Shown in pieces: positions 1 to 35,146 of a DNA stretch of 35,146 nucleotides. The notes beneath the pieces are model-generated. The model saw nothing but the letters and a program-made list of their open reading frames with translations, was not told where the DNA came from and ran no database searches. Each line of letters begins with the position of its first letter. Positions within the stretch are counted from its first letter, which is position 1. The position numbers were made by a program, and so were the translations under genes. Origin of the DNA: Nanobdellota archaeon (GTDB taxonomy: Archaea > Aenigmatarchaeota > Aenigmatarchaeia > QMZP01); contig JAHIRU010000074.1 in NCBI GenBank assembly GCA_018818465.1, forward strand, positions 1-35,146. The letters are read 5' to 3'.

Positions 1-205
1 AACTGCAACTTTCACATGCTTCTCCAGTAGCAATAGTGATGCTTGTTGCCGAAGCATCTTCAGAGGCTACAGGAAACCAGCCTTCGCCGATTGTGCTTAT
101 TCCAATGCAGCCTAGAATTATAAGAATTGCAATAATAGCCAATACAGGCATTGTTAGAAACGGTTTTATTTTAAATGATATTGGTTTATTTTTCTTTTTG
201 CGCAT
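1..205 (-). CDS. N-terminal fragment of a secreted or membrane-anchored protein (runs off the left edge)
   Basis: My reverse-complement translation from ATG (203-205) gives MRKKKNKPISFKIKPFLTMPVLAIIAILIILGCIGISTIGEGWFPVASEDASATSITIATGEACESCS with no stop before position 1. It has a basic N-terminus, a hydrophobic helix, a lipobox-like ILGC, then a Ser/Thr/Ala-rich stretch. It is absent from the supplied track because it is truncated. Confidence 0.55.
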   Translation of the reverse strand, partial: MRKKKNKPISFKIKPFLTMPVLAIIAILIILGCIGISTIGEGWFPVASEDASATSITIATGEACESCS

Positions 206-311
206 CAAAATTACCTAAATATGTATTGTAATTATTCTTTATAAAACGAGTTCAGATGCAGATTAATGATATAAATGTTTATCTTTTACACTATAACTAA
301 AATATGATACT

Positions 312-1709
312 ATGAAAATATTATTCGTCTATCCAAATCTAATGCGAGAAGAATACATACCTCTAGGTTTAGCTTCGATAGCAGCATATGTCAAAGAACA
401 TGACCATGAAACATTCCTCATGGATTACACGTGGGGCGGAACAGCCAAAGACTGCATAAATATGGCGGAGAAAGTAAAACCAGACGTGGTCGGCTTCTCT
501 TTACGTAGTGGAGAATTTAATTTTTCATTATCAATTGCAAAAGAACTGAAAAGAAGACATCCAAATATTCTAATATTGTTTGGTGGAATACATCCAACAG
601 TTGATCCTGAAGGTACGATAAAACAGGATTGTGTTGATGCAATAATTCAAGGCGAAGGCGAACATGCTCTTGTAGAGCTTCTAAACAAATTGAAAGAAAA
701 GAAAGATTTCTCTAAAATCAAAAATCTTTGGACCAAAAAAGATGGAAAAATATTTAGGAATCCTGTAAGATCTCTTATAGAAGACTTGGATAAGCTTCCA
801 TTTCCAGACAGAGAGCTGTTTGGCTTTAAACGATATCTTGATGCAAGATCAGGAACAGCTGATATAATGGCTGGCAGAGGATGCCCTTTCCAATGCACCT
901 ATTGTATTAATCATATTTCTCAGAAGATGTACAAAGATAAAGGCACGTATACAAGAATGCGTTCTCCAGAAAATGTAATAAAAGAATTGCAGGAACTTCG
1001 CAAAAAATATAAAATAAATTTTGTTGCATTCGAGGATGATACTTTCACTTATTCAAAGGATTGGATGCGCAGATTCTCAAAGCTTTATGTTAAGGAAATA
1101 GCTTTGCCATGCAGCTGCAATGCGCGGCCAGAAACAATGGATGATGAGATGGCAAAGATGTTAAGTGAAATGGGCTGTACAACATTGAATATGGGAATAG
1201 AATCAGGCAATGAAAAAATCCGTCGCGAGGTCTTGAAAAGATTCAACACAAATGAACAGATAATTAAAGCTTTCCAGGCTGCAAACAATCATGGATTGAA
1301 AACATATTCTTACAATATGGTTGGCCTTCCATACGAAACAGAAAAAGAGATGTGGGAAACCGTGCATCTTAACAGGCGTGCAAAACCAACTGTTGTTGAT
1401 GCTTCTATTTTCCAGCCTTATCCAGGTACAGAGTTACAATCGTTATGTGAAAAGAATGGCTGGATAATGGATATGTCAACTCTTCCTTTTTCACATAAAT
1501 TCATATCAATAATGAAATATCCGAATGTTTCCAACAAAGAAATCAAATATTGGAAACGCATGTTCCGTTTCCGTGTCCTTCGGAAAACCAACATAAGAAA
1601 AGCGCTGGCATTACTTGTACTAGATTGGAATTATGAATCCTTCATCAAAAACAGAGACAAAATCCCAAGTTTCGCCAAGGCGATGTTATACAAATTATGG
1701 AGATTTTAG
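312..1709 (+). CDS. B12-binding-domain radical SAM protein (subfamily A, rSAM-A1)
   Basis: 465 aa. The N-terminal cobalamin-type Rossmann domain shows PLGLASIAAYV, VVGFSL, LFGGIHPT and QGEGEHA. The radical SAM core has CxxxCxxC = CPFQCTYC (Cys codons at 882-884, 894-896, 903-905) and a GIESGNE motif. Confidence 0.9.
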   Translation: MKILFVYPNLMREEYIPLGLASIAAYVKEHDHETFLMDYTWGGTAKDCINMAEKVKPDVVGFSLRSGEFNFSLSIAKELKRRHPNILILFGGIHPTVDPEGTIKQDCVDAIIQGEGEHALVELLNKLKEKKDFSKIKNLWTKKDGKIFRNPVRSLIEDLDKLPFPDRELFGFKRYLDARSGTADIMAGRGCPFQCTYCINHISQKMYKDKGTYTRMRSPENVIKELQELRKKYKINFVAFEDDTFTYSKDWMRRFSKLYVKEIALPCSCNARPETMDDEMAKMLSEMGCTTLNMGIESGNEKIRREVLKRFNTNEQIIKAFQAANNHGLKTYSYNMVGLPYETEKEMWETVHLNRRAKPTVVDASIFQPYPGTELQSLCEKNGWIMDMSTLPFSHKFISIMKYPNVSNKEIKYWKRMFRFRVLRKTNIRKALALLVLDWNYESFIKNRDKIPSFAKAMLYKLWRF

Positions 1710-1712
1710 AAT

Positions 1713-1728
1713 ATTCAAAATATTGAAT
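1713..1728 (+). terminator. short hairpin (ATTCAA-aata-TTGAAT) plus T-run after rSAM-A1
   Basis: A 6-bp inverted repeat begins 4 nt after the stop at 1707-1709 and is followed by caattttt. It can also be read as a tandem 9-mer, aatattcaa/aatattgaa. Confidence 0.25.
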
Positions 1729-1732
1729 CAAT

Positions 1733-1740
1733 TTTTATAG
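1733..1740 (+). promoter_or_regulatory. TATA-like box ~26 nt upstream of the 1762 ATG (leaderless-type)
   Basis: tttttata is followed by 21 nt with no SD and then ATG. AT-rich background, so chance occurrence is possible. Confidence 0.35.
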
Positions 1741-1761
1741 TTTGCATGTGTATGCTTCATT

Positions 1762-2049
1762 ATGTTATATCCTGAAGATCCACACCAATTCACTTTTAAT
1801 GACGGTAGAGAAGTTAAGATATATTTCAATCACGATGGTGATACTAACGATACTTTTTGGTTTTATGATGTTCATTTAAATGGTAGAAGAGTTAATAGAA
1901 TTGTTCCTATACCCTGTAATGATAAAACTGTTGATGAAATAGAAAGTATAATAAGAAAAAAATATGATACCAACACTATTCCAAATAACATACCCTCCTA
2001 TTTTAATAATTATATTTTTCGACTAAGGTGGTTGCCTGGATATTTTTAA
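1762..2049 (+). CDS. hypothetical small soluble protein (95 aa)
   Basis: Intact ORF with a TATA-like box about 26 nt upstream of its ATG. There is no TM segment and no motif I recognise. Its stop codon overlaps the TATA-like box of the next gene. Confidence 0.45.
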   Translation: MLYPEDPHQFTFNDGREVKIYFNHDGDTNDTFWFYDVHLNGRRVNRIVPIPCNDKTVDEIESIIRKKYDTNTIPNNIPSYFNNYIFRLRWLPGYF

Positions 2050-2050
2050 A
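2041..2050 (+). promoter_or_regulatory. TATA-like box ~25 nt upstream of the Wzx ATG
   Basis: tatttttaaa overlaps the stop of the 95-aa ORF. No SD lies before ATG 2071. Confidence 0.3.
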
Positions 2051-2070
2051 CCCATCACACAAATTTAACT

Positions 2071-3357
2071 ATGAACTTTGTGATGGTATTGTTTTTGTGG
2101 TTCTACCGCAAATTTTTTGGAGAACCAAACGAACGTGTAGAGAGGTTCATAAAGAACCTAGGTTACTTTGCTATAGGTTTTATTATAGCAAAAGTTTTTT
2201 CCTTAGGCTTTCAGATATATGCTGGACGGGTGTTAGGTCCTGCGCTCTATGGCGATTTATCGCTTATTATTGCATTATCTGGACTTTTTTTCATACCAAT
2301 GCTCTTTGGCATTGATACAGCAATGGTAAAGTATCTTTCAAGTGAACGCAGGGAGAAAAAGCGGATAATAAGCACAGGAATACCAATGATAGCGATTTTT
2401 ACTATTCTGTCGTTTGTTGTATTGTGGTTGCTTGGTGATTTCATAGCTCCTTTCTTTTCAGTTAGCAGTGAAATATTCTTTCTAGGAATTGCTTTGGCTC
2501 TAGGCTATACTATTTGGATAACTTTCAAGGACACTTCCCAAGGGCTTCTTCAAATAAAGAAAAATGCTCTAATGGAAATAATCTGGGCTTTCAGCTCATT
2601 TGCAATAATGTTTGTTGCGTTTTTGCTTTACGGAGCAGGAATGTTCTATGCGTTCCTAGCACTTTTCATTGCCTACATTATTTCATGCTTTGTGATGCTG
2701 CCTGAAATCATACGAAACATGAGAAAAAAATACATAGAAAGTCTCTGGGCAAAACGACTTTTAAGATATGGTGTTTTCAGCATACTTGTAATGGTTTCAG
2801 CTGCAGTATTGATAAACATGGACAAAATATTCATTAAAATATTTTTAGACTCTGAAGCTGTTGGTATATACAAAGCATATTCATTAATGACTACAATGGT
2901 AACTTTATCATTATTAACAATATTTGCAACAGTCTTCTTTCCAGAATCATCAATGAATGAAAACAAAAGAGGCATTTTGAAAAAACTCTGGAAAACCTTC
3001 AAGTTCCTGCCGATATACTATTTTGGCATGCTAGCTGTTCAGTACGTAGTTATCCTATTGTACGGTTATCCAATTAACTTTGTTTACCTGTTAATATTCC
3101 CTTTAGCTGCATGTGTAATGGTGCCATTCACAATGCACAACTGGTTCGCTGCATCAATTGGGCAGAGTGGAATAAAGTTATCTTCATATGCAATACTCTC
3201 TGCAGCGATAATTAACATATCATTGAATATCTATTTGATACCAATGTTTGGTATTACAGGAGCTGTAACATCCACGATAATAGCTTATTTTGTACCTAAT
3301 ATTGCGCTCATGCACAAACTCAACAATGTTTTAAAAACCTTACCTTCAATTGTCTAG
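2071..3357 (+). CDS. Wzx-like oligosaccharide/polysaccharide flippase (MOP superfamily)
   Basis: 428 aa and hydrophobic throughout, with roughly 12 helices. The N-terminal pattern FIKNLGYFAIGFIIAKVFSLGFQIYAGRVLGPALYGDLSL is typical of polysaccharide biosynthesis (Wzx) proteins. Confidence 0.75.
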   Translation: MNFVMVLFLWFYRKFFGEPNERVERFIKNLGYFAIGFIIAKVFSLGFQIYAGRVLGPALYGDLSLIIALSGLFFIPMLFGIDTAMVKYLSSERREKKRIISTGIPMIAIFTILSFVVLWLLGDFIAPFFSVSSEIFFLGIALALGYTIWITFKDTSQGLLQIKKNALMEIIWAFSSFAIMFVAFLLYGAGMFYAFLALFIAYIISCFVMLPEIIRNMRKKYIESLWAKRLLRYGVFSILVMVSAAVLINMDKIFIKIFLDSEAVGIYKAYSLMTTMVTLSLLTIFATVFFPESSMNENKRGILKKLWKTFKFLPIYYFGMLAVQYVVILLYGYPINFVYLLIFPLAACVMVPFTMHNWFAASIGQSGIKLSSYAILSAAIINISLNIYLIPMFGITGAVTSTIIAYFVPNIALMHKLNNVLKTLPSIV

Positions 3358-3358
3358 T

Positions 3359-4243
3359 ATGAAAATCCTAATCACAGGCGGATCTGGTTTTGTTGGTAAA
3401 CACCTAATTAACAAACTAAAAGAAGATTCTGAGAATGAAATTTATGCATTGGATATAGTTGATCCTCAAATAAAAGGTGTTGAATATGTTAATGCTAGCA
3501 TTCTTGATTATGAAGCCATCAAAAACGTGTTGAAAGATCTTAATATTGATATAATTTACCATTTAGCTGCGCAGATATCACTTCCATTCTCTGTTGAGAA
3601 TCCATTAAAGGATTTTGAGCTCAATGTTCAAGGCACTGTGAACGTACTTGAAGCATGCAGAGAATTTAAAATCAAGAAGATAGTGTTCATATCTACAGCA
3701 GCTGTGTATGGTATACCCACAGAAAACCCTGTTTCTGAGGATGCCCCTAAGAGGCCTAGCACACCCTATGGAATGAGCAAGCTTTCAGCAGAAAGCTATG
3801 TACAGCTGTACCACAAGCTCTATGGGCTAACATATACGATTTTAAGGTTCTTTAACCTCTACGGACCTAGGGGGAAAGGGGTAGTTCCAATTTTCGTGAG
3901 TAGAGCCATGAATAAAGATAGTTTAACATTAGTTGGTTCTGGTGATCAAATAAGGGATTTTTTATATGTGGATGATGCTGTGAATGCCTTACATATGGCT
4001 TTGAAAGGTTTAGATAATAATGATTTCAATGTAGGTTTCGGAAAAGAAACCACAATAAAGCAGGTAGCTGAAGAAGTGAACAAGCAAATAAGCGTGGAAA
4101 TAAGCTACAAAGAGCAGGAAACAAAAGAGGATTTATATCCTATAGCCAATATAGAAAAGATAAAATCAAAAGGGTTTGAACCTAAAATAAATTTGGAAGA
4201 AGGAATAAAGAGGATTATTGAATATGGACAAGCCAGCAATTGA
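3359..4243 (+). CDS. NAD-dependent sugar epimerase/dehydratase (extended SDR, GalE/WbpP-like)
   Basis: Shows MKILITGGSGFVG (GxxGxxG), STAAVYG and the catalytic YGMSK (YxxxK). The track starts at a TTG at 3350. ATG at 3359, 1 nt after the upstream stop, is the more likely start. Confidence 0.85.
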   Translation: MKILITGGSGFVGKHLINKLKEDSENEIYALDIVDPQIKGVEYVNASILDYEAIKNVLKDLNIDIIYHLAAQISLPFSVENPLKDFELNVQGTVNVLEACREFKIKKIVFISTAAVYGIPTENPVSEDAPKRPSTPYGMSKLSAESYVQLYHKLYGLTYTILRFFNLYGPRGKGVVPIFVSRAMNKDSLTLVGSGDQIRDFLYVDDAVNALHMALKGLDNNDFNVGFGKETTIKQVAEEVNKQISVEISYKEQETKEDLYPIANIEKIKSKGFEPKINLEEGIKRIIEYGQASN

Positions 4244-5411
4244 GGGCGGAGAACCGATAAGAAACGAATTTTTACCATTTGGTAAACCAACCATTGGAGA
4301 AGAAGAGATAAATGAAATGGTAGATACATTAAAATCTGGCTGGCTCTCGATGGGACCTAAGACAATCAAATTTGAAGAAGCTTTCAAAGAATACGTTGGT
4401 GCAGATTATGCAATCTCATGCAATTCCTGCACAATGGCGCTTTTCCTTTCTCTGTACAGTCTTGGCATAAAGCCAGGCGACGAAGTTATATTGCCAACAA
4501 CAACTTTTGCATCAGCTGCTAATGTTATTGTTCATTTAGGCGCAAAGCCTGTTTTTGCTGATGTGACTCGAGATACATACAACATTGATCCCGATAAGAT
4601 TGAAGAAAAAATCACAGACAAAACAAAGGCTATCATGCCAATGCACCACTCGGGACACTCTGCTGATATGGATAGAATTCTAGAAATTGCACAGAAGCAT
4701 AATCTTTCTGTTATTGAAGATGCTGCGCATGGAGTAGGTTCTGAATACAAAGGAAAAAAAATAGGTTCCATTTCAGACGCTACATGTTTTTCATTTTATG
4801 CAACAAAAACCATGACAACAGGCGAAGGCGGTATGATAACAACAAATAATGAAGAGCTTGCAAACAAACTAAGAACACTTCGCCTTCATGGAATAAGCTC
4901 TGATGCATGGAAGAGATATTCTGACAAGGGTTCATGGTATTATGAAGTAATGGATGCAGGATTCAAAGCAAACATGACTGACATGCAGGCAGCGCTTGGA
5001 TTGCATCAATTAAAAAAATTAGATGGTTTCATAGAAACTCGTCAAAAAAACGCAGAGCTTTACACAAAACTTCTTTCTGATGTTCCTGGAATAAAAACAC
5101 CAACTGTTAAAGATGATATAAAACACTCTTGGTACATCTACACAATTCTGATTGATGGCCTGAAAATAAACAGGGATGAAGTAATCAAAGCCCTTAGAGC
5201 AGAAAACATTGGTACAAGCGTACATTTCATACCACTGCATCTGCAGCCATTTTTCCAAAAAACATATGGTTATCAAAAAGGAGATTTTCCAAACGCGGAG
5301 TACGTTTATGATAGAATGATATCTCTGCCTTTCTTCTCGCATATGACAGAAAAAGATATAGAAGATGCATGCAGCGCAATCAAGAGGATAGTAAACTATT
5401 ATAAAGCCTAG
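4224..5411 (+). CDS. DegT/DnrJ/EryC1/StrS-family PLP-dependent sugar aminotransferase
   Basis: N-terminus PAIEGGEPIR...FLPFGKPTIGEEE, then EDAAHG, and FSFYATKTMTTGEGG containing the Schiff-base Lys. The track start at 4218 is TTG, so I prefer ATG at 4224. The 5' end overlaps the 3' end of the epimerase gene. Confidence 0.88.
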   Translation: MDKPAIEGGEPIRNEFLPFGKPTIGEEEINEMVDTLKSGWLSMGPKTIKFEEAFKEYVGADYAISCNSCTMALFLSLYSLGIKPGDEVILPTTTFASAANVIVHLGAKPVFADVTRDTYNIDPDKIEEKITDKTKAIMPMHHSGHSADMDRILEIAQKHNLSVIEDAAHGVGSEYKGKKIGSISDATCFSFYATKTMTTGEGGMITTNNEELANKLRTLRLHGISSDAWKRYSDKGSWYYEVMDAGFKANMTDMQAALGLHQLKKLDGFIETRQKNAELYTKLLSDVPGIKTPTVKDDIKHSWYIYTILIDGLKINRDEVIKALRAENIGTSVHFIPLHLQPFFQKTYGYQKGDFPNAEYVYDRMISLPFFSHMTEKDIEDACSAIKRIVNYYKA

Positions 5412-5427
5412 TTTTGGAAAACACAAT

Positions 5428-6324
5428 ATGAAGAAAAAATACCTAACATCTAAAATTGCATCCCTGTCTCCGATAAACTCTTTGCGTAGAGGAATCTATA
5501 AGAGGGCTGGTTATAAAATAGGAAAAAATGTGAGCATAGCCAGAAACGTAAAAATTCTAGCAAAGGAACTAGAAATTGGAGACAATGCTAGAATAGCGGA
5601 TGGTGTTTTCATCAGCAGCTTAAGAAAAGTAAAAATTGGTGAATTCACAGAAATTTCTCAGAATGTTATAATCGATGGTGATAACGAACTTGAAATTGGT
5701 GACAATTGTTTCATAGGTACAGGATATCATATCAATGTTCGTGACAAAGTTACACTAGAAGACAGCGTAGCTTTAGGTGGTTCGGGTGGACAAATCTGGA
5801 CTCACAGCACATGGCCTGAAGAGATAGATGGTCACCAGATAAACAAGATATCAAGTGTTCATATTGGAAAAAATTCTTGGATAGGAACAAAGGCTATTAT
5901 TCATCCAGGAGTTAAAATAGGACAGAATTCTATAATAGGTTCAAATTCTCTTGTAACGACAGACATACCAGAAAACACCCTCGCTTTTGGCAATCCAGCA
6001 ACGCCAATTAAAAAAGTAAGCGAAATGAAAAAAGATCTAAAGGACTGGGAAAAAGAAGACATACTTATGAATCTTGTTAAGAGATTTATTGATACCTATG
6101 GCGGACAGTATCAAAAAACAGAAATTGGAATAATGATAAAAGATAGAAATGAAACAGCAATCATAAGCATGAAAAAAATTGAACCAGAAGAGATAGCAAA
6201 ATTTGATAGCAAGACAGCTTATTTTGATATCGAGCGCAAGCGCTGCTCAAAGAAAAACATAAAATTAGAACGCAACTTCAGGCGATTTGCAAACTATTAT
6301 TCTGCACGGTTCAAGTCGGAATAG
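5428..6324 (+). CDS. hexapeptide-repeat (LbH) acyltransferase with a ~100-aa C-terminal extension
   Basis: Repeated [LIV]-G-x-x-x-x hexapeptides are present (IGKNVSI, IGDNARI, IGEFTEI, IGDNCFI, IGKNSWIG, IGQNSIIGSNS). The residues after about 195 have no recognisable motif. Confidence 0.8.
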   Translation: MKKKYLTSKIASLSPINSLRRGIYKRAGYKIGKNVSIARNVKILAKELEIGDNARIADGVFISSLRKVKIGEFTEISQNVIIDGDNELEIGDNCFIGTGYHINVRDKVTLEDSVALGGSGGQIWTHSTWPEEIDGHQINKISSVHIGKNSWIGTKAIIHPGVKIGQNSIIGSNSLVTTDIPENTLAFGNPATPIKKVSEMKKDLKDWEKEDILMNLVKRFIDTYGGQYQKTEIGIMIKDRNETAIISMKKIEPEEIAKFDSKTAYFDIERKRCSKKNIKLERNFRRFANYYSARFKSE

Positions 6325-6326
6325 TT

Positions 6327-7016
6327 TTATTTTAGAATTTCTTTAACCGTTGCATTCACGAAAATTTTCATTGTGTCGTATATTTCAATTTTCGAGTGCT
6401 CTGGTATTAAAAGTTGAAGATCAGTACAGGCTAAAATAACATGTTCCAATCCTTTCTTTTCGAAATTGTTTACTATCTTAAGAAGTTCTTTCCTATCTCT
6501 ATTTTCATGCCTGTTCATCACAATGTTTTTTATTAATTTTCCTATTTTAGCTTGCTCAAAACCATCCGGAACAATCTGTTTTATCTTTTCCTTTCCGAGT
6601 GCAGATTCGTACAATTTACCTTTCAACAAAGTCGATGTTGCTAATACCCCAACACTTGGTATATTTTTACTTTTCAAAAATTTTGTAGTTTCTTCAACAA
6701 TGCTTAATACTGGTATTTTAACTGCTTTTCTTATATCATCTATGAAAACATGTAAAGAATTGCATGGCATAACCAAAAAATCTGCACCACTCTTTTCAAG
6801 TTTTTTTGCAGCATCTATTAAATATGGTATATATCTTTCTTCTCCACTAGCTTTGGTCAATAAATCTTCTTCAATTTTATATTTCAATGGAACATTCCAT
6901 ATCAAAACAGGGGGCCTACTATCCTTATTTTGTTGATAACAACTAAAAATTGTTTCTAAATAAAACTCTGCTGTAGTTTCAGGACCCAGACCACCTATAA
7001 TACCAACGGTTTTCAT
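6327..7016 (-). CDS. aspartate racemase (Asp/Glu/hydantoin racemase family)
   Basis: 229 aa. Shows MKTVGIIGGLGPETTAEFY and both catalytic-Cys motifs, MPCNSLH and ILACTDL. Confidence 0.82.
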   Translation of the reverse strand: MKTVGIIGGLGPETTAEFYLETIFSCYQQNKDSRPPVLIWNVPLKYKIEEDLLTKASGEERYIPYLIDAAKKLEKSGADFLVMPCNSLHVFIDDIRKAVKIPVLSIVEETTKFLKSKNIPSVGVLATSTLLKGKLYESALGKEKIKQIVPDGFEQAKIGKLIKNIVMNRHENRDRKELLKIVNNFEKKGLEHVILACTDLQLLIPEHSKIEIYDTMKIFVNATVKEILK

Positions 7017-7037
7017 ATGAATAGCATAATTTAATTC

Positions 7038-7047
7038 TTTATAAATT
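7038..7047 (-). promoter_or_regulatory. TATA-like box ~26 nt upstream of the racemase ATG
   Basis: The minus strand reads aatttataaa. No SD lies between it and ATG at 7016. Confidence 0.3.
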
Positions 7048-7071
7048 TTATCAAAAATTGGTGCATTTCAT

Positions 7072-8244
7072 TCAGATTGAACAATAGAATTTCAAATATT
7101 TTTTTGCAACACTTTTCCAACTCATATTATCAACGATGAATTTTCTTGCGTTATTTTCGATCTTATTTCGAAGTTTTTCATCATTTAATAACAACGTTAT
7201 ATATTCAGCCATTTTCTTTTTATCGAGTACTTCTGTTATCATTCCATTCTCTTTATTTTTTACAACTTTGCTCATCGAACCGGTATTAGTTGTAACAACA
7301 GCTCTGCCTACCGACATTGCTTCTGGGACTATTTGTGAAACACCTCCTATGCTTACAAGAGGGAAAAAGCAAACATCTGCCATTCTATAAGCGTTTACAA
7401 CAAGATCTCTTGGTACAGGGCCGACCAATTGCACAGGAGCGCCTGTTTTTTCAATATGTTTTTTAACATCATTGAACATCGGCCCACCACCAAACATCAA
7501 ACCTATAACACCGTTATCTTTTATAGAATTTATCACATCTACAAAATCCTTCGGTCCATTTTCATAATACAAAAGGCCAACAAAAACAATTATCTTTTTG
7601 TTTTTAGGAACAATGATATTTTTTTGTTTTAGAATATCTTCAAACTCTTTATCTAATTTTTTATCCTTGAACATCTCTGTATCTATACCGTTTGTTATGG
7701 TTACAATCTTTTTTCCATCAATACCGTGACTCATAAGAACATCTTTCAAGTCATCACCGTCTGTAACAATCCTATCAGCAATTTTAAAAGAAATTCTTGA
7801 AGTGATTAAACTCAAAAAGCTCTTTATTCCTCCGCGACGAGCAGCCTCTTTGTAAATATTTCCACCAAGATGGACAACTAGTTTTTTTCTTAAAAATATT
7901 TTTAATATTGAACCGAACATGCCTGCAAATGTTGGTCCATCGCAATGAATTATATTAGAACTTCTTATTTCAGGATCGCTTAATAGACTGTAAATTATTT
8001 TTGGAAATCTTTTTGTCGAGTGGGTGTATTCAGAATATCTTTCCTCAAAAACTTGTTTTGCATAAATGGGTCTGGTTTTGTAAGGAAGCTTCGAGTAATC
8101 AAATTTTGAACTTGCGTTTGTTGGATGAACAACAACATCTATTCCTTCAGCTATCACATTCCTCGCTATTTCATGCGTCTGTGTCGGTGTTCCGCCTAGC
8201 TTAGGGAAGAACACGCTTGCTATTAGTGAAACTTTAGGAGTCAT
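7072..8244 (-). CDS. GT4-family (GT-B fold) glycosyltransferase
   Basis: 390 aa. The N-terminus FFPKLGGTPTQTHEIA and the C-terminal domain GGVSQIVPEAMSVGRAVVTTNTGS are typical of retaining GT4 enzymes. Confidence 0.8.
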   Translation of the reverse strand: MTPKVSLIASVFFPKLGGTPTQTHEIARNVIAEGIDVVVHPTNASSKFDYSKLPYKTRPIYAKQVFEERYSEYTHSTKRFPKIIYSLLSDPEIRSSNIIHCDGPTFAGMFGSILKIFLRKKLVVHLGGNIYKEAARRGGIKSFLSLITSRISFKIADRIVTDGDDLKDVLMSHGIDGKKIVTITNGIDTEMFKDKKLDKEFEDILKQKNIIVPKNKKIIVFVGLLYYENGPKDFVDVINSIKDNGVIGLMFGGGPMFNDVKKHIEKTGAPVQLVGPVPRDLVVNAYRMADVCFFPLVSIGGVSQIVPEAMSVGRAVVTTNTGSMSKVVKNKENGMITEVLDKKKMAEYITLLLNDEKLRNKIENNARKFIVDNMSWKSVAKKYLKFYCSI

Positions 8245-8287
8245 ACAGAATTCATAACAAGTATGTTTTTTAAGTTTTAATTAAGCT

Positions 8288-8300
8288 AAAAAATTAAAAA
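8288..8300 (-). terminator. oligo-T tracts (T5 and T6) immediately after the rSAM-B1 stop
   Basis: The minus strand reads caaatttttaattttttagc directly downstream of TAG (8305-8307). Oligo-T runs act as archaeal terminators. Confidence 0.3.
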
Positions 8301-8304
8301 TTTG

Positions 8305-9681
8305 CTATTTTTTCATCCATTTGCTGAAATTGAAAACAAATAATGGAAGCCTTATCAGCTGTTTTGCTGACATCATAGAAAGGACTGATTTAACAGCAAA
8401 CAGACGCATGTAAAAACTCCTGTAGGCCTTTCTTCTATACAGTTGTATTTGATTGCTTGAAAAGTTGGGATAGGAAACAGTTGCTGTCCCCTGTTCAACA
8501 CTTTTCCAATCATCTGACGAAAACCAGCCATTTTTCTTGGCATCTTCATAAAATTTGCTTCCAGGGAACGGGGTTGCTATATAAAATTGGGCAAAATTTA
8601 TTTTCAATTCCTTTGCAAAATTTATGGTATCCATTTCGGTTTTTTCATCAGAACCAGGCAATCCTATTATGAAATGGCCTATAATTTTTAGCCCATTGTC
8701 CCTGGCTGTTTTAGCGGCTTTTTTCGATTGCTCAATTGTTATACCTTTATTGTTCCTATTCAGAACATTTTGGTTGCCTGATTCAAAACCAAACGAAATC
8801 ATTTGGCAACCAGATTCCTTCATTTTTTTAGCCAATTCATCATCAAAACAATCTACTCTTGTTGTACAAAACCATTTTACTTTTTTACTTAAACCTTCTT
8901 TCACCATCAAATCACAGAATTTTTTCATGCGTTCCCTATCAAATGTAGCCAATTCATCCCACATCATCCAAACCTTTATTCCTATATCATTGACCAACCA
9001 TTTGAACTGTTCAACCATATATTCTGCTGAATGATATCTAACATTTCTTCCTGCCAGAAGTGGCATTACACAATAAGAACAATTAAACGGACATCCTCTT
9101 CCCGACCTGGCAAAAGTCCATTTTTCTCCCGTCAAAGGGAATCTATATTCTGGTAGAAGATCATATGCAGGAAAAGGCAACGAATCCAAATCAGGCTCTT
9201 GCCAGATACCGCCATCCCATGCTCTGGTAGCAACTCCTTTAACCTTATATTTGCCTTCCAATATGCTCATTACAGGTGTTTCAGCCTCTCCTAATACTGC
9301 GAAATCTATCTGTTTGTGTTTTTCGAGCAAATCTTTATACCTTGATGTTACGTGTTCTCCATACATTATTATTTTAGAACCTGTCAATTTTTTTATCTCA
9401 TCTGCGGTATTCACATCCATCTCTATTGTCGGAGTTGAGGTGTTTATAATCGAAAAATCAGGGCTAAAATTATTTACTATTTTCATACAATCTTCGAATG
9501 AAAGTTTTGAACCCATACAATCAATAAGTTTTAATTCATACTTTTCTCTAACACATCCAGCTATGCTCGCAAAGGCTGTGGGAGGAAACGTATCGAGCCA
9601 TGTATTTTCCTCACTCTGGCATCTTCCATCTCTACTAAATCTGAGGCCAAATGTGGGAGGGTTTAAAACTAAAACTTTCAT
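8305..9681 (-). CDS. B12-binding-domain radical SAM protein (subfamily B, rSAM-B1)
   Basis: 458 aa. N-terminus NPPTFGLRFSRDGRCQ, then INTSTPTIE, YGEHVT, CxxxCxxC = CPFNCSYC and FGFESGNQ. Its start overlaps the stop of the upstream GT-C gene in an ATGA (9678-9681), preceded by AGGTGAT. Confidence 0.9.
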   Translation of the reverse strand: MKVLVLNPPTFGLRFSRDGRCQSEENTWLDTFPPTAFASIAGCVREKYELKLIDCMGSKLSFEDCMKIVNNFSPDFSIINTSTPTIEMDVNTADEIKKLTGSKIIMYGEHVTSRYKDLLEKHKQIDFAVLGEAETPVMSILEGKYKVKGVATRAWDGGIWQEPDLDSLPFPAYDLLPEYRFPLTGEKWTFARSGRGCPFNCSYCVMPLLAGRNVRYHSAEYMVEQFKWLVNDIGIKVWMMWDELATFDRERMKKFCDLMVKEGLSKKVKWFCTTRVDCFDDELAKKMKESGCQMISFGFESGNQNVLNRNNKGITIEQSKKAAKTARDNGLKIIGHFIIGLPGSDEKTEMDTINFAKELKINFAQFYIATPFPGSKFYEDAKKNGWFSSDDWKSVEQGTATVSYPNFSSNQIQLYRRKAYRSFYMRLFAVKSVLSMMSAKQLIRLPLFVFNFSKWMKK

Positions 9682-11180
9682 TCTATCACCTGATTTTTAG
9701 TGTTAATATTTAAATTCAAACTCTTATAAATTATGAATATTTTTTGCCCATTTTGATAATTTTCATAAACGTTTTCAAACAAATCACTATTTTCTAATTG
9801 CGTAAAGATTGAAGATTGAAATTCGGTGTCAGGTGGAATTCTGTTGGATCGGTATTCGATTTGTATAGGCAATTTTATACCAAACAGTTCAGGATTGTAA
9901 TAATAGTGAACAGGGTGTCTGTCATATTCACCGTATATACTTATTATAACATAATCCACATCGTTATTCAGAATCCATTCCTCAACATTTTGTTCTATTT
10001 CTCCCCTTTCGATTTTACTTCCAGGAAAATCTACAACATTGAGATGGAACAATGAAAGATAGTAAGGCGATACTTCACTTGCTATGATAGCATCTTCTGG
10101 CAGATTTGAAACATAACCACTTGCAGGAATTCTTGCTAAATGATGATTTGAATCAAAAGATAATGTCCAAGCTGAAAACACAACACCGAATATAACAAAC
10201 AGAACAAAAACAATTTTTGTTATAATTTTGCTTTTTTCTTTTAACCAATCAATTCCTAGTGCTGCAATACATGAATATATTGGAAACATTGCAAACAAGA
10301 ATCTGTCCTCTTTAAAATTCAATACTTGAAAAACTGCAAAGAATACAAAGAATGTTATTAAAAGCAATTCGTTCTGCGGAGTTCTTTTTTTCCAGATTTT
10401 ATAAATTCCGAATAAGAAAAACACTGACCAAGGAATAGCCGCAAATCTTATGATATAATAAAAAATATTGGTTCCACTCACACCTGAAACAAAAAACAGG
10501 TGCTCTAAACCAGAACTTCCAGATAGAATATATACAACTAGAAAAACAGTCAGAAAGACAAACAGAAATGTTGATATCGACTCTAAGAATTCTTTTGTCT
10601 TTACTAAATTTAATTTTTTCTTAAATAACAGATAAATAAAGTAAACCGGTATCAATATTGCTCCAGTAAACTTTGTTAGCATTGCCAACGCAGTAGAAAT
10701 TCCAAGCAGTGTTGATTTTTTCTTTTTTTCTGTTAATTCAAAGAAAAACAATATTGATAATAAAACAAAAATCGTGAGTAAAGTTTCTACTAAAAGTCTT
10801 TCTGTCCATCTCCAGAAATAAGGAAGCGTTAACAGTATGATTGTTGATACGCATCCACTTCCGATCATTCTCTTTGAAAAAACAAAAGAAACTATTATCA
10901 GCGCTATTGTCAATATCAACGGTAAACCGAATATGATTGCATTAACGCTCGCACCTACTAAAAATGATAGTGAAATAAATAATGGTAAAAGAGGTCCTCT
11001 ATGAAAAACACCTAAAGAGTAATCTCCGTTTAGAATTTCATTACCAAGTGTAAGATATTGTTCTTGATCAGGATAAAAACTATTCCCAGGAAACATTACG
11101 ATATAGAAAATACTGGATAGTATACACACTGTTACCAAGAACTTAATATCGTTCTTTGAAAGGTCTTTTATGGCGTGCAT
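9678..11180 (-). CDS. GT-C fold membrane glycosyltransferase, ArnT/PMT_2 (GT39/GT83)-like (GT-C a)
   Basis: 500 aa. The first ~340 aa are polytopic. The first loop, after TM1, is acidic (FYPDQEQYLTLGNEILNGDY). It carries an ALAMLTKFTG motif ([AG]L[AG]xL[ST][KR], shared by all three paralogs) and a soluble C-terminal domain of ~150 aa. Confidence 0.65.
   Translation of the reverse strand: MHAIKDLSKNDIKFLVTVCILSSIFYIVMFPGNSFYPDQEQYLTLGNEILNGDYSLGVFHRGPLLPLFISLSFLVGASVNAIIFGLPLILTIALIIVSFVFSKRMIGSGCVSTIILLTLPYFWRWTERLLVETLLTIFVLLSILFFFELTEKKKKSTLLGISTALAMLTKFTGAILIPVYFIYLLFKKKLNLVKTKEFLESISTFLFVFLTVFLVVYILSGSSGLEHLFFVSGVSGTNIFYYIIRFAAIPWSVFFLFGIYKIWKKRTPQNELLLITFFVFFAVFQVLNFKEDRFLFAMFPIYSCIAALGIDWLKEKSKIITKIVFVLFVIFGVVFSAWTLSFDSNHHLARIPASGYVSNLPEDAIIASEVSPYYLSLFHLNVVDFPGSKIERGEIEQNVEEWILNNDVDYVIISIYGEYDRHPVHYYYNPELFGIKLPIQIEYRSNRIPPDTEFQSSIFTQLENSDLFENVYENYQNGQKIFIIYKSLNLNINTKNQVIE
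9685..9691 (-). promoter_or_regulatory. Shine-Dalgarno AGGTGAT for rSAM-B1, inside the 3' end of the GT-C a gene
   Basis: The minus strand reads AGGTGATAGAATGA, with the ATG and TGA overlapping. Confidence 0.5.
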
Positions 11181-11186
11181 ATGGAT

Positions 11187-12584
11187 TTATCGGAATACAC
11201 CTTTAAATATCTCAAAACCAGCCTTTATCGTCCATTTTAGTTCGTTTACAGATTTTATTGTAAATAATAGATCTAACATTTTTACTGGCCTGAGATAGAA
11301 ACTTCTGAAAGCCTCTCTTTCATAATAAATAACATCTTTCCTGTTAAGATTATGTAATTTGTAGTAAGTTTCTGCACTAAAAAACCCACCTTCAGAACCA
11401 GATGTTGTTGGTTTTATGAATTCACCATCCCTCTCTATCATCTGATAAAGTTCTGTTCCAGGAAAAGGTATTGTAACAGAGAAATTTGCTATATGAGGAT
11501 TCACATGCTTAGCAAAGCTTATAGTCTTTTCCACATCTTCTTTAGTTTCATACGGCAAACCTATCATGAAAAACCCGTAAGTTATAATCCCTTCTTCTCT
11601 AAACCATCTTATCGCTTGATTGACTTTTTTCAAGTCGAGAGACTTCTTTATAACATTTAATATTTTTTCATCACCAGATTCTATACCAATGCCAACTTTG
11701 AAAACACCTGCCCTTTTCATTTTTTTGACAAGATTCTTAGTTAATCTATCCGCTCTTACACCATTCTGTAAATTTATTTTTATGTCAATTTTTCGCTCTA
11801 TTATCATATCAAGAACTTTCTCAGCGTTTTCCATTATCAAAGTGAAATTATCATCAAGAATATCTATTTGTTTTACGCCATAATCATTAACTAGCATCTC
11901 TATTTCTTCGATTATGTTTTCTGCAGAACGATATCTGAAAACGCGACCAAAGATATTTTTATTACAAAATATACACCCATAAGGACATCCTCTGCTTGTT
12001 AGAATTGGTGACATAGGAACCTTTCTGGATCGAGATTGATACAATTTGAAGTCCGGGAGTAAATCATATGCAGGAAAAGGCAACGAGTCCAAGTCCTTTA
12101 TCAATTCCCTATTAGGATTGTGTTTTATTCTACCCCTATCCTTGAAACTTATGCTTTTCACTTTTGAAAGCGAGTTTAAGTTGTTCAAAAGATCCACTAT
12201 AGTTTCTTCACCCTCGCCTCTAACAACACATAAAGCATCAGAATCCTGTAAGGTTCTTTCTATCATAGAAGTTGCATAAGGTCCTCCTATAATAACTGGT
12301 TTTTTAAGCTCATTTTTAATTTTTTTTGAAAGCTCTACAGCAGCTCTTGCAAGAACAACGTTACTCATTATACCAACTACATCTGGATCGAATTTAGAAA
12401 GTTTTTTAAGAACTCTTTCATTTGTCATCCTGAGAATGTTAGCATCTATTATAATGCATTCTAATCCTCTCTTTCTTAGGACAGCTGCCATATACGCCAA
12501 ACCTATAGGTGGATATATTGTGGCAGTATTGATGCCCTTCGCATAATATGGAAACGGGTTTACAAAAGCAATTCTCATTTTCAT
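11187..12584 (-). CDS. B12-binding-domain radical SAM protein (subfamily A, rSAM-A2)
   Basis: 465 aa. Shows PIGLAYMAAVL, VVGIMS, IIGGPYAT, RGEGEETI, CxxxCxxC = CPYGCIFC and GIGIESGDE. Confidence 0.9.
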   Translation of the reverse strand: MKMRIAFVNPFPYYAKGINTATIYPPIGLAYMAAVLRKRGLECIIIDANILRMTNERVLKKLSKFDPDVVGIMSNVVLARAAVELSKKIKNELKKPVIIGGPYATSMIERTLQDSDALCVVRGEGEETIVDLLNNLNSLSKVKSISFKDRGRIKHNPNRELIKDLDSLPFPAYDLLPDFKLYQSRSRKVPMSPILTSRGCPYGCIFCNKNIFGRVFRYRSAENIIEEIEMLVNDYGVKQIDILDDNFTLIMENAEKVLDMIIERKIDIKINLQNGVRADRLTKNLVKKMKRAGVFKVGIGIESGDEKILNVIKKSLDLKKVNQAIRWFREEGIITYGFFMIGLPYETKEDVEKTISFAKHVNPHIANFSVTIPFPGTELYQMIERDGEFIKPTTSGSEGGFFSAETYYKLHNLNRKDVIYYEREAFRSFYLRPVKMLDLLFTIKSVNELKWTIKAGFEIFKGVFR

Positions 12585-12587
12585 AAT

Positions 12588-13259
12588 TTACCAAAGATTT
12601 TTGAATACTCTCCAAGCATAAACCCAACCCATTCTCCAAATATTTATTCCAGATTCACCATACAGTCTCTTTTTTTCTTGGCTCGAAACTTCTACAATTT
12701 TGTACCCTTTTTTGTAACATTTCATTACCATCTCGGTTTCTACATCAAATATATTTGCTTCAAGCTTTAGGTCTTTAGCTACATCGGTTTTTATAGCTCT
12801 GAAACCGTTTTGTGTGTCGCCTATGGCTGTACGAAATCTCCAATTTATTAATTGGGCAATAGAAATGCTAAGAAACATTCTCATAAATTTACCAAAATCT
12901 CCGTGAAGTTCTTCACTTCCTCCCATAAATCTTGATGCTATTACCATATCTGCATTACCACACTTTATGGGTTGCACTATTTTGGGTATGTCTTCTGGTA
13001 TATGAGATCCGTCTGCATCTATGAAAACTATTATATCCCCGCTGGCATGTTCAATTCCAACCCTTATGCCATCACCCTTTCCTTTACCGTTATCAACAAC
13101 TGTTCTAATGCCCATTTCCTCTGCTATTTCTTTTGTTCTGTCAGTTGATTTTTTCGCAGAAACGACCAATATTTCATCGCCATACGGCTTGACTTTTTCC
13201 AGAATATCCTTTATAGTTCTCTCTTCATTAAAGGTAGGAACAACAATAGACACTTTCAT
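12588..13259 (-). CDS. GT2-family glycosyltransferase, soluble dolichyl/polyprenyl-phosphate sugar synthase-like (GT2 a)
   Basis: 223 aa. Shows VSIVVPTFNEE, a DxD-type FIDADGSH motif and a GT-A fold pattern. No TM segment. Confidence 0.8.
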   Translation of the reverse strand: MKVSIVVPTFNEERTIKDILEKVKPYGDEILVVSAKKSTDRTKEIAEEMGIRTVVDNGKGKGDGIRVGIEHASGDIIVFIDADGSHIPEDIPKIVQPIKCGNADMVIASRFMGGSEELHGDFGKFMRMFLSISIAQLINWRFRTAIGDTQNGFRAIKTDVAKDLKLEANIFDVETEMVMKCYKKGYKIVEVSSQEKKRLYGESGINIWRMGWVYAWRVFKNLW

Positions 13260-13292
13260 GTTAGTTTTTAACGAAACTATAATATAAATAGT

Positions 13293-14246
13293 TTAAATTT
13301 TTGGCTTAACAGGGGTTTTTATCCAAAAAAACAACCCTATTGGCACTGTAATCCAATAACCAAAAACAAGGTAAACAAGCGAAAAACTTATTATCATTCC
13401 TTTTGACATACCAACTAATGGCAAGACAAGCAACAAGAACGTTTCCCTAGTGCCTATGCCTGATACAGAAACAGGTATAAGCTCAATTATTACCATAACG
13501 CTTATGACAGCGAAAATAAATAAATAATTGAACGATATACCAAACGCTAACCCAAAGAATAGGGCCAGCATTATAGAAAACAACCAAATAAAAATATTAA
13601 ATAGAGTTATAGTAAAAAGATTCCTTTTTTTATTTTTTAGTTCTCCAAAAACATCATAGAACCCATAAAAATCCAGCTTTAACTTTTCTTTATATTTGCC
13701 TGGTACAAACAAATTGAATAATGGTTTTAGCAATTTCCTCATGGAATTCTTTCTTGTGAATATGTAAAAACCAACAAAAAAGGCGGCAACAAATCCCAAA
13801 ATCAATCCAAACGATATGATTGTATACCCAAACCATACATTCAGCAGGATGACCCCTATCAGGGCAGAACATAATACAACAGCCAGATCTATTATTCTAT
13901 CAGCAATAACTACGGATAATCTCTTTCCGAATGGTTGCAAATCATCCAGATAAAAAACTTTTATAAAATCTCCAACTCTTCCAGGCGTAATTAATCCTGT
14001 GAATAAACCAATTGACCATATTTTGAAACAATTAAACATACTTTCATCAAAACCGTGTGCATTAATTACCATTTTGAATTTTATTGCCCTCAAAAAGAGA
14101 ATGAAAAAGGCAGAGCCAATGCCTAACAATAAAAAGAAAATATTAATTTGTTGGAAAGATGCTATTATTTTGTCGATTCCAATATTCCAGACAATGTATG
14201 CAAATAAAGCAACACCTATAACAGGCATGTAATTTAAAATTTTCAT
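13293..14246 (-). CDS. UPF0104 / MprF-type flippase-like domain membrane protein (a)
   Basis: 317 aa and polytopic. It carries the two hallmark pseudo-repeat motifs of the family: ITPGRVGDFIK (P-x-x-x-G-[DE]) and IPVSVSGIGTRE (P-x-x-G-x-G-x-x-E). Confidence 0.7.
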   Translation of the reverse strand: MKILNYMPVIGVALFAYIVWNIGIDKIIASFQQINIFFLLLGIGSAFFILFLRAIKFKMVINAHGFDESMFNCFKIWSIGLFTGLITPGRVGDFIKVFYLDDLQPFGKRLSVVIADRIIDLAVVLCSALIGVILLNVWFGYTIISFGLILGFVAAFFVGFYIFTRKNSMRKLLKPLFNLFVPGKYKEKLKLDFYGFYDVFGELKNKKRNLFTITLFNIFIWLFSIMLALFFGLAFGISFNYLFIFAVISVMVIIELIPVSVSGIGTRETFLLLVLPLVGMSKGMIISFSLVYLVFGYWITVPIGLFFWIKTPVKPKI

Positions 14247-14263
14247 ATAAATAAACTGTATTC

Positions 14264-14273
14264 ATTTAAATAA
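14264..14273 (-). promoter_or_regulatory. TATA-like box ~22 nt upstream of the UPF0104 a ATG (start of the 14246->8305 operon)
   Basis: The minus strand reads ttatttaaat. No SD. Confidence 0.3.
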
Positions 14274-14418
14274 GAATTCCATTGATCTTATATGCTGTTT
14301 GCCTATGACTGGTGATCGAACCAATTATTTAAAAACACACTTATAATTACTTAGCATAAGAGGTTATGTACGTAAATGTGGAAAAAAATCAAAGAAATTG
14401 ATGATATCATACACGAGC

Positions 14419-14427
14419 AATATAAAA
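14419..14427 (+). promoter_or_regulatory. TATA-like box ~27 nt upstream of the GT2 b ATG (start of the GT2-CE4-rSAM operon)
   Basis: aatataaaa, with ATG at 14450. Confidence 0.35.
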
Positions 14428-14449
14428 CTTAAAATAGGGAAGTGCCATT

Positions 14450-15391
14450 ATGTATCGAAATAAAAAAATAAGTGTCGCAATGCCGGCATATAATGAAGAA
14501 AAATTAATAGAGAAAGCTATTAAATCCATCCCTGATTTTGTAGATAAATTAATAGTAGTTGATGATGATTCAAAAGACAATACATTTTCTATAGCAAAAA
14601 AATACGAGGGCAAAAGAGTTACAGTAATAAAACATACAAAAAATCAGGGTGTTGGCGGAGCCATAATAACCGGTTTCAAAGAGGCTTTGAAAGAAAAAGC
14701 AGATATAGCTGTTGTAATGGCAGGAGACGCCCAAATGGATCCAAACGATTTACCAAATATATTAGATCCTATAGTAAATAATGTTGTTGACTGCACGAAA
14801 GGGAACAGGTTCCTTCACCCAGAAATTTACAAAAAAATGCCAAAATTCAGATTGTTTGGCAATAGAATTTTAACAATACTGACAAAGATATCGTCCGGAT
14901 ACTATCACATATCTGATCCGCAGAATGGATATGTTGCAGTTTCAAGAAATGTTTTAGAAACAATTGATTGGGGCATGGTTGATAAAAGATTTAGTTTTGA
15001 AAACGATATGTTGATTCATCTCAACGTAAATAATTTTTCAGTGAAAAACATAAAAACAAATCCTATATATGGCGAAGAAAAATCCAAGATAAAAATTCAT
15101 AGTTTTGCACTAAAACTTAGTTTTCTCCTAATAAAAAAGTTTTTCTGGAGAATAAAAGAAAAATATTTTGTAAGAGATTTTCATCCAACATTTATATTTT
15201 TTATAGCAGGTTTCATTATGCTTTTTTTCGGTTTGATTTGGAGCTTGCTTGTTTTGAGGGCAAGATTCATCACGCCTGATATAACATGCGGATCAGTTGT
15301 TCTTTCCGCTTTATTATTGATTTGTGGTTCACAATCAATTTTCACAGGATTCATCCTTGACATGTATGAAAGTAAAACATTAAAAACATAG
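14450..15391 (+). CDS. GT2-family polyprenyl-phosphate glycosyltransferase with two C-terminal TM helices (ArnC/GtrB-like; GT2 b)
   Basis: 313 aa. Shows ISVAMPAYNEE, VVDDDSKD, AGDAQMD, and C-terminal helices FIFFIAGFIMLFFGLIWSLLVL and GSVVLSALLLICGSQSIFTGFIL. Confidence 0.85.
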   Translation: MYRNKKISVAMPAYNEEKLIEKAIKSIPDFVDKLIVVDDDSKDNTFSIAKKYEGKRVTVIKHTKNQGVGGAIITGFKEALKEKADIAVVMAGDAQMDPNDLPNILDPIVNNVVDCTKGNRFLHPEIYKKMPKFRLFGNRILTILTKISSGYYHISDPQNGYVAVSRNVLETIDWGMVDKRFSFENDMLIHLNVNNFSVKNIKTNPIYGEEKSKIKIHSFALKLSFLLIKKFFWRIKEKYFVRDFHPTFIFFIAGFIMLFFGLIWSLLVLRARFITPDITCGSVVLSALLLICGSQSIFTGFILDMYESKTLKT

Positions 15392-15399
15392 TGATAAAA

Positions 15400-16650
15400 A
15401 TGCAAAATAAAACGTTATCTAAGGTTGATTTGATCAGAAATGAACTGGATTTGGAATATAAACAATCCATAATTTTAAAGTACACGTTACTATTGGGTTT
15501 AAGAGAAAAAATACCGCCAAGTATAAGAAACAGGGTTGGATTTTCGTTTGAAAAATTAAAAAATCCAAAAAGAGATTTTCCAATAGACAGAAAAGTACAA
15601 ACACTGGAATACGAAGCTATGAAAAAAAATGTTTCAGAAAAAAAATATCATCTAATGATTAAACCATGGACAACATTCTCGGCATGCTTCACACATGATG
15701 TGGATACATTTTATGATTTAAAGGAAGGAATATCAATCCTCAGAAAAATCGAGAAAAAACATGACATAAAATCAACATGGAATTTTGTTCCAGAGTCAAA
15801 AGAATATAAAATAGATAAAGAACTTTTAAAATCACTTGAAAGAGACGGCCATGAAATAGCATCACATAGTTTAAAGCATGATGGAAAATTCGCTTTTTTG
15901 AGCAAACATGAAAGAAGATTAAGAGTTAGAAAATCAAAGGAAATTTTCAAAAAAATGGGATTCAATATCAATGGTTTCAGGGCGCCCTGGTTACATAGAA
16001 CAAGGGATTTAATATTATTTCTGGAAGAAAATAAATATCTTTGGGATTCTTCATTTCCAGACACTGACAACACAACGATTGGTTACAGAGGAACGGGCTG
16101 TTCTACAGTTTTTCCTTTTCAACCTTTAATCAAAGAAAACAAAGGCTATAGAAAATCAAGCATAATAGAACTGCCTATAACAGTCCCACAGGACTGGAGC
16201 TTAATACACCCAATGAAATTATCAAATGAAAAAATATTATCTTTATGGATTGAGAAGGTTGATTATATAGAAGATGTTGGAGGTCTTGCTCTTTTTTTGA
16301 CACATCCAGCAAAATATGATATCGGGAACAATGAAAGATCATGGATTTACGATGATATTATAAAATATATAAAAAACAAGAAACCATTCATTGGCAGATG
16401 TATTGATGTAGCAGAGAGATGGAAGGCAACCAACGATATTCAGTATAATCTGGATATAAAAAAAATGAACTTGCATATGAAGTCTGAAAGAAGAATAAAG
16501 AATCTAGCCTTCTATATATTTTCACCCAAAAATGAAAAATTGAAGAGCAACGACTGCGAACTTCTGAAATCTGACATTTTTTTCAACAAAAAAAGGTCTC
16601 TATTTTTGGTAAAAAGCCTTGATAGAGAAATGAACATGCACTTCCACTAA
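15400..16650 (+). CDS. polysaccharide deacetylase (NodB homology, CE4) with N- and C-terminal extensions
   Basis: CE4 motifs occur in order: FTHDVDT (Asp-Asp), HSLKHD (H-S-x-x-H) and FRAPW (RxPY-like). The track begins at a GTG at 15391, which overlaps the upstream stop. ATG at 15400, preceded by AGTGAT, is the alternative I list. Confidence 0.8.
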   Translation: MQNKTLSKVDLIRNELDLEYKQSIILKYTLLLGLREKIPPSIRNRVGFSFEKLKNPKRDFPIDRKVQTLEYEAMKKNVSEKKYHLMIKPWTTFSACFTHDVDTFYDLKEGISILRKIEKKHDIKSTWNFVPESKEYKIDKELLKSLERDGHEIASHSLKHDGKFAFLSKHERRLRVRKSKEIFKKMGFNINGFRAPWLHRTRDLILFLEENKYLWDSSFPDTDNTTIGYRGTGCSTVFPFQPLIKENKGYRKSSIIELPITVPQDWSLIHPMKLSNEKILSLWIEKVDYIEDVGGLALFLTHPAKYDIGNNERSWIYDDIIKYIKNKKPFIGRCIDVAERWKATNDIQYNLDIKKMNLHMKSERRIKNLAFYIFSPKNEKLKSNDCELLKSDIFFNKKRSLFLVKSLDREMNMHFH

Positions 16651-16651
16651 A

Positions 16652-16660
16652 CATTTAAAG
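16652..16660 (+). promoter_or_regulatory. TATA-like box ~25 nt upstream of the rSAM-A3 ATG (possible internal promoter)
   Basis: catttaaag sits in the 30-nt gap after the CE4 stop. No SD. Confidence 0.3.
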
Positions 16661-16680
16661 ATTTTCTTTTAACTTAAACT

Positions 16681-18192
16681 ATGAAATTTGAATTCATCAG
16701 ACCACCTTATACATATTTTGGCATGCTGGTATCGCCAAGAATAGACATACCGCTTGGACTTTTATACATAGCTACCAAATTGGACAAAATGGGTTATGAA
16801 GTTAAAATATTCGATGCTTTAATAGAGAACCCAAAGATATCCAGATACGGAAATATCATACATTTTGGAGAATCATGGGAAAACGTTAAAAAAGAGATAG
16901 AGAGAACCAGACCGGATATTGTTGGCATAACAAACCAGTTCACACAACAAATAAGGAGCAGCATACAATTAGCAAAAATTATCAAGGAAGTTGATAAAAA
17001 CATAACAGTAGTTGTTGGTGGAAACCACCCATCAGTCCTACCAAATGATTTTTTGAACAGAACAGAAGACATTGATATAATAGTTATGGGTGAGGGCGAG
17101 GAAACATTCCCTGAAATAATAGAATATAAAAACGGCAATAAAAAACTAAAAGACATAAAAGGAATAGCTTACAGGGAAAAGGGAAAAATAAAAATTAACG
17201 AAAGAAGAGAATTTATAAAAAATCTGGATGAAATTTCAATACCATCATACCATTTAATAGACATAGAAAAATATTTTGCAGCAGTTAAAGAAGGGTTTTC
17301 GACAAGACCAGACCAATACACAGAATCAGAGAGACAGGTTTCAGTAATAACAAGCAGAGGATGTCCATTCAATTGTGTTTTCTGTTCAATTCACTGCCAT
17401 ATGGGAAAAGTTTGGAGATCACATTCACCTGAATATGTTTTAAAACATTTAGAGATTCTGACAAAAAAATATAATGTGAAACATATTCATTTTGAAGATG
17501 ACAACCTAACTCTTGACCCCAAAAGATTTGAATCAATTTTAGACGGAATAAAAAAGAGGAACATAAAAATAACATGGGACACACCGAACGGTGTAAGGCT
17601 CGATACATTGAATAAGAAGCTTATAGAGAAAATGAAAGAGTCAGGATGTCGCCAGTTAAAAATAGCAATAGAATCAGGTGATCAAAAAACACTTGATGAA
17701 ATAATTGATAAAAAACTTGATTTAAAAAAAGCAGTTGAAATAGCAAAAATATGCAGAGAACTCAAATTACCATTAAGCTCATTCTATATAATAGGTTTTC
17801 CGTATGAAACCAGGGAATCAATAGAGAAGACATTGAATTTCGCATTTACTTTGAAGAAAAAATATAAAGTCAGACCTCACGTGAGTATAGCCATACCTAT
17901 GATGGGAACAAGGCTGCATGATATTTGCGAGAAGAACGGATATATATTGAAAAAGGCATTTGATAGCGACAGTGTTATAAATGTTTTTGGTGAGGGTGTT
18001 ATAAAAACAGAAGAATTTTCCCCAGACGATCTCCAAAGATATATCCATAAATTCTACCAAAAAATACTATTGACCTATATAGAGGACATGATATGCGAGC
18101 CTTCCATTTTTTTAGGAATGTTGAAAAGATTTTTCAAAAACCCAAAGTCAACATTAAATGTAATAAAAGCAGGGACTAGCTACCTAAAATAG
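16681..18192 (+). CDS. B12-binding-domain radical SAM protein (subfamily A, rSAM-A3)
   Basis: 503 aa. Shows PLGLLYIATKL, IVGITN, VVGGNHPS, MGEGEETF, CxxxCxxC = CPFNCVFC and IAIESGDQ. Confidence 0.9.
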   Translation: MKFEFIRPPYTYFGMLVSPRIDIPLGLLYIATKLDKMGYEVKIFDALIENPKISRYGNIIHFGESWENVKKEIERTRPDIVGITNQFTQQIRSSIQLAKIIKEVDKNITVVVGGNHPSVLPNDFLNRTEDIDIIVMGEGEETFPEIIEYKNGNKKLKDIKGIAYREKGKIKINERREFIKNLDEISIPSYHLIDIEKYFAAVKEGFSTRPDQYTESERQVSVITSRGCPFNCVFCSIHCHMGKVWRSHSPEYVLKHLEILTKKYNVKHIHFEDDNLTLDPKRFESILDGIKKRNIKITWDTPNGVRLDTLNKKLIEKMKESGCRQLKIAIESGDQKTLDEIIDKKLDLKKAVEIAKICRELKLPLSSFYIIGFPYETRESIEKTLNFAFTLKKKYKVRPHVSIAIPMMGTRLHDICEKNGYILKKAFDSDSVINVFGEGVIKTEEFSPDDLQRYIHKFYQKILLTYIEDMICEPSIFLGMLKRFFKNPKSTLNVIKAGTSYLK

Positions 18193-18200
18193 CTATAAAT

Positions 18201-19091
18201 TTACTTTTTGGTAGCCTTTGAATTGTCTATTTTAATAGATTTATAAAATACAACAAATCCCACTATTATCATAATGCCAAGCATTAGTGCATAAAGAAGC
18301 GGTATCAAGAGAGCGATTCCGATATTGGTTATCGCACCCTGAAGCAAAAAACCCATACTGAATTCTCTTGTTCCCCAGCCACCAGGAAGGTATGAAATGA
18401 TACCTGCCAATAATGATACGCCTAAAATATTTGAGGCCTGTACGAAACCTATATTCACATCAAGTGAATAAATTATAAACATTAAACTAAACACAATTCC
18501 AATTTTATGCACAATTGAAAGTAAAACAATTTTGATGATTCCAAATTTATTATTTACAATTTTTTTGTACATCGAGTAAGTTGCAATGATTGAGGTCAAT
18601 AACAGAAAAAAACACAGCATTATTATGTTTGTGGCGAATGCAAAGACAGCGAGTATAGCAACATCCAGTATCCTTTCAGATAACGGAACTATCAAACATT
18701 TTTTTCTCGAGCATCCTGTTTTGTTTCTTATAAATTCTATTTTTGAAAATTCCCCTAAATTTGCTGGCGTTACATGACCAAGAGAATTTGCAGAAAACAA
18801 AATCTTAAGAGAGTCCTTGAATGATATGTTACTATTAGTAACGATTTTAACCATTATCTGGAGTCGCTTTCCTACTATCAAGGCAACACCGAATGAGAAA
18901 ATTATAGCAAAAATGAAAAGCGGAAGATTTATTCTGTAAAAATATTTTCCAATTTCATCGAAATTAACATACAGCATCCAACCATAAGTAGCAATAACGA
19001 AGAGTGTCAATACCGATATCAAAATCTTCAGAACAACTCTGATTTTTCTATTTTCATAAAACGATTTTAGATAATCTAAATCTAAATGCAT
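18201..19091 (-). CDS. UPF0104 / MprF-type flippase-like domain membrane protein (b)
   Basis: 296 aa and polytopic. Motifs VTPANLGEFSK and LPGGWGTRE. Confidence 0.7.
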   Translation of the reverse strand: MHLDLDYLKSFYENRKIRVVLKILISVLTLFVIATYGWMLYVNFDEIGKYFYRINLPLFIFAIIFSFGVALIVGKRLQIMVKIVTNSNISFKDSLKILFSANSLGHVTPANLGEFSKIEFIRNKTGCSRKKCLIVPLSERILDVAILAVFAFATNIIMLCFFLLLTSIIATYSMYKKIVNNKFGIIKIVLLSIVHKIGIVFSLMFIIYSLDVNIGFVQASNILGVSLLAGIISYLPGGWGTREFSMGFLLQGAITNIGIALLIPLLYALMLGIMIIVGFVVFYKSIKIDNSKATKK

Positions 19092-19130
19092 AATATTAAT
19101 TAATATATGATTTATTTAATTGTTTAATTC

Positions 19131-20423
19131 TTATTTGAGTTGCTTTATCAGCTTGTTAACAGTAGAAAATGCAGATTTTGCGCAGGCCTCTAACCCAGAA
19201 TCTATTATCGGTGTTGTTGGGAGATAATATCCTGCAAGACCGAATCCCTTGATCGGAGTTCTTTCTATTTCTTCGGACCAGTATTCTTTGGGTTGTATAG
19301 GATTTGCATATTTGCATTCGATAAAACGTTTCCAAACAACATCCTTCTCAAATCCCCTGAAAAGCGTTTCAAGTTTTTCTATGCTATCTCTGTCATATCT
19401 TTCTTTGTTCAATTTAGAGTCTTCTGGTATGTAGTTATCAATACAAAAAAGCTCAACATCTTTTGGCACTATGTTGTATGTATAATAAGTGGTTCTTGTT
19501 AGCCTCTTGAATGTAAAATCTGAAGGGAAGAATGTGCAATAATTCATTTTCCATCTTTCCTTTTTCTTAACTGCATAGTAACCGATAGCACTCTTCTTGT
19601 AACTTATGTTTTTTATTGGTTTTGAAATGAGTTGCCAAATTTCCGGTGAAACTGTTTTCAGAGAAGAAGGAGGTATTGTTGATATAACAGCATCAAATAT
19701 TTTCTTTTTATCTTCATCTTTTTTATCAGTATTTGTGTATACAGAGAATTTTTCATTTCTCATTGTTATTTCAGAGACATCCACACCTTTAACGAATTTG
19801 ACATCATTTTTTTCCAATCCTCGAGAAACATTTTCTGTTATGGCGCCGAAACCTCCAACAGAAGGATATCCGTATAATTTTCCAGTCTTTGTCATACCAG
19901 CAAGTCTTGTTGCAACCCAAGAAGCAGGCACATTTTTCATTGATGATATCTTCCATTCGGTAATAGGTGAAAAAACATCTTTGTATAACTCTTCACCAAA
20001 ACTCCTCTTTAACCATGATTCTGCATCTTCATCTTTCCAGCTCTTCATATTAAGCGCTGATTTTAGATAAAACCTTGCAAGCGATGGTGTTTTCCTTCCC
20101 ATTTTAACAGCCATTTTCACCAAACCAGGAAAATCAAATGTATAAATACTGCCTTTATACCATAAGGAATTTTTAATCCTTTTACGTATAATCGACATTT
20201 CAGGTGCCATATCATTTAAAATAGAAATAGTTTTTTCTGCGTCAAGCCCTATTATATGCGGACCAAAATCAAGCGTGTAGGCATCAAACTCTTCACTTCC
20301 GGCTACCCCACCAATCTTATTATCCTTTTCAATAACAGTTACTTTAAATCCACTTTTATTTAGATAGTAGGCGCATGCTATTCCAGAAAATCCAGATCCC
20401 AAAACCGCTACTTCCATATCCAT
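19131..20423 (-). CDS. FAD/NAD(P)-binding oxidoreductase (amine oxidase / PPOX / UGM-like fold)
   Basis: 430 aa. The N-terminal dinucleotide fold is VAVLGSGFSGIACAYYL...VTVIEKDNKIGG, followed by FGPHII and YGYPSVGGFG, with a C-terminal GLAGYY...DSGLEA. Confidence 0.75.
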   Translation of the reverse strand: MDMEVAVLGSGFSGIACAYYLNKSGFKVTVIEKDNKIGGVAGSEEFDAYTLDFGPHIIGLDAEKTISILNDMAPEMSIIRKRIKNSLWYKGSIYTFDFPGLVKMAVKMGRKTPSLARFYLKSALNMKSWKDEDAESWLKRSFGEELYKDVFSPITEWKISSMKNVPASWVATRLAGMTKTGKLYGYPSVGGFGAITENVSRGLEKNDVKFVKGVDVSEITMRNEKFSVYTNTDKKDEDKKKIFDAVISTIPPSSLKTVSPEIWQLISKPIKNISYKKSAIGYYAVKKKERWKMNYCTFFPSDFTFKRLTRTTYYTYNIVPKDVELFCIDNYIPEDSKLNKERYDRDSIEKLETLFRGFEKDVVWKRFIECKYANPIQPKEYWSEEIERTPIKGFGLAGYYLPTTPIIDSGLEACAKSAFSTVNKLIKQLK

Positions 20424-20434
20424 AACCTTAAAAC

Positions 20435-21856
20435 TTAAAACGCATTATGTTTCAGGAAATTAGCTCCTGCAACAAACCACCTGAAGAACTGCTCTGGTGA
20501 TTTTATTTTTTTTAAGACGGAAAAAACATAACTCGGTTTTAAATAAAAACTCCTGTATGCATTCCTTATTAGTTTGTTTAATTCTTCTGTACTCAACTCT
20601 TCTGTTCTGAGAACAGATGTATAACCACCGCAAGCGTATTTGTTCCATTCGGTCGATGTTATCATATTTTTTCCATTAACAATGTCATATAATTCTGTTC
20701 CAGGATATGGTATTAGTGGATTGAATGTAGCAAAATCAGGATTTAATTCCTTAGCAAAATCCACTGTTTTTTTGAAAGTTTCTTTAGTTTCTCCTGGAAG
20801 GCCGCAGAGAAAAGAGGTTATTACATTTATTCCAGAATCCTTTATCATTCTAACAGAATCCCTTATCATAGGTATTGTTGTCCCTTTTTTTGCAACATCC
20901 AATAATTCCTGAACACCGCTTTCAATCCCTATACTCAAACCAACACAACCACTCTTTTTCATTAATTTTAGCATTTCCATATCAATTGTTCCTGCTCTGG
21001 AATTTGCAAACCATTTTATATCTATTTTTCTGTCAATTAAGCCCTTGCACAATTCCATCACAAAATCGCGTTTTAAAGTGAAAGTATCTGCCCAAAAGGT
21101 TACTGCCTTGAAACCATTTTTAACAACTTCGAATTCAATCTCATCCAAAACACTCTTAGGGCTCCTGAATCTACTTTGGTCTCCATAGTATATTCTCGCA
21201 ACACAGAAAATACATTGAAACGGGCAGCCTCTGGCAGTTTGCACAAGGGTGTGCCTTCTGTTCAAGTAAAAATCATAATAAAGATTGTTTGGCAGAAGGT
21301 GTCTGGCTGGCCATGGAAGAGAATCAAGGTCTTCAATCCATTCCCTTGTCTTATTAACATATATTTTAGAGTCTTTTTGTGCTGAAGTTCCTTTCACTTT
21401 TAAGAAATTTTTACTGTCTCTAATAGCCTGGCAAAGTTCCAGCGCTGTCATTTCAGGTTCACCCCTTATAACAACATCTAGTGCTGGATTCGATTTCAAA
21501 ATCTCATTATGAAGGACAGTTAAATGTGTTCCAAAAGCAGCTATGATTGTTGCCGGGCTCATTATTTTGATTTTTTTTATGGTTTCCATATCACTGTCTA
21601 TAGAAACAGTTGATGTGTTCATTATTATTATGTCATAACCCACTGAAACGATATTTAGAAGTTCATCCACAGACATGCCTGTTGCTACACCATCTATGAG
21701 TTTTGGTTTAAAGCCACTCTGTTCAAGAATACCGCCTATACAAGCAAGACTCAATTGCGGATAATTGAAACCTTTCCACCAATCACCAGGATTTTGGCAT
21801 CTACCTTCTCTTGCCGTAAGCGTTTCTGAGGGTGGATTTAACAATAATATTTTCAT
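20435..21856 (-). CDS. B12-binding-domain radical SAM protein (subfamily B, rSAM-B2)
   Basis: 473 aa. Shows NPPSETLTAREGRCQ, MNTSTVSID, FGTHLT, CxxxCxxC = CPFQCIFC and IGIESGVQ. Confidence 0.9.
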   Translation of the reverse strand: MKILLLNPPSETLTAREGRCQNPGDWWKGFNYPQLSLACIGGILEQSGFKPKLIDGVATGMSVDELLNIVSVGYDIIIMNTSTVSIDSDMETIKKIKIMSPATIIAAFGTHLTVLHNEILKSNPALDVVIRGEPEMTALELCQAIRDSKNFLKVKGTSAQKDSKIYVNKTREWIEDLDSLPWPARHLLPNNLYYDFYLNRRHTLVQTARGCPFQCIFCVARIYYGDQSRFRSPKSVLDEIEFEVVKNGFKAVTFWADTFTLKRDFVMELCKGLIDRKIDIKWFANSRAGTIDMEMLKLMKKSGCVGLSIGIESGVQELLDVAKKGTTIPMIRDSVRMIKDSGINVITSFLCGLPGETKETFKKTVDFAKELNPDFATFNPLIPYPGTELYDIVNGKNMITSTEWNKYACGGYTSVLRTEELSTEELNKLIRNAYRSFYLKPSYVFSVLKKIKSPEQFFRWFVAGANFLKHNAF

Positions 21857-21860
21857 ATCA

Positions 21861-22901
21861 TTATCCTGTATGCCTTAATAAATAAGGTCCCAATCTCTTT
21901 GATATAAAGATTGGAAACATTTTCCACAGCATTATCATTGATTTGAACTTCGGACTTGTTGAATCAATTAAAGGCAACTCATGAATTTTATTTAAATAAT
22001 AATAGTAAGGCACTTTTATATTCTTTGTTCCCCACCTTGATTTAAATAACAACAAGTTTTTGTGTTCAGGAGGAGTTATGCCAAAATCAAAAACATCAAA
22101 ACCGTTATTTTTAGACCACTTTATAGCATTCCACAGCAAGAGATTATTTGGCTGCAGATTCAGGTACCTCCTTTTCGATGCTGCATATGCATATATAACT
22201 TCTTTTTTGTAAAACAATAAAACTAAACCAGCTATACAAATATCATCCTTATATGCCAAGTAAAGTTTTGAATTTGAACCTAAATTTTTGTAAATATTCT
22301 CAAACAATGAAAACGAGTAAGCAGGCAATCCCTGATGTTTTCTTGTTTCTAAGAGAATCTTATAGAATTTCTTGTAATCTTCTATATTTTTACCTTCAAC
22401 TACATTAACACCATTTTTTTCTGCCTTTTTGATCCCCCATCTAACACTACTTTTATCAAAATTTTTCCACAGGATATCAAGAGAATCTTTTAAATAGAGA
22501 AAAGAGCATATGTAGTGAGGACACTCTTTCAATCCGTTAAGTTTTATGTTAGGCCTTTCTTTTATTTCCAAATAATCTAAGCCACGATCATCAACAATCT
22601 TTTTTGCAAAATCAACAAGCCCACTAACAGTGACATTACCGCCCAAAACACCAACAGAATGTGAATAAGGAAGTGAAACCGTCCTTTTACCAAAGAAAAT
22701 ACTTCTAACCTCAAACATTGGAAGAATCCCGTTTATTTTTTTATCATTGCCCTTCGCCATTATATAGAAAGGTTTGTACTTGTAGGTTTTTTCAATTACA
22801 TTTTTCCATTCCACTGTGTGATACAGGTTTGACTCTGAATGATTTTCAACAAAGTTTTTCCACTCATTCTCATTTTCTTTACTTAAAATTTCAACTTTCA
22901 T
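21861..22901 (-). CDS. FemAB-like / Acetyltransf_6 (GNAT-fold) aminoacyl- or acyl-transferase
   Basis: 346 aa. Shows NLYHTVEWKNVIEKTY and the FemX-like C-terminal pattern YAYAASKRRYLNLQPNNLLLWNAIKWSKNNGFDVFDFGITPP...LLLFKSRWG. A GGAGGA SD lies 6 nt upstream of its ATG, inside the preceding gene. Confidence 0.72.
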   Translation of the reverse strand: MKVEILSKENENEWKNFVENHSESNLYHTVEWKNVIEKTYKYKPFYIMAKGNDKKINGILPMFEVRSIFFGKRTVSLPYSHSVGVLGGNVTVSGLVDFAKKIVDDRGLDYLEIKERPNIKLNGLKECPHYICSFLYLKDSLDILWKNFDKSSVRWGIKKAEKNGVNVVEGKNIEDYKKFYKILLETRKHQGLPAYSFSLFENIYKNLGSNSKLYLAYKDDICIAGLVLLFYKKEVIYAYAASKRRYLNLQPNNLLLWNAIKWSKNNGFDVFDFGITPPEHKNLLLFKSRWGTKNIKVPYYYYLNKIHELPLIDSTSPKFKSMIMLWKMFPIFISKRLGPYLLRHTG

Positions 22902-24045
22902 TCAACATCCTCCTCAGAGCAGAAGATATATGATTTATGTCGTTTTCATTTAAATGAGGACCCATTTGCAGTGACATTATAGATTTTGAAAGCATATCTG
23001 CACATGGATAATCAGTATTTTTTTCGTTATAGAATGCAGGTGAAATGAATGGATATATTATGCCAATATCTATGCCAAATTTTCTCATCCTCTCAAGAAA
23101 ATTTTCTCTCTTCGAACCCATAAAAGATTTATGATAAAAACTAAACCACAAAGCAGAGTGTTTTACACCATTTCTTTCTTCAGGTAAAACAATATCATTT
23201 ATATCAGACAGGCTATCTTTTAGTATTTTGAATTGCGATCTTCTAGTATCTAGTACCTGTTTAAAACCCTTGATTTGAAAACGAAAAAGCTTCTCGTTGA
23301 GCGTAGAGCCTCCTCTAAAATCCATTTCATTAACAGATTCGATCTTTCGACCAAATTCTTTCCAGATTCTGTAAGTAGAACCGTATATTTTTTTATTCAT
23401 CAAGAATTTTCTGGATGTTAGTGAGATAATAAAGCCAATATCATCAAAAAAACCAGGTTTCTTTACATCGGCTATGACATCTTTCATCTTTTTATAAATA
23501 TCTTCATTATTTGTTGCAACACAACCACCGCCAGTACTCATGGGTTTTCCAAACCCAAAACTAAAGCATGATACATCGCCTAGCGAGCCCACGCTCATAC
23601 CTTTATATTCAGCACCAAGAGCTTGCGCGGCATCTTCTATTACAAAAAGATCGCGCTCCTTTGCAAGTTTCTTCAATTTGTTTGATTCATAGGGATTGCC
23701 ATACAGGTGAACAGGGATTATAGCTTTTGTTTTTTTTGTTACCTTGCTCTCTATTTTTTCTATGCAGATATTACCAATGTTTTCAGGATCTTTATAAACA
23801 TCAACAAATACAGGTTTTATGCCAAACCTTGTTAAAGAATCAGGAACAACATTGCATATAAACGCAGGGAGAATAACCTCATCTCCTTTTTTAATGCCAA
23901 GAGCTTTAAGTGCATACATCATGCTCCCCCTACACGATGAGAAGAAAAAAACATGTTTTGCTTCTGTTAACGTTTCAAAATCTCTATTCTTTTCATTATA
24001 AAAAATACCCCGGAGACTGCATAAAGATCCATATCTTGGTATCAT
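22891..24045 (-). CDS. DegT/DnrJ/EryC1/StrS-family PLP-dependent aminotransferase (second copy)
   Basis: 384 aa. Shows GDEVILPAFICNVV, IEDAAQALG, and CFSFGFGKPMSTGGGG with a candidate Schiff-base Lys. A GAGGT SD overlaps the upstream stop. Confidence 0.82.
   Translation of the reverse strand: MIPRYGSLCSLRGIFYNEKNRDFETLTEAKHVFFFSSCRGSMMYALKALGIKKGDEVILPAFICNVVPDSLTRFGIKPVFVDVYKDPENIGNICIEKIESKVTKKTKAIIPVHLYGNPYESNKLKKLAKERDLFVIEDAAQALGAEYKGMSVGSLGDVSCFSFGFGKPMSTGGGCVATNNEDIYKKMKDVIADVKKPGFFDDIGFIISLTSRKFLMNKKIYGSTYRIWKEFGRKIESVNEMDFRGGSTLNEKLFRFQIKGFKQVLDTRRSQFKILKDSLSDINDIVLPEERNGVKHSALWFSFYHKSFMGSKRENFLERMRKFGIDIGIIYPFISPAFYNEKNTDYPCADMLSKSIMSLQMGPHLNENDINHISSALRRMLNES
22908..22913 (-). promoter_or_regulatory. 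Shine-Dalgarno GGAGGA for the FemAB-like gene
   Basis: The minus strand reads TGAGGAGGATGTTGAATG, giving a 6-nt spacer. It lies inside the DegT 3' end. Confidence 0.55.
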
Positions 24046-24048
24046 ATA

Positions 24049-24053
24049 ACCTC
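24049..24053 (-). promoter_or_regulatory. Shine-Dalgarno GAGGT for the second DegT gene
   Basis: The minus strand reads TAGAGGTTATATG. The stop of rSAM-B3 overlaps the SD. Confidence 0.4.
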
Positions 24054-25450
24054 TAAAGATTTTTAAACAAACCTATCCCATTTTTAATATCCTCCCAAAC
24101 ATTTCTGAGAGATTTCCATGTTTTTATTCGTTTGAAAAAATATCGTGGTCTAATGTAAAATTTTCTGTACGAATTATGAAATGTTGACCAGACAACATTT
24201 CTAGGGAGCCATGGTGTTTCAAAAACAGGATAAAGAGTTGGTTCATACTTACTAAAGTCGTGTGTAATTATCCAGCCATTTTTTTTGCAAATTTCATACA
24301 AATCTGTTCCTGGAAACGGCGTACATATATTGAATGAGGCAAAATCAGGATCTAACTCTATCACAAGTTTTATTGTTTCATCCATTGTTTCTTTGGTCTC
24401 ACCAGGATAACCTAAAACACAATGTGCAAGTGTTTCAATACCAACTTCCTTTGTCTCCTTGAACACTTTCTTCATTTGAGAAATCGTTGTATTTTTCTTA
24501 CTTTCGTCCAATATCCTTTGATTTCCAAACTCAACACCAAGGAGGACTGTGTGGCAGCCGGCTTCTTTCATTTTCTTTAAAAGTTCTTTATCTATTTTAT
24601 CCACTCTTGAAGAGCATGCCCATGAAATATTCATTCTGTTTTTTATCATTTCATCACAGATTTTGATTGCCCTGTCTCTAAAAAGCGTAAACGTATCATC
24701 CCAAAATATAATCTCCTTCATGTTCATTTCAAAACAGAGATGTTTCAATTCTTCCATCAAGTTCTCAACACTTCTCATCCTGAATGGAAACATCTTTGTA
24801 GTACAAAAAACACAGGAGTATGGGCATCCAATAGACGTTAATGTAGCAGTTAGCGGATAGAATCTAGCATAAGGAACATGATAATGTCTTAAATCAACAG
24901 CATCATGTGCAGGATAAATCTCCAACGATTTTCTTTTTATATCACTTCCTTTCTCAATTTTATTACCATTTCTATAATATGTATTGGGTATGTCCTTTAT
25001 TTTTCCCTCAAAAAAATCAATAACATCAATTATACTTTCCCATGAATCACCCCGTATTATAAAGTCTATCTCTTTATAATCTTTCAGTATATCTTCTGGT
25101 ATTGCAGATGCATGAGTTCCTATCAGACCAATCTTAACATCTGCTAATATATTCTTAAAAATTTTCGCAATATCAGTATCATTATAGAATGTTGGGGTCG
25201 ATGTTAAGAGGAGCAACATATCAGGACTGTAGTCTTTAATCTGTTTTTTCATCCCATTGATATCAGTTTGCCATGCATTGAAGTCGAATATCTTGAATTG
25301 ATGTTTTGTTTTTTTCAATGCTCCGCCAACCATCATAAGGTCTATTGGCGGCCAGGCATAATCGGCCTTTGATCTAACGTTTGCACCTTTGTCCTTTATG
25401 TACACATCCTTACTTCCTATCTGGGACGGATTCACTAGAGATATTTTCAT
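24053..25450 (-). CDS. B12-binding-domain radical SAM protein (subfamily B, rSAM-B3)
   Basis: 465 aa. Shows LLLTSTPTFYND, IGTHAS, CxxxCxxC = CPYSCVFC and LGVEFGNQ. The N-terminus reads NPSQ... and lacks the GRCQ seen in B1 and B2. Confidence 0.88.
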   Translation of the reverse strand: MKISLVNPSQIGSKDVYIKDKGANVRSKADYAWPPIDLMMVGGALKKTKHQFKIFDFNAWQTDINGMKKQIKDYSPDMLLLLTSTPTFYNDTDIAKIFKNILADVKIGLIGTHASAIPEDILKDYKEIDFIIRGDSWESIIDVIDFFEGKIKDIPNTYYRNGNKIEKGSDIKRKSLEIYPAHDAVDLRHYHVPYARFYPLTATLTSIGCPYSCVFCTTKMFPFRMRSVENLMEELKHLCFEMNMKEIIFWDDTFTLFRDRAIKICDEMIKNRMNISWACSSRVDKIDKELLKKMKEAGCHTVLLGVEFGNQRILDESKKNTTISQMKKVFKETKEVGIETLAHCVLGYPGETKETMDETIKLVIELDPDFASFNICTPFPGTDLYEICKKNGWIITHDFSKYEPTLYPVFETPWLPRNVVWSTFHNSYRKFYIRPRYFFKRIKTWKSLRNVWEDIKNGIGLFKNL

Positions 25451-25519
25451 AACATCAATTAAGTCTATAATTACTTAAGTTTATCATTATTAACCGATAT
25501 TCAAATGATTCTTCAGTTA

Positions 25520-27262
25520 TTAAAGATTTATCATGAATATGAAGGTTCTGTCTTCAGTTTCTATACCGTCTATAGTCTTCAATAAAATAAAGGTTTCCGG
25601 TTTTGATAGAAAGTAATTTATATCGTAATCAAATGATGGATCATTAAGTTGTTTTTCATGAATAACGATATATTTTGTTTTCGGATAAGCTATTCCAAAC
25701 TCCTCCCAAAGTTCTTTTGTTGACCTGTAAGAGAAGTTACCTTTTATTGCTTCTGGTATGAATCTATATTTTGCTGACATATACATGGAATATATATAAT
25801 GATTGTTATTCCAATCCCATCTTGAGAACTCAAACATTTGCAAATGACCATAAGTTGTGATGACGGTGGTAGGCTCTGTTATATATTCTGATAGAAACTC
25901 AGCTGTTTTACTGAAGTCTGCTGTTGTTGGATAAGTCCGATTGGCTTCATACATCTCTTTACTTATTTTTACATTCGGGTCAAAAGTTATCCAAACAGAA
26001 TCAAAAAATGCTGTTTGAAAAATAGAAAAAGCTGTGAAAATAAGGATTGTGGACCAGAAAAACCTTTTCAGGTTTCTTTTAGATCCCCATTTTTCAAAGG
26101 AAGCAAAAATACCATAAACGGAAATTATAACAAAGAAAGGTATCATGTAAATTAAAAATCTAACAAATGATGTTGGTGCTGTTCTTACAACAAAAAAGTA
26201 GAGGAAAAATATTATTGAGAGTAGCATTGTTTTTTCTGCAATTTTATCACCAATCTTTTTCTTTAAACCAAAGTATATTCCTGCGAAGAAAAACGGAACA
26301 AGATAAATTTGATGAAATAAAGCAGACAATGCTCCAACAAGTTTTCCTTGCTCTATTATAGAATATGAAGGAAGCCAAGACAAAATATAATCTATACCAG
26401 TTGCAATTTCCTTTGATCTGCTGCTAGATGCCCATGACCATGTGCTTATGTAAGAATCTAGCAAACCGTTAGCATAAAGTACAAATAATTGAATAAGGAG
26501 AGGCATTAAAACAATTAAGAAAATTATCAGAGCCTTAAGTCTTATCTTTGGATCTTTCCATATCAAATTTATTTTTTTCTCCCACAATAAAACGACAAAA
26601 AATACAGGTATCATTAAAATCATCGCGTGTTTTGACATTATTCCAAGTGCCAGCGAAATCACAAAGAAATACAAGTCATTTTTCTTTTCATACCTCAAAA
26701 ACTTTATGAAAAAATAAACAGATGATACTATGAAAGCAGTTAATAGTATATCAACATAATTTTGATTTGATATGCTGAAGATAATCGCATTAAAACCAAC
26801 CAAAATTGTACACAAAAATGGATACACTTTATTTTTGAAATAAAGTTTTGATAGCTTGAAAACAAAGAACAAAAGCACCATAGATTCAAAGACAGTAGCC
26901 AAATTCGTTGTAAATACCGATACGCCTAAAATCAAAAAAATCAACGCAGAGAACATCATATCCAGCGGCGGATATAATGAAAAAATGCTAAAGAATTTGT
27001 AATGGCTATGATAATCTATTGCAAATTCTTTTATCTCATTAAACGAAATTGTCGGATTTGAAAACCACCAGACTACAAGATTTTTTGTGAAGAGAGCGGA
27101 GCTTGCATGTTGTCCCTGATCCCAATCGCTAAGATTATCAAATCTCATCGTTGCAGTGAACAATAGAAAAAAACATGCCAATATTATGATTAGTATTTTA
27201 CTTTCTTTTGATATCTCTGTTAATTTTAGTTTTGTGAATCTTTCCACAAATCCCAATTTCAT
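25520..27262 (-). CDS. GT-C fold membrane glycosyltransferase, ArnT/PMT_2-like (GT-C b)
   Basis: 580 aa. The first ~420 aa are polytopic. The first loop is acidic (NLSDWDQGQHASSA). It carries an ALGIMSKHAM motif and a soluble C-terminal domain of ~160 aa. Confidence 0.62.
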   Translation of the reverse strand: MKLGFVERFTKLKLTEISKESKILIIILACFFLLFTATMRFDNLSDWDQGQHASSALFTKNLVVWWFSNPTISFNEIKEFAIDYHSHYKFFSIFSLYPPLDMMFSALIFLILGVSVFTTNLATVFESMVLLFFVFKLSKLYFKNKVYPFLCTILVGFNAIIFSISNQNYVDILLTAFIVSSVYFFIKFLRYEKKNDLYFFVISLALGIMSKHAMILMIPVFFVVLLWEKKINLIWKDPKIRLKALIIFLIVLMPLLIQLFVLYANGLLDSYISTWSWASSSRSKEIATGIDYILSWLPSYSIIEQGKLVGALSALFHQIYLVPFFFAGIYFGLKKKIGDKIAEKTMLLSIIFFLYFFVVRTAPTSFVRFLIYMIPFFVIISVYGIFASFEKWGSKRNLKRFFWSTILIFTAFSIFQTAFFDSVWITFDPNVKISKEMYEANRTYPTTADFSKTAEFLSEYITEPTTVITTYGHLQMFEFSRWDWNNNHYIYSMYMSAKYRFIPEAIKGNFSYRSTKELWEEFGIAYPKTKYIVIHEKQLNDPSFDYDINYFLSKPETFILLKTIDGIETEDRTFIFMINL

Positions 27263-27284
27263 AAGATATTAAAAGAGGATATAA

Positions 27285-27294
27285 TATATAAATA
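27285..27294 (-). promoter_or_regulatory. TATA-like box ~27 nt upstream of the GT-C b ATG (start of the 27262->18201 operon)
   Basis: The minus strand reads atttatatat. No SD before ATG at 27262. Confidence 0.35.
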
Positions 27295-27336
27295 TTAAGG
27301 CAAAGCAACAAAAATTATAAATACTCTTTTCTACCG

Positions 27337-27366
27337 AAAAAACCAAACATATGAGAATAACAAAAA
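27337..27366 (-). terminator. oligo-T tracts after the 27390 methyltransferase
   Basis: The minus strand has T5 (27362-27366) and T6 (27337-27342) in the 127-nt gap, upstream of the TATA-like box of the next operon. Confidence 0.3.
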
Positions 27367-27389
27367 TACAAATTATTTATTGTTATACT

Positions 27390-28196
27390 CTAGCGTTTTT
27401 TTCTGAAAAGGAACCAATTGTTCCCCAAACCTTTGACTCTTTTTACATTCAAAAGCTCGAAATAAGGAAAATAATCTTTCATGATATTGCGCATTTCTTC
27501 TACTGTCGCAAATTCATACGGGTAGCCCCCAAGCCAGTCAATCACATCTGTCCTAAAGTTCATGCCCCTTTTTGTTTTGTGATAGTTTCTCACATGTGAG
27601 ACAGGATTTTTAAGCTTGAATGAATAGGCAATCATGTAGGCCGCAATATATGCTGTTTCAATCATATATTTTACTAATTTTGGAGAAGCGTTGTAAAATT
27701 TTTTTATTTTCAGCCATATATATGATCCTTTCAAACCGCCAACCTTATTGTATATGGCTATGTAGTAATAGCCCCCTACCTTTACGCACTTCGCTGAATT
27801 TTTTATGGCATCCAGCATGTTTCCGGTGTGGTGCAAGACACCCCAACTGTAAACAATATCAAATTTACCAAGCTTTTTAACAGTATTGTCATCTAAAATA
27901 GATCCTTCAAAAATCTTCCAGTTGTTTGGGCGTCCAGCGAGTTCATGCATATGATTGCAGCATTTCACAGAAAATTTGTCAACATCAAAGCTAATCACTT
28001 TTTTTGCGCCAAGCCTTTGAGCAGTGAATGAAAACAAGCCGCTTCCGCATCCGATGTCCAAGAAGCTTTTTCCCTTCAAATCACTGATTTTCATGAAATC
28101 AGTTAGCGATTTTTCTGCAAAATCAAACCTGTCTTTATTCAAACTTTTTATGAAGTGACACCAGTTTTTTCCAAAAGAGAACGCCTTTTCGCTCAT
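27390..28196 (-). CDS. class I SAM-dependent methyltransferase
   Basis: 268 aa. Motif I is FLDIGCGSGLFS, followed by VISFDVD and YSWGVLHH, with a C-terminal DVIDWLGGYPYEFA. Confidence 0.85.
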   Translation of the reverse strand: MSEKAFSFGKNWCHFIKSLNKDRFDFAEKSLTDFMKISDLKGKSFLDIGCGSGLFSFTAQRLGAKKVISFDVDKFSVKCCNHMHELAGRPNNWKIFEGSILDDNTVKKLGKFDIVYSWGVLHHTGNMLDAIKNSAKCVKVGGYYYIAIYNKVGGLKGSYIWLKIKKFYNASPKLVKYMIETAYIAAYMIAYSFKLKNPVSHVRNYHKTKRGMNFRTDVIDWLGGYPYEFATVEEMRNIMKDYFPYFELLNVKRVKGLGNNWFLFRKKR

Positions 28197-28210
28197 ATTC
28201 CCCTTAAATA

Positions 28211-28228
28211 CATAATATAATAAAAACT
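28211..28228. promoter_or_regulatory. shared AT-rich TATA-like core of a 48-bp divergent promoter region
   Basis: cataatataataaaaact lies about 23 nt from the minus-strand ATG (28196) and about 29 nt from the plus-strand ATG (28248). Confidence 0.3.
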
Positions 28229-28247
28229 TAAGCTATTAATTAAAGTG

Positions 28248-29576
28248 ATGTTTATGAATTCAGAACAGATTTCCATGGTTGTTGTTTTGATGATAATAGT
28301 AGCTTTATGGCTACCTACAATAGGATACACAGAAACAGATGACAGCGTTGTTTACGCAGAACTTGCACAATCTTTTGCTTCAGGAGAAGGCTATTATGCT
28401 AATGGAGAACCGCATGCGCATCATCTGCCACTTTTCCCGATTATCGCTGCTCCACTGACTTATATTGCTTCACCAATGTTTGCACTGAGATTGGCAAGCC
28501 TGTTATTGGGAATTTTTTCACTTGTTGCCTGGTTTTACCTAAGAAAGGAAATATTTCCAAAAGAAAAAGGACCATATTTTTTATTGTTATTTTTATCACC
28601 AATGTTAGTGCTGTTTACGTTTTTCAGGGGCCTTGCTGAATCCCCAATGATATTATTTTCACTACTTTCTGTACTGTTTATATTGAGAGCAGAAAGGACT
28701 TCGAACAAATACTATTATTATCTTTCAGGAATTTCGTTTGGATTGGCTGCCCTTAGCCGTTATGCAGGAGTTGTTTTGGGAGTTGTTTACATCTTATGGT
28801 TTTTCACAGAAAGAAAGCGCTACAACAAACATTTCATAGCAAGCATGGCTATAGGCTTTTTTATTTTTTCTCTGCTGCTGATAGAAAACTTCCTAGTTTT
28901 CGGGAATCCCATACAATTCCTATCAACATTTGGAGAAGTAACATCTTCATCACTGCCTTTACTTTTCAAGATGCCTTTGCACTTTTTCATATTCCTACCA
29001 GCCATATTGATAATGTCGGGAATACTATTGATACCGTTTGTGATAAAGGGCATTGAAAGAGACAAATCACTCTTCATAATGCTCGTTGTTTTCGGTCTTC
29101 TCTTCGCGTCTCTAGGCAACCTAAGATTTAGGTATGTGGTGCCAATCATACCTTTTGTTTTGATATTAGCATATAACGGGTATACCAAAATAAAGGGAAA
29201 CTGGAGGCATCTGATAGTACTGGGAATACTGCTGAACATTCTTATCACCCCGTACTTCGTCAGCGGCGAATTCAAGGATTTTGCAGACAACATTTACCAG
29301 ACACCAACGCAATGGGGTCAGGCAGGTTTGCGCGGACAGGAAGCAAATAACTGGATAAACAACAACGTTCCAGAAGGATCGATAATAGCTACAAGGCATG
29401 CGGATATATGGTCATCATATTTCAGAGACGATATAAAACTCGTACAGTTAGGAGAAGATTCTGATTATATAATCTATGATCAGGTTTTGCCTGATTCTGA
29501 TTATTATGTACCTTCAGGTTCAGAAGAAGTTTTTTCAACTTCTTATCCAATAACGACCATTTATAGAATAAAGTAG
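28248..29576 (+). CDS. GT-C fold membrane glycosyltransferase, ArnT/PMT_2-like (GT-C c)
   Basis: About 442 aa. The first loop is acidic (YTETDDSVVYAELAQSFASGEGYY). It carries a GLAALSRYAG motif, about 10 helices and a ~100-aa C-terminal soluble domain. The start is ambiguous: GTG 28245 (track), ATG 28248 or ATG 28254. Confidence 0.65.
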   Translation: MFMNSEQISMVVVLMIIVALWLPTIGYTETDDSVVYAELAQSFASGEGYYANGEPHAHHLPLFPIIAAPLTYIASPMFALRLASLLLGIFSLVAWFYLRKEIFPKEKGPYFLLLFLSPMLVLFTFFRGLAESPMILFSLLSVLFILRAERTSNKYYYYLSGISFGLAALSRYAGVVLGVVYILWFFTERKRYNKHFIASMAIGFFIFSLLLIENFLVFGNPIQFLSTFGEVTSSSLPLLFKMPLHFFIFLPAILIMSGILLIPFVIKGIERDKSLFIMLVVFGLLFASLGNLRFRYVVPIIPFVLILAYNGYTKIKGNWRHLIVLGILLNILITPYFVSGEFKDFADNIYQTPTQWGQAGLRGQEANNWINNNVPEGSIIATRHADIWSSYFRDDIKLVQLGEDSDYIIYDQVLPDSDYYVPSGSEEVFSTSYPITTIYRIK

Positions 29577-29586
29577 GAAGAATAAA

Positions 29587-30504
29587 ATGAATAAGAAAAA
29601 CTGGATTCAGATTATTGTCGGTGTTATAATACTGGCTGTTTTTCTTAAATTAATAAATCTGGCAGATTCGCTACACATCGTTTCGCAGGCGATATGGCCA
29701 ATTTTTGTTATAGCAATGCTGACTTCAGTAGTAACCCAGGTATTAAGAGGTTTAAGATTTTACCATATCTCAAGAAGCATAAACGTTGATACAGGAATAA
29801 AGAAAAGCATTCTAGTCCAATTTATGACAAGCTTGGCTGGCATAGCAACGCCAGCCAAAATCGGGGAAGGGGGAAAGATATTGTTTTTCAAAAACAAAAA
29901 CAAACTGACGTTTTCGTTCATCCTGGAAAAAATAGCGGACTTCTCATTGCAATTCCTTATTGGATTTTTAGCCATATTCACGTTCCAAATTTATGTCGAT
30001 CTTTTCTATTTTGTATTGGTGCTATTCATAATCGGAATAATAGCGCTTTTCAAGATAGATAAAATATTGAATTTTGTGCTCAGAAAAAACGAGTTTGAGA
30101 AGGGATGGTTTTTCAATATATTGAAAGGCATAAACAAAAAAAGTTTTTTAATTTTCTCTGTTCTGACATTCCTTTTATGGTTTAACATAAACCTTTCTGT
30201 GTGGGTTTACGCTTTGTCGCTTGGCCTGGTTTTGGATATGTTTTTGCTGTTCCAGATATTCACAGTATCAAACCTTATGGGGACAATTTCAGGGACACCT
30301 GGTGGGATTGGATCCACGCAAATAGTCTTTACTTTCATGATGGTGACCTTTATGGGAGTTTCAAGCTCTCTTGCAGGAGCTGTTGCCATAATTTCTGTAA
30401 TAGGAATATATATCATATATACAATACTAACATTGATTGGATTTTTATTATACAGAAGATTTTTTAAAAAACAGGATTCAGCTCTTCCTGGCAACAATAA
30501 ATAG
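29587..30504 (+). CDS. UPF0104 / MprF-type flippase-like domain membrane protein (c)
   Basis: 305 aa and polytopic. Motifs ATPAKIGEGGK and GTPGGIGSTQ. Confidence 0.68.
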   Translation: MNKKNWIQIIVGVIILAVFLKLINLADSLHIVSQAIWPIFVIAMLTSVVTQVLRGLRFYHISRSINVDTGIKKSILVQFMTSLAGIATPAKIGEGGKILFFKNKNKLTFSFILEKIADFSLQFLIGFLAIFTFQIYVDLFYFVLVLFIIGIIALFKIDKILNFVLRKNEFEKGWFFNILKGINKKSFLIFSVLTFLLWFNINLSVWVYALSLGLVLDMFLLFQIFTVSNLMGTISGTPGGIGSTQIVFTFMMVTFMGVSSSLAGAVAIISVIGIYIIYTILTLIGFLLYRRFFKKQDSALPGNNK

Positions 30505-31119
30505 GTTTTTTTGAAGCATCTTATTCTTGAATAATTTGTCCATTCTGGTCTTGTAGAATATCTTGGCCAAAAAATTAAAAACTGCAACGAATCCCAGGTT
30601 TAGTTTTTTCAGTTCAACAATCTCAAACCCTTCTTTTATTAGCAGGTCTTTTATCCTCTTTTCACTGAAAGACTGGCAGTGTCCCCATTTGTGGAATCTG
30701 GATCCACAGTCAGGACAGGTAACAGTCGATGCTTTCAGATTTTCATCATAGTTTGTCGTGAACACAGCATAACAGTCTGGCTTCAATACCCTGTTTATCT
30801 CTTTCAGGCATTTTTCAAGATCCTGGTCGTTCAGGTGCTCTATTAACTCTGTGCAGAACACAGTATCGAATGCATGATTCTCAAACTGTAAATTTGTGCA
30901 GTCACCTTTTATGACATTACCACCCTTTGGCACAAGGTCTATTGCGGTTGCGTTCACTTTTTTTGCCAGTGCGCCGCTGCCTGCGCCCACATCCAAAATC
31001 CTTTTTCCTATATACTTCCTTGACATCCTTATGACTACATTAGAAACGAGATCTCCACTGAATTCTTCATTATAATCTGACCAGAACCTTTCCTGATCAT
31101 TTTCATGAAATTCCTTCAT
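30478..31119 (-). CDS. class I SAM-dependent methyltransferase with an embedded Cys/His knuckle
   Basis: 213 aa. Motif I is ILDVGAGSGALA. CPDCGSRFHKWGHC is inserted after the core beta-strand VFTT. The 3' end overlaps the convergent UPF0104 c gene by 27 nt. Confidence 0.82.
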   Translation of the reverse strand: MKEFHENDQERFWSDYNEEFSGDLVSNVVIRMSRKYIGKRILDVGAGSGALAKKVNATAIDLVPKGGNVIKGDCTNLQFENHAFDTVFCTELIEHLNDQDLEKCLKEINRVLKPDCYAVFTTNYDENLKASTVTCPDCGSRFHKWGHCQSFSEKRIKDLLIKEGFEIVELKKLNLGFVAVFNFLAKIFYKTRMDKLFKNKMLQKNLFIVARKS

Positions 31120-31205
31120 TTTATCACTATTGGTTTTATATTAAGGATTAATATAAAACTTTTATTATTAATTATTCGCTACATGTTGTTTATAAAGGGG
31201 ATAAT

Positions 31206-32309
31206 ATGCACATATTGATGATAAATCACGAATTCCCCCCTCTTGGAGGAGGCGGAGGAAATGCAAATTATTATATAGCCAGAGAACTTGTGAAACTGGG
31301 GCACAGTGTTGACATAGTTACATCAGGTTTTTCAGGCCTAAAAAGCGAAACAATCAATGGTTTTAAAGTTCATAGAATAAAAACAAAAAGAAAACATGAA
31401 ACTCACGCAACAACATTAGAAATGTTAAGCTTTGTTAAAAATTCCCGCAAATATTGTAAAAAGTTGATGAAAAATAAAAAATATGATATTATTCAATGTT
31501 TCTTTACTCTTCCTGCGGGATTAACAGGATTTCTCCTAACAAAAAAATTCAAAGTTCCCATGGTCATAAGGATGGGCGGATCAGACGTGCCTGGGTATGA
31601 CCCATATCGTTTCAAGCTTCTTTACAAGCTTCTAATACCATTATACAAAAAAGTATGGAGGCGTGCAGACTGTCTTGTAGTCAACAGCCAAAAATTGAAA
31701 GATCTTCTCTTGAAAAGCAAGCAGATGAAAGTTGATATAATATACAATGGTGCTGATTCAGAAGAGCTAAAAGCCAACAGAAAATCAGACGGTAAAACAA
31801 TAATATGTATATCCCGTCTTGTCAAGCGAAAAGGAATAGATTATCTTTTGAGAGCTCTAAAGGATAGAAAGGATTTCCATCTGATTATCATAGGAGACGG
31901 CGAAGAGAGACAAAACTTAGAAAACCTTGCTAATAAATTAGGAATAAACAGCAGAACAGAGTTCATAGGTGCAGTTGAACATAACGGTGTTATAAAATAT
32001 CTAAACAAAGCAGATATATTCGTTCTTCCGTCTTTTGCTGAAGGAATGTCCAACGCACTTTTAGAAGCTATAGCCAACGGACTTCCGGTTATTGTAACAG
32101 ATGTTGGCGGATCAAAAGAGCTTGTGAAAAATAACGGTGTTATAATTCAGCCAGGAAACGAAGAACAGCTCAAAGACGCAATTGAAAAACTCCTCTCAAA
32201 CGAGAAGCTAAGAAAGCAGATGTCAAAAGAAAGCCTGGAAATTGCAAAAAAATTCACATGGCAGAATATAGCAAAAGAATATGAAAACCTTTACAGGGGA
32301 TTGATATAG
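31206..32309 (+). CDS. GT4-family (GT-B fold) glycosyltransferase
   Basis: 367 aa. Shows HEFPPLGGGGGNANYY and the E-x7-E motif EGMSNALLEAIANGLPVIVTDVGG. Confidence 0.85.
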   Translation: MHILMINHEFPPLGGGGGNANYYIARELVKLGHSVDIVTSGFSGLKSETINGFKVHRIKTKRKHETHATTLEMLSFVKNSRKYCKKLMKNKKYDIIQCFFTLPAGLTGFLLTKKFKVPMVIRMGGSDVPGYDPYRFKLLYKLLIPLYKKVWRRADCLVVNSQKLKDLLLKSKQMKVDIIYNGADSEELKANRKSDGKTIICISRLVKRKGIDYLLRALKDRKDFHLIIIGDGEERQNLENLANKLGINSRTEFIGAVEHNGVIKYLNKADIFVLPSFAEGMSNALLEAIANGLPVIVTDVGGSKELVKNNGVIIQPGNEEQLKDAIEKLLSNEKLRKQMSKESLEIAKKFTWQNIAKEYENLYRGLI

Positions 32310-32310
32310 T

Positions 32311-34086
32311 ATGTGTGGAATAATAGGATTCGCTGGATTCATGGACAGAGTACTTTTGAAGAACATGGCAGATGTAATAAGGCATCGCGGACCAGACGAT
32401 CATGGTTATTTTTTTGATAAAAACATCTCTTTAGGCGCAAGACGTCTATCCATTATAGACATCAAAGGCAGCAAACAGCCAATTTACAATGAAAACAAAG
32501 ACATTGTTCTCGTTTTCAATGGTGAAATTTACAACTTCCAGAAGCTCCGTGAGGAGCTTCATCAATTGGGACACAATTTTTCAACAGACGGTGATGGTGA
32601 AGTTATTGTTCATTTATACGAACAGTATGGTGAAGAGTGCGTAACAAAGCTTAATGGAATGTTTGCATTCGCAATCTGGGATGCAAGAAAGAAAAAACTT
32701 TTCATAGCACGTGATCGCTTAGGAATTAAGCCATTGTATTACACTCAGATAGGAAACAGGTTCCTGTTTGGATCTGAGATAAAAAGCATATTGCAGTACA
32801 GGGGATACAAGCCTGACACAGACAGAAACGCATTAAGTGATTATCTAACATTTAGATACGTTCCAGGACCACTGACGATGTTTAAAAACATCTTCAAGCT
32901 TCTTCCATGCCACACGCTTACATATCAAGATGGGAAAGTCGAAACAAAAAAATATTGGTATTTTGCTTTCAATTCCACAAACAAAAGCGAAGATTTCTAT
33001 GTAAAAACACTCAAAAATCTTCTTGAAGATTCAATCAAATCAAGACTAATCAGCGAAGTTCCTCTAGGAGCTTACTTGTCAGGAGGTCTTGACTCAAGTT
33101 TTGTTGTCGGTCTTATGTCAAAGATTTCACAAGAACCAATCAACACATTCACTGTAACTTTTGATGACATAGAATTCAATGAAGCTCCTTATGCAAAAAG
33201 TATTGCAGAGCATTTTAACACAAATCACAGATCGCTTGAGGTGAAACAAAAGAGCATAAACATTCTTCCAAAAGTTATATATCACATGGACGAACCTGTC
33301 TCAGATCCTGCAACAATTCCTACTTACATGATGGCAGAGCTGACAAAGAAGCATGTCACAGTCGTCCTGACAGGAGAGGGGTCTGATGAGCTTTTCGGAG
33401 GTTATCCACAATATCGTGCCGCAATGATAGATAAAAAGTTAGGGCCTTTCAGAAAGATCATACCAAAGCTTACAAAAAATGATTTGATGAAAAGATTCGA
33501 TCAGGATTATACAGACTGGATTTCGATCTTTACAGAAAAAGAAAAGCAAGAACTTCTTAAAGAAAAACCAGAAAAAAATAACACTGTTATACAAAGGCCT
33601 TATGATTTAAATCAGCTTCTCTATTTCGATATAAAGCAATGGCTTCCTGATGATCTTCTCACAAAAGTAGACAAGACAACAATGGCTCATTCTGTCGAAG
33701 CGCGTGTGCCTTTTCTTGACCACATAATGGTTGAGTTTGCAGGAACAGTACCGCCAAAATATAAGACAGGCATGCGCCAGGAAAAGATTATAATCCGCAA
33801 AGCAATGCAAGGAATCGTGCCAAAGGAAACAATTAACAGAAAGAAGCAGGGATTCCATGTACCGATAGAGAAATGGTTCCAGGGAGAGCTGAAAGAAGTC
33901 GCACAGAACATGCTATCAGAGAGTGTCATAGAGAAGCGCGGATACTTCCAATATCCGTATGTGAAATCATTGTTAAACAAGTTTGACAGCTCACCAAAGT
34001 ACTACAGCAGACAGTTATGGAATTTATTCAATTTAGAGTTGTGGCATAGAATTTTCATCGATCAAGAAAAACAAAAGAAAATTTAA
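32311..34086 (+). CDS. asparagine synthase (glutamine-hydrolysing) family amidotransferase, AsnB-like
   Basis: 591 aa. It has the N-terminal nucleophile MCGIIGF and the PP-loop SGGLDSS. It starts 1 nt after the GT4 stop. Confidence 0.88.
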   Translation: MCGIIGFAGFMDRVLLKNMADVIRHRGPDDHGYFFDKNISLGARRLSIIDIKGSKQPIYNENKDIVLVFNGEIYNFQKLREELHQLGHNFSTDGDGEVIVHLYEQYGEECVTKLNGMFAFAIWDARKKKLFIARDRLGIKPLYYTQIGNRFLFGSEIKSILQYRGYKPDTDRNALSDYLTFRYVPGPLTMFKNIFKLLPCHTLTYQDGKVETKKYWYFAFNSTNKSEDFYVKTLKNLLEDSIKSRLISEVPLGAYLSGGLDSSFVVGLMSKISQEPINTFTVTFDDIEFNEAPYAKSIAEHFNTNHRSLEVKQKSINILPKVIYHMDEPVSDPATIPTYMMAELTKKHVTVVLTGEGSDELFGGYPQYRAAMIDKKLGPFRKIIPKLTKNDLMKRFDQDYTDWISIFTEKEKQELLKEKPEKNNTVIQRPYDLNQLLYFDIKQWLPDDLLTKVDKTTMAHSVEARVPFLDHIMVEFAGTVPPKYKTGMRQEKIIIRKAMQGIVPKETINRKKQGFHVPIEKWFQGELKEVAQNMLSESVIEKRGYFQYPYVKSLLNKFDSSPKYYSRQLWNLFNLELWHRIFIDQEKQKKI

Positions 34087-34949
34087 TGATGGTCTTTGTT
34101 CTTATCAGTTGAAATTAAATCTGCAACCAGTCCTATGAATCCTATTTGCAATGCAGCGAGCAACAAGAATACAGAAAGCTCTGCGATATTATGGAAGAAT
34201 AATATGTCATGAACAAACCATGCTATTCCCAAAATGCCTACAATAGCTGCTGTAGGGATGAAGATCTTCAATGGATTGAAATACATCATCATCTTCATAA
34301 AGAGTTTATTGAAGCCGAAAAAGTCAGAAGCTTTCATCTTTGATTTTCCTTTCCTTTTTTCATAATTTATTGGAACATATTTCACATGGTAATCATTGCA
34401 TAACGATGCAAGCGTTATTGTTGATGTAAAAGAAAATCCTGAAGGATACAAATGGAAGAATCTCATTGCAAGATCCTTCTTGAAAATCCTCAAACCCGAA
34501 TTAAGATCAGGTATGTTTGTACCTGCTATATAATTTGCGAATTTTGATAAAACATATTTTGCTGGACGCCTTGAAATGGGTATAGAAACATTTTTACCTG
34601 TTCTTGCACCAACAACCATATCATAATGCTCTAGATGAGGCAAAAGATCTGGAATAGCACTTTCAGGATAGGTTCCGTCAGCGTCTGTAATCATTATCCA
34701 ATCACCTTTAGCGTTCTTTATCCCTGTCTTAAGTGCAGCACCGTAGCCTTTGTTATGAGGATGATTTAATTTATGAACAAAACTTATTTTTTCCAATATT
34801 TCAGCGGTTTTGTCTTTGGAACCGTCGTTAACAACTATGATTTCATATTTATGTTTTGTAGAATCCATTGTTTTCTTTAATCTGTTCATCACTTCTTCTA
34901 CTGCTTGCTCTTCATTGTAAGCTGGAATAACAACACTTATCATAGTCAT
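34083..34949 (-). CDS. GT2-family polyprenyl-phosphate glycosyltransferase with C-terminal TM helices (GT2 c)
   Basis: 288 aa. Shows ISVVIPAYNEE, VVNDGSKD and ITDADGTYP. The C-terminal helices are IFIPTAAIVGILGIAWFV and LSVFLLLAALQIGFIGLVADLI. Confidence 0.85.
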   Translation of the reverse strand: MTMISVVIPAYNEEQAVEEVMNRLKKTMDSTKHKYEIIVVNDGSKDKTAEILEKISFVHKLNHPHNKGYGAALKTGIKNAKGDWIMITDADGTYPESAIPDLLPHLEHYDMVVGARTGKNVSIPISRRPAKYVLSKFANYIAGTNIPDLNSGLRIFKKDLAMRFFHLYPSGFSFTSTITLASLCNDYHVKYVPINYEKRKGKSKMKASDFFGFNKLFMKMMMYFNPLKIFIPTAAIVGILGIAWFVHDILFFHNIAELSVFLLLAALQIGFIGLVADLISTDKNKDHH

Positions 34950-34968
34950 ATAGAGAATATGATTCGGG

Positions 34969-34981
34969 TTTTTATATTTAA
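34969..34981 (-). promoter_or_regulatory. TATA-like box ~26 nt upstream of the GT2 c ATG
   Basis: The minus strand reads ttaaatataaaaa. No SD before ATG at 34949. Confidence 0.35.
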
Positions 34982-35020
34982 GCTTTGTTCAAAGGTGAGC
35001 GTGACCCAATTAATATTTCG

Positions 35021-35146
35021 TTACACGTTCTGTATTACCTCAAGACCCGCATTAACCAGATCTTTAAGCTGCTTAAAATTTTTAATGCTTGCAAGCTTCT
35101 TTATAACATATTCTGGCCTCAAATAAAACTCCCTATAGGCACGCTT
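35021..35146 (-). CDS. C-terminal fragment of a seventh B12-domain radical SAM paralog (runs off the right edge)
   Basis: My reverse-complement translation gives KRAYREFYLRPEYVIKKLASIKNFKQLKDLVNAGLEVIQNV* with TAA at 35021-35023. It aligns by eye with the C-termini of the 11187 ORF (AFRSFYLRPVKMLDLLFTIKSVNELKWTIKAGFEIFKGV) and the 20435 ORF (AYRSFYLKPSYVFSVLKKIKSPEQFFRWFVAGANFLKH). Confidence 0.6.
   Translation of the reverse strand, partial: KRAYREFYLRPEYVIKKLASIKNFKQLKDLVNAGLEVIQNV

Follow-up and report, generated by a model that had tools for sequence, protein, structure and literature searches.

AprD4, a sugar dehydratase, acts on a soluble pseudodisaccharide and binds no cobalamin. HpnJ and BchE are classed among the B12-dependent radical SAM (rSAM) enzymes (PMC12931638), and both HpnJ and Cds have been proposed to contract rings on lipid-bound sugars (PMC13459092). 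HpnL belongs to the LPG_synthase_TM/AglD family (bioRxiv 10.1101/2025.07.29.667474). GacJ, which represents the DUF2304 family, is found in complex with GacI, an Und-P-GlcNAc synthase, and Rv3632, a GacJ homolog, stimulates PpgS, which makes polyprenyl-P-GalNAc (bioRxiv 10.1101/180810). Here these systems are compared with a window, i.e., the whole stretch of DNA analysed (35,146 nucleotides), from an uncultivated groundwater Nanobdellota archaeon. The window is a cell-surface glycan island with seven B12-type rSAM proteins. Seven members of a single enzyme class among ~31 genes greatly exceeds what chance would give. The density, singled out in a first-pass annotation, is nevertheless not unique as 7-8-member arrays are found in other loci.

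Results

Gene content of the window

In addition to the rSAM genes, Pfam identified three Dol-P-sugar-synthase-like GT2 glycosyltransferases, three PMT_2 GT-C glycosyltransferases, three flippase-like LPG_synthase_TM proteins, two GT4 and one Wzx, which bears out the glycosylation island recognised at first pass. There are also two DegT proteins and single copies of an epimerase/dehydratase, an acetyltransferase, a deacetylase, a FemAB-like protein and AsnB. The genes are as follows:

312-1709 (+), rSAM A1, 465 aa, CPFQCTYC (Pfam Radical_SAM 102 bits, B12-binding 83 bits)
2071-3357 (+), Wzx-type flippase (Pfam Polysacc_synt)
3350-4243 (+), NAD epimerase/dehydratase (Pfam Epimerase)
4218-5411 (+), DegT aminotransferase (Pfam DegT_DnrJ_EryC1)
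5428-6324 (+), hexapeptide acyltransferase (Pfam Hexapep)
6327-7016 (-), Asp/Glu racemase, distal in module 1 (Pfam Asp_Glu_race 118 bits)
7072-8244 (-), GT4, distal in module 1 (Pfam Glycos_transf_1/Glyco_transf_4)
8305-9681 (-), rSAM B1, 458 aa, CPFNCSYC, N-terminal GRCQ (Pfam Radical_SAM 85 bits, B12-binding 39 bits)
9678-11180 (-), module 1 GT-C, 500 aa, ~9 TM segments (Pfam PMT_2, Glyco_transf_22; hydropathy scan)
11187-12584 (-), rSAM A2, 465 aa, CPYGCIFC, canonical B12-binding domain (Pfam)
12588-13259 (-), module 1 soluble GT2, 223 aa, polyprenol-phosphate glycosyltransferase type (PDB 5mlz, NCBIfam)
13293-14246 (-), flippase-like membrane protein (LPG_synthase_TM/UPF0104), first gene of module 1 (Pfam 127 bits)
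14450-15391 (+), module 2 GT2, two C-terminal TM helices (Pfam Glycos_transf_2; TM scan)
15391-16650 (+), module 2 polysaccharide-deacetylase/DUF2334-like protein (Pfam Polysacc_deac_1, DUF2334)
16681-18192 (+), rSAM A3, 503 aa, CPFNCVFC, final gene of module 2 (Pfam)
18201-19091 (-), flippase-like LPG_synthase_TM protein, distal in module 3 (Pfam LPG_synthase_TM)
19131-20423 (-), FAD amine-oxidase/desaturase-like oxidoreductase, distal in module 3 (Pfam Amino_oxidase, NAD_binding_8)
20435-21856 (-), rSAM B2, 473 aa, CPFQCIFC, N-terminal REGRCQ (Pfam Radical_SAM 92 bits, B12-binding 35 bits)
21861-22901 (-), FemAB-like aminoacyl transferase (Pfam FemAB, Acetyltransf_6)
22891-24045 (-), DegT-family sugar aminotransferase (Pfam DegT)
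24053-25450 (-), rSAM B3, 465 aa, CPYSCVFC, without GRC motif (Pfam Radical_SAM 82 bits, B12-binding 42 bits)
25520-27262 (-), GT-C, 580 aa, ~10 TM segments, first gene of module 3 (PMT_2 56 bits, PMT 25 bits; TM scan)
27390-28196 (-), class I SAM methyltransferase, module 4 accessory (Pfam Methyltransf_23/31/11)
28245-29576 (+), module 4 GT-C (Pfam PMT_2)
29587-30504 (+), module 4 flippase-like LPG_synthase_TM protein (Pfam LPG_synthase_TM)
30478-31119 (-), second class I methyltransferase, module 4 accessory (Pfam Methyltransf_23/31/11)
31206-32309 (+), GT4 (Pfam Glycos_transf_1)
32311-34086 (+), AsnB-type glutamine amidotransferase (Pfam Asn_synthase, GATase_7)
34083-34949 (-), GT2, two C-terminal TM helices, polyprenol-phosphate glycosyltransferase type (Glycos_transf_2 123 bits; TM scan)
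35021-35146 (-), R7, the seventh rSAM, C-terminal 41 codons (translation)

TATA-like elements are present upstream of window genes. These and the taxa of the homologs point to an archaeal host, probably of DPANN type.

Judged from gene content, the window has at least three predicted polyprenol-phosphate three-component glycosylation modules, in each of which an MprF-type flippase-like protein is accompanied by a GT2 and a PMT_2 GT-C. The uncharacterised multi-step tailoring pathway proposed at first pass is supported as a prediction, except that the island appears to comprise several modules in parallel rather than a single linear pathway. Genes are tightly coupled in module 1, where the GT2 is followed by A2 after a 3-nt gap and A2 by the GT-C gene after a 6-nt gap, and the start of B1 overlaps the stop codon of the GT-C gene by 4 nt. 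The order in module 2 is GT2-deacetylase-rSAM A3, the FemAB-like and DegT genes sit between B2 and B3, and the GT2 at 34083 is directly downstream of R7. A1 is a solitary gene located 362 nt upstream of a four-gene operon (2071-6324) that probably encodes an NDP-acetamido-deoxy-sugar pathway and a repeat-unit flippase.

The GT2 at 12588-13259 lacks TM segments, has the P. furiosus Dol-P-mannose synthase (5mlz, E 1e-18) as its best PDB match, also matches ArnC, and has AglJ, PpgS and Dol-P hexose transferase as top NCBIfam matches. Top NCBIfam matches were AglJ and PpgS for the GT2 at 14450-15391, and Dol-P hexose transferase, AglJ and ArnC for the one at 34083-34949; both have a C-terminal pair of TM helices, as GtrB/ArnC-type enzymes typically do. 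The flippase-like protein at 13293-14246 scored above cutoff for TIGR00374, a flippase-like domain model (97 bits), and weakly for HpnL (27 bits). Matches of the oxidoreductase at 19131-20423 to PRK07233 (143 bits) and of the FemAB-like protein to TIGR03019, a PEP-CTERM-type FemAB (199 bits vs. a cutoff of 260), were below cutoff.

The seven rSAM proteins

The six complete rSAM ORFs reported at first pass (starting at 312, 8305, 11187, 16681, 20435 and 24053) were all recovered, and each scored above the Pfam gathering thresholds for both Radical_SAM (82-102 bits) and B12-binding (35-83 bits), as expected for the B12-type Rossmann and radical SAM domains ascribed to them. The fragment at 35021-35146 had been taken for the end of a seventh paralog, and indeed it matches the paralog C-termini, and longer contigs from this organism carry the complete gene (465 aa, L008 13816-15213(-)). 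In full-length R7 (Pfam B12-binding 77 bits, Radical_SAM 90 bits; NCBIfam HpnJ 242 bits vs. a cutoff of 577.6) the N-terminal domain is A-type and the core HpnJ-like. The CxxxCxxC motif is intact in all seven, and the six strings are identical to those first quoted. G(I/F)ESG, on the other hand, was assigned to every complete ORF but is exact in four of six only, with AIESG in A3 and GVEFG in B3. A hydropathy scan revealed TM segments in none of the seven, which are soluble proteins. Pairwise identity among the paralogs is 27-35%, and those tested (B2, A2, and A3) have nearer relatives in other phyla than inside the window; they are therefore old paralogs, as had been judged by eye.

None of the seven reached the NCBIfam equivalog cutoff of a named family, and the profile search placed no paralog inside a characterised clade. 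The best-scoring named family was HpnJ (182-263 bits vs. 577.6), which was the top match for five of seven, including A1 (187 bits); Sden_1168 reached up to 225 bits vs. a cutoff of 575. Within the loci fetched, the nearest relatives of A1 belong to 7-8-rSAM arrays (L042, L055, and L078). A2 matched BchE (208 bits) and HpnJ (202 bits) without reaching either cutoff, and A3, the B12-binding domain of which is canonical with an insertion, matched best the P-methyltransferase Sden_1168 (225 bits). HpnJ scores were 230, 263, and 236 bits for B1, B2, and B3, respectively. B1 and B3 also matched the AprD4 family (129 and 136 bits) and, among PDB sequences, AprD4 itself (6fd2; 108 bits for B1, its best match there, and 112 bits for B3). 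The AlphaFold2 model of B2 (pLDDT 91.4) had AprD4 (6fd2) as its top Foldseek match (TM 0.79-0.82), and the model of A2 (pLDDT 91) matched TsrM, AprD4, MgmA, and OxsB; such structure predictions had been suggested at first pass.

Two subfamilies had been defined by motifs, and these motifs were all found: P(L/I)GL..IAA, GGxH/GGPYAT and GEGE in A, and NPP/NPS, TSTP/TSTV, G(E/T)H and, in B1 and B2, GRCQ in B. The split is, however, confined to the N-terminal domain, where Pfam B12-binding scores are 72-83 bits in A1, A2, A3, and R7 vs. 35-42 bits in B1-B3 and domain-wise BLAST gives 77 bits within groups vs. 53 between them. The catalytic cores are unsplit (147 bits within vs. 141 between), and a whole-length NJ tree had deep-node bootstraps below 10%. 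The description as cobalamin-domain rSAMs holds for A1, A2, A3, and R7, with canonical domains; the Rossmann domain of B1, B2, and B3 is divergent and these proteins resemble sugar-acting, cobalamin-free AprD4, so that cobalamin dependence is only putative for three of the seven. Methylase models (HpnR, rSAM_ocin_1, and Sden_1168) score higher on A-type than on B-type proteins. From these profile-score trends and one structural neighbour, the A-type proteins are most likely cobalamin-dependent C-methyltransferases and B1-B3 most likely non-methylating AprD4/HpnJ-like enzymes catalysing dehydration/deoxygenation or ring rearrangement. That the best B-type profile matches, HpnJ and BchE, are counted as B12-dependent weighs against this assignment, as does the missing A/B split in the catalytic cores.

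Conservation in other genomes

B2, A2, and A3 each belong to a large family that spans archaea and bacteria and recurs in glycan loci, so the co-localisation with glycosylation genes is a conserved feature in both domains. Homologs number more than 3300 for the B2 family, 4952 for the A2 family (at most 73% identity, ~50% across archaea and bacteria), and 2667 at E<1e-30 for the A3 family, in Wzx/DegT/GT2/GT4 loci. A short same-strand GT2 is the immediate neighbour of the B2-family gene in 36 of 79 loci (~46%), compared to ~13% expected by chance (an estimate based on 0.07 GT2 genes per kb locally), and 45 of 80 loci have a GT-C gene no more than 10 kb away (GT-C calls of at least 100 bits were Pfam-validated in five of six cases). 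Examples are GT2-rSAM(-rSAM) with PMT and LPG_TM in Aenigmarchaeota, GT2-rSAM-GT2-PMT_2-PMT_2 in Brocadiia, and GT2-rSAM-MTase-GtrA-GT2 in Patescibacteria. LPG_synthase_TM is rarely found outside archaeal loci. A2- and A3-family members also occur in GT2/PMT/Wzx/GT4 loci, and one A2-family locus (L099) has no glycosylation Pfam domains. Tandems of A2-like and B2-like genes beside a GT2 recur in three loci (L014, L048, and L085), which suggests consecutive, non-redundant steps. Five loci have GT2-DUF2304-rSAM gene triplets, and in P0075 DUF2304 and rSAM are fused in one protein. A GacJ-like gene between GT2 and rSAM, together with this fusion, places the rSAM at a membrane synthase complex.

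Discussion

From the observed domain architectures, operon wiring, family-level identities and conservation of GT2/rSAM/GT-C neighbourhoods across phyla we infer a substrate, an order of steps, a use of cobalamin and a chemistry. The best explanation, which could equally well prove right or wrong, is that the rSAM proteins modify lipid-phosphate-linked sugars by radical chemistry in the cytoplasm, before these sugars are flipped and transferred. A Dol-P-mannose-synthase-like GT2 would put a sugar on lipid phosphate at the cytoplasmic face, the rSAMs would edit this lipid-linked monosaccharide, an MprF-type flippase-like protein would carry it through the membrane, and a PMT_2 GT-C would hand it to an external acceptor, e.g., an S-layer protein, glycan or lipid. 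The keto product of a B-type enzyme would be passed on to the DegT aminotransferase and the FemAB-like acyltransferase encoded alongside. The lipid-linked substrate, already proposed at first pass, is made plausible by the Dol-P-mannose synthase/AglJ/PpgS/ArnC type of the GT2s, by the GT2-GacJ-like-rSAM triplets and the DUF2304-rSAM fusion, and by the tight gene coupling (3-nt gap, 4-nt overlap). Weighing against it, GT2 adjacency is not universal, the LPG_synthase_TM proteins are only "flippase-like" and one A2-family locus has no glycosylation domains. Furthermore, A3-family and A1-type contexts resemble Wzx/GT4/NDP-sugar pathways, so that the substrate there might be an NDP-sugar or a lipid-PP-oligosaccharide; in some modules the rSAMs may act on an NDP-sugar precursor instead.

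It is also conceivable, though unlikely, that the rSAMs tailor soluble nucleotide sugars or a growing lipid-PP-oligosaccharide, as deoxy-, amino- or C-methyl-sugar enzymes in the manner of GenK/GenD1/AprD4 of aminoglycoside biosynthesis, and that GT2 adjacency reflects pathway membership only. A1 lies upstream of a Wzx-dehydratase-DegT-acetyltransferase operon, the A3-family loci L100 and L101 hold Wzx, GT4, DegT, a hexapeptide transferase and an oxidoreductase, a DegT aminotransferase is flanked by B3 and B2, the Zixibacteria rSAM array lies in a Bac_transf/Poly_export EPS locus, and the nearest solved structure to B2, AprD4, works on a soluble substrate. However, what directly adjoins and often overlaps B2- and A2-family genes is specifically a gene for a short Dol-P-sugar-synthase-type GT2, not for an NDP-sugar enzyme, and the location at a membrane synthase complex indicated by GacJ-like proteins also argues for a lipid-phosphate-linked sugar.

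Somewhat less probable still, the modules might be HpnIJKL/Cds-like cassettes for end-product glycolipid head groups, in which a GT2 would glycosylate a membrane lipid, e.g., archaeol or a tetraether, a deacetylase and an rSAM would produce a carbocyclic, cyclitol/calditol-like ether-linked head group, and the LPG_synthase_TM protein would flip the lipid or modify it further. The window does contain the families of hpnI (GT2), hpnJ (B12 rSAM), hpnK (deacetylase) and hpnL (LPG_synthase_TM/AglD), the order in module 2 is GT2-deacetylase-rSAM, HpnJ is the most frequent top match, and the ring contraction proposed for HpnJ and Cds would fit. HpnJ scores are nevertheless less than half the cutoff, the window deacetylase is of the PF01522/DUF2334 type while HpnK is YdjC-like, and the GT2s look like polyprenol-phosphate transferases. 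A GT-C in or beside each module implies that the lipid-linked sugar serves as a glycosyl donor, a role for which a carbasugar ether would be ill suited.

Modification of a peptide or protein (RiPP-like, or S-layer C-methylation) or of a polyprenol or archaeal lipid chain, with a regulatory or historical reason for the location in the island, is very improbable: NCBIfam scores for ApyD (117-171 bits), rSAM_ocin_1 (up to 132 bits) and the ladderane lipid rSAM (84-149 bits) are moderate but all far under cutoff, precursor-peptide, protease/transporter and lipid-synthesis genes are absent from the window gene table, and the partners conserved across phyla are glycosylation genes. Public pipelines label homologs "anaerobic Mg-protoporphyrin IX monomethyl ester cyclase" or "YgiQ family", but an identity as clustered housekeeping enzymes (BchE-type porphyrin cyclases or tRNA/rRNA methylthiotransferases) is effectively refuted by sub-threshold scores (BchE 136-216 bits vs. 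a cutoff of 481; MiaB/RimO at most 67 bits vs. 251) and gene context, with no tetrapyrrole genes nearby and close homologs in lineages such as DPANN archaea and Patescibacteria that are not known to be phototrophic.

We found no description in the literature of an rSAM within a three-component glycosylation system. The recurrent pairing of rSAM and lipid-linked-sugar genes in many uncultivated archaea and bacteria suggests an undescribed chemical editing of lipid-linked sugars. Editing at this stage has precedents, as ArnD acts on Und-P-Ara4FN and DprE1/E2 on decaprenyl-P-ribose, in both cases before flipping.

The seven radical SAM proteins

The first-pass annotation had described six complete ORFs and a C-terminal fragment of B12-type radical SAM (rSAM) proteins, and all were recovered here. 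Each complete ORF carries the Pfam B12-binding and Radical_SAM domains, and the fragment is completed on longer contigs as R7, a protein of 465 aa in which both domains are present.

312-1709, plus strand, A1, B12-binding and Radical_SAM domains
8305-9681, minus strand, B1, B12-binding and Radical_SAM domains
11187-12584, minus strand, A2, B12-binding and Radical_SAM domains
16681-18192, plus strand, A3, B12-binding and Radical_SAM domains
20435-21856, minus strand, B2, B12-binding and Radical_SAM domains
24053-25450, minus strand, B3, B12-binding and Radical_SAM domains
35021-35146, minus strand, R7 fragment, 41 codons, aligning with the C-termini of its paralogs

The minus strand thus carries four of the six complete genes as well as the fragment. 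The CxxxCxxC motif is found in all seven proteins and the six strings quoted earlier match exactly, while the G(I/F)ESG motif ascribed to every complete copy is exact in only four of six, A3 reading AIESG and B3 GVEFG. Scores against PF04055 are 82-102 bits for all seven (gathering cutoff 29.5). For the N-terminal domain (PF02310, cutoff 32.1) A1, A2, A3 and R7 score 83, 72, 77 and 77 bits, respectively, and the B-type proteins pass only marginally (B1 39, B2 35, B3 42 bits). Judged by sequence all seven clearly belong to the B12-type rSAM superfamily; a TM scan found transmembrane segments in none of them.

No NCBIfam equivalog cutoff was approached by any of the seven. HpnJ (TIGR03471), the top-scoring named family for five of them, gave 182-263 bits across all seven (cutoff 577.6), BchE (TIGR02026) 136-216 bits (cutoff 481), the AprD4 family diol dehydratases (NF033070) 79-136 bits (cutoff 500), and the Sden_1168 P-methyltransferase 225 bits for A3 (cutoff 575). 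In the PDB, AprD4 is the best sequence match for B1, B2, B3, R7, A1, and A3. B1-B3 match it at 104-112 bits and do not detect OxsB; the A-type proteins and R7 additionally detect QCMT/MgmA, TokK, OxsB, and CysS, via the B12 domain. A model of B2 (pLDDT 91.4) has AprD4 (6FD2) as closest solved structure (Foldseek E 4e-30, TM 0.79-0.82), a resemblance that is one of fold and not of family membership. The model of A2 (pLDDT 91.0) matched TsrM, AprD4, and MgmA, all at E 1e-23 to 1e-25, as well as OxsB, and such similar values for both kinds of enzyme do not discriminate between a methylase and an AprD4-like protein. AprD4, a 1,2-diol dehydratase acting on a sugar, has an N-terminal Rossmann-like domain that binds no cobalamin (PMC12931638). 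It is the nearest structure to the B type and shares its fold, and the term cobalamin-dependent is thus unproven for all seven, above all for B1-B3.

Within the B2 family an N-terminal NPP...REGRC motif (B2 residues 7-21) is invariant; B1 shares it and B3 and all A-type copies lack it. The AF2 model of B2 has low confidence over this stretch (pLDDT 57-72). An auxiliary cluster in the B2 family was considered and rejected, as only two conserved Cys lie outside CxxxCxxC.

Subfamilies and age of the paralogs

The proposed division into subfamilies A and B stands in part: the motifs are present and the N-terminal Rossmann domain splits, whereas the catalytic cores do not. Among 160 related rSAMs the combinations 'GG.H + GEGE' (42 proteins) and 'xG.H + GEPE' (59 proteins) never mix, and N-terminal domain BLAST gave 77 bits within groups against 53 between them. 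With the catalytic cores the corresponding values were 147 and 141 bits; A2, R7, B1, B2, and B3 formed the tighter set with A1 and A3 as outliers. A neighbor-joining tree of whole-length sequences (160 rSAMs, 100 bootstraps) separated A1-A3 from B1 and B2 with bootstrap values below 10%, and as its deep nodes stayed below 10% it was too weak to confirm or reject the split, which is based instead on domain-wise BLAST, Pfam domain scores, and motif covariation. R7 is a hybrid of an A-type N-terminal domain and an HpnJ-like core.

The paralogs had been taken to be old and not recent duplicates, in agreement with pairwise identities of 27-35% in the window and with each paralog tested (B2, A2, A3) having far closer relatives in other lineages than inside the window. 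Homologs of B2 number more than 3300; the best 120 are full-length with 37-45% identity and belong to Brocadiia, Aenigmarchaeota, Patescibacteria, Omnitrophota, Planctomycetota, and others, and the range is widened by genome loci of B2 relatives in Nitrospirae, Nanoarchaeota, Pacearchaeota, and Acidobacteriota. For A2 there are 4952 homologs with identity of up to 73%, and about 50% identity is kept across Thermoplasmatales, Micrarchaeota, Woesearchaeota, Nanoarchaeia, Aminicenantes, and CSSED10-310. The 2667 homologs of A3 at E<1e-30 show 44-52% identity and come from Bathyarchaeota, Argoarchaeum, Omnitrophica, Patescibacteria, and Deltaproteobacteria. The closer relatives elsewhere indicate that the window is a gathering of members of several ancient, widespread, and uncharacterised families rather than a recent local expansion.

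Glycosylation modules

The genes around the rSAMs, annotated with Pfam and NCBIfam, fall into operon-like modules, among whose components are Dol-P-sugar-synthase-like transferases (GT2), PMT_2 transferases (GT-C), and flippase-like LPG_synthase_TM proteins.

Module 0, plus strand, A1 alone; downstream Wzx, dehydratase/epimerase, DegT, hexapeptide acyltransferase
Module 1, 14246 to 6327, minus strand, LPG_synthase_TM, soluble GT2, A2, PMT_2 GT-C, B1, GT4, Asp/Glu racemase
Module 2, 14450 to 18192, plus strand, GT2 with two C-terminal TM helices, polysaccharide-deacetylase/DUF2334-like protein, A3
Module 3, 27262 to 18201, minus strand, PMT_2 GT-C, B3, DegT, FemAB-like protein, B2, FAD oxidoreductase, flippase-like protein
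Module 4, plus strand, PMT_2 GT-C and flippase-like protein, flanked by two class I methyltransferases
After Module 4, GT4 and AsnB, then, on the minus strand, R7 and a GT2 bearing two TM helices

Spacing in Module 1 is tight, with gaps of 3 nt and 6 nt and a 4-nt overlap between GT-C and B1. The three GT2s match the P. furiosus Dol-P-mannose synthase 5mlz (E 1e-18), ArnC, AglJ, PpgS, and a Dol-P hexose transferase, and from these matches they are predicted to be of the polyprenol-monophosphate glycosyltransferase type; their NCBIfam scores are all below equivalog cutoffs (for AglJ, 134 bits vs. 325) and two of the three have two C-terminal TM helices. The three PMT_2 GT-Cs score above the gathering threshold, have 8-10 TM segments (the TM scan gave 5-10 for GT-C and flippase-like proteins together), and one of them lies in a GT2-containing operon. 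All three LPG_synthase_TM proteins pass TIGR00374, 'flippase-like domain' (97 bits vs. a cutoff of 43), and are putative flippases of polyprenyl-P-sugars.

Four genes of the island and its extension form a set:

6327-7016, minus strand, Asp/Glu racemase
21861-22901, minus strand, FemAB-like transferase
32311-34086, plus strand, AsnB amidotransferase
15356-16672 of L008, a longer contig, UDP-glucose dehydrogenase

The FemAB-like protein scores 199 bits against TIGR03019 (PEP-CTERM-type, cutoff 260). This set is typical of bacterial exosortase-type EPS loci and is met here in what is probably an archaeon; read from sequence, it suggests that the sugars carry amino acids, which may be D-amino acids, or that uronic acids are amidated.

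Host and extent of the island

The window holds about 30 tightly packed genes in 35,146 bp with a GC content of 30-38%. Its sequence is also found in several public deep-groundwater metagenome assemblies (two NCBI MAG contigs, a JGI sample, and ENA contigs), the ENA contigs being up to 49.7 kb long and running beyond the right end of the window; the groundwater from which the contigs originate is neutral. Operon-first genes have TATA-like boxes 25-35 nt before the ATG, and Shine-Dalgarno sites are few. Such elements, e.g., TTTATATA and AAATTTATAAAG, stand 25-35 nt upstream of starts that lack a Shine-Dalgarno sequence, and SD-like GGAGG/GGTGA sites occur only before some internal operon genes. 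TATA-like elements were noted in the regions upstream of the following positions:

312, plus strand
6327-7016, minus strand
12588, minus strand
25520, minus strand
30478, minus strand
34083, minus strand

This layout is the archaeal pattern of leaderless or short-leader transcripts. With the TATA-like boxes, the few Shine-Dalgarno sites, and the taxonomy of the nearest A2 homologs taken together, the host is probably a DPANN-type archaeon. An RNA-element search of the window found no cobalamin riboswitch, no other Rfam element, and no tRNA.

At the left end, a gene start on the minus strand (2-205, the N-terminal 68 codons) runs off the window. The partial protein, MRKKKNKPISFKIKPFLTMPVLAIIAILIILGC..., begins with a basic stretch, continues with a hydrophobic helix, and is therefore probably secreted or membrane-bound. 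At 30478-30504 the 3' ends of a flippase-like gene (plus strand) and a methyltransferase gene (minus strand) overlap convergently by 27 nt. Beyond the window, the glycan functions stop after the UDP-glucose dehydrogenase. The region that follows (L008 16680-21104) encodes a 457-aa protein with a faint Pec_lyase match, six small ORFs without Pfam match, and an N6_N4 methyltransferase/Mrr-type (restriction-modification-type) gene, so that the glycan island ends some 2-3 kb past the window.

Conservation of the neighborhood

The adjacency of rSAM and glycosylation genes, suggested from the window, recurs in B2-, A2-, and A3-family loci across archaea and bacteria. Three loci of B2 relatives illustrate this:

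Aenigmarchaeota: PMT, GT2, rSAM, rSAM, LPG_TM, AsnB, hexapeptide transferase, MTase, GT4, rSAM, GT4, Wzx
Brocadiia: GT2, rSAM, epimerase, rSAM, GT2, rSAM-SPASM, PMT_2, PMT_2
Patescibacteria: GT2, rSAM, MTase, CDP-OH transferase, GtrA, GT2

The first nearly reproduces the window in syntenic miniature, and in the third GtrA replaces LPG_TM as flippase candidate. Adjacency was counted over 80 genome loci, spread over many phyla, that carry B2 relatives. A short GT2 was the immediate same-strand neighbor in 36 of 79 loci, against a chance expectation of about 13% (our own estimate; local GT2 density 0.07 per kb). HMMs built from only the proteins of the window lacked the sensitivity to detect GT-C and LPG_TM, and iterated HMMs were used instead; matches to GT-C below about 35 bits are false or uncertain (none of four was PMT_2 by Pfam), and counts were therefore restricted to matches of at least 100 bits, of which five of six sampled were confirmed by Pfam (four PMT_2, one STT3). 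Such a GT-C was found within 10 kb in 45 of the 80 loci. LPG_synthase_TM was rejected as a general partner of the B2 family, as the HMMs detected it among the B2-relative loci only in two archaeal ones (L018, L023).

In five loci (Nanoarchaeia, Nanoarchaeota, two Pacearchaeota, Omnitrophota) a GacJ-like DUF2304 gene lies between GT2 and rSAM:

L037, 2380-2709
L040, 1518-1856
L046, 9648-9995
L074, 9418-9780
L047, 494-853

In one homolog, P0075, DUF2304 appears to be fused to the N-terminus of a B2-family rSAM, the source being a single 3-kb contig. GacJ is a small membrane partner complexed with the Und-P-GlcNAc synthase GacI, and its homolog Rv3632 stimulates PpgS (bioRxiv 10.1101/180810).

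Loci of the A2 and A3 families are likewise glycan loci, carrying for example GT2/PMT/MTase/rSAM, Wzx/DegT/hexapeptide transferase/GT2, or GT4/Wzx with four B12-rSAMs; in one A2-family locus Pfam found no glycosylation domains. Beside the A2 orthologue on a Thermoplasmatales chromosome (L097 7649-10178) a GT2 and a second B12-rSAM occur as fragments of 102, 149, and 76 aa, which from their sequence may be a pseudogenised module. A 17.5-kb Patescibacteria contig (L101), from the same groundwater project as the window, has four B12-type rSAMs and one SPASM rSAM in a 12-kb stretch, interspersed with GT4 genes, Wzx, a methyltransferase, and an epimerase, and forms a further dense rSAM glycan island, this one in a CPR bacterium.

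The rSAM density of the window is not unique. Six to eight B12-type rSAMs lie within 10-14 kb in L036, L042, L055, L078, and L082 (Zixibacteria, LCP-89, and other or unclassified MAGs) as tandem arrays of conserved order, typically five A2-like, one A1-like, one B2-like, and one A1-like, then GT2 and GT2-Bac_transf; the L055 array is situated inside an EPS export locus (GT9, epimerase, GT2-Bac_transf, Poly_export). A GT2 gene in tandem with A2-like and B2-like genes is likewise met repeatedly (L014, L048, L085). These tandems argue that A2-like and B2-like proteins perform different, probably consecutive, steps.

Proposed function

Soluble rSAMs with intact cluster motifs are co-operonic with GT2s, flippase-like proteins, and GT-Cs, and this wiring is kept across domains. 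Our leading reading, to which we give even chances, is that the rSAMs tailor a lipid-phosphate-linked monosaccharide at the cytoplasmic face of the membrane, prior to flipping. Such tailoring would be analogous to two precedents, ArnD, which acts on Und-P-Ara4FN, and DprE1/E2, whose substrate is decaprenyl-P-ribose. The A-type enzymes would probably C-methylate, and the B-type enzymes would probably perform AprD4/HpnJ-like chemistry without methylation. For Module 3 it is tempting to speculate that a keto-sugar from B3 or B2 is transaminated by DegT and then acylated by the FemAB-like protein. A more general reading, which we advance tentatively and at somewhat less than even odds, is that B12-type rSAMs are a widespread fourth component of polyprenol-phosphate glycosylation, docked on the GT2 (and GacJ) synthase complex, where their radical chemistry would alter the monosaccharide on its lipid phosphate (by C-methylation, deoxygenation, epimerisation, or ring rearrangement) before flipping and GT-C transfer.

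A less probable reading, to which we would give roughly one chance among several, is that the rSAMs act on NDP-sugars or lipid-PP-oligosaccharides, and it fits A1 and the A3 family best. Synthesis of cyclitol-type glycolipid head groups, as by HpnIJKL or Cds, is rather unlikely: the window has the same four families as hpnI/J/K/L, but it also has GT-C genes, and its HpnJ scores are sub-threshold. That the substrates are not sugars at all is very unlikely, and housekeeping roles are extremely improbable, BchE and MiaB/RimO being ruled out by scores below threshold.

Cobalamin-type rSAMs are among the largest pools of uncharacterised enzymes, and to our knowledge only a handful (GenK/GenD1, AprD4, HpnJ, Cds) act on sugars or lipid head groups. 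Three large families, each with thousands of members and 40-50% identity across archaea and bacteria, here gain a testable substrate hypothesis with defined partner genes, the hypothesised substrate being the product of the adjacent Dol-P-sugar-synthase-like GT2. Tailoring of lipid-phosphate-linked sugars by rSAMs would, if true, add a new type of step to the textbook three-component scheme and predict new surface sugar structures on DPANN archaea and on CPR bacteria, both of which live by attachment to other cells. If the rSAMs are indeed a fourth component, DPANN, Patescibacteria, and many uncultivated phyla would bear surface sugars that no nucleotide-sugar pathway makes, and stacked modules and arrays of 7-8 enzymes would generate combinatorial glycan diversity. 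The hosts are expected to scavenge cobalamin, and confirmation would raise the question why presumed scavengers devote about a quarter of the island genes to such enzymes. Even if the substrates are NDP-sugars, the island is a source of new sugar-tailoring catalysts. The chemistry is putative, the hypothesis is concrete and testable and covers thousands of proteins, and the window is one of many such loci.

Comparison with known systems

In the three-component, GtrABC-type systems of extracytoplasmic glycosylation (ArnC/ArnD/ArnEF/ArnT, GacI/GacJ/GacK/GacL, PpgS/Rv3632/Rv3779, and the archaeal Dol-P-sugar pathways of AglJ/AglD type) a polyprenol-phosphate-type GT2, a flippase candidate, and a GT-C are encoded together, as in the window. 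The likeness extends to a GacJ-like DUF2304 partner, found in Gac/Ppg-type systems and in window-related loci, and to ArnD, which edits the lipid-linked sugar before flipping and parallels the GT2 and deacetylase-like gene of Module 2. Unlike these systems the window has one or two B12-type rSAM genes between or beside the components, its flippase candidate is of the MprF/AglD-type LPG_synthase_TM family and not GtrA/SMR-type, and several modules are stacked in one island.

The hopanoid cassette HpnI-HpnJ-HpnK(-HpnL) converts BHT via BHT-GlcNAc and BHT-GlcN to BHT cyclitol ether. Cassette and window share four clustered families, i.e., GT2, B12-type rSAM, deacetylase, and LPG_synthase_TM-family protein, and overlap with the hopanoid context is limited to the GT2, deacetylase, and LPG_TM families. 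On the other hand the window rSAMs score less than half the HpnJ cutoff, Pfam found no squalene-hopene cyclase or HpnH domain in the window or its extension, the host is probably archaeal, the cassette has no GT-C transferases whereas the window does, and the window deacetylase is presumably from a different family. The cassette and the proposed role have in common that a radical SAM enzyme works on a sugar bound to a lipid (PMC13459092). Cds (Saci_1489) of Sulfolobus is an archaeal radical SAM protein proposed to ring-contract a lipid-bound hexose, with homologs mainly in acidophiles (PMC13459092); by description only, this distribution differs from the neutral deep groundwater of the window.

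At the protein level AprD4 is the closest structure to B2 and acts on a sugar, but its identity to the window rSAMs is only 21-23%, no AprD3-like reductase partner was identified, and its pathway leads to an aminoglycoside (apramycin), while that of the window would lead to a surface glycan. The class B rSAM methyltransferases (GenK/GenD1, Fom3, HpnP/HpnR, MgmA/QCMT, TokK, TsrM, Sden_1168) have the same architecture of N-terminal B12-binding Rossmann and radical SAM domains, but the window rSAMs fall below every equivalog cutoff and methyl transfer is putative. Our literature search found no description of rSAMs in polyprenyl-phosphate or three-component glycosylation; two 2026 reviews, including PMC13459092, describe HpnJ and Cds as still unreconstituted and do not mention rSAM glycosylation modules. 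The conserved insertion of rSAMs into glycosylation modules is previously undescribed, the enzyme superfamily and the modules themselves being conventional. The closest known counterparts are three-component glycosylation at the system level, HpnIJKL at the cassette level and, at the protein level, AprD4 by structure and HpnJ by profile.

Follow-up and report, generated by a model that had tools for sequence, protein, structure and literature searches.

The window, by which we mean the whole 35,146-nucleotide stretch of DNA analysed, comes from a Nanobdellota archaeon and is the surface-sugar gene island of a small archaeon, a surface-glycan island of the DPANN type. By Pfam it holds three GT2, three UPF0104 and three GT-C genes, together with six complete radical SAM (rSAM) genes in a context of glycan biosynthesis throughout. 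All ORFs lie where an earlier note on this DNA had placed them, and its description of the minus-strand operon at 8305-14246 matched exactly: the order is UPF0104_a, GT2_a, rSAM_A2, GT-C a and rSAM_B1, with gaps of 33, 3 and 6 nt and then a 4-nt ATGA overlap (9678-9681) behind a Shine-Dalgarno-like AGGTGAT (9685-9691, within the end of GT-C a, 3 nt ahead of the rSAM_B1 ATG). The overlap is an ordinary one, since most same-strand junctions in the window overlap or are very short (5 overlaps and 8 more junctions of at most 11 nt among 21). Two further minus-strand signals can be read from the sequence: a TATA-like element, TTATTTAAAT (14264-14273), ~18-27 nt upstream of the UPF0104_a start, is a candidate archaeal promoter, with UPF0104_a as a candidate leaderless first gene, and an oligo-T tract, TTTTTAATTTTTT (8288-8300), starting 5 nt past the rSAM_B1 stop, may serve as an archaeal terminator at the operon end. 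The operon is probably transcribed as a single unit.

Three genes of the operon (all minus strand) form a recognisable glycosylation scaffold. UPF0104_a (13293-14246) encodes a flippase-like protein with 8 hydrophobic segments, predicted to span the membrane eight times (Pfam LPG_synthase_TM, 1.6e-36); like the other UPF0104 proteins it scores above the cutoff of the NCBIfam 'flippase-like domain' model TIGR00374 (96.6 bits vs 43.2), it weakly matches HpnL, and we propose it as a candidate translocator of a lipid-linked sugar. GT2_a (12588-13259; Pfam Glycos_transf_2, 1.2e-25) is a soluble enzyme of 223 aa of the polyprenyl/dolichyl-phosphate sugar synthase type. Its best PDB match is the Dol-P-Man synthase of P. 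furiosus (5MLZ, 1e-18), with ArnC next, and in NCBIfam it scores best against AglJ, PpgS, dolichyl-phosphate hexose transferase and ArnC, each time under the equivalog cutoff; since no TM segment is predicted in it, its association with the membrane is an assumption. GT-C a (9678-11180) is a 9-TM GT-C glycosyltransferase resembling ArnT, ALG and PMT enzymes, with both Pfam matches above threshold (PMT_2, 4.4e-11; Glyco_transf_22, 9e-9) and an acidic residue in the first outside loop, Asp38, that is invariant across four aligned GT-Cs. Its AF2 model is poor (pLDDT 57), with ArnT (5F15), ALG12, ALG9 and PglB as top fold matches, and a single close homolog was found (61% identity).

The remaining two genes, likewise on the minus strand, encode rSAM enzymes. 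rSAM_A2 (11187-12584, or from M3 at position 12578 according to gene callers) is class-B-like (Pfam B12-binding, 5.7e-20; Radical_SAM, 1.1e-26), and its profile matches AprD4, OxsB, TokK and CysS in the PDB. rSAM_B1, the last gene (8305-9681; Pfam Radical_SAM, 1.1e-23; B12-binding, 8.5e-10), is AprD4/HpnJ-like: its profile finds AprD4 (6FD2) at 5e-43 with 22% identity, its AF2 model (pLDDT 92.8) superposes on AprD4 with a TM score of 0.83, and its top NCBIfam match is HpnJ at 230 bits, under the cutoff of 577.6.

Related genes recur across the window. On the plus strand, a second module has its cytoplasmic part at 14450-18192 and consists by Pfam of GT2_b (14450-15391, with two C-terminal TM segments), a CE4 deacetylase-like gene (15391-16650) and rSAM_A3 (16681-18192); the order of the first two is presumably the ArnC-ArnD order of enzyme classes. 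UPF0104_b (18201-19091, minus; LPG_synthase_TM, 1.3e-22; TIGR00374, 54 bits, above cutoff) is convergent with rSAM_A3. GT-C b (25520-27262, minus; PMT_2, 6.8e-15) is followed after 69 nt by rSAM_B3 (24053-25450, minus; Radical_SAM/B12-binding), whereas GT-C c (28245-29576, plus; PMT_2, 1.4e-13) has no adjacent rSAM and is paired with UPF0104_c (29587-30504, plus; LPG_synthase_TM, 4e-29). A partial seventh rSAM, its C-terminal 41 residues (35021-35146, minus), lies at the end of the source contig, 71 nt upstream of GT2_c (34083-34949, minus, with two C-terminal TM segments). These arrangements of rSAM_A3, rSAM_B3 and the partial gene had been correctly noted before. Two other rSAMs stand apart: rSAM_1 ('A1'; 312-1709, plus), a B12-binding rSAM by a Wzx flippase operon, and the B-clade rSAM_B2 (20435-21856, minus; HpnJ, 263 bits, under cutoff), between FemAB-like and FAD amine-oxidase-like genes; neither has a GT2 or a GT-C as neighbour.

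From such arrangements the earlier note had drawn a rule that A-type rSAMs stand by GT2s and B-type rSAMs by GT-Cs, the latter perhaps as dedicated partners in a membrane complex or an obligate translational couple. Within the window, two of the three B-types do follow a GT-C, one with the ATGA overlap and a good Shine-Dalgarno sequence. Yet rSAM_A2 abuts GT-C a about as closely as rSAM_B1 does, across 6 nt, and CE4 stands between rSAM_A3 and GT2_b. With so few cases, chance alone would account for the pairing seen in the window. Nor does B12 binding mark the B-types, since all six complete rSAMs have the domain above the Pfam threshold. The paralogs share 27-35% identity, with A-to-B scores overlapping A-to-A scores; "B" is a true, AprD4/HpnJ-like clade, whereas "A" is not a clade (recovered in 3 of 30 bootstraps).

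The neighbourhood statistics that the earlier note had named as its own refuting check went against the rule. The survey covered 192 homologs in 137 loci, seeded with relatives of rSAM_B1 and rSAM_A2 (the A2-seeded metagenome loci are 30-48% identical to A2). It was the B-like rSAMs that were enriched beside GT2s, at 33/85 (39%) vs 16/107 (15%) of A-like ones (Fisher p=2e-4), or by tree clade 25/44 vs 24/138 (p=1e-6), while B-like and A-like rSAMs stood next to a GT-C equally often (6/85, 7%, vs 7/107, 6.5%; p=1), not far from the 8% of the in-locus background; all p-values overstate independence because related lineages are included, for example ~13 similar Thermodesulfobacteriota loci. What survives is an association at the level of the module: 73% of B-clade rSAMs, vs 28% of background genes, have a GT-C no more than four genes away. 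Individual loci also contradict exclusive partnership, with an A2-like rSAM following a GT-C in one (L049) and an A3-like rSAM following the GT-C b ortholog in another (L023). Overall, we regard dedicated pairing of B-types with GT-Cs as highly improbable.

Instead, the rSAM_B1 family is conserved, and its usual place is directly downstream of a GT2_a-type synthase. Of the 20 strict rSAM_B1 orthologs whose upstream side could be read, 12 directly follow a GT2_a ortholog, mostly across 1-5 nt; the ATGA junction with GT-C a is real but specific to this contig. More broadly, 57% of B-clade rSAMs adjoin a GT2, vs an in-locus background of 7%, and five of six rSAM_A2 orthologs (51-73% identity) adjoin one as well. 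The rSAM-GT2 link is found in DPANN archaea, Thermodesulfobacteriota, Acidobacteriota and Omnitrophota. Some gene orders resemble a pathway: a bacterial cassette runs GT2, rSAM, NodU-like carbamoyltransferase, PMT_2 GT-C, and in Undinarchaeota the order is AglB, polyprenyl-P HexNAc-1-P transferase, rSAM, YfhO-type GT-C. This pairing of an rSAM with a lipid-sugar synthase is conserved and apparently undescribed; the earlier note knew of no precedent, and we found none in the searchable literature for rSAMs within such glycosylation modules.

The rSAM positions themselves are variable, with genes gained, lost and swapped between relatives. In the nearest relative (L141), the orthologs of UPF0104_a (66% identical) and rSAM_1 (86%) keep their positions and the UPF0104-GT2-GT-C scaffold is the same and contiguous, but rSAM_A2 is missing, which marks it as a probable accessory tailoring enzyme, and after the sole close GT-C a ortholog an unrelated, non-B12 SPASM rSAM takes the place of rSAM_B1.

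We consider it about an even bet that the window encodes three three-component glycosylation modules, akin to Gtr/Arn/AglD-AglS-type systems, whose swappable cytoplasmic rSAMs tailor a dolichyl-phosphate-linked sugar before it is flipped. A GT2 of the DPM-synthase/ArnC type would place a sugar on dolichyl (polyprenyl) phosphate at the cytoplasmic face, the putative UPF0104 flippase would carry it across the membrane, and an ArnT/ALG/PMT-type GT-C would hand it to an external acceptor, whether glycan, protein or lipid. The rSAMs would be soluble cytoplasmic accessories inserted in this scaffold, acting most probably on the lipid-carried sugar between the GT2 step and flipping, rSAM_B1 as an enzyme of the non-methylating AprD4/HpnJ type and rSAM_A2 as a class-B methylase-like one. 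Products may include unusual sugars, for example deoxy, branched or otherwise rearranged ones, and exchange of rSAM genes between relatives would thereby diversify the surface glycan. Remodelling of the lipid-linked donor by an rSAM ahead of export had been among the suggestions of the earlier note, and of its readings this is the best supported, with the lipid-linked substrate and the chemistry suggested by neighbourhood and distant homology. Known three-component systems already account for the topology that had seemed puzzling, a cytoplasmic rSAM beside an outward-facing GT-C site, since tailoring would precede flipping. Cytoplasmic tailoring of lipid-linked donors has precedents: undecaprenyl- or decaprenyl-phosphate-linked pentofuranose (undP-Ribf/decP-Ribf) is the substrate of a cytoplasmic epimerase or of DprE1/E2, in systems where gene gain and loss alter which sugar is added (PMC11127046), and the archaeal AglD/AglR/AglS route follows the same principle (PMC3827465). 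The supply of cofactor and carrier counts against the model, since as a rule DPANN archaea would not be expected to synthesise cobalamin or their own lipids.

The rSAMs could act earlier, on soluble nucleotide-activated sugars that the GT2 then loads, with clustering reflecting a shared pathway. Nucleotide-linked substrates are indeed used by certain rSAM and B12-rSAM enzymes, DesII and Fom3 among them; the island contains an SDR epimerase/dehydratase, two DegT aminotransferases and a hexapeptide acyltransferase, and in two loci (L021 and L022) the rSAM_B1 ortholog follows a DegT gene by 3 nt. However, nucleotide-sugar enzymes are not the usual rSAM partner. The conserved immediate partner is the lipid-charging GT2, which the rSAM usually follows in gene order, or in Undinarchaeota the HexNAc-1-P transferase, and the nearest characterised relatives, AprD4 and HpnJ, use glycosidically attached sugars (for AprD4, paromamine). 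We therefore judge this order of events unlikely, if the foremost of the alternatives.

Somewhat less probable again is that the pathway of GT2, CE4 where present, rSAM and UPF0104 ends in a glycolipid with a modified head group, in the manner of hopanoid HpnI/HpnK/HpnJ(/HpnL) or calditol synthase, and that the neighbouring GT-C serves another function. HpnJ is the best NCBIfam match of rSAM_B1, B2 and B3 alike, only 14% of B-clade rSAMs directly adjoin a GT-C, and the neighbourhood of hopanoid loci is enriched in HpnL-type genes (bioRxiv 10.1101/2025.07.29.667474), which UPF0104_a weakly resembles. In that pathway the glycosyltransferase HpnI and the deacetylase HpnK come first and HpnJ then works on the hopanoid-linked glucosamine (PMC13459092; PMC9204698), and GT2_b-CE4-rSAM_A3 repeats this order of enzyme classes (PMC13459092). 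But all Hpn scores in the window are far under their cutoffs (for HpnJ, less than half), neither HpnI nor HpnK was matched by NCBIfam, and no squalene-hopene cyclase or lipid-synthesis gene is among the Pfam-annotated window genes. For each of the three GT2s the best matches are polyprenyl-phosphate sugar synthases (AglJ, PpgS, dolichyl-P hexose transferase, ArnC, 5MLZ) rather than HpnI, and GT-Cs share operons with rSAMs in this window as well as in the bacterial cassette; the equal numbers of GT2, UPF0104 and GT-C genes (3:3:3) likewise suit donor modules. Under the donor-tailoring model the HpnJ assignment is not simply transferable, because ring contraction of the HpnJ/Cds type would destroy the anomeric linkage that the GT-C needs.

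Finally, many lipid-modifying enzymes are B12-binding rSAMs (PMC13459092), and the window rSAMs weakly match the NCBIfam ladderane-lipid rSAM and HpnR models, as might be expected if they modified the isoprenoid carrier or membrane lipids (as Tes, Grs, Gms and HpnP/R do) and not the sugar. We think this very improbable: those matches are weaker than the ones to AprD4 and HpnJ, the surrounding genes are wholly devoted to glycan biosynthesis, and the conserved partner of the rSAMs is a glycosyltransferase.

The minus-strand operon at 8305-14246 reads UPF0104_a (a flippase-like protein, 13293-14246), GT2_a (a putative lipid-charging glycosyltransferase, 12588-13259), the radical SAM enzyme rSAM_A2 (11187-12584), GT-C a (an outward-facing membrane transferase, 9678-11180), and a second radical SAM enzyme, rSAM_B1 (8305-9681). 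When the coordinates were re-derived, this order and its junctions of +33, +3, +6, and -4 nt, the last an ATGA overlap, were exactly as claimed in the earlier note, as was the AGGTGAT that ends 3 nt upstream of the B1 ATG. The three other arrangements quoted there were also correct (GT2 b-CE4-A3, with CE4 a deacetylase-like protein; GT-C b-B3; and a partial seventh rSAM next to GT2 c). Reading the same strand of the sequence, we found a TATA-like TTATTTAAAT at 14264-14273, roughly 18-27 nt before the UPF0104_a ATG, and an oligo-T tract at 8288-8300, directly after the rSAM_B1 stop. These two elements are consistent with the boundaries of a five-gene archaeal operon, and the arrangement would fit a leaderless first gene and internal genes, such as B1, that carry a Shine-Dalgarno sequence. 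The ATGA overlap had been taken as a special coupling signal, but it proved ordinary: same-strand junctions in the window overlap in 5 of 21 cases and another 8 are at most 11 nt long, so that tight junctions are common here and the overlap is not distinctive.

All of the large window ORFs (29/29) were assigned to glycan biosynthesis. They encode seven rSAMs (six complete copies and, at the right edge, where the NCBI contig stops, the last 41 residues of a seventh), three GT2s, three UPF0104/LPG_synthase_TM proteins, three GT-Cs (PMT_2), two GT4s, a Wzx flippase, an SDR epimerase/dehydratase, two DegT aminotransferases, a hexapeptide acyltransferase, an FAD amine-oxidase-like protein, the CE4 deacetylase-like protein, two methyltransferases, an Asp/Glu racemase (6327-7016), a FemAB-like aminoacyl transferase (21861-22901), and an AsnB-type amidotransferase (32311-34086). 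The racemase, FemAB-like protein, AsnB, and two DegT proteins together hint at sugars that carry amides or amino acids, the latter possibly in the D form. The window, with a G+C content of about 33%, corresponds approximately to the entire contig JAHJTQ010000060.1 of assembly GCA_018829405.1, and ENA and Logan contigs as long as 49.7 kb carry the locus too. Its proteins have their nearest relatives in MAGs annotated as Nanohalarchaeota, Woesearchaeota, Nanoarchaeota, Iainarchaeota, Altiarchaeota, and Undinarchaeota, that is, in DPANN-type archaea.

The earlier note had divided the rSAMs into A-types (rSAM_1, A2, and A3) and B-types (B1, B2, and B3), and had proposed that the former sit beside GT2 and the latter beside GT-C. 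A first question is whether the two subtypes are real. Regardless of type, the six complete rSAMs all score above the Pfam thresholds for both PF02310 (B12-binding) and PF04055 (Radical_SAM), and have the N-terminal B12-binding domain and CxxxCxxC core of class B rSAMs; the core cysteines C197, C201, and C204 are invariant across the B1 family. None has a TM segment, as expected of soluble proteins. Every pairwise identity among the paralogs falls between 27 and 35%, and A2 scores about as well against B2 (216 bits) as against A3 (228 bits). The B12 domain is weaker in the B-types (35-42 bits) than in the A-types (72-83 bits), and the best structural relative of the B-types, AprD4, is not known to use cobalamin. 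Neighbour joining of 188 sequences placed B1, B2, and B3 in a clade, with the A-types outside it, in 23 of 30 bootstraps, and grouped the three A-types together in just 3 of 30.

Profile and fold matches agree with the tree. HpnJ (TIGR03471) is the top curated family for B1, B2, and B3 (230, 263, and 236 bits), compared with 202, 182, and 187 bits for A2, A3, and rSAM_1, all of them under the cutoff of 577.6. Scores against the AprD4 family (NF033070) were 128.8 (B1), 126.9 (B2), and 136.1 (B3), likewise below its cutoff of 500. The best sequence-profile match of a B1-ortholog profile was AprD4 (6FD2) at 5e-43, and an AF2 model of B1 (pLDDT 92.8) gave AprD4 as its best fold match, with a TM score of 0.83 over the full length versus 0.64-0.73 for cobalamin-dependent methylases. 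An A2 profile matched AprD4, OxsB, TokK, and CysS about equally. Thus, the B-type is a real AprD4/HpnJ-like clade, and the A-type is simply everything else. Within the B1 family we also observed a near-invariant N-terminal R-x-G-R-C-Q motif (rSAM_B1 residues 17-28, Cys21 and Trp28 being invariant) and, at the C-terminus, a hydrophobic tail that is also conserved (F452, W455). The motif region has the lowest confidence in the B1 model (pLDDT 72-74) and may possibly provide an extra ligand or a membrane contact.

The pairing itself already fits poorly within the window. A2 is flanked both by GT2_a (3 nt away) and by GT-C a (6 nt), the immediate predecessor of A3 is CE4 and not GT2_b, rSAM_1 and B2 have neither a GT2 nor a GT-C neighbour, and GT-C c is partnered by UPF0104_c, with no rSAM. 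For a broader view, we used a B1-family alignment to scan GTDB species genomes (57 loci) and an A2-family alignment to scan metagenomes (80 loci). To these we added the sole GT-C a ortholog and six strict A2 orthologs, each looked up singly. ORFs were classed with jackhmmer, using the window proteins as seeds, and the classes were spot-checked against Pfam. The metagenome scan relied on generic rSAM motifs, and its relatives were only 30-48% identical to A2, so the six strict A2 orthologs were checked individually.

Among the 192 full-length rSAMs, 33 of 85 B-like proteins lay beside a GT2, as opposed to 16 of 107 A-like proteins (p=2e-4), and the two groups were equally rare beside a GT-C (6 of 85 and 7 of 107, p=1). 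When the rSAMs were sorted by the tree, GT2 adjacency rose to 25 of 44 in the B clade versus 24 of 138 for other rSAMs (p=1e-6), although these p-values all overstate independence, because the loci were seeded from the B1 and A2 families and include related lineages. The corresponding counts beside a GT-C were 6 of 44 and 16 of 138, and unrelated genes of the same loci were beside a GT2 in 7% of cases and beside a GT-C in 8%. Of the B-clade rSAMs, 75% had a GT2 within four genes and 73% had a GT-C, against backgrounds of 29% and 28%. The neighbour counts therefore run opposite to the proposed rule for GT2 and show no difference for GT-C. The GT2-adjacency direction recurs in several archaeal and bacterial phyla.

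The strict orthologs give a similar picture. A GT2 lies directly upstream of B1, on the same strand, in 12 of 20 readable orthologs, and this GT2 always resembles GT2_a most; the gap between the two genes is mostly 1-5 nt. In one case only among these 20 is the directly upstream gene a GT-C. A 4-nt overlap between GT2 and B1 at one locus (L006) was an artefact of an ORF caller that had picked a TTG start, the true gap being 2 nt, and a second apparent 4-nt overlap (L014) was flagged by the same caller. For A2, a GT2 adjoins five of the six strict orthologs, in convergent or divergent orientation, and in two of these five the next gene is a PMT-type GT-C. It is this conserved pairing of GT2 and rSAM that deserves follow-up.

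Gene order in relatives places the pair in several different settings. At L001 and L002 the order is GT-C, UPF0104, GT2_a, B1, and methyltransferase. A four-gene bacterial cassette (L025-L037 and L048; for example L030:8995-15092) consists of a GT2_a-like gene, a B-clade rSAM, a NodU-like O-carbamoyltransferase (~564 aa), and a PMT_2 GT-C (~600 aa), and suggests a carbamoylated, rSAM-modified sugar. It is carried by Thermodesulfobacteriota, where it often adjoins lon, and by one Acidobacteriota and one Omnitrophota MAG. In Undinarchaeota (L009:6250-15836 and L015), the order is AglB/STT3, a polyprenyl-P HexNAc-1-P transferase, the B1 ortholog, a YfhO-type GT-C, and a membrane polyferredoxin of 737 aa with multiple TM segments and several 4Fe-4S ferredoxin domains, which may donate electrons to the rSAM from the membrane side. 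The constant theme is a polyprenyl-phosphate sugar-loading enzyme, followed by an rSAM, with a GT-C nearby.

The nearest collinear relative of the window, L141 (Nanoarchaeota GCA_043814765.1), matches window positions 312-14246 at 61-86% amino-acid identity. Compared with window 8305-14246, it has neither rSAM_A2 nor the Asp/Glu racemase, and the slot of rSAM_B1 is taken by a 361-aa SPASM-domain rSAM of a non-B12 type. The order at L141:377-4676 is UPF0104, GT2, GT-C, SPASM-type rSAM, and GT4, so that UPF0104, GT2, and GT-C are contiguous. GT-C a is the least conserved protein common to the two loci (61%, versus 66-86% for the rest), and a homolog search with it returned one relative only. The window order GT2_a-A2-GT-C a-B1 thus looks like a conserved GT2_a-B1 pair that has been split by A2 and GT-C a or, equivalently, like the L141 scaffold into which two rSAMs have been plugged.

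What might the non-rSAM partners do? All three GT2s match Pfam Glycos_transf_2; their best curated matches are AglJ, PpgS, dolichyl-P hexose transferase, and ArnC, all under equivalog cutoffs, and the best PDB match is the DPMS structure 5MLZ (1e-18). Judged by these similarities, they are probably polyprenyl-phosphate sugar synthases of the GtrB/ArnC/DPM1-like type. The three UPF0104 proteins, in or beside each module, score above the TIGR00374 'flippase-like' cutoff and belong to none of the GtrA, SMR, and MATE families. Each of the three GT-Cs scores above the PMT_2 gathering threshold and has 8-9 TM segments, and an acidic residue, D38, is invariant in the first loop, giving the GT-C fold with an extracytoplasmic acidic motif after TM1. 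A phmmer search of the PDB with GT-C a found no match; its AF2 model, although poor (pLDDT 57 from a 4-sequence alignment), has ArnT, ALG12, and ALG9 as top fold matches, enzymes that use polyprenyl-monophosphate sugar donors. With three GT2s, three UPF0104 proteins, and three GT-Cs, we read the window as holding three three-component systems.

The window module is thus a variant of three-component glycosylation, resembling GtrB/GtrA/Gtr*, ArnC/ArnD/ArnEF/ArnT, CsbB/GtcA/YfhO, and AglD/AglR/AglS, with each part present in triplicate. The ArnC-ArnD pair is mirrored by GT2_b-CE4, ArnD being a CE4-type deformylase that tailors the carrier-linked donor in the cytoplasm. The variant differs from these systems in two ways. 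First, its flippase candidate is UPF0104/MprF-flippase-like rather than GtrA, SMR, or MATE. Second, one or two rSAMs are embedded in the module; the earlier note knew of no precedent for a GT-C/B12-rSAM gene pair, and we found none for an rSAM in Gtr/Arn-type modules within the searchable literature. In known systems, a GT2 charges polyprenyl or dolichyl phosphate inside the cell, a small membrane protein flips the product, and a GT-C transfers the sugar outside (PMC11127046), a route whose archaeal form is AglD/AglR/AglS (PMC3827465). Carrier-linked sugars can be tailored in the cytoplasm, as by the ORF13 epimerase and DprE1/E2, and gain or loss of tailoring genes alters the sugar that is added (PMC11127046).

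This route bears on how a cytoplasmic rSAM could serve an outward-facing GT-C, which had been considered puzzling. Because assembly of the donor takes place inside the cell, where it is also open to modification, the outward orientation of the GT-C site no longer poses a topological problem. The suggestion that the rSAM remodels a lipid-linked donor fares better than the pairing rule: given the tailoring precedents, we infer that it is the best-supported explanation. In such a scheme, GT2 would load a sugar onto Dol-P and the soluble rSAM would act on Dol-P-sugar before flipping. The proposal draws both on carrier tailoring and on AprD4 and HpnJ, which act on attached sugars.

Each of these two enzymes offers an imperfect model. 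The hopanoid module HpnI/HpnK/HpnJ, with the UPF0104-type HpnL, has a set of enzyme classes in common with the window GT2, CE4, rSAM, and UPF0104, and HpnJ acts on hopanoid-linked glucosamine after HpnI (a glycosyltransferase) and HpnK (a deacetylase) (PMC13459092). Unlike that module, the window has an archaeal host and includes GT-Cs. The hopanoid genes shc, hpnH, hpnI, and hpnK are absent among the 29 window ORFs, the window GT2s and CE4 match neither HpnI nor HpnK, and the HpnL score is 27 bits against a cutoff of 195. With scores far under the cutoffs and every Hpn membership test failed, we rejected HpnIJK orthology. AprD4 (PDB 6FD2), a radical SAM 1,2-diol dehydratase of apramycin biosynthesis, has the two-domain layout of B1 (an N-terminal Rossmann/B12-like domain and an rSAM barrel), and it acts on paromamine, whose sugar ring is already in glycosidic linkage. 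Yet identity to B1 is only 22%, the context is an aminoglycoside rather than a surface glycan, no AprD3-type reductase partner is evident beside B1, and the B1 family has the invariant Cys21 and R-x-G-R-C-Q in addition. A third likeness, by description only, is to the calditol synthase Cds of Sulfolobus, an archaeal rSAM for which rearrangement of a lipid-linked hexose head group has been proposed (PMC13459092); most of its reported homologs are from acidophiles, and no GT-C takes part.

Ring contraction of the HpnJ or Cds type would clash with a glycosyl-donor role, since it would abolish the anomeric phosphate linkage that the GT-C needs. For B1, a modification away from C1, for example dehydration/deoxygenation or epimerisation, would therefore be likelier; for A2, C-methylation would be the more likely reaction. 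More broadly, we suggest tentatively, and with somewhat more doubt than conviction, that an uncharacterised, widespread AprD4/HpnJ-like rSAM clade (DPANN, Thermodesulfobacteriota, Acidobacteriota, Omnitrophota, and Planctomycetota) acts directly on polyprenyl-phosphate-linked monosaccharides, giving a 'four-component' route to radically rearranged, deoxygenated, or C-branched surface sugars in which rSAM genes are swappable glycan-diversifying cassettes.

If rSAMs do act on lipid-linked sugars, these would be a new substrate class for radical SAM chemistry, and cells would have a further, new means of making unusual sugars for their surface. The greatest relevance may be to DPANN archaea, which attach to host cells through their surfaces, and to several bacterial phyla that have been little studied. 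The GT2-rSAM pair is also a compact unit for testing, as two soluble or peripheral proteins and polyprenyl phosphate should suffice in vitro. For annotation, these 'BchE/YgiQ-like radical SAM' genes should be read as parts of glycosylation modules, the cue to seek being a GT2 neighbour and not a GT-C.

Seven rSAMs are packed into 35 kb in a host group, DPANN, that is generally regarded as lacking cobalamin and lipid biosynthesis. Elsewhere in the window, a 95-aa ORF in the ENA annotation (1762-2049), without a Pfam match, lies between rSAM_1 and Wzx, and a partial minus-strand ORF exits the left end (1-300) with a hydrophobic start and a Cys/Ser/Thr-rich composition.

Follow-up and report, generated by a model that had tools for sequence, protein, structure and literature searches.

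The window, meaning the whole stretch of 35,146 nt that was analyzed, is a cell-surface glycan island of an uncultivated archaeon, probably a member of DPANN ("Nanoarchaeota"). Using Pfam and NCBIfam HMMs, we confirmed the gene set that an earlier note had proposed from the sequence alone, namely three GT2 glycosyltransferases, three UPF0104 (LPG_synthase_TM) membrane proteins, and three PMT_2/ArnT-type GT-C enzymes. All nine lie where that note had placed them and exceed the Pfam gathering cut-offs, and none of the nine reached an NCBIfam equivalog cut-off. A single start was revised: the ORF of the third GT-C begins at a GTG at 28245, and the reported start, 28248, is the ATG that follows it. 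The features are as follows.

312-1709, plus: radical SAM protein rSAM_A (Pfam)
2071-3357, plus: Wzx-type flippase (Pfam)
3350-6324, plus: epimerase/dehydratase, DegT aminotransferase, hexapeptide acyltransferase (Pfam)
6327-7016, minus: Asp/Glu racemase (Pfam)
7072-8244, minus: GT4 (Pfam)
8305-9681, minus: rSAM_B (PF02310 + PF04055); start overlaps GTC1 stop by 4 nt
9678-11180, minus: GTC1, 500 aa (PF13231, PMT_2, E 4e-11)
11187-12584, minus: rSAM_C, between GT2_1 and GTC1 (PF02310 + PF04055)
12588-13259, minus: GT2_1, 223 aa (PF00535, E 1e-25)
13293-14246, minus: UPF1, 317 aa (PF03706, E 1.6e-36; TIGR00374, 96.6 bits)
14450-15391, plus: GT2_2, 313 aa (PF00535, E 6e-27)
15391-16650, plus: CE4/DUF2334-type deacetylase (PF01522, E 3e-7; PF10096, E 2e-6)
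16681-18192, plus: rSAM_D, third gene of the GT2_2 operon (PF02310 + PF04055)
18201-19091, minus: UPF2 (PF03706, E 1.3e-22; TIGR00374, 54 bits)
19131-20423, minus: FAD amine-oxidase-like, GTC2...UPF2 operon (Pfam)
20435-21856, minus: rSAM_E (Pfam; HpnJ-like, 263 bits, cut-off 578)
21861-22901, minus: FemAB-like, GTC2...UPF2 operon (Pfam; pepcterm_femAB, 199 bits)
22891-24045, minus: DegT aminotransferase, GTC2...UPF2 operon (Pfam)
24053-25450, minus: rSAM_F (Pfam)
25520-27262, minus: GTC2, 580 aa (PF13231, E 7e-15; PF02366, E 2e-5)
27390-28196, minus: SAM-dependent methyltransferase, between GTC2 and GTC3 (Methyltransf_23/31/11 matches)
28245-29576, plus: GTC3, 443 aa (PF13231, E 1.4e-13)
29587-30504, plus: UPF3 (PF03706, E 4e-29; TIGR00374, 59.5 bits)
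30478-31119, minus: second SAM-dependent methyltransferase
31206-32309, plus: GT4 glycosyltransferase (Pfam)
32311-34086, plus: AsnB-type amidotransferase (Pfam)
34083-34949, minus: GT2_3, 288 aa (PF00535, E 1e-35)
35021-35146, minus: seventh radical SAM, C-terminal 41 codons, directly upstream of GT2_3

Operon layout and the radical SAM genes

Three copies of each family in a 25-kb stretch exceed chance: in the flanks of related loci, themselves rich in glycan genes, background densities per 10 kb are ~0.03-0.19 for UPF0104 and ~0.13-0.37 for GT-C. Paralogs within a family are only 19-29% identical, indicating that the copies are not recent duplicates. The first operon reads UPF1-GT2_1-rSAM_C-GTC1-rSAM_B-GT4-racemase, with UPF1 leading and gaps of 33, 3, and 6 nt between its first four genes. 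GTC2 and UPF2 occupy opposite ends of one 9-kb operon (GTC2 first, UPF2 last), to which the operon containing GT2_2 is convergent. GTC3 and UPF3 are adjacent, separated by 10 nt, and GT2_3 lies 3.6 kb away on the opposite strand. Of the three parallel triads proposed earlier, only one is clear as a contiguous operon (UPF1-GT2_1-rSAM-GTC1). No GtrA- or ArnE/F-type gene was found in the window, which is 95% coding.

The island also carries seven B12-binding-domain radical SAM genes, which were absent from the earlier triad account. The seventh lies only partly inside the window, where the translated end (...KRAYREFYLRP...) is the C-terminal motif of its family, and is complete in a longer contig (L174:13816-15213, 465 aa, PF02310 + PF04055). 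Such a gene accompanies each GT2, with one in every GT2 operon, and also two of the three GT-Cs; relatives of these radical SAM genes are enriched beside GT2 genes elsewhere. Five of the six in the window match HpnJ best among NCBIfam models. Scores were below the cut-offs for rSAM_B (HpnJ-like, 230 bits; AprD4-like, 129 bits), for rSAM_C (BchE/HpnJ-like, ~200 bits against cut-offs of 481-578), which contains CxxxCxxC and GGxH motifs, and for rSAM_D (Sden_1168 family, 225 bits; HpnJ, 182 bits). The start of the deacetylase gene overlaps the GT2_2 stop, and its PF01522 and PF10096 matches barely exceed the gathering score.

Family and fold of the three components

The families closest to all three GT2s are dolichyl-phosphate-mannose synthase, ArnC, and GtrB, and the best PDB match of each is the P. 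furiosus Dol-P-Man synthase 5MLZ (E 1e-18 for GT2_1 and GT2_2, 3e-19 for GT2_3). GT2_1, whose top NCBIfam matches (AglJ, PpgS, and Dol-P hexose transferase) are all below cut-off, is predicted to be a short Dpm1/AglJ-like dolichyl-phosphate glycosyltransferase. Hydropathy agrees with the earlier report of two GT2s with C-terminal TM hairpins: the 313-aa and 288-aa proteins each have one, and the 223-aa protein lacks it; the helices of GT2_2 span 247-263 and 278-294, giving it an ArnC/GtrB/DPMS-type architecture. GT2_3, which resembles ArnC/GtrB/DPMS more than the other two do, can be aligned along almost all of its sequence with ArnC 9HWJ (E 4e-17, residues 3-273) and GtrB 5EKP (E 2e-14). The DxD signature attributed to all three GT2s is not literal in GT2_2, where the canonical column reads A-G-D93-A-Q and the DDD38-40 is the earlier nucleotide-binding motif.

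UPF1 is a stand-alone UPF0104 membrane protein with the MprF flippase fold. Its AF2 model (pLDDT 83, pTM 0.80) was compared with the PDB using Foldseek, and the best six matches were all MprF (7DUW, 7F47, 9GOE, 9J8S, 9J8Q, and 6LVF; TMq 0.59-0.66), the seventh having E>1. All three UPF0104 proteins match TIGR00374, the NCBIfam "flippase-like domain" model, and contain the P-x-x-x-G-[DE] motif (PGRVGD88, PANLGE109, PAKIGE89). The second motif described previously, PGGxGxx[EQ], is literal in two of them and is replaced in UPF1 by PVSVSGIGTRE.

The GT-Cs proved ArnT-like both by profile (profile A2 against ArnT 5EZM, E 3e-16) and by fold. The AF2 model of GTC1 (pLDDT 78, pTM 0.79), which includes a C-terminal soluble domain, had ArnT 5F15 as its top Foldseek match (E 4e-7), followed by STT3, ALG12, ALG9, AglB, DPY19, AftA, and Pmt4. 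An acidic first loop is found in all three (DQEQY38, DQGQH48, DDSVV32; in a wider reading, WDQGQH in GTC2 and TDDSVVYAE in GTC3). The profile segment wDeeqY aligns with ArnT GPDEGRY, placing the loop Asp on the periplasmic D55/E56 of ArnT. Based on homology to ArnT, the loop would face outside. The [AG]L[AG]xL[ST][KR] motif is present as ALAMLTK and GLAALSR, and the remaining copy, ALGIMSK, has M for L.

Conserved linkage and a proposed make-edit-flip-transfer route

To investigate linkage in other genomes, we surveyed 80 genome loci around UPF0104 relatives with home-made HMMs and naive ORF calls. In this sample, which includes many related Methanoregula genomes, a GT2, mostly short (~230-250 aa), was located within 1 kb of UPF0104 in 50 loci, and 32 loci contained both GT2 and GT-C. 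Within 1 kb, GT2 density was 3.78 per 10 kb, compared with 0.25-0.75 farther out (~9-fold), and GT-C density was 0.80, compared with 0.13-0.37 (~3-6-fold). In all four of the closest homolog loci (33-47% identity), GT2 and PMT_2 genes adjoin the UPF0104 gene. One of these four (L008) reads GT2-UPF-PMT_2-rSAM in a single direction and encodes a protein resembling a GTC2 ortholog (L008:11010-12578). The nearest relative (L013) has a contiguous UPF-GT2-GT-C arrangement. A natural fusion (P0045) joins a GT2_1-like domain, 33% identical to GT2_1, to a GTC1-like GT-C. The genomic association of UPF0104 with GT2 and GT-C, which the earlier note proposed to test, is real.

With these families and folds, their linkage, and the fusion observed, the earlier triad interpretation is partly supported. 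We consider it likely, with a probability of about 0.6, that the three sets make, edit, flip, and transfer a lipid-linked monosaccharide on a dolichyl-phosphate carrier. We infer the following order of steps, together with the sugars and the pairing of GT2, flippase, and GT-C. A Dpm1/AglJ/ArnC-like GT2 would place the sugar of a nucleotide sugar on dolichyl phosphate at the cytoplasmic face. There the lipid-linked sugar would be edited, in one route by the CE4/DUF2334 deacetylase and in all routes probably by the B12-binding-domain radical SAM protein encoded beside each GT2. The stand-alone MprF-fold UPF0104 protein, a putative flippase for polyprenyl-phosphate sugars, would move the sugar-loaded lipid across to the outer leaflet. 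There the ArnT/PMT-like GT-C would attach the sugar to an acceptor, for which a glycan or glycoprotein from the island's own Wzx/GT4 route is the likeliest candidate.

The only cargo demonstrated for the UPF0104/MprF fold is aminoacyl-phosphatidylglycerol (MprF), and MprF structures and GpgF show or strongly support only head-group-modified phospholipids as cargo. This favors a different, rather unlikely scenario in which GT2_2, the deacetylase, rSAM_D, and UPF2, or perhaps all sets, make and flip a modified membrane glycolipid, such as an archaeol-type lipid with an amino-sugar or cyclitol head group, as in MprF, GpgSDF/HexSDF, or HpnI/K/J/L, with the GT-Cs serving another purpose. Linking a glycosyltransferase with a DUF2334/CE4 deacetylase and UPF0104 parallels GpgSDF, and the second archaeal context described by Makarova et al. 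(MA0797/8) has the same makeup. The added B12 radical SAM mirrors HpnI-HpnK-HpnJ-HpnL, in which HpnJ contracts the ring of lipid-linked glucosamine; HpnJ is the usual best match here, and UPF1 weakly matches HpnL. However, these scores are far below cut-off (HpnJ, 182-263 against 578; HpnL, 27 against 196), and the GT2s resemble DPMS, ArnC, and GtrB, not GpgS (GT4) or, at equivalog level, HpnI. GT-C donors are known to be polyprenyl-phosphate-linked, and a GT-C role apart from the sets fits poorly with the enrichment of GT-C genes beside UPF0104 and with the GT2 fusion.

In Haloferax, addition of the mannose made by AglD still requires the Wzx-like AglR, despite AglD's own UPF0104 domain (PMC3871713, PMC5898192). 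Given this dependence, the Wzx-type gene in the window (2071-3357) counts against UPF0104 as the flippase. It is conceivable, if somewhat less probable than the glycolipid scenario, that UPF0104 anchors or activates the GT2, especially the TM-less GT2_1, as a split AglD, and that translocation is performed by the Wzx-type protein or an unlinked factor. The proximity of mostly short GT2s to UPF1-type genes and the GT2-UPF0104 fusion in Euryarchaeota (AglD) agree with such a partnership. Yet three UPF0104 genes are present although both GT2_2 and GT2_3 already possess a TM hairpin, UPF3 has a GT-C and not a GT2 as its partner, lipid translocation is what the MprF-fold domain does, and a single Wzx for four cargoes would be less economical than dedicated flippases. 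It is very improbable that GT2, GT-C, and UPF0104 genes merely gather in a large glycan island and that the threes are coincidental: although the sets are arranged differently, the paralogs are divergent, and any glycan locus commonly has GT2 genes, GT2 and GT-C density declines with distance from UPF0104, the collinear order recurs in relatives, a GT2-GT-C fusion exists, and an identical archaeal neighborhood has been published.

Comparison with known systems

The proposed make-edit-flip-transfer route is analogous to ArnC/ArnD/ArnE-F/ArnT (lipid A aminoarabinose), GtrB/GtrA/GtrC, and CsbB/GtcA/YfhO. Features in common with these systems are a GT2 ending in a TM hairpin, an ArnT-fold GT-C, and a CE4-type deacylase acting on a lipid-linked sugar, the deacetylase here taking the place of ArnD or GpgD. 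In contrast to them, the putative flippase is a 300-aa MprF-fold protein rather than a small ArnE/F (SMR) or GtrA protein, the carrier is presumably dolichyl phosphate instead of undecaprenyl phosphate, and radical SAM enzymes are added. HpnI/HpnK/HpnJ/HpnL likewise combine a GT2, a deacetylase, a UPF0104 protein, and a B12 radical SAM whose substrate for rearrangement is a lipid-linked amino sugar, whereas the window has an archaeal host, GT-C enzymes, and no hopanoid genes, and it falls far short of the equivalog cut-offs for HpnJ and HpnL. The deacetylase HpnK is of another family.

GpgSDF (P. aeruginosa GlcN-phosphatidylglycerol, PMC12713373) and HexSDF (C. difficile) are operons that encode a glycosyltransferase together with a COG3233/DUF2334 deacetylase and a predicted UPF0104 flippase (GpgF in GpgSDF), and the deacetylase in the window also matches DUF2334. 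Unlike the GT2s here, GpgS belongs to GT4 and uses a membrane phospholipid as its substrate, and GpgSDF proceeds without a GT-C step. Among archaea, Haloferax volcanii AglD/AglR/AglS is the experimentally described make-flip-transfer route, in which Dol-P-mannose is produced on the inside, translocated, and joined to the N-glycan on the outside (PMC3871713). AglD combines a GT2 with a UPF0104 domain in one protein, flipping is attributed to AglR and not to that domain, and attachment of the sugar outside falls to another membrane transferase; here, GT2 and UPF0104 are separate genes, and the Agl proteins are unmatched at equivalog level (AglJ, 85-134 bits against a cut-off of 325).

The make-flip-transfer interpretation is not new for archaea. 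Makarova, Galperin, and Koonin (2015; PMC5898192, section 3.4) had already predicted UPF0104 to be an archaeal glycosylation flippase and described an identical neighborhood, arCOG00899 (UPF0104)-arCOG00563 (PMT/STT3-like)-arCOG00897 (AglD-like GT2), for example MJ_1079/MJ_1080, which comprises the same three families. Their second context, a deacetylase with a glycosyltransferase and UPF0104, has its counterpart here in GT2_2, the deacetylase, and UPF2. That work was computational only, with one set per locus and B12 radical SAM partners unmentioned, whereas the present island brings together three diverged sets and seven B12 radical SAM genes in a DPANN genome. The new feature is the presence of B12-binding-domain radical SAM genes beside each set.

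Gene families of the island

The window holds 29 genes, with 95% coding sequence and a largest gap of 361 nt, and scans for tRNAs, Rfam families and tandem repeats returned nothing relevant. The earlier note had read three GT2 glycosyltransferases, three UPF0104 membrane proteins and three GT-C glycosyltransferases from the sequence, and all nine exceeded the Pfam gathering scores of these families:

12588-13259, GT2_1, GT2 glycosyltransferase
14450-15391 (+), GT2_2, GT2 glycosyltransferase
34083-34949, GT2_3, GT2 glycosyltransferase
13293-14246, UPF1, LPG_synthase_TM/UPF0104 protein
18201-19091, UPF2, LPG_synthase_TM/UPF0104 protein
29587-30504, UPF3, LPG_synthase_TM/UPF0104 protein
9678-11180, GTC1, PMT_2 GT-C enzyme
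25520-27262, GTC2, PMT_2 GT-C enzyme
28245-29576, GTC3, PMT_2 GT-C enzyme

Because paralogs within each family were only 19–29% identical, a recent triplication is ruled out and the three sets are old and diverged. The exact GT2_3 protein was also found on JAHJTQ010000060.1 (MAG GCA_018829405.1); GCA_018816045.1, like several groundwater metagenomes, contains near-identical contigs.

For all three GT2s, the best PDB match was the dolichyl-phosphate-mannose synthase (DPMS) of Pyrococcus (5MLZ; E from 1e-18 to 3e-19), and GT2_3 aligned over nearly its whole length with ArnC (9HWJ, 4e-17) and GtrB (5EKP). NCBIfam placed them nearest to AglJ, PpgS, a Dol-P hexose transferase and ArnC, with every score short of the equivalog cut-off. 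Judged by these similarities, the three proteins are polyprenyl-phosphate glycosyltransferase-like enzymes of the DPMS/ArnC/GtrB type. A C-terminal transmembrane hairpin had been proposed for two of them, and two helices were indeed predicted in both longer GT2s (313 and 288 aa) and none in the 223-aa GT2_1.

The sequence motifs quoted for the three families were present with small deviations in UPF1, GTC2 and GT2_2. The DxD signature, ascribed to all three GT2s, does not occur in literal form at the canonical catalytic column of GT2_2, where residues 91-95 read A-G-D-A-Q; the DDD at residues 38-40 of this protein is part of an earlier nucleotide-binding motif. UPF1 reads PVSVSGIGTRE in place of PGGxGxxE, and GTC2 reads ALGIMSK at the [AG]L[AG]xL[ST][KR] motif. 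One relative (L009) has D-G-D-A-Q at the canonical column of GT2_2.

UPF1, UPF2 and UPF3 scored 126.7, 81.1 and 102.5 bits with PF03706 (cut-off 33.4) and 96.6, 54 and 59.5 bits with TIGR00374 (cut-off 43.2), the latter covering proteins that NCBI names "flippase-like domain-containing protein". The AlphaFold model of UPF1 (pLDDT 83, pTM 0.80) had MprF structures as its six best PDB matches (TMq 0.59–0.66, probability 1.00), the next match having E>1, and UPF1 is thus predicted to fold like the N-terminal membrane domain of MprF. This link to solved structures came from the predicted structure alone and not from sequence searches, as neither a single-sequence phmmer search with UPF1 nor a UPF0104 profile found a match in the PDB. 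The positive-inside count of UPF1 on crude hydropathy segments was decisive (24 vs 1). MprF proper was rejected, with no DUF2156 aminoacyl-phosphatidylglycerol synthase domain in any window protein and a bifunc_MprF score of 21.7 bits (cut-off 600).

The assignment of the large membrane proteins to GT-C families was upheld. PF13231 scored above its cut-off in all three, and a profile of 11 relatives matched ArnT (5EZM, E 3e-16), with the conserved first-loop "wDeeqY" aligned to "GPDEGRY" (D55/E56) of ArnT and its Asp placed on D55. The model of GTC1 (pLDDT 78, pTM 0.79) retrieved ArnT first in Foldseek (5F15, 3.7e-7), followed by STT3, ALG12, ALG9, AglB, DPY19, AftA and Pmt4, all of which are GT-C enzymes with lipid-linked donors. 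Positive-inside counts for the three proteins, again on crude hydropathy segments, were 15/14, 22/17 and 12/13; homology to ArnT would place the acidic first loop outside the cell. Single-sequence phmmer searches of the PDB with each of the three gave no match, and GTC1 on its own recovered 2 proteins in a word-indexed homolog search, compared with 67 by profile search. GTC1 and GTC2 had no NCBIfam match, and those of GTC3 were weak and below threshold (LA_3751 family, 33.8 bits vs 200; Agl23, 22 bits vs 126). None of the three matched ArnT (GT83) or another characterised GT-C at the equivalog level; the window GT-Cs have the fold and superfamily in common with ArnT, yet are not ArnT orthologs.

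At 2071-6324 (+), the island further encodes a Wzx-type flippase and, downstream of it, an epimerase/dehydratase, a DegT aminotransferase and a hexapeptide acyltransferase. These genes form a bacillosamine-like acetamido-sugar set and probably serve the principal lipid-linked glycan, which the three GT-C routes would decorate. A FemAB-like gene at 21861-22901 (-), nearest to PEP-CTERM/XrtA-associated FemAB, an Asp/Glu racemase at 6327-7016 (-) and an AsnB-type amidotransferase at 32311-34086 (+) suggest decoration of the glycan with amino acids, possibly D-amino acids, or amides. Directly upstream of UPF2 and in the same operon, 19131-20423 (-) encodes an FAD amine-oxidase-like protein that resembles PRK07233 (below cut-off) and, weakly, UDP-galactopyranose mutase.

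Linkage of UPF0104 to GT2 and GT-C genes in other genomes

Entries labelled "Nanoarchaeota archaeon" supplied the closest homologs for both UPF1 (66% identity) and GTC1 (61%), in the same gene order. Judged by these homologs, the source of the window, which has no marker gene, is probably a DPANN archaeon. In the nearest relative, a Nanoarchaeota MAG (L013:377-3571; JBDRJQ010000026.1), where the UPF1 homolog is 66% identical, the UPF0104, GT2 and GT-C genes are contiguous. At all of the closest UPF1 homolog loci examined (L006-L009, 33–47% identity), the UPF0104 gene had GT2 and PMT_2 neighbours, in many cases more than one of each, and L008 had the order GT2, UPF0104, PMT_2 and radical SAM in one direction. 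At a more distant locus (L010), a radical SAM gene overlaps the UPF0104 gene, and two distant loci with bacterial-type genes (L011, L012) had a GT2 or neither partner. At these two loci, an FrhB/FdhB-like iron-sulfur flavoprotein follows the UPF0104 gene in place of a GT-C (L011:8990-10823; L012:9116-13214), with a hexapeptide transferase or methyltransferase between them. Their neighbours look bacterial (SPOR, MurB and MurA-type), and L012 also encodes a 685-aa protein without a Pfam match.

A genome scan with a UPF0104 alignment yielded 80 loci, spread over DPANN lineages, Methanomicrobiales, Methanosarcinales and several bacterial phyla; HMMs made from window sequences and their relatives were used for annotation. 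The following counts rest on simple ORF calling and a GT-C HMM of modest sensitivity, and treat related genomes as separate entries (about 14 from Methanoregula). A GT2 was present in 65 of the 80 loci and lay within 1 kb of the UPF0104 gene in 50; within that distance GT2 density was 3.78 per 10 kb, compared with 0.25–0.75 beyond it. GT-C genes occurred in 33 loci (0.80 vs 0.13–0.37 per 10 kb), 32 of which also had a GT2. In addition, P0045, a protein of 761 aa encoded on an ENA metagenome contig, joins a GT2_1-like domain (33% identity, E 5e-26) to a GTC1-like PMT_2 domain, a natural fusion that provides a Rosetta-stone link between the making and transfer steps.

Because of the 80-locus linkage, the neighbourhoods and this fusion, the association of UPF0104 with GT2 and GT-C genes expected by the earlier note holds outside the window, and we consider it highly improbable that these genes have merely accumulated together in a glycan island.

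B12-binding-domain radical SAM genes

The earlier note overlooked seven B12-binding-domain radical SAM genes in the island, six of them complete in the window:

312-1709 (+), rSAM_A, complete
8305-9681 (-), rSAM_B, complete
11187-12584 (-), rSAM_C, complete
16681-18192 (+), rSAM_D, complete
20435-21856 (-), rSAM_E, complete
24053-25450 (-), rSAM_F, complete
35021-35146 (-), seventh gene, last 41 codons

On a longer contig the seventh gene is whole and lies directly upstream of GT2_3, so every GT2 operon contains a radical SAM gene. GTC1 and GTC2 each have one adjoining radical SAM gene, rSAM_B overlapping the GTC1 stop by 4 nt. Past the seventh gene, contig k141_554202 (L174:15356-21104) encodes a UDP-glucose/GDP-mannose dehydrogenase, a protein of 457 aa that faintly matches pectate lyase, five or six small ORFs without a Pfam match and a restriction-modification-like N6/N4 methyltransferase-Mrr fusion.

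The island radical SAMs are 27–35% identical to one another and at most 37% identical to those of related loci, a level too low for orthologs to be assigned; all retain the CxxxCxxC and GGxH motifs. HpnJ gave the best NCBIfam score for five of the six complete proteins, and all six were far below cut-off. The closest PDB matches of their profile were AprD4 (6FD2, 1e-51), the uncharacterised 9CCB and OxsB (5UL2, 1e-34), with the methylases TokK, TsrM and CysS ranked lower. AprD4 is a sugar diol-dehydratase that is not known to use cobalamin, and OxsB is a sugar ring-contracting enzyme.

Around 80 metagenomic relatives of rSAM_C, drawn from the first 600 pattern matches, GT2 genes were 3- to 7-fold denser within 500 nt (2.56 vs 0.37–0.78 per 10 kb). 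This zone was also enriched in other B12-binding-domain radical SAM genes (2.70 vs 0.09–0.79 per 10 kb), which formed arrays of up to six, and GT-C and UPF0104 genes were linked only weakly. Around the UPF0104 genes of the 80-locus scan, radical SAM genes showed no fall-off with distance, and L013 has none between its GT2 and GT-C. From these observations, the radical SAM appears to accompany the GT2 step frequently as an accessory and not to be a core member of the triad; by the L013 arrangement, it would be an accessory insertion into the core triad.

We propose only tentatively that the working unit is a quartet, in which a B12 radical SAM enzyme would edit the sugar on its lipid carrier or nucleotide before flipping by UPF0104 and installation by the GT-C. 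By analogy with AprD4, OxsB, HpnJ and Cds, the edit could be a C-methylation, deoxygenation or ring contraction. A literature search did not find a radical SAM link to these glycosylation genes described. The same mix of UPF0104, radical SAM, GT2 and GT-C genes was observed in two Patescibacteria MAGs (L085:8565-10939; L087:9962-14075), a hint that DPANN and CPR share these genes with each other or have a lifestyle need in common; the two resemble the window MAGs in accession series (JAHI/JAHJ) and isolate naming, and all may come from one study. If the quartet is real, ultra-small DPANN archaea and Patescibacteria would have a radical-made repertoire of surface sugars dependent on scavenged cobalamin.

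Proposed route, alternatives and known systems

The families, folds and linkage observed here fit a route of making, editing, flipping and transfer, to which as a whole we assign a probability of about 60%. A GT2 would charge dolichyl phosphate inside the cell, the sugar would be edited by a deacetylase (on the GT2_2 route) and by radical SAM enzymes, a UPF0104 protein would flip the charged lipid, and a GT-C would transfer the sugar outside. The acceptor would probably be a glycan built by the Wzx, GT4 and amino-sugar genes of the island, which methyltransferases, the FemAB-like enzyme, the racemase and the AsnB-type amidotransferase may decorate further.

No ER flippases for Dol-P-Man and Dol-P-Glc are known, and the known bacterial candidates for flippases of polyprenyl-phosphate monosaccharides are of the GtrA and ArnE/F types. 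The island, its relatives and the GT2–GT-C fusion add independent support from genomics for a second, widespread class of such flippases built on the UPF0104/MprF fold, and compact operons, among them UPF1-GT2_1-GTC1 and the L013 relative that has no radical SAM gene, are suited to expression. If the radical SAM link is functional, it would point to novel sugar chemistry on DPANN and CPR surfaces, which mediate attachment to hosts, and would mean that radical editing of lipid-linked sugars, the HpnJ/Cds idea, reaches further than hopanoids and calditol.

Alternatively, the genes could make membrane-lipid head groups in a pathway like GpgSDF or Hpn, a reading that we regard as unlikely. The gpgSDF genes of P. 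aeruginosa, encoding a GT4, a COG3233 deacetylase and a UPF0104 protein, make glucosaminyl-PG, with a putative flippase step (PMC12713373), and the window has a deacetylase of its own (DUF2334, 28.2 bits, cut-off 26; Polysacc_deac_1, 30.8 bits, cut-off 23.1). UPF0104 is present in the window as in GpgSDF/HexSDF; the adjacent glycosyltransferase of the window is a DPMS-type GT2, not a GT4 like GpgS. Membership in an Hpn module was rejected, with HpnJ at 182–263 bits against 577.6, HpnL at 27.4 against 195.65, and no squalene-hopene cyclase or other hpn gene in the window. Somewhat less probable still is that UPF0104 is a partner of the GT2 and that Wzx does the flipping, as proposed for AglR. 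In Haloferax, AglD makes Dol-P-mannose, the Wzx-like AglR helps to move it outward and AglS transfers the sugar (PMC3871713), and a Wzx-type gene is part of the island. By Pfam, no GtrA or ArnE/F (SMR/EamA) flippase family was found among the 29 genes of the window, where UPF0104 proteins take the flippase slot of GtrA/ArnE/F-type systems.

The route with UPF0104 as the putative flippase has precedents. Makarova (2015) described a UPF0104 neighbourhood with the PMT/STT3-like MJ_1079 and the AglD-like GT2 MJ_1080, and a second one in which a polysaccharide deacetylase and a glycosyltransferase are the neighbours; that study predicted archaeal UPF0104 to act as a flippase in glycosylation (PMC5898192). 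Because that prediction was already published, the flippase proposal of the earlier note is a sound re-derivation. A 2022 preprint calls the domain PplT and reports fusions to glycosyltransferases and a single copy in most prokaryotes. Compared by family and not by arCOG assignment, the window and L006-L009 and L013 resemble the arCOG00899-arCOG00563-arCOG00897 neighbourhood of Makarova in gene order. The window is also like GtrABC, ArnC/EF/T and CsbB/GtcA/YfhO in its type of GT2 and its ArnT-fold GT-C, but lacks their GtrA or ArnE/F flippase. What is new relative to these systems is the threefold repetition and, above all, the pairing with B12-binding-domain radical SAMs in a reduced, probably DPANN genome.

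Follow-up and report, generated by a model that had tools for sequence, protein, structure and literature searches.

In the ArnC/ArnD/ArnE-F/ArnT pathway for lipid A Ara4N of E. coli and Salmonella, a GT2 glycosyltransferase with C-terminal transmembrane (TM) helices makes a polyprenyl-phosphate-linked N-acyl amino sugar, from which a cytoplasmic CE4-fold enzyme strips the N-acyl group; a flippase and a GT-C transferase follow. In aminoglycoside pathways, a glycosyltransferase and then N-acetylparomamine deacetylase precede AprD4, a radical SAM enzyme (rSAM) that works on a glucosamine ring bearing a free amine. The gene-type order HpnI, HpnK, HpnJ, that is, glycosyltransferase, deacetylase and B12-type rSAM, has also been described (PMC13459092). 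Finally, a PEP-CTERM deacetylase adjoins a FemAB-related gene, together with asparagine synthases, in a bacterial EPS locus (PMC3684757).

Here, we analyzed three genes of a DPANN ("Nanoarchaeota") genome, named GT2a, CE4 and rSAM-A3, for which an initial annotation had proposed the HpnI/HpnK/HpnJ carbocycle logic: loading of an amino sugar onto a lipid, unmasking of its amine, and a radical step. From sequence, predicted structure and gene neighborhood, we favor an ArnC/ArnD-like surface-sugar route, in which the amino sugar would be de-N-acetylated so that another group can be attached. We hold this explanation with about even confidence as a whole, including the view of the three genes as a compact co-directional unit within a surface-glycan or N-glycosylation-type cluster.

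The unit and its first two genes

The three genes lie head to tail on the + strand (14450-18192) in a 35-kb surface-glycan cluster that fills the window, i.e., the whole stretch of 35,146 nt analyzed here (Table 1). The divergent intergenic region upstream reads as AT-rich, with TATA-like stretches 5' of 14450, and on the other side the end of a convergent gene is 8 nt away from rSAM-A3. The window encodes three DPM-like GT2, three flippase-like and three GT-C proteins, a Wzx, two DegT, an LbH protein, an epimerase, an AsnB-like protein, two GT4 and two methyltransferases. B12-rSAM genes make up 6 of its ~30 genes.

Table 1. Features of the window discussed in the text.
Feature	Position	Strand	Remarks
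GT-C (PMT_2/Alg9-like) polytopic glycosyltransferase	9678..11180	-	PF13231, PF03901; multi-TM profile
Flippase-like membrane protein	13293..14246	-	PF03706 1.6e-36; divergent from GT2a
Divergent intergenic region	14247..14449		203 nt; between flippase-like/GT2b operon (-) and GT2a-CE4-rSAM unit (+)
GT2a	14450-15391	+	313 aa; DPMS/AglJ/ArnC-type GT2; PF00535 at 6e-27
CE4/DUF2334-type putative de-N-acylase	15391 (GTG) or 15400 (ATG)-16650	+	PF01522, PF10096
rSAM-A3, two-domain B12-binding radical SAM	16681..18192	+	503 aa; PF02310 + PF04055
Second flippase-like membrane protein	18201..19091	-	PF03706 1.3e-22, TIGR00374 54 bits; convergent with rSAM-A3
FemAB-like GNAT-fold (aminoacyl)transferase	21861..22901	-	PF02388, PF13480; proposed re-acylation step
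GT-C	25520-27262	-	PF13231; multi-TM profile
GT-C	28245-29576	+	PF13231; multi-TM profile

The initial annotation had read the gene boundaries correctly. The stop codon of GT2a, whose product has C-terminal TM helices, overlaps the GTG start of CE4 (TAGTG), an alternative ATG lies 8 nt past the stop, and a gap of 30 nt separates the end of CE4 from the ATG of rSAM-A3 (16650 to 16681). The public annotation of CE4 (P0001, 416 aa) uses the ATG start.

We take GT2a to be a putative polyprenyl-phosphate (dolichyl-P) sugar synthase. Hydropathy places its two C-terminal hydrophobic segments at ~residues 243-303, and its top PDB match is the DPMS of P. furiosus (5mlz, 1e-18). Among NCBIfam models, AglJ, PpgS and Dol-P-hexose transferase come first, but none comes near its cutoff (84.6 of 325 bits for AglJ). 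Since every equivalog cutoff is missed and the DXD motif is GDAQ instead of DAD, the donor, the acceptor and even the type of activity are uncertain.

The CE4 protein passes the cutoffs of PF01522 (30.8 bits, cutoff 23.1) and PF10096/DUF2334 (28.2 bits, cutoff 26). The three motifs listed in the initial annotation, FTHDVDT (100-106), HSLKH (159-163) and RAPW (197-200), are present, and their residues T101, H102, D103, H159, H163, R197 and P199 are invariant in the family alignment. The invariants of the family are THD.D, H..xH-D, RxP, DTD, QD and HP, and the protein has an extra C-terminal extension (~residues 346-419). Secretion of the enzyme, which the initial annotation had named as an outcome that would count against its proposal, is not what we found: hydropathy revealed no signal peptide, TM or hydrophobic segment, and CE4 is predicted to be cytoplasmic and soluble. 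Its AF2 model (pLDDT 81) matches 3rxz, HP0310, PuuE and ArnD (8t0j) in Foldseek, ArnD being only the 7th structural match. The alignment of the CE4 profile with E. coli ArnD has a probability of 92.4% (hhalign) and includes the DVDT motif; an NCBIfam search gave no match to the ArnD family model. The top NCBIfam model, TIGR03006, reaches 31.8 of 276.2 bits and is also missed by the bacterial members of the CE4 clade. Hence, this clade is separate from TIGR03006 and lacks a curated model.

Conservation of the GT2-CE4 pair and its acyltransferase partners

Orthologs of GT2a and CE4 (37-56% identity) are linked in 5 further independent loci (L001, L098, L099, L100 and L018), so that the adjacency of the two genes is more than chance. 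The identities for CE4 and GT2a are, respectively, 56% and 49% in L001-3 and L089-90, 55% and 49% in L098, 48% and 47% in L099, 41% and 38% in L100, and 37% and 43% in the bacterial L018. L100 also has Alg13/14-like genes, PMT_2, ATP-grasp and STT3, and in L018 the two genes are adjacent among WbpA/B/D/E-like genes. All independent loci of the closest CE4 relatives (at least 41% identity, Thorarchaeota excluded) have GT2a, and direct coupling was found twice, in the window and in L099, where the genes overlap by 8 nt.

The other frequent neighbor of the CE4 clade is a FemAB-like gene, present in 50 of the 80 genome loci, usually as the next gene upstream in the same orientation (median distance ~400 nt). 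The loci without it have a hexapeptide-repeat or ATP-grasp protein instead, and in Thorarchaeota an LbH protein is directly upstream in 8/8 loci. B12 radical SAM genes occur in only 2 of the 80. The conserved partners of the clade are amine-acylating enzymes, not rSAMs, and conservation extends to the GT2-CE4 pair but not to a GT2-CE4-rSAM triad. The window's own FemAB-like gene lies 5 kb from CE4, on the opposite strand. Its product is 42-44% identical to those encoded beside CE4 in L001 and L098, and aligns over its full length to TIGR03019 (199.3 bits, cutoff 260.35).

These data suggest a pathway in four steps. First, GT2a would take an N-acetylated amino sugar off its nucleotide donor and attach it to dolichyl or polyprenyl phosphate at the cytoplasmic face, as suggested by its DPMS/AglJ/ArnC-type homology and C-terminal TM hairpin. 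Second, the CE4/DUF2334 enzyme, tightly coupled to GT2a, would strip the N-acyl group, as ArnD does on Und-P-Ara4FN; the fold, the conserved metal and catalytic motifs and the conserved synteny point to this step. Third, gene co-occurrence suggests that the FemAB-like transferase re-acylates the freed amine (an LbH or ATP-grasp enzyme in other lineages), for a net swap of the N-acyl group. Fourth, a PF03706 flippase-like protein may flip the tailored lipid-linked sugar and a GT-C may transfer it to a glycan or protein outside the cell, in line with the three GT2, flippase-like and GT-C sets of the window. The product of 13293..14246 is a candidate flippase for a lipid-linked sugar (TIGR00374, 96.6 bits, above cutoff), and we take the three GT-C proteins to be probable users of polyprenyl-P-sugar donors. 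Lipid loading and amine unmasking, the first two steps of the initial annotation, are thus retained by homology and synteny.

It is possible, if rather doubtful, that CE4 and its acyltransferase partner act instead on a soluble nucleotide sugar or a lipid-PP-linked oligosaccharide, with GT2a merely using the remodelled sugar or acting elsewhere, and rSAM-A3 unrelated. The candidate substrates would be UDP-diacetamido sugars made by DegT, LbH and GFO enzymes. GT2a is present in only 1 of the 80 distant CE4 loci; the 79 others lack it yet carry FemAB-like, DegT, LbH and AsnB genes, which are typical of nucleotide-sugar tailoring. Because most bacterial CE4-FemAB pairs have no GT2a, the substrate could be of this kind and not a polyprenyl-P monosaccharide. 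The setting of the L018 pair and the predicted solubility of CE4 agree with this. However, the consistent presence of GT2a in the loci of the closest CE4 relatives and its direct coupling in the window and in L099 argue against this reading, and ArnD, the closest mechanistic precedent sharing DVDT, acts on a polyprenyl-P sugar.

The place of rSAM-A3

The product of rSAM-A3 scores 76.7 bits with PF02310 and 92.5 bits with PF04055, and has the cluster motif C228-x3-C232-x2-C235 (CPFNCVFC). With over 2667 homologs at E<1e-30, its family is large and conserved, and members lie in surface-glycan and AglB loci. All its NCBIfam matches are sub-cutoff, the best being NF038361, a P-methyltransferase family (224.6 of 575 bits). 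Its AF2 model (pLDDT 87) matches AprD4, OxsB, MgmA, CysS, TsrM and TokK in Foldseek. Since 6 of the ~30 window genes are B12-rSAMs, the adjacency of one of them to the GT2-CE4 pair is uninformative by itself: under random placement, we calculate a chance of about 1 - (24/28 x 23/27) = 0.27. Orthologs of rSAM-A3 were found in 7 other loci, none of which had a CE4 (0/7). They are divergent from STT3/AglB in L007 and L103, and in L006 and L104 they are in an operon with DegT, LbH, GFO and GT2 genes that adjoins a Wzx gene. Our best reading is that rSAM-A3 is a probable cobalamin-type radical SAM tailoring enzyme acting in the same glycan pathway at a separate step. Under our best explanation, the GT2-CE4 module does not require it as a third step, nor is it an HpnJ-type ring-contracting enzyme. 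B-type B12-rSAMs are found with the module in L001 and L099, which makes some functional link of rSAMs to it possible.

As for its chemistry, we slightly favor C-methylation, followed by deoxygenation. Sequence and structure alike fail to tell a methylase from a dehydratase or a ring-contracting enzyme, and the top matches AprD4 and OxsB are not methylases. It seems unlikely that, after glycosyl transfer and de-N-acetylation, rSAM-A3 dehydrates a vicinal diol on the amino sugar, as AprD4 would, and so yields a deoxy amino sugar. AprD4 (6fd2) is its best PDB match by sequence (7e-16) and by structure (E 2e-22, TM 0.74-0.76), as well as that of a B-type paralog (6e-29), and it acts on a glucosamine ring whose amine is free. 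Yet the sparse PDB coverage of the superfamily makes a best hit mean little, rSAM-A3 scores only 93.3 bits on the AprD4 model NF033070 (cutoff 500), no AprD3-like reductase is evident beside it, and its orthologs occur without CE4.

The carbocycle logic of the initial annotation, in which lipid-linked GlcNAc would be deacetylated and then ring-contracted by rSAM-A3 to an aminocyclitol head group, as by HpnJ or calditol synthase, is very improbable. The enzyme types do occur in the same order (PMC13459092), rSAM-A3 has the class-B rSAM core in common with HpnJ (hhalign E 5e-41, 28% identity), the ring-contracting B12-rSAM OxsB is among the structural neighbors of rSAM-A3, and a PF03706 membrane protein is adjacent here as one is to hpnI in a Paraburkholderia hpn locus. 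However, homology to HpnJ is essentially confined to this generic core, a result that the annotation itself had named as part of what would count against its proposal. rSAM-A3 reaches 182.3 bits on TIGR03471 (HpnJ; cutoff 577.6), its top model is another family, and a genuine HpnJ matches it with 28% identity and 121 bits, the weakest score of the six window paralogs. Even the best of these is only ~30% identical to HpnJ and is as distant from it as from BchE (about 28-29%) and from unnamed rSAMs. None of the three window proteins is in an Hpn family: BLAST gave no match between HpnI and the window GT2s, nor between an HpnL-like protein and the window (the flippase-like 13293..14246 has only 27.4 of 195.65 bits for HpnL), and the deacetylase differs in fold from the YdjC-type HpnK, a different family, as the annotation had cautioned. 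No hopanoid or lipid-core genes were found in the 35-kb window, and the 7 ortholog loci without CE4 also stand against an HpnJ-like third step. Moreover, contracting the ring at a phosphate-linked anomeric carbon would presumably destroy the donor implied by the adjacent flippase and GT-C genes.

Comparison with known systems

The cobalamin-type rSAMs AprD4, OxsB, MgmA, TokK, CysS and TsrM have the two-domain architecture of rSAM-A3 and are its best neighbors by structure and sequence, but identities are only 15-22% and no family threshold is reached. The XrtA/PEP-CTERM EPS loci (TIGR03006 and TIGR03019) resemble the loci of the CE4 clade in that a CE4 deacetylase adjoins a FemAB-like gene in the company of asparagine-synthase homologs or AsnB-like amidotransferases, and these two families are, respectively, the top NCBIfam match of CE4 and a full-length match of the FemAB-like protein. 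They differ in that both window proteins are below cutoff, the window has no exosortase, and for the known pair, too, the function is putative. In three-component polyprenyl-phosphate glycosylation (GtrA/GtrB/GtrV, archaeal AglJ/AglD, mycobacterial PpgS/Rv3779), a DPM1-like GT2, a flippase and a GT-C work together; the window has three of each, with PpgS and AglJ among the best GT2a matches. Its flippase-like proteins are PF03706, not GtrA, and it interleaves cytoplasmic tailoring enzymes (CE4, B12-rSAMs) with the GT2 genes.

The Arn pathway, which the initial annotation had mentioned only in passing, turned out to be the best analogy. The window proteins reach neither the ArnD nor the ArnC family model, the acyl group removed is presumably acetyl instead of formyl, and the freed amine is probably re-acylated by the FemAB-like partner, whereas it is kept free in Arn. 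The flippase candidate is of the PF03706 type instead of ArnE/F, and the target would be an archaeal glycan, not lipid A. Nevertheless, the locus is predicted to follow the Arn order from lipid-linked N-acyl amino sugar to GT-C transfer. The THDVDT of CE4 aligns with RIDVDT of ArnD, as do the HxxxH motifs, the fold match to ArnD 8t0j is significant, and ArnC matches the window GT2s. Together with the type of the GT2, a deacetylase without signal peptide or TM segment and the conservation of the pair, these similarities make ArnC/ArnD the closest known counterpart of the GT2-CE4 module.

Layout and content of the cluster

The window, taken together, represents a surface-glycan cluster. It is AT-rich (GC ~33%), and a protein search matched its proteins to a 'Nanoarchaeota archaeon' (DPANN) MAG at 99% identity (homolog P0001). 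Alongside the glycan genes listed in the table, it encodes Wzx, an epimerase, two DegT proteins, a hexapeptide-repeat protein (LbH), two GT4 and two methyltransferases. Reading the sequence directly bore out the arrangement given in the initial annotation for the glycosyltransferase GT2a, the DUF2334-type deacetylase CE4 and the radical SAM protein rSAM-A3: these are three co-directional ORFs, with a TAGTG overlap at the GT2a/CE4 junction, an alternative ATG 8 nt downstream and a 30-nt gap between CE4 and rSAM-A3. The unit follows a 203-nt divergent intergenic region, and a convergent gene lies 8 nt past its end.

Main features of the window
Feature	Coordinates	Strand	Remarks
B12-rSAM	312-1709	+
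ORF, 95 aa	1762-2049	+	DarA_N (phage anti-restriction domain), 23.3 bits, below cutoff 27; probably chance
Asp/Glu racemase	6327-7016	-	PF01177, 5e-34; within glycan cluster
B12-rSAM	8305-9681	-
GT-C (PMT_2)	9678-11180
B12-rSAM	11187-12584	-	beside GT2b
GT2b (DPM-like)	12588-13259
Flippase-like	13293-14246
GT2a (DPM-like)	14450-15391	+
CE4	15391 (GTG) or 15400 (ATG)-16650	+
rSAM-A3 (B12-rSAM)	16681-18192	+
Flippase-like	18201-19091
FAD oxidoreductase	19131-20423	-	amine-oxidase/phytoene-desaturase-like; 143 bits on PRK07233, weak on UDP-galactopyranose mutase
B12-rSAM	20435-21856	-
FemAB-like	21861-22901	-
B12-rSAM	24053-25450	-
GT-C (PMT_2)	25520-27262
GT-C (PMT_2)	28245-29576
Flippase-like	29587-30504
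AsnB-like (asparagine-synthase-type amidotransferase)	32311-34086	+	PF00733, 1e-107
GT2c (DPM-like)	34083-34949

The DPM1-like GT2, the flippase-like proteins (PF03706/TIGR00374) and the GT-C transferases number exactly three each, which suggests three parallel three-component glycosylation systems. From 14246 down to 9678 the operon order is flippase-like, GT2b, rSAM and GT-C, a second case of a GT2 with an rSAM neighbour. The B12-rSAMs around CE4 and GT2a are unusually many, and the six in the window are deep paralogs, with 27-35% mutual identity. The FAD oxidoreductase gene has a flippase-like gene on one side and one of these rSAMs on the other.

Identity of the three proteins

GT2a matches PF00535 and has the characters of a polyprenyl-phosphate sugar synthase: a GT-A GT2 domain, a C-terminal TM hairpin (two hydrophobic/TM helices by hydropathy) and resemblance to characterised enzymes of this type. 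Among solved structures, the Pyrococcus Dol-P-Man synthase is the closest (5mlz, 1e-18). The closest curated models in NCBIfam are AglJ, PpgS and a Dol-P-hexose transferase, every score being far under its cutoff; AglJ reaches 84.6 of 325 bits, with GT2a residues 7-306 covering positions 2-282 of the 293-position model, and PpgS 63.2 of 370, so that no equivalog-level assignment is made. While ArnC, GT2b and GT2c have the canonical DAD(G/L), the DXD site of GT2a and all its orthologs reads GD[AGN]Q (GD[AGN]QMDP, residues ~92-96; alignment A4), with Gln in place of the second acidic residue.

CE4 scores 30.8 bits on PF01522 (gathering threshold 23.1) and also passes PF10096. Its AF2 model (pLDDT 81) has the NodB/CE4 fold and retrieved CE4 structures in Foldseek with E values down to 3e-12, the best being of the HP0310/PuuE/MSMEG subgroup; Salmonella ArnD (8t0j) ranked seventh (E 9e-10). 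The motifs FTHDVDT, HSLKH and RAPW, pointed out previously, are present, at positions that do not vary in the family alignment: H102, D103, H159, H163, R197, P199 and H305 are invariant in 22 sequences (alignment A1), and D105 is near-invariant in 12 (alignment A2). By sequence, CE4 carries the expected catalytic motifs: the Asp base, the metal triad of Asp-His-His, RxP and the C-terminal His. As in ArnD, motif 1 has the D-x-D(T) form in place of DD. The NCBIfam ArnD model gave no match to CE4; hhalign of the CE4 family profile against E. coli ArnD gave a probability of 92.4% (E 5e-7, 211 columns), pairing RIDVDT of ArnD with THDVDT and aligning the His-x3-His motifs too. CE4 has no hydrophobic segment by hydropathy and is therefore taken to be cytoplasmic; a secreted polysaccharide deacetylase was rejected on this ground. 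It ends in a C-terminal extension of ~75 residues (~346-419, window 16426-16650) that is absent from the closest homologs (~345 aa). The extension is predicted, at low confidence, to be beta-rich, and an alignable one is found in some distant relatives (P0054, P0058-P0086).

The third protein, rSAM-A3, combines an N-terminal B12-binding domain (PF02310, 76.7 bits) with a radical SAM core (PF04055, 92.5 bits), both above cutoff, and its CxxxCxxC (C228/C232/C235) is invariant; domains and motif place it among class B (cobalamin-domain) radical SAM enzymes. Neither rSAM-A3 nor any of the other five B12-rSAMs of the window reaches a curated NCBIfam cutoff. The top model for rSAM-A3 is NF038361 (Sden_1168 P-methyltransferase family, 224.6 of 575 bits), followed by HpnJ. 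Literature searches for B12-rSAMs in a DPANN or glycan setting, and for 'Sden_1168', returned nothing. In a structure search with the two-domain model (pLDDT 87), AprD4, OxsB, MgmA, CysS, TsrM and TokK matched about equally; methylases, dehydratases and ring-contraction enzymes are not separated, and the reaction type is thus not readable from structure. AprD4 itself has a class-B cobalamin-type domain, yet is a dehydratase. Its place among the top PDB matches suggests that rSAM-A3 might deoxygenate the amino sugar after de-acetylation, in the manner of AprD4, but the AprD4 diol dehydratase model (NF033070, cutoff 500) gives only 93.3 bits for rSAM-A3 and 79-136 for the window paralogs, so that none qualifies.

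The initial annotation had likened the unit to the Hpn triad of a glycosyltransferase (HpnI), a deacetylase (HpnK) and a radical SAM enzyme (HpnJ), which act in that order; Cds, another radical SAM enzyme, produces calditol (PMC13459092). That annotation had proposed scoring rSAM-A3 and the B-type paralogs against the HpnJ model. All six window rSAMs fall short of the cutoff of TIGR03471, which is 577.6 bits over the whole protein (182.3 for rSAM-A3, 187-263 for the five others). For comparison, a genuine hpnJ-hpnI-(PF03706 gene) locus was taken from a Paraburkholderia megaplasmid. In BLASTP against its HpnJ, rSAM-A3 was the weakest of the six (28% identity, 121 bits) and paralog 20435-21856 the closest (31%, 189 bits), the latter being equally far from HpnJ (~30%), BchE (~28-29%) and unnamed rSAMs. 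The HpnI model was not among the GT2a matches, and two genuine HpnI had no BLASTP match at E<0.01 among all window proteins. CE4 matched neither HpnK nor YdjC in domain and family models: HpnK is YdjC-like, whereas CE4 has the NodB/CE4 fold with PF01522 and PF10096. The PF03706 protein of the Hpn locus had no BLAST match in the window, where the HpnL model reached 27 of 196 bits. The hopanoid genes shc, hpnH, hpnI and hpnK were not found among the 30 window ORFs, and the host is a DPANN archaeon. The NCBIfam scores, together with the comparison with the Paraburkholderia proteins, rule out membership of HpnJ, HpnI and HpnL; in these comparisons, nothing specifically homologous to the Hpn system is left beyond the class-B radical SAM core common to both.

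Genomic neighbourhoods of CE4 and rSAM-A3

The CE4 clade is widespread and lacks a curated model. The protein search gave 280 homologs at E<=1e-3, and one-genome-per-species contigs hold at least 567 confirmed stretches; a metagenome scan contributed few new loci, 9 altogether, most of which duplicate L001-3 or are Thorarchaeota-type. Among the 80 best genome loci, window-like genes within 10 kb of CE4 were FemAB-like (50/80), DegT (37), hexapeptide-repeat (LbH) acyltransferase (34), AsnB-like (18), GT4 (18), B12-rSAM (2) and GT2a (1). The median distance between CE4 and its FemAB-like neighbour is ~400 nt, the latter mostly lying immediately upstream on the same strand. In Thorarchaeota, an LbH protein is encoded directly upstream of CE4 in 8/8 loci. 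The CE4 ortholog of these Asgard archaea (L004/L005, L009-L016; 37-42% identity) sits amid housekeeping genes, with no glycan cluster around it and the upstream LbH as sole partner.

The FemAB-like partners align over their full length with TIGR03019 (cutoff 260.35), with 116-150 bits at bacterial loci and 199.3 in the window. On TIGR03006 (cutoff 276.2) the window CE4 scores 31.8 bits, and its bacterial relatives are also below. The window proteins are under both cutoffs and are not members of the XrtA-associated deacetylase/FemAB pair. A TIGR03006/TIGR03019-type pair with asparagine synthases belongs to a bacterial EPS locus required for biofilm (PMC3684757). Genes of the asparagine-synthase type present in the window also go with the deacetylase/FemAB pair at bacterial XrtA EPS loci.

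CE4 loci that carry GT2a; percentages are identities
Locus	CE4	Neighbours
L001-3, L089-90	56%	FemAB-like (42%), B-type rSAM, PHP, ATP-grasp, flippase-like, GT2a (49%)
L098	55%	GT2a (49%), flippase-like, LbH, DegT (48%), FemAB-like (44%), all convergent with CE4; no rSAM
L099	48%	B-type rSAM, then GT2a (47%), then CE4; GT2a/CE4 overlap 8 nt
L100	41%	Alg14/Alg13-like, PMT_2, ATP-grasp, GT2a (38%), STT3; no rSAM
L018 (Desulfotomaculum)	37%	In order: LbH, DegT, GFO, GT2a (43%), CE4, sugar dehydrogenase, FemAB-like (37%)

Since the loci of the closest relatives carry GT2a with CE4, the two form a conserved pair, whose recurrent third partner is an amine-acylating enzyme. An rSAM beside the closest CE4 relatives is only occasional and never of the rSAM-A3 type. 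A conserved GT2-CE4-rSAM triad is ruled out: an rSAM occurs in just 2 of the 80 distant CE4 loci, L001 and L099 have a different (B-type) rSAM, L098 and L100 have none, and rSAM-A3 orthologs were found in 7 loci, all devoid of CE4.

The rSAM-A3 family is large (>2667 homologs at E<1e-30), with 44-53% identity across Bathyarchaeota, Aenigmarchaeota, Patescibacteria, Omnitrophica and Deltaproteobacteria. Both CE4 and GT2a orthologs are absent from all seven rSAM-A3 ortholog loci. In archaeal MAGs, two orthologs (46-49% identity; L007 5536-8488, L103 229-3148) are divergent from an STT3/AglB oligosaccharyltransferase gene, which points to a part in protein N-glycan synthesis. At L006 and L104 the operon comprises rSAM, DegT, LbH, GFO, GT2, a polytopic membrane protein and GT2, and is adjoined by Wzx, GT2 and GT4. 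The Bathyarchaeales ortholog (L008) lies among four side-by-side rSAM paralogs and surface proteins, and that of L102 has no obvious glycan context. rSAM-A3 is probably a radical enzyme of glycan tailoring, and its family tracks N-glycosylation/surface-glycan loci and not the GT2a-CE4 module. The family recurs next to AglB/STT3 and Wzx-type loci, which suggests that radical chemistry takes part in archaeal glycan synthesis.

A proposed acyl exchange on a lipid-linked amino sugar

The best-supported mechanism has four steps. GT2a would form a polyprenyl-phosphate N-acetyl amino sugar; the coupled cytoplasmic CE4 would strip the acetyl group, as ArnD does; the FemAB-like enzyme (elsewhere LbH or ATP-grasp) would add a different acyl or aminoacyl group; and the donor would be flipped, then consumed by a GT-C transferase. 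What is established here for this scheme are domain identities, topology, fold and synteny, from which we infer the substrates, the order of the steps and the chemistry. The racemase, taken with the FemAB-like transferase, hints that a D-amino acid is possibly joined to a sugar. That CE4 instead acts on a nucleotide sugar or a lipid-PP-oligosaccharide is a serious alternative to the lipid-phosphate substrate, given that GT2a is missing beside most of the CE4-FemAB pairs in bacteria.

Of the earlier reading, the ArnC/ArnD analogy for the GT2/CE4 pair is supported by homology and synteny, and the pair is conserved; the radical SAM enzyme as a third step of carbocycle type is unsupported. A carbocyclic lipid head group of Hpn or calditol type is disfavoured, since HpnJ, HpnI and HpnK membership all fail and the triad is not conserved; moreover, contraction at the phosphate-linked anomeric carbon would presumably ruin the donor implied by the flippase and GT-C genes. 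A direct radical tailoring seems to us unlikely. In that reading, polyprenyl-phosphate-linked monosaccharides would be the direct substrates of cobalamin-type radical SAM enzymes, prior to flipping and use by GT-C, while GT2a-CE4-FemAB would make an N-aminoacyl amino sugar. It would cover both rSAM-A3 after GT2a-CE4 and rSAM 11187-12584 after GT2b. If true, it would mean radical C-methylation, deoxygenation or rearrangement of lipid-linked sugar donors, which to our knowledge is undescribed in any three-component glycosylation system.

If the four-step scheme holds, the CE4/DUF2334 clade, usually paired with a FemAB-like gene, would be a general device for swapping N-acyl groups on surface amino sugars in bacteria and archaea, and its archaeal branch, with a Dol-P-sugar synthase, would bring lipid-linked sugar chemistry of the ArnC/ArnD type to archaeal glycans. 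The findings on GT2a, CE4 and rSAM-A3 answer no long-standing open question; the value of the locus lies in testable, uncharacterised glycan-tailoring enzymes. Compared with known systems, nothing here is categorically new, as the ArnC/ArnD-like pair and the deacetylase/FemAB-like pair are of kinds already known; the novelty is in the uncharacterised clade, the archaeal setting and the many surrounding B12-rSAMs.

Follow-up and report, generated by a model that had tools for sequence, protein, structure and literature searches.

A string of seven minus-strand genes, together with a convergent plus-strand operon at 14450-18192, is best explained as a single module within a large island of surface-glycan genes. 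The analysed window is the whole 35,146-nucleotide stretch of a contig from an uncultured DPANN archaeon. Our preferred reading, to which we give a probability of roughly 0.55, is a route of the Arn or three-component glycosylation type with tailoring on the lipid. An unusual amino sugar on a lipid carrier would be aminoacylated by a FemX-like enzyme, flipped across the membrane and attached to the cell surface. The locus would work much like the Arn pathway and bacterial three-component systems, and would differ from them in the heavy tailoring of the lipid-linked sugar.

The gene string, its partners and its host

The seven ORFs are tightly spaced between 18201 and 27262, in the order GT-C, B12-binding-domain radical SAM (rSAM), DegT, FemAB-like, a second B12-rSAM, FAD oxidoreductase and LPG_synthase_TM (Table 1). 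From 27262 down to 18201 the junctions measure 69 nt, 7 nt, an 11-nt overlap between the DegT and FemAB-like genes, 4 nt, 11 nt and 39 nt. ORF coordinates thus bear out the minus-strand run and junction sizes reported in the first-pass annotation, and its gene identities all agree with Pfam and NCBIfam profile scores, taken in bits against family cutoffs. The GGAGGA motif it described at the 11-nt overlap is likewise there, as is the TATA-like box ahead of the run. This box, TTTATATA, is possibly the archaeal promoter of a leaderless transcript, and no Shine-Dalgarno-like motif was seen in the sequence before the first ATG (27262). TTTATATA occurs 12 times in the 33% G+C window against 14.3 expected and is not enriched, so the promoter is argued from position. 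The seven genes are probably co-transcribed, and internal promoters could lie within the 69- and 39-nt gaps.

Table 1. Positions of the genes and motifs discussed, with profile scores or remarks.
Feature	Position	Strand	Score or remark
GtrB/ArnC/DPMS-type GT2, two C-terminal TM helices, 313 aa	14450..15391	+	Glycos_transf_2 95 bits; outside first-pass interval
CE4-like (Polysacc_deac_1/DUF2334) de-N-acetylase, 419 aa	15391..16650	+	Polysacc_deac_1 30.8 bits, DUF2334 28.2; outside first-pass interval
Third B12-binding radical SAM enzyme, 503 aa	16681..18192	+	Radical_SAM 92.5 bits, B12-binding 76.7 bits; outside first-pass interval
LPG_synthase_TM (MprF flippase-domain-like) membrane protein, 296 aa	18201..19091	-	PF03706 81 bits (cutoff 33), TIGR00374 54 (cutoff 43)
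FAD-dependent oxidoreductase, amine-oxidase/PRK07233 type, 430 aa	19131..20423	-	Amino_oxidase 76.7 bits, NAD_binding_8 57 bits
rSAM-B, B12-binding-domain radical SAM, 473 aa	20435..21856	-	Radical_SAM 92 bits, B12-binding 35 bits
FemX-like tandem-GNAT transferase, 346 aa	21861..22901	-	FemAB 71.4 bits, Acetyltransf_6 49.4 bits
Divergent DegT/DnrJ/EryC1-family PLP sugar aminotransferase, 384 aa	22891..24045	-	DegT 206.8 bits, two stretches
GGAGGA Shine-Dalgarno-like motif	22908-22913	-	6 nt upstream of FemAB-like ATG, within DegT 3' end; read from sequence
rSAM-A, B12-binding-domain radical SAM, 465 aa	24053..25450	-	Radical_SAM 82 bits, B12-binding 42 bits
GT-C glycosyltransferase (PMT_2/GT39-83-like), 580 aa	25520..27262	-	PMT_2 56.1 bits (cutoff 26.1), PMT 25.1
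TATA-like TTTATATA	27285-27292	-	23-30 nt upstream of first ATG (27262)

The same gene order is present on 15 contigs, which come from several samples, and parts of the string recur in unrelated metagenomes, which places the grouping beyond chance. The functional unit is larger than seven genes, and the boundaries first drawn were too narrow, because in other metagenomes genes of this FemAB-like clade are most consistently partnered by orthologues of the convergent GT2 and CE4-like deacetylase. GT2 orthologues (250-336 bits) adjoin FemAB-like genes in related loci L006, L007, L023, L024, L027, L028, L029, L053 and L009, and deacetylase orthologues (410-428 bits) lie convergent to them in L006, L007, L023 and L024. 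The third rSAM gene ends this GT2-deacetylase-rSAM operon, its stop 8 nt from that of the LPG_synthase_TM gene. Around the closest homologues of the FemAB-like gene lie orthologues of the GT2, the CE4-like deacetylase, the rSAMs, DegT and LPG_synthase_TM.

Five NCBI MAG records assign genes of the same contig just outside the window to 'Nanoarchaeota archaeon'. The bin assignment is therefore archaeal, as had been supposed, and the context is one without peptidoglycan. This host call depends on binning, since universal archaeal marker genes are absent from the contig.

A FemX-like tandem GNAT

We propose that the FemAB-like protein takes aminoacyl groups from aminoacyl-tRNA and places them on a sugar amine, as an N-aminoacyltransferase. 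Both Pfam families set apart in the first-pass annotation match it (Table 1), FemAB above its cutoff, and the protein is a FemX-type tandem GNAT rather than a plain single GNAT. NCBIfam scores stay under their cutoffs (TIGR03019, 199 bits against 260; the FemX equivalog, 27 against 500). Its family profile matches FemX_Sa (6snr) at E=2.6e-22, covering both GNAT halves, and FemX_Wv at about 1e-20. The AF2 model (pLDDT 93.4) finds aminoacyl-tRNA-dependent enzymes in all of its top 25 Foldseek matches in the PDB, led by FemX, FemA, the streptothricin aminoacyl-tRNA peptide synthases Sbb17/Sba18 and MprF C-domains. Furthermore, F286-K287 align with F304-K305 of FemX_Wv, in which Lys305 is the sole reactive residue of the active site (PMC12945691). 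K287 is conserved in 139 of 140 family representatives, and a conserved basic helix (K150, R154, K158, K159) occupies the same place as KTKSKIKR in FemX_Wv. The tRNA-binding coiled coil suggested as a structural test was not found in the protein. Weissella FemX also lacks one, so its absence does not argue against tRNA use. We found no assayed member of the Acetyltransf_6/TIGR03019-like branch in the literature, which makes tRNA dependence an argument from homology alone.

The enzyme could instead be an acyl-CoA-dependent N-acyltransferase that uses no tRNA and places an unusual acyl group on the amine after de-N-acetylation or transamination, with the other pathway steps unchanged. The Acetyltransf_6 match, the dearth of biochemical data for the branch and the names given to homologues in databases ('GNAT family N-acetyltransferase' or 'CelD/BcsL') are compatible with this, and deacetylation followed by reacylation is common in glycan pathways, for example LpxC/LpxD. 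We nevertheless regard it as fairly unlikely: acyl-CoA tandem GNATs rank clearly lower among the structural neighbours (TM 0.4-0.58), and the pyrophosphate loop motif of acyl-CoA enzymes, [QR]xxGx[GA], is absent from this protein and present in just 4 of the 140 representatives, against a nearly invariant FemX catalytic lysine.

The first-pass annotation also considered a FemAB-like enzyme unusual in an archaeal, non-peptidoglycan setting. Such an occurrence is no rarity. This large, uncharacterised family comprises at least 4,508 clusters at 50% identity (E<=1e-30), and its members turn up in numerous glycan loci and also in archaea other than this one, such as the Methanocellales.

Proposed origin and tailoring of the amino sugar

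Under the preferred lipid-linked reading, the membrane-anchored GT2 would start the pathway by linking HexNAc to dolichyl or polyprenyl phosphate on the cytoplasmic side of the membrane. Its architecture is like that of GtrB/ArnC, with TM segments at 243-275 and 278-303, and its best NCBIfam matches are AglJ (85 bits), PpgS (63) and a Dol-P-hexose transferase (53), from which we propose a polyprenyl/dolichyl-phosphate HexNAc synthase. The CE4-like enzyme would then remove the N-acetyl group. It carries the motifs THDVDT, HEIASHSLKH and FRAPW, and its top PDB match is H. pylori PgdA (3qbu, 3e-6). No TM segment was detected in it or in any other tailoring enzyme, which places these proteins in the cytoplasm, where aminoacyl-tRNA is present.

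In the third step the FemX-like enzyme would form an amide by moving an aminoacyl group from aminoacyl-tRNA onto a free amine of the sugar. This amine may be the one exposed by the deacetylase, as we propose, or a second one put by DegT on a keto group, which may in turn come from the FAD oxidoreductase. The first-pass annotation had the amine installed by DegT. The adjacency on which this was built holds, in that DegT lies directly upstream of, and overlaps, the FemAB-like gene again in L007/L008 (orthologue at 418 bits), L030 and L050. The conserved CE4-like partner and deacetylase-FemAB-like fusions, however, make de-N-acetylation at least as likely an origin of the amine as DegT. One such fusion, P0282, joins a CE4-like domain (E=9e-27) to a FemAB-like domain and P0237 is another; in P0200 the FemAB-like domain is fused to a GT4. 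DegT itself has the PLP lysine motif SFGFGK and scores under all NCBIfam equivalog cutoffs (e.g. ArnB, 126 against 631). DegT enzymes normally act on nucleotide sugars (NDP-keto-sugars), so some or all of the tailoring could precede lipid loading.

Taken further, this would have DegT, the FemAB-like enzyme, the rSAMs and the FAD enzyme all work on cytoplasmic nucleotide-activated sugars that feed a Wzx-type or N-glycan pathway, with the GT2, flippase-like protein and GT-C forming separate three-component modules that share the island. In favour of this, the acceptor of FemX_Wv is UDP-linked (PMC12945691), the island holds a Wzx-like flippase, SDR, second DegT and acetyltransferase at 2071-6324, and a more distant FemAB-like homologue sits within a classical Wzx/Wzy locus (L021). 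We think this improbable, because the closest homologues consistently lie beside a GtrB/ArnC-type GT2 and a CE4-like deacetylase rather than nucleotide-sugar dehydratases, deacetylase-FemAB-like fusions are known, and the tailoring genes stand between the GT-C and flippase-like genes in one tightly spaced string. On-lipid tailoring ahead of flipping has precedent (PMC11127046).

The FAD oxidoreductase is an accessory of the locus: no counterpart was found in related loci, which leaves the fixed order first suggested, with rSAM and FAD steps after acylation, unsupported. Its PRK07233 score (143 bits) falls below the cutoff of 252, its PDB matches are weak (PF1083, 3nrn, 1e-8; UDP-galactopyranose mutase, 1i8t, 2e-7) and a single-sequence AF2 model reached pLDDT 35, too low for use.

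In the fourth step the three HpnJ/AprD4-like B12-domain rSAMs may rearrange, deoxygenate or C-methylate the sugar. Cluster motifs are CPYSCVFC in rSAM-A and CPFQCIFC in rSAM-B. The best NCBIfam matches of rSAM-A are HpnJ (236 bits, cutoff 578), BchE (193) and AprD4 (136); those of rSAM-B are HpnJ (263.5, cutoff 578) and BchE (216). The closest solved relative of rSAM-B is the sugar diol dehydratase AprD4 (6fd2, E=6e-29), whereas the methylases TsrM, TokK and CysS reach only 1e-6 to 1e-8. The third enzyme best matches the Sden_1168 P-methyltransferase family (225 bits, cutoff 575), then HpnJ (182). Orthologues adjoin FemAB-like genes in L006 (419 bits) and L029 (356 bits) for rSAM-A and in L023 for rSAM-B; rSAM-A has 1,787 relatives at E<=1e-30, the named ones mainly archaeal.

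The order glycosyltransferase, deacetylase, radical SAM has a precedent in HpnI/HpnK/HpnJ (PMC13459092), which speaks for the pathway preferred here. Archaeal calditol is made by Cds (PMC13459092). Both, with HpnJ as top NCBIfam match of rSAM-A and rSAM-B, would also suit a remodelled membrane-lipid head group in place of a glycosylated surface polymer. A glycolipid sugar would then lose its N-acetyl group, have its ring contracted by HpnJ-like rSAMs to give a cyclitol (compare hopanoid cyclitol ether and calditol), be aminoacylated, and be exposed by a split MprF-like pair of FemAB-like synthase (whose model has the MprF synthase domain among its structural neighbours) and LPG_synthase_TM flippase (which carries the MprF TM domain). 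That is very improbable, given HpnJ scores below half the family cutoff, three GT-C enzymes in the island, which indicate that sugar passes from a polyprenyl-phosphate donor to an acceptor, island GT2s that best match Dol-P/Pren-P sugar synthases, and the lack of lipid biosynthesis in many DPANN archaea.

Proposed flipping and transfer to the surface

In the pathway that we favour, the finished lipid-linked sugar would reach the outer face through the LPG_synthase_TM protein (about 7-8 hydrophobic segments), whose proposed flippase role is extrapolated from MprF. The GT-C, proposed as the final extracytoplasmic transferase, would then pass the sugar to an acceptor at the surface, for example an S-layer protein, a lipid or a further glycan. 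A flipping step and then GT-C transfer, already put forward in the first-pass annotation, fit known three-component systems (PMC11127046). The GT-C has about 11-13 hydrophobic segments within its first 390 residues, a C-terminal soluble domain and a D-x-D-type acidic motif, 'FDNLSDWDQGQHA', after TM1. It gave no PDB sequence match, and a word-based search returned a single non-identical homologue (38%). LPG_synthase_TM family members accompany FemAB-like genes in L006, L007/8, L009 and L022, and the combination of GT-C, LPG_synthase_TM and GT2 with FemAB-like genes recurs also in a Desulfobacterales genome.

A FemX-like enzyme and its probable donor

The first-pass annotation had left the protein encoded at the centre of the minus-strand gene string between a FemX-like transferase and a plain GNAT acetyltransferase, and profiles, structure prediction and motifs all favour the FemX-like assignment. 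In Pfam the protein matches PF02388 (FemAB) in two stretches at 71.4 bits (cutoff 24) and Acetyltransf_6 at 49 bits, while its best NCBIfam match, TIGR03019, aligns end to end (residues 13-345 against 2-329 of 330) at 199.3 bits, under the cutoff of 260.35. A profile of 20 homologues recovers S. aureus FemX (FemX_Sa) at E=2.6e-22 across both GNAT halves and FemX of Weissella viridescens (FemX_Wv) at about 1e-20. The AF2 model (pLDDT 93.4, pTM 0.90) is a tandem GNAT pair with a FemX-like overall fold. Its top Foldseek matches are 6snr, 1lrz and 1ne9 (TM 0.68-0.74), and every one of the 25 nearest PDB structures depends on aminoacyl-tRNA (FemX, FemA, Sbb17/Sba18 and MprF synthase domains); acetyl-CoA tandem GNATs rank later, with lower TM scores. 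The structure prediction and coiled-coil check that had been proposed thus gave a confident FemX-like fold with no coiled-coil insert, as in FemX_Wv. A plain single-domain GNAT acetyltransferase is ruled out by the model, the Foldseek neighbours and the motif scan.

The likeness extends to individual residues. F286-K287 aligns with F304-K305 of FemX_Wv, where Lys305 is the one reactive residue in the active site of FemX (PMC12945691). Of 140 diverse family representatives, 139 retain K287, and F or Y precedes this position in all 140. A conserved basic helix (residues 150-162) opens domain 2, where FemX_Wv carries KTKSKIKR. Two additional C-terminal helices (residues 317-345), in which P330 is invariant, are specific to the family and may bind the membrane. 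From sequence and model together we infer that the enzyme would draw its donor from charged tRNA. An acyl-CoA donor is the best placed of the rival readings and, in our judgement, an unlikely one: the Acetyltransf_6 match is of the kind it would predict, but the acyl-CoA loop motif [QR]xxGx[GA] is absent from this protein and present in only 4 of the 140 representatives.

Searching 1.84 billion representatives all against all at E<=1e-30 placed the protein in a family that numbers at least 4,508 clusters (50% identity) and spans bacteria and archaea. Several members are fusions. In P0282 and P0237 the FemAB-like domain is joined to a domain homologous to the CE4-like protein of the window (E=9e-27), and in P0200 to a GT4 domain. 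Additionally, P0214 appears by eye to carry a single GNAT-like N-terminal region, and P0300 has an additional N-terminal region. Likewise, a FemX-like GNAT adjoins a deacetylase in a Pseudomonas EPS cluster that was studied in silico (PMC7716237). A narrower FemAB-like alignment run against GTDB genomes returned no relative, and the window's own locus is suspected to be masked there.

Conserved partners and a proposed route through lipid-linked sugar

We examined the neighbourhoods of FemAB-like homologues and set the window proteins against the ORFs from 40 additional metagenome loci. Orthologues of five window genes flank the homologues nearest in sequence (37-46% identity; see table), and GT-C genes were seen on contigs that were long enough (L009, L020). 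No counterpart of the FAD gene was found in any related locus compared. The genes and gene order of the proposed seven-gene unit are real, but the functional unit is wider: the conserved partners and the fusions extend it to both convergent operons, whose stop codons lie 8 nt apart. The same locus occurs on 15 contigs from several samples.

Features of the FemAB-like locus and of the surrounding glycan island (positions in the window; single numbers are gene positions)
Feature	Position	Strand	Detail
GT2	14450-15391	+	Orthologues at nine loci beside FemAB-like homologues, 250-336 bits
CE4-like deacetylase	15391-16650	+	Orthologues at four loci, always convergent to FemAB-like gene, 410-428 bits
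Third B12-rSAM (radical SAM)	16681-18192	+	
Convergent plus-strand operon	14450-18192	+	
Seven-gene string	18201-27262	-	
LPG_synthase_TM	18201-19091	-	Orthologue at locus L006
FAD enzyme	19131-20423	-	
rSAM-B	20435-21856	-	rSAM-A or rSAM-B orthologues near FemAB-like homologues, 284-419 bits
FemAB-like	21861-22901	-	
Inverted repeat	21888-21916	-	Within FemAB-like 3' end, just ahead of rSAM-B
DegT	22891-24045	-	Orthologue at L007/L008 overlaps FemAB-like start, 418 bits
SD-like motif GGAGGA	22908-22913	-	6 nt 5' of FemAB-like ATG
rSAM-A	24053-25450	-	As for rSAM-B
GT-C	25520-27262	-	
TATA-like box TTTATATA	27285-27292	-	23-30 nt 5' of first ATG
B12-binding-domain rSAM genes (n=6)	312, 8305, 11187, 16681, 20435, 24053		Seventh just past window end
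PMT_2 GT-C genes (n=3)	9678, 25520, 28245		
LPG_synthase_TM genes (n=3)	13293, 18201, 29587		
Nucleotide-sugar set	2071-6324	+	Wzx-like flippase, SDR epimerase/dehydratase, canonical DegT (470 bits), hexapeptide N-acetyltransferase
Second minus-strand module	6327-14246	-	LPG_synthase_TM, GT2, B12-rSAM, GT-C, B12-rSAM, GT4, racemase last
AsnB-like amidotransferase	32311-34086	+	TIGR03108 (XrtA/PEP-CTERM-associated amidotransferase), 590 bits (cutoff 817)

All seven minus-strand ORFs lie where the first-pass annotation had put them, with gaps of 69, 7, 4, 11 and 39 nt and one overlap of 11 nt, and its Shine-Dalgarno-like motif ahead of the FemAB-like gene was read from the sequence as described. 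The TATA-like box at the start of the run is present, but the pattern is not enriched in the window, occurring 12 times against 14.3 expected at 33% G+C. An SD-like motif was looked for upstream of the first ATG of the string and none was present; the arrangement would suit a leaderless archaeal first gene with SD-led internal genes behind it. Counts of sigma-70 promoters (50 versus 44 expected) and intrinsic terminators (2 versus 4.5 expected) in the window were at chance level, in scans not designed for archaea. Since the TATA pattern is unenriched and these scans stand at chance, we infer co-transcription of the seven genes from spacing and conserved gene order only. The inverted repeat within the FemAB-like gene, with an 11-bp stem and a T-rich stretch, may be meaningless, as terminator-like sites number fewer than chance predicts.

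Pfam and NCBIfam upheld the domain identities assigned to all seven genes (PMT_2 GT-C, two B12-binding rSAMs, DegT, FemAB/Acetyltransf_6, amine-oxidase-type FAD enzyme and LPG_synthase_TM/TIGR00374). The GT2 of the convergent operon (Glycos_transf_2, 95 bits) has a GT-A domain and two C-terminal TM helices at 243-303, the GtrB/ArnC architecture. Its best NCBIfam matches are AglJ, PpgS and Dol-P-hexose transferase, all under equivalog cutoffs, and it is predicted to be a relative of Pren-P/Dol-P sugar synthases. Its neighbour is a putative CE4 de-N-acetylase (Polysacc_deac_1, 30.8 bits, cutoff 23.1) that keeps the Asp-Asp, His-x-x-x-His and Arg-x-Pro motifs as THDVDT, HEIASHSLKH and FRAPW. The DegT protein scores 206.8 bits (cutoff 19.8) and bears the PLP-lysine motif SFGFGK, placing it in its family.

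Both rSAMs of the string are predicted class B enzymes: they combine the CxxxCxxC cluster motif (CPYSCVFC in rSAM-A, CPFQCIFC in rSAM-B; PF04055, 82 and 92 bits) with an N-terminal B12-binding domain (PF02310, 41.9 and 35.1 bits, cutoff 32.1). Their best family match is HpnJ (TIGR03471) at 235.9 bits for rSAM-A and 263.5 bits for rSAM-B, under the cutoff of 577.6, and the best solved relative of rSAM-B in the PDB is AprD4 (E=6e-29), an rSAM relative without methylating activity that catalyses sugar diol dehydration. As the two lie nearest HpnJ, BchE and AprD4 and are more remote from solved methylases, C-methylation on the one hand and rearrangement or deoxygenation on the other are equally likely; HpnJ itself performs the ring contraction of a glucosamine (PMC13459092). 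The third rSAM, on the plus strand, has its best match not in HpnJ but in the Sden_1168 B12-rSAM P-methyltransferases (225 bits, cutoff 575), and its chemistry may differ from that of rSAM-A and rSAM-B.

The 18201 protein scores above both the LPG_synthase_TM and TIGR00374 cutoffs. Its flippase activity is predicted by extrapolation from MprF; the flippase families shown for three-component systems are GtrA, SMR and MATE (PMC11127046), and LPG_synthase_TM is not among them. A literature search on LPG_synthase_TM yielded nothing useful. The 25520 protein, with PMT_2 at 56.1 bits (cutoff 26.1) and a multi-TM architecture, is a candidate GT-C enzyme; its homologue search gave only one non-identical match and so carries no taxonomic information. 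For the FAD enzyme, the single-sequence AF2 model was unusable (pLDDT 35), and PDB sequence matches were weak and to both oxidase and mutase types.

Taken together, these components suggest a pathway to which we give a probability of roughly 0.55. A HexNAc would be loaded onto dolichyl or polyprenyl phosphate, de-N-acetylated, and N-aminoacylated by the FemX-like enzyme, possibly with DegT supplying a second amine at a keto group, itself a potential product of the FAD enzyme. Radical SAM reactions would follow, after which the MprF-type TM protein would flip the lipid-linked sugar and the GT-C enzyme would perform the transfer. As no tailoring enzyme has any TM segments, these steps would take place on the cytoplasmic side, within reach of charged tRNA. 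A second rival would move the tailoring to the nucleotide-sugar stage. The window does encode a nucleotide-sugar set, at 2071-6324, whose likely product is an acetamido-deoxy sugar destined for a Wzx-type route of its own; the conserved companions of the FemAB-like gene, on the other hand, include the Pren-P-type GT2 and the deacetylase. We consider this rival improbable, more so than an acyl-CoA donor.

In more distant FemAB-like homologues (33-37% identity; L009, L020 and L022, one of them in a Desulfobacterales genome) a sulfotransferase gene lies next downstream. A ~255-aa unannotated protein is often encoded upstream, with LPG_synthase_TM and PMT genes nearby. This type appears to be a sulfated version of the cassette.

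Precedents and points of departure

The logic of the on-lipid pathway has precedents in Arn, in three-component systems with on-lipid epimerases, in HpnI/HpnK/HpnJ, and in MprF, which has the same two folds. The Arn pathway for lipid A aminoarabinose comprises ArnB, ArnC, ArnD, ArnE/F and ArnT. Candidates for the roles of DegT aminotransferase, polyprenyl-phosphate GT2, CE4 deacylase on a lipid-linked sugar, flippase and GT-C recur here. Unlike Arn, however, our locus has no ArnA, scores far under the Arn equivalog cutoffs (ArnB, 126 versus 631), has a putative flippase of the LPG_synthase_TM rather than the SMR type, adds FemX-like, rSAM and FAD enzymes, and belongs to an archaeon. Three-component systems pair a polyprenyl-phosphate sugar synthase with a flippase and a GT-C, with optional on-lipid tailoring before export (PMC11127046). 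Examples are Gtr, CsbB/GtcA/YfhO, Citrobacter ORF15/14/12 with its on-lipid epimerase, and mycobacterial DprE1/E2 with a GT-C. Candidates for all three are present here, although the tailoring is heavier (deacetylase, aminotransferase, FemX-like enzyme, three B12-rSAMs and FAD enzyme), the flippase family is another, and the window holds three GT-C/flippase-like sets.

A GT, then a deacetylase, then an rSAM also act in turn in HpnI/HpnK/HpnJ, the hopanoid cyclitol ether system (PMC13459092). As in that system and in AprD4 (apramycin C3' deoxygenation), a B12-domain-type rSAM would act on an amino sugar, but the rSAM scores here are less than half the HpnJ cutoff, and hopanoid genes are absent. 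The deacetylase here is CE4-like, whereas HpnK belongs to a different, YdjC-like family. In MprF, as here, an MprF-type TM domain accompanies a tandem GNAT (ours neighbours the MprF synthase domain structurally and shares an operon with the TM protein), and inner-face aminoacylation would precede the flip. The two are separate genes in our locus, the GNAT is nearer to FemX than to the MprF C-domain, and the presumed substrate is a lipid-linked sugar rather than phosphatidylglycerol. The MprF equivalog NF033480 scores 21.7 bits (cutoff 600), with only the TM domain family in common. The weakest rival, that the locus is a lipid head-group pathway, could draw on these Hpn and MprF resemblances but seems highly improbable.

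Compared with FemX_Wv, FemX_Sa and FemA themselves, the protein shares the tandem-GNAT fold (TM 0.71-0.74), a similar length (346 aa versus 335 aa in FemX_Wv), the aromatic-Lys catalytic pair, the basic helix of domain 2 and the lack of the acyl-CoA loop motif. It differs in its low identity (15-17%), in its two extra C-terminal helices, in lacking the coiled coil of FemA and FemX_Sa, and in an archaeal host without peptidoglycan, where the acceptor is presumably a sugar amine and not a peptide-stem lysine. With TIGR03019, the uncharacterised XrtA/PEP-CTERM-associated FemAB family of bacterial EPS loci, it shares a polysaccharide-locus context and the company of an AsnB-like amidotransferase resembling TIGR03108, but it scores under the cutoff and has an archaeal host.

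The component parts are of known kinds, and to our knowledge FemAB-like genes have been annotated in polysaccharide loci for years without any assay. Three points are new: the DPANN archaeal setting; a conserved GT2/CE4/FemX-like cassette, recognised here and supported by fusion proteins; and the coupling of this cassette to MprF-type flippase-like and GT-C genes. Cassette and deacetylase-FemX-like fusions together give a concrete, testable substrate hypothesis. If the enzyme moves amino acids from charged tRNA to a lipid-linked sugar, it would link translation to surface glycan synthesis in a new way, the link would reach beyond this locus to thousands of related bacterial and archaeal genes, and FemAB-like genes long noted in exopolysaccharide loci would have a function. 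More tentatively, at clearly less than even odds, the whole family may represent a novel class of enzymes that modify glycans at the expense of aminoacyl-tRNA, acting on de-N-acetylated, polyprenyl-phosphate-linked amino sugars, whose cationic product is exported by an MprF-type flippase, placed on the cell surface by a GT-C and, in this DPANN archaeon, combined with rSAM sugar rearrangement. Fem-type chemistry would then have a third role in cells, after peptidoglycan cross-bridges and lipid aminoacylation.

The archaeal host and its glycan island

The archaeal origin suggested by the first-pass annotation is borne out by genes just past the window end, seen in a longer ENA version of the contig; the window itself corresponds to contig JAHJTQ010000060.1 of assembly GCA_018829405.1. 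Five NCBI MAG records contain these genes, each under the name "Nanoarchaeota archaeon", and the closest GTDB-representative match of one of them is another Nanoarchaeota MAG at 66% identity. The host is thus most likely a DPANN archaeon, an assignment that depends on binning, since the contig has no universal marker gene. Conventional Fem activity in a peptidoglycan-bearing bacterium is excluded by these MAG names together with the FemX equivalog score (NF047883, 27.5 bits, cutoff 500). With no Mur/Mra genes turning up in the scan of the window genes, neither UDP-MurNAc-pentapeptide nor lipid II, the peptidoglycan precursors, appears probable as the acceptor.

The whole window (1-35146) is a glycan island of which the finding is one part. 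Apart from the rSAM, GT-C and LPG_synthase_TM genes counted in the table, it contains in all two small GT2 genes of the Dol-P/Pren-P type, a pair of DegT genes, GT4 genes and methyltransferases, together with the Wzx-like flippase, SDR, hexapeptide acetyltransferase, Asp/Glu-type racemase, AsnB-like amidotransferase and CE4-like deacetylase; no tRNA or Rfam element was found in it. Paralogues within the island are only 25-35% identical, which marks them as old, distinct modules and rules out recent tandem duplication as their source. DPANN archaea live attached to hosts, and six to seven B12-rSAMs with three GT-C/flippase sets point to an elaborate surface decoration that could matter for host contact.

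In the second minus-strand module, the GT2 has AglJ as its best match (134 bits). The racemase is of the Asp/Glu type (170 bits to TIGR00035, and 157 bits to cysteate racemase CuyB, whose cutoff is 190); its presence in a glycan island may indicate a substituent that is a D-amino acid or resembles cysteate. Looking up the AsnB-like protein by exact match returned no record. One archaeal island holds relatives of two families typical of bacterial PEP-CTERM EPS loci (TIGR03108-like AsnB and TIGR03019-like FemAB); a Pfam scan of 27 window ORFs gave no exosortase family or PEP-CTERM component, the AsnB-like TIGR03108 relative apart.

Past the window end (L012:13816-21104, on the longer contig) lie the seventh B12-rSAM, a nucleotide-sugar dehydrogenase, several small ORFs, a restriction-modification-like gene and a 457-aa protein whose record name is either 'terpene cyclase/mutase family' or prenyltransferase/squalene oxidase repeat; anything terpene-cyclase-like is odd for a DPANN archaeon. 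Finally, a Methanocellales MAG (GCA_030019435.1, JASEEV010000008.1; L063) carries five B12-binding rSAM genes, three DegT genes and several methyltransferases, along with GFO, hexapeptide, NTP-transferase, GT4 and SDR genes; sugar islands of this multi-rSAM kind appear to be a repeated feature of archaea.
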